Shown here in pieces: positions 1 to 39,494 of a stretch of DNA of 39,494 nt (position 1 is its first letter; each line of letters begins with the position of its first letter). Both the position numbers and the translations under genes were made by a program. The stretch is from Microthyrium microscopicum (taxonomy: Eukaryota): positions 2,068,882 through 2,108,375 of the forward strand of contig MU004234.1 in the NCBI GenBank assembly GCA_010405405.1, in the 5' to 3' direction. The notes beneath the pieces were generated by a model. It worked only from the letters and a program-made list of their open reading frames with translations, was not told the DNA's origin and made no database searches.

Positions 1-1573
1 AGCTAGTTATAAGGATTATAAATATATATATAACTTATAATAAATATAGTTATATTTAATACCTATTATAATTAGTAAATTTAAAGATTTTACTCTAAAT
101 ATAAATATATTTTACTTATAATACTAAATAAGAAGTACTATTACTACTAAGTTCTAAAGCTATTTAAAAGTCATAATAATATATAGATTAATATATACTA
201 GTATTTATAAATACTTAAATAATTAGATTTACTTACTTTAAATTAGTTTAATTACTATAGCTATATAACAAATAAACTAGTAAATAATTAGTTATAAACT
301 ATATATAGTACTTATAAAATAAAATTAAGTTATATAGTATATTTAAACTTTCTTATCTAGCTTTATATTTTAAATATAATAATATTATATATTTATAATA
401 AAAGATTTAATATAAAGTTAATTAAAGATAATTAAGATATAAAACTTATATAGCTAGAAGGAATATACTTCTAATTATATACTAATCTAAAAATAATAAT
501 AATACTACTACTTTACTAGCTTATATCCTAATAGAATAATAAAAGAAAGATTTTAGTAATTTTATTATTTTAAAATTTATAACTTAGTTTAGAAAGTAAT
601 ATAAATAGTAATTTATAAATATTTAAGTAGTATATAAAAGTAGAATTTTAGGGCTATCTAAAGCTATAGCTTTTATATCTTATTTATATTTCTAGTATTA
701 TTAACTAAATAAAGTATATATTAATTACTAATATTATAACTATAGAACTAGATCTAAATAAGACTAGTAACTACTATAGTAATATAGAGTTATATTTATT
801 AGTATATAAAAGATTAAAAAAACTAAATTTTAGTTATAATATAGCTTTCTAGTTAAGGTTTAAAAGTTTTAAAAATTTATAAAAATTTATAAAAACTTAA
901 TTCTACTATATATTATTAAGTACTAAATACTTTTAAAAACTAATAATAAAACTAGATTCCTTATAATCTAAGGATTCTAAAACTATATAGATTATACTAA
1001 AAAAAGTTATATTTAGTAAAGTTACTTATATATTTTATTCTTAATCTAATTAAATAATTTTCTTATATAACTTTAAGTTCTTAATAATATATTTTTAGGT
1101 TTAAAACTAGTAATTACTATTTTTAGCTCTAATTTATTTTTTTCTATACTTCTAATAATTCTGATAGTCTAATACTAGAATATTATTAAATTATATCTAT
1201 AATTAGACTATATAACTTACTTTTAAGCACTAAAATAAATAGTTAAATTCTTAAATATTAAATATCTTTAGAACTATAGCCTATATAATAAAACTAAGAT
1301 TAGCATTAGAATCCTTATAATTAGATAAATCTAATAATATAATTTTTAGCATATATTAGTAACTAGTATTAAATACTAGTTCTTACTAGTTTTTACTAGC
1401 TAATATACTAGCTAGTATACTAGCCTAGTATCTAATATTACTAAAAACTAGTTAATTATATAACTAGTTCTAGACTATCCTATTACTATTAAGTTCTAGT
1501 ACGCATTATAAAACACCAATTAAGTTCTAGTTTTAGCTAAAACTAGACTAGACTTACTAGGTTCGCAACCCTG
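1..1573. mobile_element. RIP-degraded repeat, probably a hAT-like DNA transposon relic whose terminus lies at ~1573
   Basis: Extremely AT-rich, TpA excess, almost no CpA/TpG or CpG, no ORFs. It ends abruptly in GTTCGCAACCCTG (reverse complement CAGGGTTGCGAAC, a TIR-like end), preceded by many CTAG units that could be mutated CCGG subterminal repeats. The RIP call is strong; the hAT call is tentative. Confidence 0.7.
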
Positions 1574-1780
1574 GTTTGAGCTTTTTGGCAAAAATGAAAG
1601 ACTCTGAAGACAAGATAACTTCGTCGACGATGCGTTTCTTGGTTTTGGTAGCGTCATACGTGACATGATTCTTTGGTAAGGAAGAGGCATGCTAGAATAT
1701 GTTAGCAAGACATTTTGAACCAATATAGTGTAATCAAAAAACTCATGGGAAGTATGCAGAATGGATATCCCGGTCTACCA

Positions 1781-3544
1781 CTACTTGTGGCAAGATGTAA
1801 AAATGTATCGCATAATGTGATGAGAGCATTTCATGACAAACGACCCATATAGCCTAGAATGAAGTAGTAGGGGGCTTTTTACCTGTGGTTGAGAAACATA
1901 TTCATCGAGAGGCGACTTCAATAGCAAATAGTCAATCTGTCGACGGGAGCGCTGTTGCGGTTGAGTAGGCGGTCGCCAGTTTGCGATCTCCAATGCAGTC
2001 ATAGCGTCGTACTGTTTGGGTATTAGACACGCCGTGGTACCCAGCTCTGGATTTTCGGCAGCGCTGAGTCGTCTTTGTTCTCCCGCCGCTGTGTCAACGA
2101 TAACGTTGCCAAGGATGTTCCGTATAGTAGGATCTTCATCTGTGTGGGCCGGTATCCAAAGGCAGTAAGTATCAATGCGTCGGAAAAATAAGTTGATGAC
2201 AAGTTGTCTGACTACCTTTGCTATTCCAGCTCTTCTCTTAGTAGTTTTGGCTCCAACGGGATCAACCAGCTGTTTCAGACTTGTCTCTGAGTCTGTCAGA
2301 ATGATGAGCTTGGTGTTTGGCTTACTTTGAACAAGTGACTTGATGTAGTAGCATGCAGTCGCAATTGCAAGCATTTCTGCCTCGTTACTTTCATATCCCC
2401 TTCCTCGCCATGCAATGACATTCCAGTCTGGGTGAGTTGGGTCGCAATAGGCTGTTTCGGAAGTTGCCCATCGATAAGCCACGGCAGCACCAATGGGCTT
2501 GACGACGTGTTGGTTCTGCGCGTTTCCACAGGAGCCATCGGTGTATACTAATAGAGCACTTTCGTTGATATCCTTTGATAGTATATATTCCAGAGTCGAA
2601 GCACCGCACCTGCTCAGTATAGCCGTCGTGGCCGGGAAAGTTTTTGAGGGAGGAGCGATGAAGCTCAAATCGCCACACGAGTTGCAGGTACATTCAGAAA
2701 TTTCTTTCTTGAAAGGGTATTTGTGACTAGGTACGAGACTCTCCATGACACTGCCAAACACGGCTTGGTTACTGTGATTTTGTATGCGGAGAGCGTTATC
2801 TGTCAATACCCGAGTTGGAAGGCTACTATACGCCCACTTGTCGACTGGTTTGGAAATAGTTTGGGTTGTTTTCGGAACTGGTGCCGAAGGAAAGTGAATC
2901 CTGAGCAGCTCATCGGGTATGCTAGGATCAGGAGACGGACAATACCAAGGGGGTGATTCCGATAGCAGTAGGATCGACGGTGGAGGTGGTGTCGATGGAC
3001 AAAGACGCGGAGGACTAACTGGAAGAGGGGAGAGAGGAGTTTCGGAGGGCACAATGGATGATGTATCAGTTTGAGGAGGAGAAGCACTTCCCGGAGGAGC
3101 AGGCGGCGGTGAGTATTCAGGAGGGGGAGGGGCAGGCGATAAAGGAGTTTCGAGAAGAACAACAGATGATGAATTGGCCTTGAGAGAAGGAGGGCTACCC
3201 GGAGGAAGTGGTGGTAGTGAGTATGAAGGATACTGCGATCGAGGAGAATCGAATGGCTGAACAGAGAAGGTAGTGGTCTGGAATGTAGGAAGAACTTCTG
3301 TCGGCGGAGAGTGAGGAGACTCAAGAGCATCACGGGTCTCTTCATCGGCTACAAGAGTGAAGACAGGCGGTGGCAGATTTTCAATAGAATGAGGAGGGGA
3401 GGAAGGCGATGCTAGAGAAGGAACCGATGGTAGAATTTCGACGCCATGCGCAACGACTGGTTGAAGCAACTGGAAATTGTTTGATTCTGATCTTTCTGAT
3501 TGAGTAGACACAGACGATGGCATGAGGCCATCATCAGTGGTCAT
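1781..3544 (-). CDS. Stand-alone RNase HI-family protein with long Pro/Ser-rich disordered N-terminus (copy 1)
   Basis: Open frame with first ATG at 3544 (MTTDDG). RNase HI motifs in order: YTDGS, NEAEMLAI, ILTDS, WIPAH, GNVIVD. No RT and no recognisable hybrid-binding domain. The 3' end could be spliced differently. Confidence 0.8.
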   Translation of the reverse strand: MTTDDGLMPSSVSTQSERSESNNFQLLQPVVAHGVEILPSVPSLASPSSPPHSIENLPPPVFTLVADEETRDALESPHSPPTEVLPTFQTTTFSVQPFDSPRSQYPSYSLPPLPPGSPPSLKANSSSVVLLETPLSPAPPPPEYSPPPAPPGSASPPQTDTSSIVPSETPLSPLPVSPPRLCPSTPPPPSILLLSESPPWYCPSPDPSIPDELLRIHFPSAPVPKTTQTISKPVDKWAYSSLPTRVLTDNALRIQNHSNQAVFGSVMESLVPSHKYPFKKEISECTCNSCGDLSFIAPPSKTFPATTAILSRCGASTLEYILSKDINESALLVYTDGSCGNAQNQHVVKPIGAAVAYRWATSETAYCDPTHPDWNVIAWRGRGYESNEAEMLAIATACYYIKSLVQSKPNTKLIILTDSETSLKQLVDPVGAKTTKRRAGIAKVVRQLVINLFFRRIDTYCLWIPAHTDEDPTIRNILGNVIVDTAAGEQRRLSAAENPELGTTACLIPKQYDAMTALEIANWRPPTQPQQRSRRQIDYLLLKSPLDEYVSQPQVKSPLLLHSRLYGSFVMKCSHHIMRYIFTSCHK

Positions 3545-4670
3545 GGTCACTTGCAGATGGCGGTGACAAGAGAACGTAATGGACAGCAAAAGGACGGTAT
3601 GGTGGGCTTCAGAACAAAATCATGGATTTTTCCGAGCTTGGGGTGGGCATGAAAGCTGTATGGCAGAATTTTGCATCATACCTGCAATTTGTGGGAGTTG
3701 ATTCCATCCTGCTTCAACAGGAAAGAGTAGATCTAAGAATGGCAGGAGCGATACTAGTGCGAAATTACTAATGCCTCGCTTCTTGCCGTCTCGAACGAAC
3801 TGATCTTCAGTGCTACCCAAAGAACTCTCAAATTTGATTGTTTGTGAGTATAATCTTCCGAGTATCTACTCAACCAGAGTCAACTAAGTCTCGGACTCTG
3901 TTGGGCCAGGAATGGCAATTGGATGCCATATACGAGACCTCAGGGAAATATTTTGCGATCTATCAAAGCACAATCGGATAGAACTTCTCCTTGAAAAGTA
4001 CTCAGGGGACGGGGTGCCTCTGCAGATAGAGAAAGTGTATTGACTGAATGGCCAACGATCGAGATCTTACTGTGATGTGACATGGATACTTAAGGTACAC
4101 TGTTGACCGAAACAATCGCCAAAATACAAACCCGTGAGACTTGAAATCCGAACTCATCGCCCAAGCGAGAGCTGACTGGCGGCAGGAAGTTATTTGATAT
4201 CGCATCGATAACAAACCATAGTAGTGCATGGATCGAACAAGGCCGCTTTTAGAAATTCAAAATTGACATCCAGCTGCAATGTTGTTAGCAAGTCCCTGGG
4301 AGAGTACTGCGCGTGCCTATTTGAAGGATATCTGGCATGCTTCATTATGCGGACAAAAGACTGCCTCCCGTCTCACCACCCGCTAAAATGCTAGACACCG
4401 CAGATGTGAGCTTGTGGTTGATATTGCTACAGCGAAGCCCCAACACTACACGATATAGAAGTCCAGAGGCCGTCGCACTTATATTGACCCTGCTGCTGCC
4501 CCTGAACATCTCCCGGCGCATCAGCCGCAACTTTAAATTGAATATTGATTAAGCGTATACGGAGTCAGCACCTATCTCCAACTTCACTTGAATCTCGTCC
4601 GCGCCAATAACACATCTTTACACTCACAGATCAACCACATCTTCAACTAACCCATACTCCGAACCAAAAA

Positions 4671-5135
4671 ATGTTTATCCTCCCCATCACCCTCCTCGCC
4701 CTCAGCGTTGCCGCCACTCCTCTGTCCAACAAGCCCTACTGCCCACCACAGTCAGCAACCCCCGCCGAGCAAACAACCATATTTAACGAATTCATCAACA
4801 CCTTCATAAACAAGGGCGCAGTCATCAAAGCTCTAGAAGTGCACGCCGCAGACACATACATCCAGCACAATCCGTCTGCGCTCTCTGGAAAAGAAGCGAC
4901 AATCAACTTCTTCAAAAGCATGCCCCCTGGCGCAAAAACAACACGTGAAATCATCAATCAAGGCTTTGGTGGGAACAATACGGGCTTTGTGCATTATAAG
5001 ATGCAAAGGGGGGAAGGGAAGTGGACAGCGGTAGTTGATGTTTATAGGATGGAGGGGACTTGTGTTGTGGAGCATTGGGATGTTATGCAGGAGAAGCCGG
5101 CGGGGGCGAAAAATCCTTTGGCTATGTGGTCATAA
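4671..5135 (+). CDS. Secreted SnoaL-like / NTF2-fold protein
   Basis: Signal peptide MFILPITLLALSVAA; YIQHNP and VVEHWDV motifs typical of the SnoaL-like family; single exon. Confidence 0.85.
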   Translation: MFILPITLLALSVAATPLSNKPYCPPQSATPAEQTTIFNEFINTFINKGAVIKALEVHAADTYIQHNPSALSGKEATINFFKSMPPGAKTTREIINQGFGGNNTGFVHYKMQRGEGKWTAVVDVYRMEGTCVVEHWDVMQEKPAGAKNPLAMWS

Positions 5136-5294
5136 AGAAGGGTAATCACATAGCGAGGTGGACAGATAGATACCTGCGCAGGAACGGAGTATTGCGATGG
5201 TAATATACAATTTTTGAATCAACTAATCCTATGCTATGTATGTACCGCCGTGAAGAAAAGGGAATGCAATCGATGTTGGACTTGAAGTCGCCAT

Positions 5295-5871
5295 TTATGT
5301 GGAGAAAGCCTGGATACCTGAGAAACGTTAGAACAGATGTCTAAAGAGATGATTGGTATGACTTACCCATATCGAAAGCAGCGCTGATCTGGCCAGTCTG
5401 TTGAGTAGCGATGTTCTGGGCAAGAGCCGGAACCTTGGACACAACAGCCATAGCAAAGCTATTAGCCGCAGTCTTCTGCTGCATCAATCCCTGAACAACC
5501 ATGTCCTTAGCACCAGGAATCATGTTGATCTGCGCCTTCTTCGCCGTCAAATCCATGACAGTTGTCATGACCTGGGTGGTCAGACCGCCAGCTGTCTGCT
5601 GCAGTGTGATGGCGTCGTTGAGGGAGATGGCGTCAGTGGCCATGACCATGGTGGTGGATTGTTGGAGCGTTTGTTGAACCATCATGTTGTCGGTCTGGAT
5701 CTTTTGCACGTCACCGGGTTGGCCGGAGATGGTCTTGATGTCGGTGTCGAGTTGCATGACGGACTTTTGGATGTTGCCGAGGGCGCCGTTGATGGTTTGG
5801 AGATCGCGGCGGACTGGGCCAGCGAGGGCGGTGCCGAAGAGGGCGAGGGAGAGGATTGCTGTGAGCTGCAT
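5295..5871 (-). CDS. HsbA (hydrophobic surface binding protein A) / cell-wall mannoprotein-like secreted protein
   Basis: ATG 5871, signal peptide plus Kex2-like RR, amphipathic helical body ending in VVSKVP...AQ. Intron 5366-5318 (GTAAGT...CTAAC...CAG) gives C-terminus DMGIQAFST*. Probable 5'UTR intron at ~5960-5907. Confidence 0.8.
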
Positions 5872-7316
5872 GTTGATGATTTGTAATAAAAAGTATTGAA
5901 ATAATACTACCGGAATGTTAGCTGTGTATCGTGGACTCGTCACCAGAAGGCTGGACTTACAAAATATAGAATGAAATAGCAGCCGGTGCTAGTAATGAAT
6001 ATTAGAGTAGTGAAAGTGAGTTGAGCTGTTCTCAATTCAATTAGGATTTAGAGCCATTTTATGTTGTTGCAATGATGTGAACCCGATCCTCATGTCAGAC
6101 GAAATGGTATGTTTGAGAAGGTTCTTGGCTCGCAATGCCATTCGCCCCATGTCAAGCGACGGCCGAAAGGTATGGAAACAGAACGAAGAAGGTTCTTTCA
6201 AATGTGCCGTCATCCAGTTTCTTCACTCCAAAGCGTTTCCATTGAAACTTGCTAGTGGGCTTTGGAACGTTCCTTCGGCCGGTGGAGTTCCTGGTCAGTC
6301 AACCTGATGGGCTTAGGGAATTGGCGATCATGATCGAAATTCTCGGCTCAAGATAGTGAACTCGTTGGCTGAAAGGGCTTTCAGAGCCACATGTACAAGT
6401 CGGTAGAGGTGTGGAGGCTCTGAATCCAAATTATATCCCCTGTGACTACATTGCATGATTTGGTGATCTCTAAATGGTGCAATAAGGTAGTGGCGGATGT
6501 TTTTTACGGAAGCACAAGGAAATCTTAAACAATACAACAAACTTCTGACCCCACGGAGCCTTAACACGGCTGTGAAGTAGACTTTGGCGCAAGCGGTAAG
6601 CACAGTTGATACATTGTCGTTCTCACAGTCAGGGTCATGCCAAACCAAGCGCCGAGAAGTTCAAAGTCAAGTAGGGGCTCCTCTGGTCCTTGAAATGACC
6701 ACTTAGTGGACGCATGATTATTTTGCGTCCTGTAACAAGTTGTTTTTGTGAGGATATACTTTGCTGCACGGTAGTCTGTGCTGCTTTCACTTGCATTGGT
6801 CGGCCACAACCTGAAACTAGGGAGAGCAAACCAGGCGCGGTCTCAGCCTTGCAGCCTCTCAGGGCTTTGGCATAACTTGGCCGCCATGGTTTTTCTTGGA
6901 CAACAGAAACTGCAGCGTCTACTACACTTACAGTGCCTACGGCCGTCACTAAGTTCATGCTGATTTTGCATAAACACTGGGTCTTTCTATATCCAGGCAG
7001 TTGTTGCTAGTCGAGCGGCGCATTAGTTGACAATGAATGCAAATATCATGTTGTTATAAAGGACGGCACACAATGATCACTTTCATTTGAGCATGAGGCA
7101 GAGAATCGAAAATAGCTCCACAAAGGTACATTGCGTTATTTTACTGGTTCGCAAAAAAAGCTGGGAGACTGGAAATGATAAAATCTGGCTCGAAGCAGCA
7201 AGGAACTTGAGCTTTTATTGTGCGCAGCCATTGATTCACCTGCCAGCACAAAGCAATTATCGCCGCAAAGATAGTTCTAAGGGTTACATGCATTAGTTTA
7301 CCCAAAAAAAATTATT

Positions 7317-7404
7317 TGACCACCCAGAATTTGACCTCCTGCGCAGGTTGGGGCGTCTTGAGAGGCATACGCCAAATCGGATTGCAGTTGACTTGGCTTG
7401 TTTC
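7317..7404 (-). pseudogene. Degenerate tRNA-like element (copy B)
   Basis: Aligns by eye with 8341-8429 (CCAAGTCAACTGCAATCCGATTTGGCGTA vs CCTAGTCGACAATCCAATGCGTA). Central GGCGT/ACGCC hairpin, ends TGGTCA, followed by T8. Acceptor pairing is lost. Confidence 0.35.
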
Positions 7405-8340
7405 AAGTTCAAATCCATCGTTGTTGTGTGATAAATCAATCCCACCCTCAATTCCCTTACGCTTATAATGGCCAAAAGCATATTGACAAAGAATCAAATA
7501 TTTACAACACCCTTCCAGAAATAATCCTTTGTTCCTCAAATACACTGATTGCTCTGCCAACTTTGGCTGATCTCTCTTGAAAATCTACAATATTATTGGA
7601 TCTGTGCTTACCGTTACATCTTGCTTGCGCATCTTATTGGCTGTCAACGATCTTGGCAGTACCAGAACTCGTCTTTGTGATAAAGACCCGATCGTTCTAT
7701 GGACTAACGATGCGCCAAAGCGTTGTTACTGAGTCGCCGGATGAGCATAGGTTTGCTACTGATAAGATCTTTGGGCTGTCGAGAGCGCCCTTTACTTTCA
7801 CAAGGTCGAAGAGATAGGTAGTCCAGAAATTTATTGGAACTACGGGTTTTAGCGTGTACTGGGGCCCTTGCATTCGTGTCAATGGATGAGCAAGACTATT
7901 CCAGGCCGCGATATTTGACGCAAAGTTAGTGGTTCGTCTATTCGTATTGGTAATAATCTTTCGCGCCTTAAACAAGCCTCAGTGCGCGATGTTAATCACC
8001 AATTTTGATCACTAGGAAAATAACTACAAGTAGATTTCATAGTTATACAGGAAGGCAAAGTTAGAGTTACAACTCTTTGAACCGTGATACGCGTAGTTAC
8101 CTACAGGCTATTTTTGAATATCAAAACTTACAAGCCCTTTCCGGGACATTTATGCTAACAGTTGTAAGAGGACGAGACGAGGGTTTGATATCATGGCAGC
8201 TTGCCTTTTGATGTCGATTTTACATGCTCGAACAGCGCCCACAACCATTGTAACCTGCGGCAAAAAAACCATCCTGACATGGCGAGAGACTACAAAAGTA
8301 ATTGCCATTTTAGTCGACAAAAAAAAAAAAAAATAGATAT

Positions 8341-8429
8341 TGACCATCGGGGTAATTGAACCCCCAAAGATCAGCCGGCGAGGCACCGTAGTGCACTCTA
8401 CGCATTGGATTGTCGACTAGGTGACGGTC
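8341..8429 (-). ncRNA. tRNA-like element or tRNA pseudogene (copy A)
   Basis: 7-bp acceptor-like stem GACCGTC/GATGGTC plus discriminator A, T-arm GGGGG-TTCAATT-ACCCC at canonical spacing, T15 run 7 nt downstream. No canonical D arm or anticodon arm. Confidence 0.5.
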
Positions 8430-8439
8430 TAACTATTTC

Positions 8440-8484
8440 TGGACTGGCGGTAATTTATCACATGCTGTTTTTGGACTGGCGGTA
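8440..8484. repeat. 13-bp direct repeat TGGACTGGCGGTA x2 (32-bp period)
   Basis: Exact copies at 8440-8452 and 8472-8484, immediately upstream of tRNA-like copy A. Confidence 0.85.
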
Positions 8485-9704
8485 TTTTTTATGAGGTACT
8501 TTTGTCGTGCATTTTGCTCACCCTCAATGCTCCGACACTGATAGGTTTGATGGTCAAACAAATATTGACGAACAATTGAATATATAGCAAATGAACCTTC
8601 CATATTTCAGTTTTTTCAAGTCCATCACCGGCATTACATCAAGCTTACACCACACACGACATCGAGTAAACAATCGCTAAAAGTTTTTATTTCCTTGGTT
8701 CCGCTAGAATAAGTCAACTCTCTGTAAATAGCAAAACTTCAAGACAATTTCCGAATGTTCAAAGATCAGACGTAGACTTCGCATACCTAGATACGTATTC
8801 GTCTATCTGCATTATGGGCTACCAGTACACGACAGAAACTAAAAAGTAAAACAAAACAGAAACTCCAACAGACATCTTGGAGAGATCCGGGCTTTGCGGG
8901 AGCGAAGCTGGCATACGCTCTGAGGCGAGCATAGAACACTAAAGAAGAAGGTCTCAAGTCAGCGCGCCATTTGAAACACTACAACTTGACCCTTGGACAG
9001 CCCAAAGTTACCAAAAAACGATCGTTGATATCGTTGCTTACCGCGTAGAAGTCCTGAGCATTCGCCGTAATACAATCGGTTTATCCATCAGGCAAGACAT
9101 TCGATAATGAAATCGAAGCGGACAGCCTTCAAGTACTAAGTATCGATTACGCGGCGAAAAGCCATGACGAGCACCAGTGTTTCATGGTATCACTATCAGC
9201 ATCAGCTTTGGGCTTTGAGGTTTTATTTGTACATAACTATATGATACAACAAGCAGCGGGCAGACTCGAGCTCGACAAAAACAAGTGACTCCTGTTCATA
9301 TTTTTCATGAAGTACGTTCAATCCTTGGATAAACCTCGATCATTCATTATGTCAAGTTGCCGAGTCCCACAAGCAGACAGATTGCCATTCTTGTGTAGCA
9401 TCTAGCAAGGCGGTGCTGGCTGAATATACTATTGCAAGCTAGCCATCGAGTCCAAAATGATCATTATGTTGTGAAAGGCGACCAGTCGAAGCAAAACAAG
9501 AGCTTTATATATTACAGGTAGAGAGAAAGCATCGCTTTTGGTTGAATGTGACTGCATGGGGTGCCCCTTCAAAGCAAGATAAGTATGGCAGTCTTGAGAA
9601 CTGGGACTAAAACTGATTACTGCAATGCCAAAGATAGATAGACCATTATGAAGTAGTTGTTGAAAGACCCTGAGGTCCTTCGGTCGACTATACTATCTGG
9701 TTGA

Positions 9705-11672
9705 TTATCGATAGTTTCGCTGCGCCCATTTGGCTGATTGGAGCCTCATTTTTGTTTTGGACAAAGCTAGAGACGAATTTCCAGCGTAGCGGGGCTTGTG
9801 CTTTGGGAATCTAGCCGGCTTCTTAATTGTAGCTGACGAGCGTGAAGAGGGTTCCTTTGGTGGAGAATCATATCGCTCTCGCTTTCGCTTCTCGTCTGCA
9901 TCTATATACGCCTGCCAAGGTAAGGGGCTGTCCAGTTCCTTCATCTTGGCTTTTGAAATCTCGTCCGCGATAACGCTTCCAATAATGACGAAACGCTTCA
10001 ATTCTTCACATTTCTCTGGATGGCCTGGTATCCAGTGCGCGTTTACTACGACGTTGCGATTGTAAAGCTCGGTCATTAGCTCGGTGATACGCTCTGCATA
10101 AAAATCTCGCTGTCGGCTACGTTTCATTGTTCCCGGATCGGCTCCAAGGAATCTCAAAGCATTATCGGAATCAGTGAACAGGACAACCACACCGCCTGGT
10201 TTGACGTTTTTGGAAACCATTTGGAGAGCCCGAAAAATTGCAAAGACCTCTGCATCGTTGATGTCATAACCAGGAAAGTTTTCGGCCTGACGTTGCCAGC
10301 TGGTATGTGTTTTGTCGCGATGGGCTTTAGGATCCTCTGCCACACGATACGCAACTCCAACTCCCAGTGCTTTTAAGCTCCTACTAAACATCATGCGGGT
10401 TACATGGCTCGCCGACCCATCCGGATATAACAAGTGCAGTGCTGTATCTTTCAGGCGTGACAAACTTCTCTCGCAAGCAATGGCATCTTCTGGCTCCAAA
10501 ATGGTAATCGTCCTAGGGAAACGCTTATTGGGGCGGGAAAAGAAACGAGCATTGCTGGCATGCGGCGGCGAATGACCTTCAGCGAGCGCCCAAGGTATGG
10601 TGTCAGTATAGCTATCCAGATGGGCATCGGCAGATACCGATCGCGAGCCTCGCTTGCAAGCTCCTCTGCTAAGTGGCGCCGGCAAAGTCTGAAAGTCAGG
10701 AAATGGTAGTGACGAAGATAGCGCCTGGGTGGGCGCGGGTGGATCTTGGTGGTTCGTCGCTTGCGCTTGCTGCAGAGTAATAACGTCCTCCCCATTTGTG
10801 GTAGGCATGGGCTTGACGGCTTCATCGCTTGCAAGTAACGTAGTATGCAGTTCAGAAGACCCTGACTGGAAGGAAGAGACATCGCTATCAACCTCGGCAA
10901 GCCCAGTAGTGTCGCCTTCCAGAGGAAGGACGGGGAATAGATCTGATGGTGAAGCTCGATTAAGCTCTTTAGGGAAATCAGTGCCATGAGAAATTGCAGT
11001 AATCTTTCTTGATACTGCGGCTTCTGGACGAATTGTTTGCACTGTACCTTCCTCGAGGCTGAAAGTGCCAGTGTCAGCGATCGATTCAGGGGGGTGCGGG
11101 GCCTCATTGATGGTTGACAGCTGTGAGCCATCGCGACTTGAGCGGAGAGTGTCGTCTGAGTTAGCTCCATCAATGTCAATATCCACGGATGGCATAATCT
11201 TGCCACTGATGCTTGGCAGCTCTAGGTCATTGGAAGTTGGACGCAAAGAACGGTGTTTGTCGATTCCGGAATCGGGAATTGCGTTGTCTGCATCAAGCAG
11301 GTTGGGAATCTGTTTTCAAAGTTAGATATCGCGCAGCGAGTCGTCGTCTCAACGTACGTTCGCGCAGGTTGTATCAAGCGGATACGGCAGAAGTATTGAG
11401 TCAATTTGGCTTATAGCCAGCAATAGAGATGCCTCGTCGCTGCTCACATTTGCGGCCGATGAATGATTTGGAGACGGTTGTGGCAACGAGTCTGCATTGG
11501 AAGAATCCAGTAGTTGAAATACGTTGTGGTTATCTGCTTTCTTGGGACGGGTCATTTCAGCGTGAACAAGTGGCTGAACCGCGTCTCGTGAGGCAATCTT
11601 TCGAGGCGAGTCGATGTCATTGCTGAGTGTAGTAGAGACCGCCACTGGCACGAGGACAGCGGCGGTGGCCAT
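9705..11672 (-). CDS. Stand-alone RNase HI-family protein with long disordered N-terminus and basic tail (copy 2), ~639 aa
   Basis: Exon 11672-11358, intron 11357-11310 (GTACGT...CTAAC...CAG), exon 11309-9705 joins two listed ORFs in frame. Motifs YPDGS, NDAEVFAI, LFTDS, WIPGH, GSVIAD. Confidence 0.8.
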
Positions 11673-12328
11673 GGCTGAATCCGCGATCAGAATATCAAAA
11701 CGTCAAGGTCCGAAGGAGGGAAGAAAAACTTCCGAATGAGCCTGAATAGCGGACTTGATGGAGACTGTATGTCGCAGTATGGAGCAGCCGGGACAAGTTA
11801 TGAAATGGTGTGGAGCAAAGAGCAAAATATGGTGGGCAGAAATGAAAGGGCCAGGAAGCACCGAGATAAACCATCCAGCGACCATCATACCTTCCGTGAA
11901 AGGAAAGTGTGCTAGCTGAAAGTCCTAACCCGGTTTGGTAATAAAGTCGGGGATGATCGAGGTGTTCCTGCCAACTTGGGAAGCGTAGAGCCACTGCAGC
12001 GCATGAGGTGTTCCTGCTTTCTCTAGAATTGGTTGCAGCTCCTCAACTACCAGATTGCCTAGCTCTTCATCTCCATATTTATTCTGCGATACTATAGAAA
12101 TGCAACAGAGTTGATAACATAGCGCTTTTCGGTCTGTGATTCTGCGTTAGCTGTTGGTGAACATTCCAAGCCCAACTTTTGCCAGCTCTTCACCAGCAAC
12201 ATTGTCCATTGTTCACGGGCATGGAACTTGCCGCCACGGCCTAGAGAGCGCCATGAATATCAAAACGTCCATGTCTACTGGCGAAAACTCGCATCAACCT
12301 GAACAGGTAGCTCTAACATTGGTATATA

Positions 12329-14272
12329 TTACAAGCTTTGCATCCCTCTAGTCTCTATAGGGAGTAGACACATCGCAACAAACGATACAAGATACAGACC
12401 TCCAGCCGCCAGAATTGGAGCCGAAGGATTGATTTTACCCGTCTGCGCCGCAATCATAGGAGCCGATAATCCAGCAAGACGGTTTAAAAGACTGGCGATT
12501 CCAGAGCCAGTTCCTCGAACGGGTGCGGGAAATACTTCTGGGGTATATGCGTAAATGACTCCGTACATAACATTCTATAGCACTATCAGTAACAGCAGCG
12601 AAGACAAAAAGATAGGGACTTACAGAAAAGAGACTCTGTATGCACGCTGCAAATGTCTGCCACGGTGGGTAGCCGGAAAGTGTGAAGAGAAAAAGACTGA
12701 ATCCAGTGACTAGGGTCGATATGGCCATGGTTCCTTTCCTGCCGAAGCGTGGTTGGTCTACTGTATATGCGGCAATGAAACTGCCGGGTACTCCAGCGAC
12801 GGCGGTGATGAGGAAGTTGGTATAGACAACGTCAGTTGGGTTGAGGTCGCCTGCTTTACCATTGTGTTCCAGATATTGCGGCAAGAAGGCGTTGAATAGA
12901 GGATAGGCCCATCCAACACTTTACATGCTGTTAGTAGATTACGGAGAACGGATTGAGGATTTCATACGTGAGCCAGATAACCCAGATCAAGGCAGTCGTA
13001 ATGCCAAGCTTCCAGCCATCAAACAGAGCCCCAACTTTGTCGACGGAGAACTTTCCAGTCTTTTTCGACATGTTGAGGCCAGGAAGAGCGCTATCTTCTC
13101 CTGCGAGTTGATGTAGAGTTTTCTCATCCAGCCAGGTTTTGCCTCCGTTGTATCTAGCGATACGTTGAACCACTTCTATGGCCTCTGATTGTCTGTTTCT
13201 GGACAGCAGATATTTCGGCGACTCGAGAAGATTGAAGAGAAAGAACCGGCAAACAAACATGAATAGAGTGAATAGTCCAAGAACAGCAATGAAGTAGCGC
13301 CAGCCACGGTTGTCTTTCGACTCGCAGCAGGGTTGTTGGCCACCAGTCGCAAAGCATGGAGAAAGGTTTGCGGCACATGAATATCGAGGTATGAAATACC
13401 AGGCAACTGTATGATAGATTAGTGGTGCTTGGGAGAGATGCGCGAGATATGTCTTACTTATCGCCGCCGTGAGCTGACCAAAAGGCCACCAAGCGCTCAG
13501 TAGCGTAAGTAGCTTGTTGTCCGCCATGGGAAGAAACTCCAAAAATAATGCGCCATCCACAGGAAGATTCCCGCCTACTCCAAAGCCCATGAGCGCAAAG
13601 AGAAGAGCAGTAGTAGCCCATGTTGGCCCAAACGATATCAAGACACCAAAAAAGCCAGTGATGAACAAAGTCGTGTTGAACGTAATGCGGCGGCCAAGAG
13701 TATCACTTAGAAATCCCCACGCAACACTGCCGAAGCCCATGCCGACATATAGAATCATAGTCGTGTACCGGACTGAAGTCTCTGACAAACCAAATTCAGT
13801 TTGTAGAGATGGTAAGCTTAATGAAAGTCCCTGAAAAAATGTTAGGCTAACAAGTGCATGTATATGAAAGACTTATATACCACTAGCCAGAGACTGATGA
13901 CATTGTTAGCACATATTCGCAGGCCGAGGACGAGTGAGACTGACTTATCTGCAAACCAGCCAAAACCACACAGAATGAAAAGTTCCCATTGGTACTTGCC
14001 CATCCCAATATCTTGGATAGCTCGGTTGATGATTTTACTCTGTCCTATTTGAAAACCCCTTAGTCCAGCCTAGTAGCCAGCCAGAGTAACATACGTTCGT
14101 ACAAGTCCGCGCCCATAAGATCATGCTCCAATTCATTTCGAAGTTGCTCCACCAACACATCCGAATCCGGTAACAGCGGCGCATCGTCCTCTTCAAAGTT
14201 GGCATCTCCGTAATCATCTCGGTCGCCATTCAGCGGCTGCCGAGCCTCCTCATCTTCCTGAGAAGCCCGCAT
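12329..14272 (-). CDS. MFS transporter (SV2/sugar-porter-like), multi-exon
   Basis: IGMGKYQWELFILCGFGW, SDTLGRR, GGNLPVD, ESPKYL, FGRKG, YTPEVFPAPVRGTG and PIETRG motifs across exons with GT-AG introns. Confidence 0.9.
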
Positions 14273-15128
14273 GGCTGATCCGGGACTTTGGGACTGTTAG
14301 TGGATCCCGGACTTCTACCTAGCGGCGTGACTGCCAACGGATGAATCAAGCAACAGGCGGTCGTATATAAAAGCAAACTGATTCCCGCCCATCATCCAGC
14401 AGCATGGCGGTTTTTGTCTTGTGATGGGTGCGAGTTGAGATTGAGATCCGTTGTGTTTCAGACGCGCGAGGTTAACAGGTGTCTCAATAATCGGATACGG
14501 CGGCAAGGCGGATAGAAGACTAGCGCGCGTCTGTGAGGATCGAGCATCAGCCAATCATATTTCCCTCTTATGACAAGGATTATCCACCCCCGAGGCTGAA
14601 ACTCGTGGGCAAGGCTGGGATTGCGATCATCTAATTCAGCGTTGGTTTTGTCAGTGGAATCTATATTGAGTAAGTATAATTTGCATTCTTTGACTTCCTT
14701 TCCGAGCGCTTGCATTGGACTACTTAATGTCGAAAGGCGACAAATCCTTGCTATAGCCGAAGGACGAAGACACTGACCGTTTCTTATCTTGAAAGGCCTC
14801 TAGCATACCACATAAATAGTTGTACAGAAGATCTGTTGGTTGTCTCAAAAGTAAGAAGGCAAAAATAAAACACGAGAATCTAAAGTATCTACCCTATAAC
14901 ATACCCAATAAACCAGATGTGGCTACATCCTTCAGTGCAGAAATACTGATGACTTCAAACCCCCAAGCTATTTGCATGTTCGTGGGGAAGTCAGCTTCTG
15001 ATTTAAAATACCTTATCGATCTAATATAATCACTACGTAGCCCAGACAGGGCGGGAATCTAAGGTCCGCTGTCAAGATGTCTTTTGTAACGTTAATCTTT
15101 TCCACAAGCCTGTCCCGGATAATTTGCC

Positions 15129-16920
15129 TCATGCAGCTATTGTGCCATCGTAGTCCTTACGACTGAAAATGTCTGTCACACTGTAGTTCCCAAAGCATGC
15201 AAACTGGTAGTTTGCCAATTCAGTCGCGCTCTGTTGACTGGCGACAAAGCTCTCGAGAGAGCACAATCCGTCAGTCCGGTCTGCGCAATCACCACCACGG
15301 ATAGAATTCAGAGGGAGAATGCCATTGTTCAGACGCATTCGAACGAACTTGTTGGTCGCGTTCTTTGGGCTATAGCCGTACTGCTCAGGGAAATAGGCGG
15401 TTCGCGCGGCTGAAACGGTCTCTGGATCAGGGGAGGCACATCCAATGACTTCGGTAATCAGCCTGGCGCCAAAAGGCGTCATTTTAGAAAGTATGAACTT
15501 TCGAGCTGGGTCCGGCGGGTAGTCGAGATTAGGCGCGTCCTTGAAATAATCAACAGACATGGCTGTCAGGACTGACACAATAATATCGTCGTGAGAGAAG
15601 TCTGAGTACATTTTTGCGCCGAGAGGGAAATCTTCGGGATTGTTGGTCATGGTATAATTGACGCTGCTGTTTGAAGAGGTAATGTACTGATTCGTGAGCC
15701 TGGCGAGTAGTTCCTGTAGATAGCCAACGCCCTGCGCGCGTCCTGTGGGATTTCCATAGGCGTAGTCGTAGTAGTATTCAATGTCCAGGGAGTTCTCAAA
15801 CCCAGACCATTCGTCTGCAGTGAATAAAGTACAGAAGTCCGATTGACCAATGTATGCTGTCTCATAAGCACATATGCTCTAAAAGTTCCGTTAATTCTTT
15901 TCAGTGGACTTGAATGCTCTAGCTTACCTGCATAGCGTATGTGTCATTCACTGTCAAGTTAAATCCGCTAGGAGCATATTTTTGGAACCTGTCTGTCGCA
16001 TTTTGAAGATAGCTCTGGAGATACTGGTTTGCAATTTGGTCACCCAAGTCCAAAGTGGGCTCATTGTCGGAATCAATACAGCTATCATAGCTGGCCAGCG
16101 TATTGTTTTCAACTCCACCCTCGGGAATAACCACTACGTCAAACGCCGTCGTCGCGTTTGATAGACTTGGGTTGGAAACGGCCAGAAATGACGGTCCAAA
16201 GAATCCGAGAGACCAATTTATCTGAGAGTTCTGTATGCGGGACTGACTTGTGGTTCGAAGGACGGGTTTCGGCCTTTCTGTTCCATTGGGAAAGCTCGCT
16301 ATAAGTCGTTAGCAATAAATAACCTGCTGCATGGCAATAATCGATTTCTATCGGAGAGTTGCATAGCTGGCCGCGATGTCATGACAGGATTCCTTTAAGA
16401 TTGACAATAAACATAGGGCTGGTGGGGAGTAACGTCCGGAATGGTCTCAGAACTTACAATTATACGACAACTGTCCAGCGCTAGCATTGAAGAGTGTTCT
16501 ACCGTAGCGATTCCAGAAGGCTACTCCTGATGTGAATTCGGTGATAGCGCCAACTCCAGTCAGGAGCCCTTCGCCCATGGTGTATTTGTATGTGTTCAGA
16601 AATACCAGAGGTCCACTCCATTTCTCTGATGACTGGGTTTCCGAGAAGTTTGATACTTTCTGGCCAAATCTCTCGTCATTAGAGCCATCATCATAGAAAG
16701 AAGTTGGAAACCGTTGGGCATGGCGTTGCAGTGAATGAGCCTGTTCTATTTGGCAACCATCTGGAAGCCCCACATCCTGTACACCGAAGTAATCGTCCGG
16801 GTTATCTCGGTATGGCGATATCTGACCCCAATGCTGCGAAATATCGTTCAGATCTGTAAGTATAATTTGGCCACTTGATAGTCTTGCCAAAATGGCAAGT
16901 AGAGTTGTAAGATAAAACAT
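15129..16920 (-). CDS. Secreted histidine acid phosphatase / 3-phytase-like, multi-exon
   Basis: ATG 16920 with signal peptide, HWGQISPY, catalytic RHAQRFP (RHxxRxP), proton-donor DFSHD, PFGAR, VRMRLN. Confidence 0.9.
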
Positions 16921-18128
16921 CGTGATGTTCACAGACTTTGGAGCCTCACAGGGTCTTAATTGAAAGCTTGTATGAAAGCTTGGGTGGCTGGAAGGTTCTT
17001 GAGCGCAGATCCAGGCGTAGGTTGCATTCTTGTGCAAGGCTCCGGATCCCGCAGGCTCAATTATGTATCCTTTATCATCTAATCGAGTGGAGGTGTTGAG
17101 CTCCGCGCACTTGGGTAGCTCCGCATGGTGGAATGAATGCTACCTTAGTGTCACCGAACAGTGAACACGGAACACGGACTGCGAGGTCTTCATGTCCTTT
17201 TGTATGGAATCAACACAAGTTTTGTGGACCAAATTGTCGAATATTGCTTGCAGCCGAAGGTTCAAGAAAGATGACGGAGCATCGCCGCGCAGATCTTGCT
17301 GCACGAAGATTGAGCTGATTTCTCATTGGATCTGCGAAAACTAAACATGCATGCTAAGCAGCTAAGGTACGAGTCGCAACAAAAACCGGAAAGGTTGCAA
17401 CTTCACTAAGCTTAGTACAGAAGTCTACACAGACGCAACAGAAGTGCATCTGCAAGGTTTCCACCTGCCCAATTTAATAGATCGACCTAGTCCATACCAA
17501 GCTTTGGCGATAGACCAGCGAATTGATTGGCTCTACTCAGACATACAATAGCCGCCAGTACGGTAGGAATCGAAATGCTTTGTGCTTCATGGTTTTCCAT
17601 AGAATCAATCGATGTCGCTTTTATATGGCTGAATATGAATACACTGAACAACAGAGTATAGCAGACGATGTTATGGCAGTTCATGAGAACCAACAATTTC
17701 CTCTCGTGTTCTACCGTTTTCAGTTCTGTAGACATGGTTGAAAAGAGCTATGACCTTACTCTACCTTCGTTTTGGAAAAGCTCAAAGCTAATGTTTCTTC
17801 GTTCATAATCTGCTTGGTTCCGAGAGAACGAGTTCGGGTAAGGGAAGAGCGTACGCTAGGCTTCTCCCTGATACCGGACCATTAATGAACATATCCACTA
17901 GCAACTCCAAATGTTTCAAGGTGAACGAAGGCGGCAGCGGAGAGAGCATTATCTACAGCTCGGGTGGTTTAATGAAATCTCTACAAGCAGTCGACCAAAT
18001 CAACAGCTTACAAAATGATGGACTAGGAAAACATTAATAAAAAAGTCAAACGAAAAAAATACATAACATCAAATAAACATGTTCTACAAATATCAAGATA
18101 TTTTAGCAACCATAAATGCTAATGAAAA

Positions 18129-18214
18129 GACCAGCTCGGGAATTGAACTGTCGAAAACTTTCATCAGTGGCTGTCGCCAGGTCCACCTCGTTATTCTTGC
18201 AATCAGGGAGGGTC
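18129..18214 (-). pseudogene. Degenerate tRNA-like element (copy C)
   Basis: Starts GACCCTC, ends GCTGGTC (5 of 7 pairs). B-box-like GTTCAATTC at canonical distance from the 3' end, central GTGG/CCAC hairpin, TTTT directly after. Confidence 0.35.
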
Positions 18215-18345
18215 ACAATTGAATCCGGTTACCCAAGTTGAAATCTAAATTCCAAACAAGGCTAGCCGACCTCGTACCGTGAGACAGACCTTGGTCTTCA
18301 TGTCGAGCCTCTCACACCGAATTATTATGCAAATGATCAACTCTT

Positions 18346-19333
18346 GTACATATAGAACTAATGGAAATCGAATATTAATATTGCTAACACAGAACTATGT
18401 CAAGCTTTTTACACCCAAGTTGCAATGCATTATATCGAGAATATCCCCACCAGAAATGCTGGAAGTTATAGAACGATTTGCATGTCCCGATATATGTCGG
18501 GGTGCCCAACCGCCATATCACTCTAGATTGTTTATGCTACCGATCCAGTGTCTATCATAATCTAGACCCACCTTCAACGGACCACACCTTTACTGATCTC
18601 ACCAGCTGATTGAAACTTGATAGATACGGCGATTCATTCGTTCTAAAAAGTCAAAAGATTAATCTGAGCAGAAGACATCTAACAAGTCCCTTGAACCACC
18701 TAATCTGTCCAGAGACCTATATATGTAGAGATTCCGAATCCCACGAGCCATCGTGTTTCTACTGTCTTAGTCAGGTGGGCGGGGAAATTGGACTCTTTAG
18801 GAGTTTGGGAGGCGCACTTATGCAATTGCTCAACGTATCGCGAACACGCGAACACAGGATCGATGGGAATCAATTGTAGATTTGGACAAAGCAGGCCATT
18901 TTCTCCGTTTTGATACATGTGCGCGACAGTTTCTCTTTCTATTTCGTCTGAGCGGAGTCGTGCCTATTCTAGACATCTCAACACCTTCATCAAAAGCACA
19001 AAGTTCACAGGCCCATTACACCAAACATGTCTGATATTCTAATATCGAGATCAGGAAATCACAAGCTAACTAGCATTTCTTTACATGTTCTCAGTTTGTC
19101 AAGGAACTTTCAGCCAAGGGCATTGGTGTAAACATCAGTGAATCAAAGGACACGAAAGCTGCGAAGGGAATGCACTGGCCGATCACTGCGCTGTATATAG
19201 TCGTGAGCAGATGGTAAGATCTTCTCCATTATATGTTCTCCTAAAGCTATCTTTCCCATTGGAGCGAATGCCATGCGGAGGGGTCTCAAGGCGCAAAACG
19301 AAACTTTGCAAGACACATGCTTACTCACTGTAG
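18346..19333 (+). pseudogene. RNase HI-family pseudogene (copy 4), paralogue of copy 3
   Basis: 19095-19136 reads FVKELSAKGIGVNI; after a 1-nt frameshift 19136-19213 reads Q*IKGHESCEGNALADHCAVYSREQM, matching copy 3 LIQEISDRGIAVQLNWVKGHNSCHTNNLVDQHAVNHRENL. Upstream remnants LGVWE (~18797; copy 3 LGVWD) and HYIENIPTR (~18428; copy 3 RYMETTLPR). Intron-like 18346-18392. Boundaries approximate. Confidence 0.7.
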
Positions 19334-21458
19334 GAGAAAACTTATAGAGCGTCGAGAAACAACGCCGGAGACTTTCCAGCAAGCCCCATGGTTTACACAT
19401 TACCACCTATATTCTCGAAAAGTACCAACTTCCGGACTTTTCCTCGAATACCTACAAGAAGCCAAGCGTCTTCTGACGAGTTTGCAACCCCTTAATGTCG
19501 CAGGCAGCTGTAAGTTACTCGAACATGCTTGTAGACACCGAAGCTGCCCTCCTGGAGCTGCCGGCTTCTCGCCCACCAGCTGCCGGCCATTATTGCAGGT
19601 CGCGCACGACGTGGAGACGCATCGACTTGTGCGCGCGAAAAGCGGTCCTGCCCAAGCAGGCAACAGCTACTCGCCCACAACATTCGACCAACCATAATAA
19701 GGGACCGCATGGTCACACCGAGCGGCGAGCCCATAAGCAAAAATCGAAAACGCGTTCACTGTACTCGAATGCGAGCAAGAGCGACCACCAGCGCAAATGA
19801 GATCGGACTCTAGGACCTTCGACGAGACAAGAATTTTAGCGACCAAGTGAATCCCCGCGCACAAAAGAAGCTACGAAAACTAGAGTCTAAGCTAAACTCG
19901 GAAGCATAATGGGGTAGGAAAATGCACTATTTGCATAATAAGGTTGTGAGAACTGCTGGCATAAGAGAGAGAGCAAATGAGCTAAAGTACTGCAGTTGCC
20001 CTAGCAAACGACAATCAGTACACTTAACACCGCAGTCCTAGATGCAGCTATAAATCTGGATTGGGGGAGATCAGATAGCCAATATTCCTTGAATACTATC
20101 AGCATTTCTTCGAAGTGATCAACGATGGTATGTGGACTAGAGCTGCGTGTCAATATCCCGATTCCTGTTTACAAGCTGATACGTAGGGCTACATTATCAG
20201 CTGGTCCATTTGGAAATGAATGGCGCCACCTGCTAAAAATAATCGTCAGTCAGTCAGCACTATGCAGCTAATGTGTTGTTCGATCAACCCGCATTCCAGT
20301 CACAGGAATTCAGTGCGACACAAGGACGCTTTGGATAATATCAACCAGCGATTTCGTTCTCCCTCAGCCTCCCGCTAGCTTGGCAATGCCCTCTTTGTCG
20401 AAAATGCCAAACAACGTTGATGGGCTAGTAATGAAAGTTTGGGACGTTTCCATGTCTACAGTCAGAGAACTTCGATTGTTTCGCTACCAATAAGGCTGTC
20501 GATGACACTATAGAACATCAATCTAGTAAGAACATGCCTTTCAATGGCAAGGATTGCATGGGCCGGTGTAAGTTCAAGATCTTCCAAGGAGAGGCTGCGC
20601 TCTTCCAACGATGAGATGCGCCTGAGCAAATATTACAACAACCCATATGCTATTGCCTAACTGAGAAGCTCACCTTCCAATGGTTATAGTGTTTGGTTTC
20701 CTTCAGAGCTGTCGAACAGCTACCGTAGCGTGGAGGGGGGAGTAAAGGACTTGATATTTTGATGAAACTACATGATCTTTTGAAGTCTTTTTAGAAGTCT
20801 ATTCTTTTCTAGAAGATGATGTCTTGAGTAGACCTTATGTTCTATGAATAAAAGTAATTACGACTAAAGATAAAGAAGGCACGATAGGATGTTGGTAAGA
20901 ATAAAAGGATAAAGTATAGGAGCTAAATAGATCGGGGGCTATATACATAAGCTTGGTAAGTTATACTTTATTATTGTGAAACCCTTAGTAAAATGTAGTC
21001 GTGATTCTGCCTCGCCTGACTAAGCTATAGCGTATTGATCTAGCCCGATTTGTAGTTCGAATTGTAATTTATAAAAAAAAAAGTACTTATTACTAGTTGT
21101 CTTGCTCTTTTAATCCTTTAATGAATTTAGTGGTGATTTTTTTGCCCCTCTTTATAGCTATGACATGGCTAAAAAATAGCTAAAACATAGTTTTTTTAGA
21201 AAATGCTTTTTTGAACAGAAAATATAGGTTTTCTAAAACAGGTATCTTCTCTTAGAAAGCGGCATCGATTGTACCTCTCTGTAGAATATACATTTTCTTG
21301 TCTAGAAGCTTCATAGGATGATCACTGGTAAATTTCCTCTACCCCCCCTCGCGCGCTACGGTACCTAGCAAGGAACACCAAGCAGGTAATGGTAGTGGGC
21401 AGAAACTCAGTATTGTTCAGTGCTAGTAGCAAGCGAACGCGAAGTTGTGATCACGAAA

Positions 21459-23422
21459 TCAGGATTTAGTTTTATTGTTTATGTCTCGGCTTTCTTTCTG
21501 TTCGGGAGTAGCTGATTGCTTTTGGTAGCAAAACAAGCTGACGACAAAGGCTGCAACAGCAAAGCCCATCAGAGTCCGATTCTGCAATACAAACCCCCTG
21601 TCATATGCTCTCTTGACAGACAGAGTCTGCGTAGGAGAAAACTTGTCAAGTCTTGTCGGAATATTGAGTAGCTTGGTCAAGTCATCGGCAGGCAGCGACC
21701 CAGCCAAATCATTTTGGACAGCCCTATTCAACAGAGCCTGGCAAAGAGCGCTTCCAAGAACACCGCCAAACACACGAACTTGAGTAACTGCACCAACGGC
21801 GATAGCTATGTTCAATTAGTTTCGATCATTCATAATGGTTGATACGGTCTGAACTGACCACGATCCTCTGCTGAAACTGCAAATCTGGCAACGACCAGAA
21901 CGCTAGAGAGGGAGAGTCCAAAACCAATGCCTAATATTGATTGAAATCCATACTGGCGGGTGGTCTCTGACCCTAAAGACTTCAAGGACGACATGAGGCC
22001 AAGCCCAAGGACTTGGGTGCCTGTTCCTGCCAAGAGAACATAAGAGGCAATGCTGGTGTGATTGCAAAGATAGCCACCGATCGCAGATCCAAATGCTGAA
22101 GATACCAGTAACGGCAGCATCCTGATACCTGCAGCCACAGGCGATAGACTCTGCGCCAACTGGTAGCGCTGTGGAAGAAAAATGATAGTTGCAACAAATG
22201 GAAATCCGGTCAAGAAGGCGGTTCTGTTACAATGATTAGCACCTTTTTCACCAGAGAGTATTAGACTTACATGATGGCTGCTGAGACCACTCGTCTAGTC
22301 AACAGAGTTGCAGGAAAGATAGGAAGAATTGCCTTGAATTTGTGTCCAAAGGTCAACAAGTACTCCCATCCAGCGAACGCTATCATTAGCATCGCCGAGA
22401 GCACGCCGAAGATGATCATGACATGGCTTTTCCAGCCGGATCTAAGACTACCTTGCTCAAGCGCTAGGATGAGGAGAGTAGACCCTGTCAAGGAAAGAAG
22501 ACATCCAGCAATGTCTACGCGTACCAGGCCTCGGAACCCTATAGGTGGAATATTCGAGTTTGCGGGAAAGAAGCGGAAGACACAAATGATGATGACAACT
22601 CCAAATGGGATGCTAAAGTCGACATAGTCAGCACTGTCAATTACGCGGCACTGGAAGCAACTCACTTCAAGTTGAAGATCCATCTCCAGGTAGATTTAGA
22701 AGTAATGATACCGCCCAGGATTGGGCCGCAGATACTTGACAGGGCAAATATAAAGCCTTGTAGTCCTGATACCAGTCCTTGCCTTCCTTCTGGCGCAATC
22801 TCAATCATTACTGTCATCGCTAGAATGTAGACACCTGCTCCACCAATTCCTTGAATAGCGCGGAATGATATTCTTGAAGGGTTAGCATATTTTGCTGCTC
22901 TGAAACAACACAGTAAAGAAATCTTACAATTGGTTCATTGATTGGGCAAGGCCACACCCCAAAGAAGACAGGGTGAAAATGAATACGGCAGTGACAAATG
23001 CTGACTTTTGTCCAAAGATGTCGCCGCATCTTGCAAAGATGATCAGAAAGCCTGTATGAGGTCAAAAACTACTGCGCATATGATCAGGGCCGTATCGTAC
23101 CAGTATATGTTAGCATGTACGAAACAACAATCCAATTCGATCTTTCAAAGTCGCCTAGATTGGAAGAAATATCGATCAAGGCTGTAGCGATGATGGTGGT
23201 TTCCATTACTGAGAGAAATAGTCCTAAGGACAACCTATTTAGCTGTCAGCGTATGAGTCTGCCGGAAACTATCTCAAGGTGTTAATACATCGTGACGGTG
23301 ATCCAAAGACGCCAGCCATGAATTGGTGGTACTTGAGCCACTTGGGCTGATTCAGAGCAGCCATGGCTTGATGATGAGGCCGATAGACTCTTCTCAACAT
23401 CATTTGCTTGCTGCTCGGTCAT
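21459..23422 (-). CDS. MFS drug:H+ antiporter (DHA2-like), multi-exon
   Basis: ATG 23422 (MTEQQ). LFLSVMETTIIATAL, WIVVSYMLTYT, GPILGG...WRWIF, LPQRYQ...SPVAAGIRMLP, QVRVFGG. Confidence 0.88.
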
Positions 23423-24537
23423 TGAGCTGATATTTTGGAGCCCCTGGCAGTAGCAATGCTTTCTGCGGTGCGAGCTCTACTAAACCGACTGATATCAGTA
23501 TGGGCATTTGGATGCTAGTAGTGTTTTGGCTAGTATGGCAAGATAGTGTGGACACTTGACAGGCCTATTTGAGGGAAAAGTAGTAAGTATGCCGCCAGCT
23601 ACAAGCACTTCAGCCGGGTGGCCAAAAAAGGTCAGGCACTGATCTATCCAAATTGACAGAGTCTGGTCCTTACAGCTAATCTACAAATTTGCATGATATA
23701 TCTGCAGTGAATGTGTTTCTCCAATCAGCAGTTATACAATCGGTCAAGGGGTACTTTGCTGCCAGACGTATATGACTTGGCAAGGAAGGCTTATCTGGAT
23801 AAGGTTGATAATAGGCTCATTTAGGGTTTGAGGGCAAAAAGCTTCACAGCGGACCTCAGTTGTCAAAGCTCAAGATAGGCTCAAGCTAAGGCCTTGATGA
23901 ACAATTGTATTACACGTCATCCGACCTGGTAAGCTGTCAAAACAATGGACGCGTCTTGGCAGCTTCAAACAAGATCAGATACAGCCGCAGGAGTTGACGT
24001 TGATTGATTCTTTGCTGTATCACTACCGTGGTAATGCAAAGGAGAAATCTCTGCACAAGTTTCAGACAGAGCGCACAGAGCAGATCCCACGAGATGATGT
24101 GTTTCATACAAACAAGAAAAACAAAACCTGAAGCGAAGGTCGCTTGTGGCGATGAAGTCCCTTCACGGCTGCCTGTGAGCTAAAAGTAATCTCATATGTA
24201 TGCGGCAGGTAACATATTCGATCTCAATTGACCGGAATACTCTGAAAACGATATGCCAGGAGAAATACCGACTCATAGCTCTGGGACACAGATAGGCAGA
24301 AAAACGCATGAAATTGCTCGCGGCGCTTTATGCTACAGATATCTATAGTCAGCTGCTCTTATGACAAAGCTGGAGAACGATTCTAGGCGAACAAGTATGG
24401 CGTGTGAGTTAAAAAACTCACGGATACCGTGCTGTTTTCTGTCACACAACTCTTTGTTCTTGAAAACCTTTCTATTACCTTATATCCATCTAGAAACTCG
24501 ACACCTTACTTTAAGATCCACGTGAATAGCCTCGAAG

Positions 24538-25546
24538 TCAGAAGCTGTTCTCTTCCATCCACTTCTTCGACTCTTCAGCGTATTCTTTCCTCCAGCGGGT
24601 CAAAGGTTGTCGCTCATACACAGCATCTCCAGCGGTCCACATCATGCGCTTTTTGTCGAGCTCTGGAGTAACATCATTATCTGGACAAATGATGTAAAAT
24701 TTTCCGTCGTTCATCTTTTGAAAGCAGTAATCCGCAACCTGTTCAGGGGACCAGGCTCCATCTGGCTTTTTCTCTTCTGAGCCAGGCACATTTCCTGACT
24801 AGAGGACATTTAAATTCTGTTACACGCGCGGAACGTGGTACTTACGAGACCTGTAAAAGTCCATCCGGGGACTAAAAGGTGGACGCCAATGTCGGTGTCC
24901 TTCAAGTCATAACTAAGATGCTCTGCTAAAGACTTGACGGCCGCTTTGGAAGCATTGTAGGCTGGATTACCAGGAGGATTTGTAATACCCTTCCAAAATG
25001 AGAAGAGAACTTCGTTTCGTGAATAGGATCATACCTGTTTACTTCCAGTAATCACAATTGATGAGCGATATCCGGACTGAGCCTTCAAGAAAGGTACGAA
25101 AGTATTCAGACCATTCACCACGCCGAAGAGATTCGTGTTCAGAATCTGTCCTCACGTTTAGCTCGAGTGAACTGAATAAAGGTGTAGTGAGAAATCACTC
25201 GTTGGAAATATTCTCTATCACCCCAATCGCCCTTGCCGCCAATCCCAGCATTTAGGAACAGGAAGCCGAGTTGACCCCATGCTCTCTCAACATCGCCCTT
25301 CAGCTTTTCCCAATCTTCCGTATTGGTAACGTCTACATCGAATGTAAGGACATCCTCGGGCGCACCACTCGCCAAATCATCTTTTGCTCTAGCGAGAAGC
25401 TTGGTGTTGCGGTCGACGATGCCAACACGCATGCCCTTGGCTCTACACTTATGCGCGATGGCGAGACCAATTCCTGAGGCCCCACCAGTGATGAGGGCCG
25501 TGGCCGGCAAGGTTGACTGCGAGGATATCTTTGGAATCGGTGGCAT
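24538..25546 (-). CDS. Short-chain dehydrogenase/reductase, multi-exon
   Basis: TGGASGIG cofactor motif, LNAG, catalytic YNASK (~24945-24960), HLLVPGWTFT. Confidence 0.9.
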
Positions 25547-27023
25547 TTTGTACTCTTAACTTTTGCAAGATATGCATGTGGCCTTGAAAGAACTAAGAGG
25601 AAATGACGTTGATATAGAACAGATCGTGGTCGGGTCGTGGCGAAGGTCCAAGCTCAATCTCCACATGGGTTAGTCAACTATCCCTGTTCTTGGCAAGGCT
25701 GAAACCACAAGGCTGCAAGTATAGAGTTAAATCTATGTTGTTCAGAGGAACTGTGTTTGACGAATAAAAGCCTTTCGAAAGCCTTGTCATGTGTTTAGAC
25801 AAAGGTTATATTATCAAAAAGCAAGCTTTATCTGTCAGTGTTCTAGCAAATTAGACAAGCAAAAACTACGGAAATGACCGGTATATAAGTATATTGGATT
25901 GTAGCAGAGTTTCCCACATAATCTTTGCAGTTATCTCTTTCGTTATTTCAAATACATTTTCACCTTCTCTCTATATGTAGATACAAATGCTACACATCAA
26001 AGGCGAGCTAGTAGTCGATCATTGGGAGCACTTAGTTATGTCCTGTGCTGCTAGACGATTATTCTCTTTATGTCTACTTCTCCATATCAACCAGATTTTC
26101 TCCATCATCACCACTGCAGAATTGGTGCTTCACGAAAATCCCTGGTTATAGTCATCTGATCATGCATCAGGATAGTCCAAGCTCAACTCAGCATCGTGTT
26201 TGGCCAAATTCATGTCCTCTCGACAAGGCTGAACATGGAAGGCTGAGAACGCTTAACTTTGGGCGTTCAAAGTAACAAAAATATATAAAATAGCGTAGGT
26301 TGACTTTTACTCTCTGGAGCGCATTTCAATGATGCATTTTGTTCTGATTTAGATCGCTGCTTTCTTGGAGACACGCCTGCTTCAATGTTGTAAGCTGAAG
26401 GCAAGCGCAGTCCAAGTTCGAGGTAGAAATTCCGTCGTACCTGCCCCATCCTCACCTACCTCATCACCATCAAATCAGAGCCGGGCTGAACTACACCTCA
26501 CAAAAATTTGGAGTCCTTGAACCCCATAGCTTTTAAAAATGTATCGGTGCTGGTCTCCCTCTCTCTCTTTCTGCACCTCTCCCTGCTCACTGCAACATCA
26601 CAGCAACGACGCTGTCAGAGTACGATCATCCTGGACCTTGCGGTCATTAGGAGAGCACTTCTCATTGAAGTAAACCTGCAGAACAGCGGCCTCCATCACA
26701 GCCGGTGTCAACTCCAGTTCAAAGGCCACGCATTCCTAAGTGACCAAAATGGGCTGCAGCTTGAGTGATCGTCACCAGCCATTGTCAAGCATAGATCCAG
26801 CACTCTCGTCGGTCAGTGGCGCTCGTGGTAATCGGACCTCTGCTTTGAGCTAATTTGGAAAGTACATACAGCCATCACTTACCCGACCAAGTTCGACGGA
26901 CGGACAGATTCCAAATGTAGCCCCGTACGAAATGCCTTTGAGTATGTTGATCCGCTCCATAGTCTTTCCCTGTTTTTTACTTCCCTTCTGCTTGGTGACC
27001 AGACTTTCAGCACGACCTACCGC

Positions 27024-28687
27024 ATGAAACATCTGGTCCTAGCAGCTCGTGCTCTATTCTCGTGTTGCACTTTATGCGCACCTGCAGTTGGAAGACTTCC
27101 AATCTATCGCTACATGACTGATGAAGAAAGACAATGGCGAAAGTTCCAGTTGCTGAACTAGGGTGGAAGCTTTAACTAATATCTTCATAGTCAAAGACGG
27201 GAAATGTAATGTTGATCGGAAAAGAGTTCAAGATGAGTGTGCGCGATATATGGAAACTACCCTCCCGCGCGAGGGTAGACCCTTCTTTGCAGCTTCCAGA
27301 TGCTCATGTGGCATCCAGCTCCCATGTGTGCTTTGCAACGACGTTGAATTGTTCGCACCTCCCACTGCGTTCTGTGCCGCATCCGTGCTTATCCAACGCG
27401 AATTCCTCTCTCTTGAATATGAGTACTGGATCACCCAGGCCGCAGGTGAAGATGATTTGATCATTCATACAGATGGATCGGGAAAGAATTGGCACTGGGG
27501 CGCTGCTGCTTTCTACCGGCGGGGTGGTTCTTTCTCGAAATGGCAGAAGTGGGCTGACAGTGGCCTGGGGGTTTGGGATAAGTTTTGCCCTGAAAGTGAG
27601 CCACTTGCTCTTGAAGGTGGTTTGAAGATGGCACTAAAGGATGAATTTGGTAAGACTATTCTGTTGGTTGGATGACATTGCTAACAAGTCCTTAGCTGGA
27701 ATTCGCCGCGTGATTATATTCACCGATTCACAGACATCTCTCGATTCCGTTGCTATCCCAGCATATTGCGCATCGAATCCGACATTCCATCGCGTTGTCG
27801 ATCGATGTAGGGGCCTTATACAAGAAATCTCCGACAGGGGCATTGCTGTACAGCTCAACTGGGTCAAGGGACACAATAGTTGCCATACCAATAATCTTGT
27901 GGATCAGCATGCAGTCAACCACCGTGAAAATTTGGAAGAATCAACCGCCAACAACCCAACGCTACAAGCGGATTGGCGATGGAAAAAAGAAAGCGCACAA
28001 ACCTTTCAAATCCAAATAGATGCTCTGAAACGACTCGAGGCTTCTGACGAGCCTAGAACCAAGTACGGCCCGCAAAAGCTGGCTAAACTTGAGGAGCGAC
28101 TGCAAGAAATCATCAAGAGAAACAAAAGATCGGAGGCAGCCAAACGTCAAAAGCGGGCGTCTAGGCTTCGGGAAGACCCTATCAACCTGTTCGCGTTGGT
28201 AAGAAATATGACTGCAGAGAAGTTCCACCATGACAAGGTCGCTCCAGTCCATCTCTTTGTGTCTGTACAAGACATGAACGCAAAGAATGCTCACCAAACG
28301 CGATGCCGGCTGTTTGTCAAACGCCGTGAGCTATTGGCCATCTTGAAGATCATTGATGGTGCATTACGCAATCCGCCGGTTTCTTATTCATTCCGAGACG
28401 AATCGAATTGGGGTGCAATGGATCTGGCCAACTTGTATCGTGCTGAGTTGAGTCTGTTCGAATTGGATGATATGGACTTGGAGGGCTTGGACTTGAATCA
28501 GGTAAATCTGGATCTTGTCGACTGGGATCTTGTGGACTTGGATCTTGTTAACCTGGTTGCTTTCAATGTTGGCAGCTTGAATCGTTCGGAGTTGGAGCGA
28601 GAGAGATGTGTATTGCTAGGTGTTCTGGGCATCTTTGATGAAGAGCTGTCACGGATAGCTCAAAGACACAATTGGGCCAAGGGATAA
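27024..28687 (+). CDS. Stand-alone RNase HI-family protein with Cys cluster and long helical C-terminal extension (copy 3); 5' end unresolved
   Basis: Intron 27650-27695 (GTAAGA...GCTAAC...TAG) fuses ORFs 27163-27675 and 27641-28687 in frame (…KDEF/AGIRRVIIFTDS). Motifs HTDGS, PESEPLAL, IFTDS, WVKGH, NNLVD. Acceptor at 27190; the start at 27024 is tentative. Confidence 0.75.
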
Positions 28688-30130
28688 GGAGTCGCCCAAG
28701 AACTCATGGTCCCAAAGCCTATGCGACGGGAAGAAGGATCAATAGGAAGACTTATCGCCTCTCGATATTTCGATGAAGAACCTCAAAAATGCAAGGACGT
28801 TCGCAATTACGTCGTTTAACTGTCGGCAAGTCACAACTTAGGATTAGGCGACTTTGCCTATGAGCACGTAGACAAGCGTCACAATAACCCCAGGTTCGCC
28901 AGAGAGTTGCATGGATTGATTGATGGGGAAAGTTATATGAGAGGCATGAGATCGCATTCCTTTGACCAAATAATCGATTCTGTTGCTATTTCATGAAAGA
29001 GAGAGTCGAGTTCCCCGGCCCTCCATAGTTTTGTGTGCAGTGTTGCGTTTCCGGTCAAGGCGACGTAGTGGCTCATCAATACCTCACTCCTAAGTATTAT
29101 CTGTGTCGGATTGGAGTCAGAACTTGGCTTCTGGGCATTCTCTCGACAGAGGGATCTTTCTTTGAGCATTCGTGAGAGCAGAGAAATAAAGATGGTTACA
29201 TAGTCAAGGGTAACTCAACAACCATCAGGCCGAGAATAGAGAGCCACTTACCAGAGAGCCTTAATATTTAGGCGGAGGAAAACTTTACACTGTCCTTGGG
29301 CCAGAACATTCTACCTATCCGTACTGGTAGCTTTAAACACAACGCACTCTGTCAGTTGACTTTATAAACCTAAATCGCTTCTAGCATTCGTGACTTGAAC
29401 ACAATCTCTTCTTGATTTTCGTGTGGGTTCAGCATTCCTGGTCATGGCCCAATTACGCGCTGGTATATATGGAAGGTAGAGAGCGATTTAAATAAAATAA
29501 GTTGAGATTGCGAGATTGCTTGTAGAATGAAGTTCGAGACAATGTGCTATAGAGGGGGTGTATTCTGTGTTATATAGCAAATGAGCAGAATTACCTTCCA
29601 ATGTGCTGTGGTCTTCTGCTCTTCATAGTCTAGATTTCTACGGTATTTCTGGGTCCTTGGATTAGGAGACTAACCGCTTTGGGGGACAGCTGTAAGAAGC
29701 CTAACCGTTTCTAGGTTGAAACCTTCAGTGCTCTGGTCGACTTCATCGCCATCCATCCAACAAGGATCCTTTTTTTTGCCTTTTTAGCCTGGTATGTACG
29801 ACTATGTTCTTTCTATTCAAATCTAGAGCAAACCAATATTTTATTTTTTTTCCTTGGAAGTTTTCGTTTTCGAACGGGCGGCAAGGTAAACAAACCCCCT
29901 GCCTCAGCCTTATGGTCACAAGGCTAGGCTACTCAGCGTACTACTCTACCGACAATAGATAATTTTGAAAAGTAGCATCACCGCTTGGATTGATATCATC
30001 TTAGACCCGTGAACGAAGCCTGTTCAGGTTTTGCTGGACCAGTTCTCAATCTTGTAGTTTAGAAAAAGCTCAGTGTTTCACAATCAACCTCTGAGTTATG
30101 CCTTAGGTTAGGAATTTGGTCTTCTAATAG

Positions 30131-30196
30131 CTGGGTTGATTGGAACGTTCCACTGGGTTGATTGGAGATTGGAACACTGGGTTGATTGGAACACTG
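30131..30196. repeat. Short imperfect tandem repeat of CTGGGTTGATTGGA(AC), 3 copies
   Basis: Three copies visible directly, with a partial GATTGGA duplication. Confidence 0.85.
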
Positions 30197-31304
30197 AAGA
30201 GACGGCCAGCACCTATGAGGTATCGTGATTCAAGGAGCGATCTTGGCCTTACTATTTGATACCATATATTACTAAGATGGTTTCGTTGCTTTGGAGATCT
30301 TGTACTTTGCTATGAGCTATAATGGTGTTTAAAAAAGGTTGCTTAATTGACTCGGATATTCGATCAATGTAAAAACATATTATTGAGGTTTTTTCAGTAT
30401 ACTAAGGTAGGATATACTATAAGTACGAACAGCTATAGGTTTCAATTACTTATCTTGTGTGTAGTTTCTATTTCTCTAGGATTCTACATCGCTAAGCTGC
30501 TCGTAACCAACGGTCGTCATTGGCTGTTGGGTGCTGTGGTGAGGTGAATGGTCGGGTTGCTTTAACCGCTTTCGAACTCCTCGACGATAGTCGTTGAGGT
30601 TTAATCAGGCGCTCTGTTCAATCCTCACGAAGGCCATCACATTAATAAGTTCAAGAAACAACTGAGTTTGGTTGGATATCGAACAATGACGGTTTTTCAT
30701 AGCAGGCACAAAAAAAAGACCACCTAACAAAATAAAATGAGAAGAAGTAAGAACCTGCTATTTTTTTGCTCTTTCGTGATTTTGACCAGTTCTGCTTTTA
30801 CTTCTGTAAGACCATGTCTCTCAATCTTGTATACTTGATAGCGACGCGCAGAAATCATTTCTTCTTTGATTCGTTATGGCAAGAGCGAGCTTTGGAGGTC
30901 GCAACACGGGCTCCATGAGAATGCTTTTTTAGGTCCTGATGAACTCTTCAAATCCTGCCATGAAAGAGCACGAGGCGTACCGGTGACTTTGTTTCTGCGG
31001 ATTCGCTTGCCTTTACAGTTTATTTAATTATCAAATTATCAAGCTGCTCACAAGCTGAAGCAAGTCTAGGTTGTCGGAACAAAACGCGTTAAAAGATTGA
31101 CTCTCTTCCAGTTGTAACATCACAAGTCTTCTCTCAACATGCCAAGCTGATTCTGCTCACTCTTTTCTTTGCTTTGATAAAGATAGAAACTAAAGCTTCT
31201 TTAAGCAGCCGCAGCTATCGATAATTTTTCAAGCCCAATCGTCGCGGTTGGTCGTTGTCGCACCGACTGGCTCAACTTGATACCGTAGAGTCTTGAGCAC
31301 CTTC

Positions 31305-32977
31305 CTAAGATGCTGCATCACCGGAACTGTCCCCAGAAGTCAATCGTAGCTGACTTTTCTGCCTCGCCAGATCCCGATTATGAAGATGGCGCATGAGGAG
31401 GATGGTTCCTGCCGCTGCTACTCCAAAGCCAGCTGTAACGTAGTTTCCGGCAACAATGTACGGTTGCTTATTAGCAGGGAAGGTGAATATAGGTAACCAA
31501 GCGGTAAAGATGTATGCTGCTGAGTTTAGTCTACAAACTTGGAAGGAAAGCTTCTTCGCTTAACGAAATATCAGTTGAACTAACCAAACGCGTTCATTAG
31601 AGCACTGACGTATGCTCGCTTCTCAGGATCATGTCTATTCACCTCGTTCACCCAGGTCCATGTGATACCTGCTGCCGTGCCAGTGAGTGAGGTTAGATAG
31701 TAGAGAGCCCAGCGTTTTCCTCGATGGGTAGGATGAACAGGTGTTGCGGCAAGAGCGATTGGGAAGATGACTGCCATTGTACTGGCGAAGAACATTCCCG
31801 GCCATCGAAGCGAGCCAGGCAGGCTGTCTGAAACCCAGGAGTTAATCAGGGTGCAGCCGATGGTAACGATATTGATTCCCAGGGGAATGAGGTTGATCTG
31901 AGGCACGGAGAAGACAGACGGCCGTCCCTTGACGTTATAGCTTTTCACCCAGAAAATCATTGATCCGCCAGACTGGCCAAATTGAGACATAAAAGCAAAC
32001 AAAAGAGGGAACAGGAAAGTATGCCAGGTCGTATGCCAGCGCTTGATGTCCTCCCACTTGCATAATCCAGTCAGTGGCTTCTTCTCTGTAGGCATTCTTG
32101 CCCGCGCTATTTCCACCTCTTCTTGTGTGAAGATCCAGTTCTTCTTTGCTCGAGCAGGCAATTGAGGGATAGCAAATGCAGTCCATATAGCGCAAGGAAA
32201 GGAGATGCAGCCACAGACTATATACATCCATCTCCACCCAGCGAGACCAGCGGTCCCATCCAAGCCAGCGTAGACAGCGGCCATGAGAAATCCCGAGAAA
32301 AGTGGTCCAACTCCTGTGGCAATTTGAATAATCGTATTGCGTCGCGCCAGCTCATGAGGTCTGTAGTAACTCGAGCATACGTACATTACCGCTGGAAAAT
32401 GGCCCGCTTCGAACAAGCCAACGAAGAAGCGAAAGAAGTAAAGTTGTGTAGTATTGTGAACCCCAGCATGGGCAAACGTAAATATCGTCCATAAAAGTTC
32501 CAAAGATGCAATATAGATCGGCACATTGACTCTGGTCAGTAGCAAGTTGGAGGGGATCTGCCCGATTACATATGCGGCACTCCAGATGGCGTTGGCGTAG
32601 TTGAGCTCTTTTCCGTATAAAGAAAGATCCTCCTTCATACCGCTATTGAAAGCGTTGGTGATATTGACTTGGTCAAGATAGCGGCACATGACGCCCAAGG
32701 CAGCTGCAGATATCAGTGTCAGGTCGAGTTTGGTGAGGAAGCGAGCTTCCTCTTGGGGAACGTCGAGGGTTGACCAGATATAGGACCGCCAGGTCTTGTT
32801 GGAGTCTTTGTACGCATTGATCGGTCTTTCCTGCGAGCCACTTCGGTCAGATTCGCTGTGAAATGAAATTTCTTTCTCCTCCAAAAACGCTTGTTTAGAA
32901 CGTCCCACTACCGAAGTATCTCTTTTGATGTCCTCGGACGTAAGGGTGCTCGGGACTTTTTCTTGAAGGTTGGACAT
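31305..32977 (-). CDS. MFS anion:cation symporter family permease (pantothenate/allantoate-like)
   Basis: ATG 32977. KLDLTLI, YLDQVNITNAFNSGMKEDL, GQIPSNLLL, RFFVGLFEA, GWRWMY, PEKRA. One intron near 31584-31518 (GTTAGT...CAGCAG); stop TAG at 31305. Confidence 0.9.
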
Positions 32978-33392
32978 CCTTTCAACTAAACGAAGCAAAA
33001 AATGAGACAGTCAGCAATCTTCAAATCGCCGGACCTCCATCTCTGACCTTTTTAATAGTAGTATCAATTCTGTGCCGAACATCGGCTTGGTGGCAGGATA
33101 GCATGCATTGGGTGTCGCAAATGCCAACTTGTATGGCGACATTTCGCTCTGCACTCCATCAACGGCAGCCAAAAGCAAACTTATCTTGATGCAAAAGTCA
33201 TGCTTGAGCGATTCGAGCGTCTAGATCTCCTTATGGCAGGAAAGCTTGGTAGGTAGAAGAAGTAAACACTAGTTGGCTACGTGCTAGGCTATCCACATGT
33301 AGCCTTCTCCGATGCATGATATCAACCGAGTTGCTTTGACCTAGCGTAAAAGGAGCGATATGATACTTATATCAACCAAATTCAACAATCGT

Positions 33393-35201
33393 TCAGCATC
33401 TATCTAAACCTCTGATCAGATCCGCAGCTTTCTCTGCAATACCATAAACCGGCATCTGCGGATGACCTTGGTTCAGTCGAGGCATAATGCTAGCGTCAAT
33501 AACTCTCAGTCCCTGGACGCCATACACTCGCAACTTTTCATCCACTACCGCTAGACCATCATCTGCTGCTCCCATCTTGCACGTTCCTACGGGGTGGTAC
33601 GTTGTCAATATAGCATTTCTCACATATGCTCTCCAATACTCGATTGACTCTGGATGCGAAGTCCCTGCCGGCCAAGATCCTGTGACAATCTTCCCAGTGG
33701 GTCCATTCATGACAATTTCGTGAGCCCAGCGAGTAGCCTCAGCCAGGACAAGCTCGTCGATGGGATCTGATAGATAGTCGTGGTCAACTTGGGGGTTCTG
33801 CAATGGGTCTGTCGACTTCAGTGTCACTTTTCCAGCTGACTGTGCATTCAATAGCATGCTGAACATCATGAATGCGGCTTTACCTTCTGTGGGAGCACCC
33901 TCTGGGGTAGGCGCTAGGTAGCATTCAGTGTTGAAGAATTCGACATTTGGTTGTCGCGGTGTGAGGCCCATAGCATCACGACCTGAAGTAGCGGCACTGG
34001 TCCATTCACTATCGCTCCTCAGCCGTTCGTCCATGCGAGCGTAGGCAAACACACCGAAGGGAAAGGTTGAAAGTGCGCCGGATCGAGAGGTCTGCCAGGC
34101 GTCAACTGATTTTGCCATGGCTCCCGGATAGTACATCTCTTTGTCTAGAGTGAGATCTGGCGAGTTGACCTGGTATGCTAATATGGTACTCTATCAATCT
34201 ACTTTTAGCCAAATCGTGGTTAAAGTGCTTTTGATGTGACTTACTGGGTGATCTAACAGATTCTCGCCCACTCCGGGTAGATCTTTTACGATAGAAATTC
34301 CAAGCTCCTTCAATTCCTGCCGTGGTCCAATGCCAGATCGGAGCAAAATCGCCGGGCTGCAGTACGCACCAGCGGAAATTATAATCTCTTTTCTCGCACG
34401 GATTGTAAGACGCTTCTCATTCTGCCCAAGAACATTGACTGCCTTCGCCCGTGGAGGATTATGCTCATCAAAGACAACACTTCTCACCGTGGTATTGCAC
34501 AAGATCGACAAATTCGGCCACTTTGCTCTCTCAGCAACAAAGTCTGCGCCTGTGGACCTGTTTCCTTCGTGCACTGTCCGTAACGCATGTCCGCATCCTA
34601 CCGCCACTTCTCCAGTAGAGAACATATCCTCACACACAGGCAGCCCAGCTTTCTCGTAGCTCTCCATCACCAACTCCGATATTGGCGCCAATTTATGCGG
34701 CGCCACATGGATCGGGCCACTATTACCATGCACAGCTTCTTTACCCTTAAACCACTCATTACCATGAAACGTCTCCGCCTTGGCCATATAAGCCCACATA
34801 TCATCACCGCTCCAGCCTGGCATATTCCAGTCGTCAAAGTCCTGCTTCGTTCCACGAATACACAGCGTGCCGTTGACACCAGATGAGCCGCCCAAGAATC
34901 GACCTCGCGGGCAAGCGATTTGCCGTCCATTGGCTGGCGCGTCAGTGAAGATGTTGAAGTCGTCGGATGTGCCGATGCGATTGAACAGGTCGCCTGCCAT
35001 CTTCATGGTCGGGATTTCGAGACTGTCGCGGCCTGCTTCGAGGAGGAGGACTTTGGAGGTTGGATCTTCGGCGAGGCGAGCTGCTAATACACAGCCTGCT
35101 GTGCCGCCGCTGAGGAAGGATTAGTTATTGGAGCGGCTTCTGTTGGGCATTGACTTGGAAGGGACTTACCCGCAGATGATATAATCGTATTCGTTGTCCA
35201 T
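33393..35201 (-). CDS. GMC oxidoreductase (choline/glucose dehydrogenase-like, intracellular)
   Basis: ATG 35201. YDYIICG/GGTAG FAD motif across an intron, RGRFLGGSSGVNG, SGIGP, VGENLLDH, YHPVGTCKMG, GLRVIDASIMP, IAEKAAD. Confidence 0.93.
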
Positions 35202-35822
35202 TGCGTGGACGTGCGATGGATTATCTGTGAGCAGGAACAAGTTGCGTTTCTATGGGCCTCGAGATCGAACCTTAAACGTGAAAGCAACTTTTGAGTAATC
35301 GCAATTTTGTTTGAATCCATTGTCGTTAAATAGGCGGAGTACGAACTAGTTCAATTTGTCCCTTTGCACAACTGTACCTTTCCGGTGACGCACAAGGTCA
35401 GCACTAAGCACTGCGAAGGGATCAATATCAACAGCCTTAGGCCGTGATCAGCGAATTGAGAGTCTGGAGTTTGCTGCAGAAGTAAGCCGGTTGTCAAAAA
35501 GTACAGAATTGTCAACAAAGGGCCCTGCAGGAGCCTCCTTCTCTGTTGTTGTCCCGTTCGGTCACCGGTGAGCAACTCGGAACTTACGATAGTGATTGTC
35601 CTAAATGCCTACGTTCAGCGCATCGTGTTGTTCCTTTTGATTTCCGAGATCATATCGTCGTCCAGTGTATACATGTCGTCGAGGTAGTCGAACACCAGAT
35701 ATGAGCAATTGAAGACTTCAACTATGAACAAATTAATATTAAATAGTGCTAATCATAACGACGTCTATATACTCGTCCCCTCATCTATCTATCTATCCAT
35801 AGGTATATACCGCCAATAAAGT

Positions 35823-37661
35823 CTATCCAAAACAAACCATCAAACCGGCACACAGTGCCATGGGGAATATCGCAGTAGTCAAAATCAAATCGCCCGCCGT
35901 CCTCGTTCCGGTATTCTTCTTCGCCGATTGGCTCGTCTGGCTCGCCTTGGTCCCCGTACTCGTGCTGCTCGCACCTGGTGGTGCTGGCGGTCTCGTGAAC
36001 GCTGGCGCCTTCTTTGCTGCCGCTATCGCATCTGGTAATCCCATCACGTAGAACGAGCCTGTGGTGAAGGCGTTTACGAATTGATAGCCTGTGCCGAACA
36101 TGACGAATCCGCCGTCGGCCATGATTCCTCCGTGTTGGACAGAATTTAGCGGGATTTTCTTGAGGATTGCACCGGTGGTTTTTGAGAGGGCGAGGAGGTT
36201 GCCGATGACTTTTTGGGTGCGGGAGCCGGATTGACTGACGAGGATGATGTCGTTGACAAGGCCGGGAGGTGAGTAGGCGAGTTGGTTCTCTGGAACTGGT
36301 GTCATCCATTGGAAGGCGCCGGTCTTGAGGTTGGCTGAACCGAATGCGCTGTTGTTGATGGTGGCGCCGGAGGTTTTGAGTGTCCAGTTGAGCGTGCCAT
36401 AGTTGATACCAGTGAAGTAAATGGACGCGTCGTCGACTGCGATACCGAAGGACATGCCGCCGACATTCTGCGCTTGTGCGGTATTTGTTTGCCAGGTTAC
36501 CGCACCAGTTATAGCGTTCAAGTTGAAGAGGTCGCCGCTCTTTTGACCGACTACTACGCTATCAACGCCGGTGGTACCGTCTCCTAGGGCGGCCGGGACA
36601 AAGGTAGGGGCCATGGCAAAGTCAGCGTCTGGTCCAGGGCGGCCAGGACATAGAGTTTGGTTGTTTGAGACAGGCGCGCTTGCGGTGCCGCAGGAGATGA
36701 CCCAGTTGTCAAGGGGCGATTGGCGAAACTTCCAGTTGAGTTTACCAGTCGGGATATCAAAGGCGAGGATGGACTCTTGGGAGACATCGTCGGGCATGCA
36801 GTCGGCGGTGGAGTTTACGCACTTTTCGTACTCGGCTGGGTAGATGTATGTGTTGCCAGTGCCGACGAATACTTGATTGCGGACCGGATCGATGGAGGGT
36901 TGAGCGCCCCATACGCCAGCGCCAGCCCAGCCTTGGTTGACAGGGAGGGTGTTGAAATTCCAGTTTCTGGTAAAAGCCTTCTTTGTCCGATCGAATTTGT
37001 ATGACGCAAAGTTTCCAATATAGTTGCAGCAGACAAAGTTGGGATCCAGAGTCGCCGATTCTTCTTGACTTGATGTTCCGACGAAAATGCTGCCGTTGTA
37101 AACCGTAGGACTCATGGTGACAATGGCGAGATCGTGAGAGTTTACTTGAGTGGTCGCAAGAAGTTCTCCAGAGTAGAGATCAACGGCGACAAGTAGCGCA
37201 TGACATTGGGTGCCGAAGTAGAGAACATCACCGTCTATTTGCGGACTTGTTCTTGACATGGGAAGGGCATTCTTCTGTTGTTCGGCATTGGGGATTGCGA
37301 AGTCGTAGATAATTTTTGCGACATTGATTTGCCATACATATTCGCATGTGCCGATGTTGAGAGCGTAAAAGGAGCCATTGGCGGTTGGATAGAAAGCGGT
37401 GTTGTTGAGAACGACTGTCGTCGCGCTGACTCCCAGGGGATAATCGAGCCTGCAGTTTTCTACTATTTGATCTATCGATGAAGAATTTATTTGTGTGTTT
37501 GTTCGCGCCCATCGATTGTTATAGATGTTTCCGCCCCATCCACTCCATTGGCCCTCATTGGGAGGGTGTGCAGGTGCAAGGGTGGTGTCTACTGCTGAGA
37601 CAGGTCTGAGAAGGTTGATGTAGAGAAACGCTGAAGAAAATAAGAAATTTAATATCGCCAT
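35823..37661 (-). CDS. Secreted, probably GPI-anchored quinoprotein alcohol dehydrogenase-like (PVA-dehydrogenase-like) beta-propeller protein
   Basis: ATG 37661 with signal peptide, WSGWGGNIYNNR, repeated A-x-D/N-x-x-TG-x-x-x-W blades, vicinal CC, GTGN, GPDADF, VGQKSG, Ser/Thr linker and hydrophobic C-terminus. Intronless. Confidence 0.85.
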   Translation of the reverse strand: MAILNFLFSSAFLYINLLRPVSAVDTTLAPAHPPNEGQWSGWGGNIYNNRWARTNTQINSSSIDQIVENCRLDYPLGVSATTVVLNNTAFYPTANGSFYALNIGTCEYVWQINVAKIIYDFAIPNAEQQKNALPMSRTSPQIDGDVLYFGTQCHALLVAVDLYSGELLATTQVNSHDLAIVTMSPTVYNGSIFVGTSSQEESATLDPNFVCCNYIGNFASYKFDRTKKAFTRNWNFNTLPVNQGWAGAGVWGAQPSIDPVRNQVFVGTGNTYIYPAEYEKCVNSTADCMPDDVSQESILAFDIPTGKLNWKFRQSPLDNWVISCGTASAPVSNNQTLCPGRPGPDADFAMAPTFVPAALGDGTTGVDSVVVGQKSGDLFNLNAITGAVTWQTNTAQAQNVGGMSFGIAVDDASIYFTGINYGTLNWTLKTSGATINNSAFGSANLKTGAFQWMTPVPENQLAYSPPGLVNDIILVSQSGSRTQKVIGNLLALSKTTGAILKKIPLNSVQHGGIMADGGFVMFGTGYQFVNAFTTGSFYVMGLPDAIAAAKKAPAFTRPPAPPGASSTSTGTKASQTSQSAKKNTGTRTAGDLILTTAIFPMALCAGLMVCFG

Positions 37662-38120
37662 TGTACTGTGAGCATCTCCAGTAAGCAGAACACTTCCAAG
37701 GACTAGAAATGAGAGCACTGGGGTATGAATATAGAAGAAATGAAATGCTAAAGAGAGGTAACGAAGGACTGGAGTGGAGTCACAATCTTTGGCTGGGGAT
37801 CAGAGAAGAAAAGGCAGGTCGATAAACATGCTGGTCTCTTCTGATTCTGGGGAGACTGGGAGCACGCGACGGGCGCAGAGTACAAATGAGTTCAGAGGCG
37901 TTTTGGCTTACACCAAGAAGACTTCCTAATAGGGGAAGGTGTAGATTATTTGCGTTGCTGTGCAGCCACTTGGTTGCTTTCTTGGCCGCCTTGGCTGGCA
38001 GATGCACGCTATTTTATGCTATTTTCCAGCCACCCCTGAATGCCGTTAGCATACATGACATCCAGCAAATAGAACACACAGCTATGACGGCGCATTACCG
38101 CCAACCCTGGCCACTTTAAG

Positions 38121-38155
38121 AACTTCTAAACTTCTAAACTTCTAAACTTCTAAAC
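38121..38155. repeat. (AACTTCTA)4 minisatellite at the island/AT-block junction
   Basis: Four exact 8-bp units plus AAC. Confidence 0.9.
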
Positions 38156-39494
38156 AGCTATATATAAACACGTCACTATATATTATTAAATAATTAACGC
38201 AAATACCCTTTTAGGGGCTCTTTATAAGTACTAGAGTCTTATTAATTCTTAATATAATTATCCTTAATTCTTAGTATAAAAAACTTAGTAGTAATATTAA
38301 TAATATAAAATAATATATATAGGTATAGATAAGAGTTTACTAAGTAGCTACTTAGTTAGTAAATAGAATCTATATTATATAATAAATTTACGTAAAAGAA
38401 GATACTTAAATAATATATATAAGATATAGGTTTTTATTACTAATTAAGTAATACTCTACTCTTCTTCCTTCCTCTATTTTTATCTTTCTACTTATAATTA
38501 GCTACTTTCTCTACTTATTATACTTATTCTTCTAATTAATTTAGAGCCTTATTAGCATAATATTAAAAGCCTTATTAAAGATTAAAATTATTCTAATATT
38601 TAGATTTAAGACTTTTTTAAAAATACTTATAGTATTAATATTACTATACGTATATTAAAAAGATAAATAAAGTATTAAAAGATTTAACGCTTTATAACTT
38701 TTTTATTAAAGCGCTATAAAAAGCTTAAAGAAATAATAAAATTCTTATTCTATAATAAGAATAGTAATAAAAATAAAATACTCTTTACTCTTTAAACTAT
38801 AAGATATCTAATAACTTTACGAACTCTTTAACGTTATTAGTAAAAGCTTAGTCTTAAATGTTACTATAAGTTTACATTAGATAAAGATTTTATAATAGCT
38901 TACTACTAAGATAAAGCAATAGTACTAGCTAAGCTTTATAGAGCTTATTTATTAGTATTATTATATAGCTATTAAGCTTTAGCTACTAGACTTTATAAAT
39001 ATAAATACCTAATTCTAAAGACCTAGATTAATTAAATTTAATAAGATTTAGATTCTATTAATATATAAGCTTACTAGAGACAAAAATATTAAAAATATAG
39101 TAAATATAGAACTAAAGGCTTAAATTATATTTAGTTAATTAATAGGTATAATAAACTTAAAAAAGTAAGAATTAAAATTTATAGCTATATTAATACTTAC
39201 TTATAAAATATAATCTAGTATTATATTAGTATATTAAATACTATAAGTATAAGTTATTTATATTAGTACTTAGATTAGTTAACTATTAATTTTATAATTC
39301 CTTAGTTTACATCGTAAAAAAATTATTATTAATTTGAGTTATCTAATAATACTATAACTACTTATTACTATAATACGTAGTCCTATATCTAAGTACTTAA
39401 CTTAATATCTAATTCGTTTAAAATATATAGAATAATTAAAATAAATTTACTAATTTAAGATATATTAAATAGAAATTAGAACTAAAACTACTTA
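38156..39494. mobile_element. RIP-degraded repeat / transposon relic, family not identifiable
   Basis: Very AT-rich, TpA excess, CpA/TpG depleted, some CpG retained, no ORFs. Confidence 0.75.

Follow-up and report, generated by a model that had tools for sequence, protein, structure and literature searches.

The window, a 39,494-nucleotide stretch of contig MU004234.1 from Microthyrium microscopicum, has four RNase H type-1 loci, of which three are intact genes (c1, c2 and c4) and one (c3, at ~19.1 kb on the plus strand) survives only as a relic of 40-50 codons, is nearest to c4, and is interrupted by a stop and a frameshift. The locus-to-locus spacings from c1 through c4 are 7.9, 8.9 and 8.6 kb, an evenness that is found in 0.3-0.5% of random placements when tested post hoc. 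Positioned between the RNase H loci are genes for SnoaL, HsbA, three MFS transporters, a His_Phos_2 phosphatase, an SDR, a GMC oxidoreductase and a PQQ propeller, and c2, c3 and c4 are each followed by an MFS transporter gene. Gene orientation is not constant from unit to unit. Both ends of the window are AT-rich blocks with heavy RIP: the left block spans 1..1500 (GC 0.15; TpA/ApT 1.51; (CpA+TpG)/(ApC+GpT) 0.05) and the right block spans 38200..39494 (GC 0.18). The RIP composite index is +1.46 in each flank versus -0.49 to -1.06 in the RNase H copies, with the indices of the copies being similar to those of adjacent genes. A preliminary description of this DNA had proposed three genes with the catalytic D-E-D-H-D set plus one pseudogene, a periodicity of ~8-9 kb, unrelated metabolic genes in between and copies free of the RIP typical of the flanks, all of which agree with the features found. 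It had also noted introns in copies 2 and 3; that of c2 is borne out by an RNA contig, and the c4 intron has the NCBI gene model as its basis.

The c1 gene is located on the minus strand at 1781..3544 (ORF 1781-3619) and corresponds to a protein of 616 aa (NCBI P0001, BT63DRAFT_470144, KAF2670474). A long proline-rich N-terminal region is followed by a pre-domain and then by the RNase H domain (2075..2557, minus strand; Pfam PF00075, 28.9 bits), which includes the motifs YTDGS, NEAE, LTDSE, IPAHT and NVIVD. The uninterrupted ORF closes at a stop at 1781-1783. The NCBI model departs from this by splicing to several small exons within the AT-rich flank (1691-1560, ~1418-1398 and ~1172-1155), and these 3' exons look doubtful. 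The c1 domain is confidently predicted to adopt an RNase H fold: the AF2 model (pLDDT 83.6, pTM 0.83) matches 356 PDB chains at E <= 1e-3 in a Foldseek search, the best structural matches (Foldseek probability 1.0) being the human RNase H1 catalytic domain, E. coli RNase HI and XMRV RNase H.

The c2 gene is also on the minus strand (9705..11672; NCBI 9708-11672) and encodes a 639 aa protein (NCBI P0003, BT63DRAFT_454667, KAF2670477). The pre-domain and RNase H domain extend over 9933..10553 (minus strand; Pfam RNase_H 23.6-24.0 bits) and include the motifs YPDGS, NDAE, FTDSD, IPGHP and SVIAD. Two exons (11672-11358 and 11309-9708) are separated by an intron at 11310-11357 with GT..AG ends on the minus strand. 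This intron is confirmed by a spliced contig of X1, a run identified as RNA by its spliced contigs and compared with window positions 9000-28999. The same single contig spans c2 from 9213 and continues into the upstream MFS gene; thus, read-through transcription is possible. Stop-free frames among the intact copies reach 612 and 536 codons.

The c4 gene is on the plus strand (26749..28687; NCBI 26749-28684) and encodes a 530 aa protein (NCBI P0002, BT63DRAFT_454673, KAF2670484). Exact-match exon cores are found at 26749-26811, 26863-26940, 27193-27648 and 27695-28684, and the intron of the NCBI model, at ~27649-27694, interrupts the RNase H domain (27457..27921, plus strand; Pfam 24.2 bits). 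The domain motifs are HTDGS, PESE, FTDSQ, VKGHN and NNLVD. In the AF2 model, the c4 core has a pLDDT of ~90 and a strand/helix order as in c1, the model on which the fold search was done, including a beta-beta-alpha N-terminal extension. Over its last ~240 aa, the c4 protein consists of long helices and then an acidic D/L-rich repeat. X1 RNA contigs over 9000-28999 do not cover c4 (25675-28342) or c3 (18338-19671), which has no bearing on expression.

The c3 relic (19095..19213, plus strand; tblastx and phmmer) is what is left of a c4-like RNase H domain, namely its C-terminal ~40 codons. Positions 19095-19138 read FVKELSAKGIGVNIS, and positions 19142-19213 read IKGHESCEGNALADHCAVYSREQM in a different frame. 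A TGA occupies the position of the W of the paralogues and is preceded by the frame change. The relic retains the KGH...AD motif and, of the catalytic set, the H and last D only. Identity to c4 is 46% over 28 aa (tblastx E 4e-4; phmmer E 3.5e-4 among 58 local pieces), and the match to the family HMM, with the whole window searched, is 7.5 bits (E 0.25). The first ~170 domain codons are beyond recognition, as searches of the upstream part by family HMM, phmmer, tblastn and blastn find nothing significant beyond the last ~50 codons. Weak collinear traces occur in the surroundings of c3 at 18737-18757 and 19467-19544.

Two additional paralogues (P0004 and P0097) are found on the same 2,777,148-bp (2.78 Mb) contig; neither is encoded within the window. 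The accessions of the five paralogues end in 467, 471, 474, 477 and 484, with steps of 4, 3, 3 and then 7, the last spanning the relic. By accession order, P0004 and P0097 are positioned beyond the left AT-rich block, and the array comprises at least six loci (five or more intact, one a relic), with one per 3-4 gene models. The array is bigger than the window available to the preliminary description allowed it to see. Pairwise identity among the five paralogue proteins is 16-38%, and the catalytic D, E, D, H and D are unchanged in all five, as they are in 38 of 38 aligned family members, c4 included. Against the Pfam RNase_H gathering score of 25.8 bits, c1 alone lies above and c2 and c4 fall slightly short, and P0004 and P0097 have no match to Pfam at E 1e-3 or 1e-5. 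Basic clusters occur C-terminal to the domain in c1, c2, c4 and P0004.

Reverse transcriptase (RT), endonuclease, integrase and gag similarity is not detected anywhere in the window. In tblastn searches with 19 long relatives (18 with RVT_1), all matches to the window at E < 0.2 fall within the three RNase H domains. Similarly, a Pfam scan of 59 ORFs/proteins identifies RNase_H as the sole TE-related family, with no RVT, Exo_endo_phos, recombinase or transposase. A repeat search of the window reveals no repeat family tied to the copies and no direct or inverted repeats bounding units, and the sequence downstream of c2 and of c4 is free of poly(A) tracts and other repeats. When the window is compared to itself, paralogy is restricted to c1-c2 and c3-c4, and the three MFS genes and interleaved enzymes display no detectable mutual duplication. 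The early claim that the copies lack a neighboring RT, integrase, gag or endonuclease thus stands for the window, and the suggestion that the RNase H genes mark a mobile unit finds no support there, with no shared repeats, paralogous interleaved genes or recombinase.

Beyond this genome, even the top-scoring proteins fall far below the paralogues. A profile search gives 3177 matches at E <= 1e-3, of which the three window proteins are the only ones below 1e-30, followed by P0004 at 3e-25. The best outside match is a butterfly protein (P0005; 9e-22) with RNase_H and zf-RVT and no RVT_1, and the next, at ~5e-15, are an Ustilago Pol with APE, RT and RNase H (P0006) and a beetle protein with RT and RNase H. 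Among the 147 best non-window matches (the best 150 of 3177), RVT_1 is present in 19, seven of which also have Exo_endo_phos_2, 128 are RT-less, and a hybrid-binding domain is found in none; RVT_3 or zf-RVT co-occurs in many relatives. Against the profile, solved cellular and retroviral RNase H sequences reach 22-27 bits only, and a LINE Pol reaches 72 bits. The likeness to non-LTR RNase H proposed at the outset is therefore upheld, as the top outside matches include LINE-type Pols and the best 150 include no RNase H1 with a hybrid-binding domain. The pre-domain HMM alone, searched against these 150, finds outside proteins at noise level only, with a best E of 0.02 and LINE Pols at E 0.23 and 3.1, against 0.62 for a reversed control. 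Word-index protein searches with c1 and c4 return their own records only, and that with the five-paralogue alignment, in which low-complexity words swamped the candidates, returns two of the queries only. Metagenome locus scans with the c1 and P0004 alignment and with P0055 yield zero confirmed loci, and a protein atlas search yields generic RNase H clusters only. Literature searches found no account of fungal RNase H genes of LINE type that lack RT and are clustered or domesticated, and a term search of the genome paper (PMC7082219, main text) finds 'RNase H' 0 times.

The Microthyrium proteins share the catalytic motif layout of the RNase H of LINE Pols of APE-RT-RNase H architecture (e.g., Ustilago trichophora SPO32027.1, P0006; 72 bits, E 4.5e-15), the type for which the CDD label is presumably Rnase_HI_RT_non_LTR, and the alignment extends ~20-40 residues upstream of the Pfam domain in 8 of 19 RT-bearing matches. 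Unlike LINE Pols, however, the Microthyrium genes lack an RT or endonuclease in the ORF or window, lack repeated copies and LINE 3' ends, have introns and long unrelated tails, and, at 16-38% identity, are far from being near-identical copies. Cellular RNase H1 (fungal Rnh1 and human RNASEH1; 2qk9 and 8swc) has the fold of the c1 model (Foldseek 1.0, TM 0.64-0.68 on target) and the same D-E-D-D and His residues. By contrast to these enzymes, c1, c2 and c4 have no hybrid-binding domain by Pfam (RNase_H being the sole family), the N-terminal parts of the Microthyrium proteins are proline/serine-rich or short, a beta-beta-alpha extension precedes the domain, and the sequence match is weak (22.6 bits). 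Cellular RNase H1 is also one conserved gene, whereas the Microthyrium family has at least five clustered paralogues on one contig and no outside protein better than 9e-22. Retroviral/LTR RNase H (HIV-1 RT and XMRV/MLV) shares the fold and catalytic residues, and the HIV-1 domain is the best PDB sequence match (26.7 bits, C-terminal half only); the Microthyrium genes differ in having no RT, integrase or LTRs, and their overall similarity to this group is far below that to LINE-type proteins. RT-less ascomycete proteins annotated as RNase H type-1 domain-containing (Knufia fluminis KAK5953234.1, Knufia obscura KAK5940807.1 and Viridothelium virens KAF2230411.1) are likewise stand-alone, of comparable size and with RNase_H as sole Pfam domain (E ~1e-14 to 1e-12), and fall into one broad sequence family with the Microthyrium proteins, but are distant relatives and not orthologues; literature searches found no account of them.

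In a tree of 125 RNase H domains, 58 of the 122 inner branches are open and the deep branches are without support. SH-aLRT support is 93 for c1 with P0004 and 85 when c2 is added. Forcing the five paralogues together gives a log-likelihood 51.6 above that of the free quick search (p-AU 0.85), and a single clade of Microthyrium paralogues is not rejected. In the free tree, c4 is set apart and grouped with the RT-bearing P0112 (SH-aLRT 92), and the nearest neighbors of the c1/c2/P0004/P0097 group are RT-less, some being bacterial/cellular in look (P0046, with PF00075 at 4e-40, and P0115, with ExoX-like_C and RNase_H). The 125-domain tree does not place a Microthyrium clade inside an RT-bearing clade. 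The direction of descent is not settled by this tree.

The genes of the array, including c1, c2 and c4, are best read as real host genes that each encode a folded type-1 RNase H domain whose active site is intact, with a family-specific beta-beta-alpha extension ahead of it and variable, mostly disordered tails on its flanks. The family as a whole is probably a host-retained, RT-less RNase H of LINE type that was amplified locally, underwent birth and death, and kept its catalytic core. A non-LTR (LINE) RNase H module, of LINE ancestry and free of RT, would have been held by the host; local duplication in M. microscopicum would then have generated the array on one chromosome, with no fewer than five intact genes plus the relic, and later divergence to 16-38% identity would have preserved the catalytic core. 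In the preliminary description, an old, RT-less and diversifying family under birth and death had been proposed. This part fits the low identity with invariant catalytic residues, the long open frames, the introns, the spliced c2 transcript, the decayed c3, the two extra paralogues and the single clade that is not rejected; the roles proposed with it lie outside this support.

It is considerably less probable that the genes are decaying 5'-truncated LINE insertions in which the RNase H 3' end was left and auto-annotated as a gene with no host function. This reading would fit the place of LINE Pols near the top of the outside matches, the dead c3 fragment and the RIPed DNA that underlies the 3' exons modeled for c1. 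In addition, 128 of the 147 best matches are RT-less, many on short contigs and, thus, possibly fragments. In the LINE Pols found, however, RT ends ~210-220 aa ahead of the RNase H domain, whereas 354 stop-free codons in c1 and ~300 in c2 (~400 in the spliced model) precede the domain with no RT-like sequence. All five catalytic residues are also kept at 16-38% identity, the RIP signature is absent, no poly(A) or repeat follows c2 or c4, and the c2 intron is spliced. An origin from a stand-alone RNase HI of cellular/bacterial type, with the LINE likeness reflecting common ancestry in the opposite direction, is unlikely, though in line with the RT-less nearest neighbors of c1, c2, P0004 and P0097 in the free tree (P0046 and P0115 included) and with a pre-domain that is not significantly common to LINE Pols. 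Set against this origin are the top profile scores, which belong to LINE Pols and RT-less eukaryotic proteins, and the RVT_3 or zf-RVT of many relatives. Moreover, the alignments of 8 of 19 RT-bearing matches start at or before position 38 of the full profile, in the pre-domain, whereas those of P0046 and P0115 start at 55-61, and the tree has no support for its deep branches.

If the RNase H genes were each the marker of one 8-9 kb unit (a segmental duplication or an unrecognized mobile cassette), the even spacing (post hoc P ~0.003-0.005) would be accounted for, and the accession steps of 4, 3, 3 and 7 over the relic and the MFS transporter after c2, c3 and c4 are compatible with this. Such a unit is nonetheless very improbable, as paralogy is confined to c1-c2 and c3-c4 with no detectable duplication of the MFS genes or enzymes, orientations vary between units, and no bounding repeats are found in the window and no recombinase, transposase or RT in the 59 scanned ORFs/proteins. 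A more speculative and rather unlikely scenario is that the array forms a fast-diversifying, immune-like locus of LINE-captured host RNase H, in which the paralogues would break down invasive hybrids, such as the RNA:DNA intermediates made by different retroelements, the variable tails would provide targeting, and turnover would proceed by local duplication and loss, by analogy to defense gene clusters. This scenario would account for an active site left untouched while the proteins diverged deeply, and for the island between RIPed repeats.

For the host-retained, LINE-type family favored here, the predicted activity is Mg-dependent cleavage of the RNA strand in RNA:DNA hybrids. The basic clusters after the domain make a nuclear location probable for c1, c2, c4 and P0004, and the enzymes probably act in the nucleus, where a putative role may be the removal of hybrids such as retroelement intermediates or R-loops. 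Fungal protein sets commonly contain retroelement-type RT-less RNase H ORFs, which tend to be written off as transposon debris. The presence of at least five neighboring copies, which have diverged to near the detection limit yet keep the catalytic residues, fold and open frames, with at least one transcribed and spliced, argues that a host can retain and amplify such modules. If the activity and role hold true, the array would provide a fungal case in which a LINE enzyme module was domesticated repeatedly, and would add a new player to retroelement control or R-loop metabolism.

The RNase H genes of the window most likely belong to a family of stand-alone type-1 RNase H enzymes that the host has retained and that was amplified locally. 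RNase H motifs are present in three long open frames: (i) c1 (1781-3619, minus strand), a single frame of 612 codons, (ii) c2 (9705-11315, minus strand), a frame of 536 codons plus an exon upstream, and (iii) c4 (27157-28687, plus strand), which comprises two frames linked across a short intron. The corresponding NCBI proteins are P0001 for c1 (616 aa, exon core 3544-1883, minus strand), P0003 for c2 (639 aa, exon cores 11672-11358 and 11309-9708, minus strand) and P0002 for c4 (530 aa, exon cores 26749-26811, 26863-26940, 27193-27648 and 27695-28684, plus strand). The NCBI model of c1 departs from the open frame at about 1883 and adds three small exons (1691-1560, ~1418-1398 and ~1172-1155). 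As these exons (window 1155-1691, minus strand) reside in an AT-rich flank that carries the RIP mutation signature, and as the plain frame stops at 1781-1783, the annotated 3' end of c1 is doubtful.

RNase_H is the sole Pfam family detected in the three proteins, with scores of 28.9 bits for c1, 23.6-24.0 for c2 and 24.2 for c4 (gathering score, 25.8). An alignment of c1, c2 and c4 reveals the common motifs (Y/H)(T/P)DGS, (A/S)E, TDS, (P/K)(A/G)H and (V/A)D. The catalytic positions D, E, D, H and D, described earlier as retained in the three intact genes, are indeed invariant, both in five Microthyrium microscopicum paralogues and in 38 family members that include c4. An AlphaFold2 model of c1, built from window 1940-2812, has a mean pLDDT of 83.6 and a pTM of 0.83, and is matched by Foldseek with a probability of 1.0 to the human RNase H1 catalytic domain, E. 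coli RNase HI and XMRV/MLV RNase H. Ahead of the first RNase H strand of c1, residues 49-80 are modeled with high confidence as two strands and a helix; the c4 model has the same extension and a core pLDDT of about 90, followed by long helices and then disorder.

Near 19.1 kb, the fourth locus, c3, survives as a relic, in agreement with the preliminary description of three intact copies and one pseudogene. Two pieces are recognized, 19095-19138 (FVKELSAKGIGVNIS) and 19142-19213 (IKGHESCEGNALADHCAVYSREQM), which differ in frame and include a TGA at a position that is tryptophan in the paralogues. The relic is closest to c4, with 46% identity over 28 aa (tblastx E 4e-4) and 72% nucleotide identity over 60 nt; phmmer returns an E of 3.5e-4 among 58 local pieces, and the family HMM only 7.5 bits (E 0.25) when the whole window is searched. 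The first ~170 domain codons of c3 have left no recognisable trace. Loss of this member fits birth and death.

Transcription is evident for c2 in spliced RNA contigs of M. microscopicum (one public run, compared with window 9000-28999). A 4929-nt contig spans c2 from 9213 and omits 11310-11357, an intron with GT..AG ends on the minus strand; thus, c2 is transcribed and spliced. The contig extends unbroken through the upstream MFS/sugar transporter gene and its introns (window 9213-14448, minus strand), and is compatible with a c2 promoter or with read-through from the MFS gene. The MFS introns include 12575-12623, 12919-12967 and 13407-13457, among others, and the spacer to c2 is ~650 nt; possible causes of the continuity are read-through transcription, overlapping UTRs and a join made during assembly. 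Low-depth RNA contigs also cover 19672-21082 (plus strand), downstream of the c3 relic; they reveal an intron at 19941-19993 with GT..AG borders, and a loose A-run at 21082 suggests a plus-strand transcript end; no Pfam family is found in the frames of this segment. At 21234-21319, near the end of an RNA contig (depth 138), six of 86 bases mismatch the window, and this contig may derive from paralogous or allelic sequence.

The window is assigned by exact protein matches to a 2,777,148-bp contig of M. microscopicum and forms a gene island (GC about 0.41-0.55) between two AT-rich blocks, at 1-1500 and 38200-39494. Both blocks are extreme RIP products (GC 0.15-0.18), with a TpA/ApT of about 1.5, a substrate index (CpA+TpG)/(ApC+GpT) of 0.05-0.08 and a composite of +1.46. 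By contrast, the composite of all four RNase H loci is ordinary (-0.49 to -1.06) and resembles that of adjoining genes, in line with the earlier remark that the copies lack the heavy RIP of the flanks. The shift from RIP to normal composition is sharp at both window ends, and the source sequence of the blocks is not recognisable by composition or by tblastn with long relatives.

Beyond the window, 1.84 billion representatives were searched exhaustively with a profile, which returned 3177 proteins at E <= 1e-3, of which the three window proteins are the only ones below 1e-30. Next best is P0004 (397 aa, 3e-25), which, like P0097 (323 aa), is an M. microscopicum protein of the same contig that is not encoded in the window. 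The accession numbers run from KAF2670467 (P0097) and KAF2670471 (P0004) to KAF2670474 (c1), KAF2670477 (c2) and KAF2670484 (c4), and agree with the gene order inside the window, where two genes separate c1 from c2 and six transcribed or annotated units separate c2 from c4. On the basis of accession order rather than DNA, P0004 and P0097 are therefore placed just past the left AT-rich block, and the same order points to one RNase H locus per 3-4 gene models and at least six loci.

The interleaved genes are of other families: c1 and c2 are separated by genes for a SnoaL-like protein and HsbA, c2 and c3 by those for an MFS/sugar transporter and a histidine acid phosphatase, and c3 and c4 by those for an MFS transporter and a short-chain dehydrogenase, while c4 is followed by genes for an MFS transporter, a GMC oxidoreductase and a PQQ-type propeller. 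The last is a 658-codon frame (35823-37799, minus strand) that matches the PQQ/PQQ_2 beta-propeller families and has a tail rich in Ser and Thr; a 2026 bioRxiv preprint (10.64898/2026.07.14.738520) ranks an eight-bladed PQQ propeller protein of M. microscopicum, possibly the product of this gene, first among its canonical candidates for a eukaryotic lanthanide-dependent dehydrogenase. The 3.7 kb between HsbA and c2 (6000-9700) is of ordinary composition, with no Pfam-matching frame and, by accession order, no annotated gene; the RNA comparison covers the part from 9000 on.

Relationships within the family are distant. Identity is 38% for c1-P0004, 32% for c1-c2, 29% for c2-P0004 and 23-25% for c4 to the other paralogues; in a full-length alignment of the five paralogues, identity to P0004 is 30% for c1, 24% for c2, 16% for c4 and 19% for P0097. 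In a tree of 125 of 150 domains (25 rows with incomplete domains left out), c1 groups with P0004 (SH-aLRT 93) and c2 joins them (85), P0097 adjoins this group with an unnamed protein, and c4 lies on a long branch in a clade with one RT-bearing protein (support 92). A single local origin of the five paralogues, the simpler reading, is not rejected, as constraining them to one clade gives a log-likelihood 51.6 above the quick free search (p-AU 0.85).

The best matches outside the genome are a butterfly protein, an endonuclease+RT+RNase H protein of Ustilago trichophora, a beetle protein with RT and RNase H, and proteins without RT from Knufia and Viridothelium. Among the best 150 of the 3177 matches, 19 of the 147 non-window proteins carry the reverse transcriptase family RVT_1 (9/57 at E 1e-3 and 10/90 at E 1e-5), seven of them with a LINE endonuclease family; the other 128 are RT-less, and relatives of this kind are common in databases, although many of them may be fragments. 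By similarity the family is of LINE type, and with LINE Pols among the best outside matches the suggested likeness to non-LTR-type RNase H holds. A LINE ancestry is probable rather than established. With the full profile, alignment of eight of the 19 RT-bearing matches starts within the stretch just before the RNase H domain, and an HMM of this stretch alone finds RT-bearing matches not significant (E 0.23 and 3.1 versus 0.62 for a reversed control). Against the family profile, the solved RNase H domains of human RNase H1 and HIV-1 reach only 22-27 bits, and the hybrid-binding domain is found in none of the 147 non-window top matches. An origin from a cellular enzyme instead of a retroelement is improbable.

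Still less probable is that the loci are neutral transposon debris, the dead 5'-truncated ends of LINEs. Against debris, the catalytic residues and fold are kept at 16-38% identity, the frames are long and open, introns are present, RIP is absent and at least one copy yields a spliced mRNA, and it is on these features that the host-retained reading is based. The 300-350 codons 5' of the domain in c1 and c2 are open and unlike RT, whereas RT of the LINE Pols found ends about 210-220 residues before the domain. A tblastn search of the window with 19 long relatives (18 with RVT_1) places all matches of E <0.2 within the RNase H parts of c1, c2 and c4, and a Pfam scan of 59 window ORFs or proteins finds no reverse transcriptase, endonuclease, integrase or gag family, as first noted for the surroundings of the copies. 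No A-tract is found downstream of c2 or c4. Very unlikely is a further proposal, that the RNase H genes mark an 8-9 kb duplicated or mobile unit. The roughly regular spacing is real (7.9, 8.9 and 8.6 kb). A post hoc test of three gaps ranks it above 99.5% of random placements in evenness, and it is the sole support for such a unit; in the window, self-comparison limits paralogy to c1-c2 and c3-c4, with no detectable duplication among the three MFS genes, and no repeat family is tied to the copies.

The host-retained enzymes would, judged from their family, catalyze metal-dependent cutting of the RNA strand in RNA:DNA hybrids. The preliminary view of an old, RT-less and diversifying family under birth and death fits the 16-38% identity with an intact active site and the dead c3. 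The proteins are already in databases, annotated either as hypothetical or as 'RNase H type-1 domain-containing', and literature searches and a term search of the main text of the genome paper (PMC7082219) find no description of a clustered, diverged, RT-less RNase H family in fungi. By inspection of the sequences, c1, c2, c4 and P0004 carry basic clusters after the domain, which hint at a nuclear or nucleic-acid-binding role. A role in defence is possible, and candidate target hybrids are retroelement intermediates, R-loops and primers.
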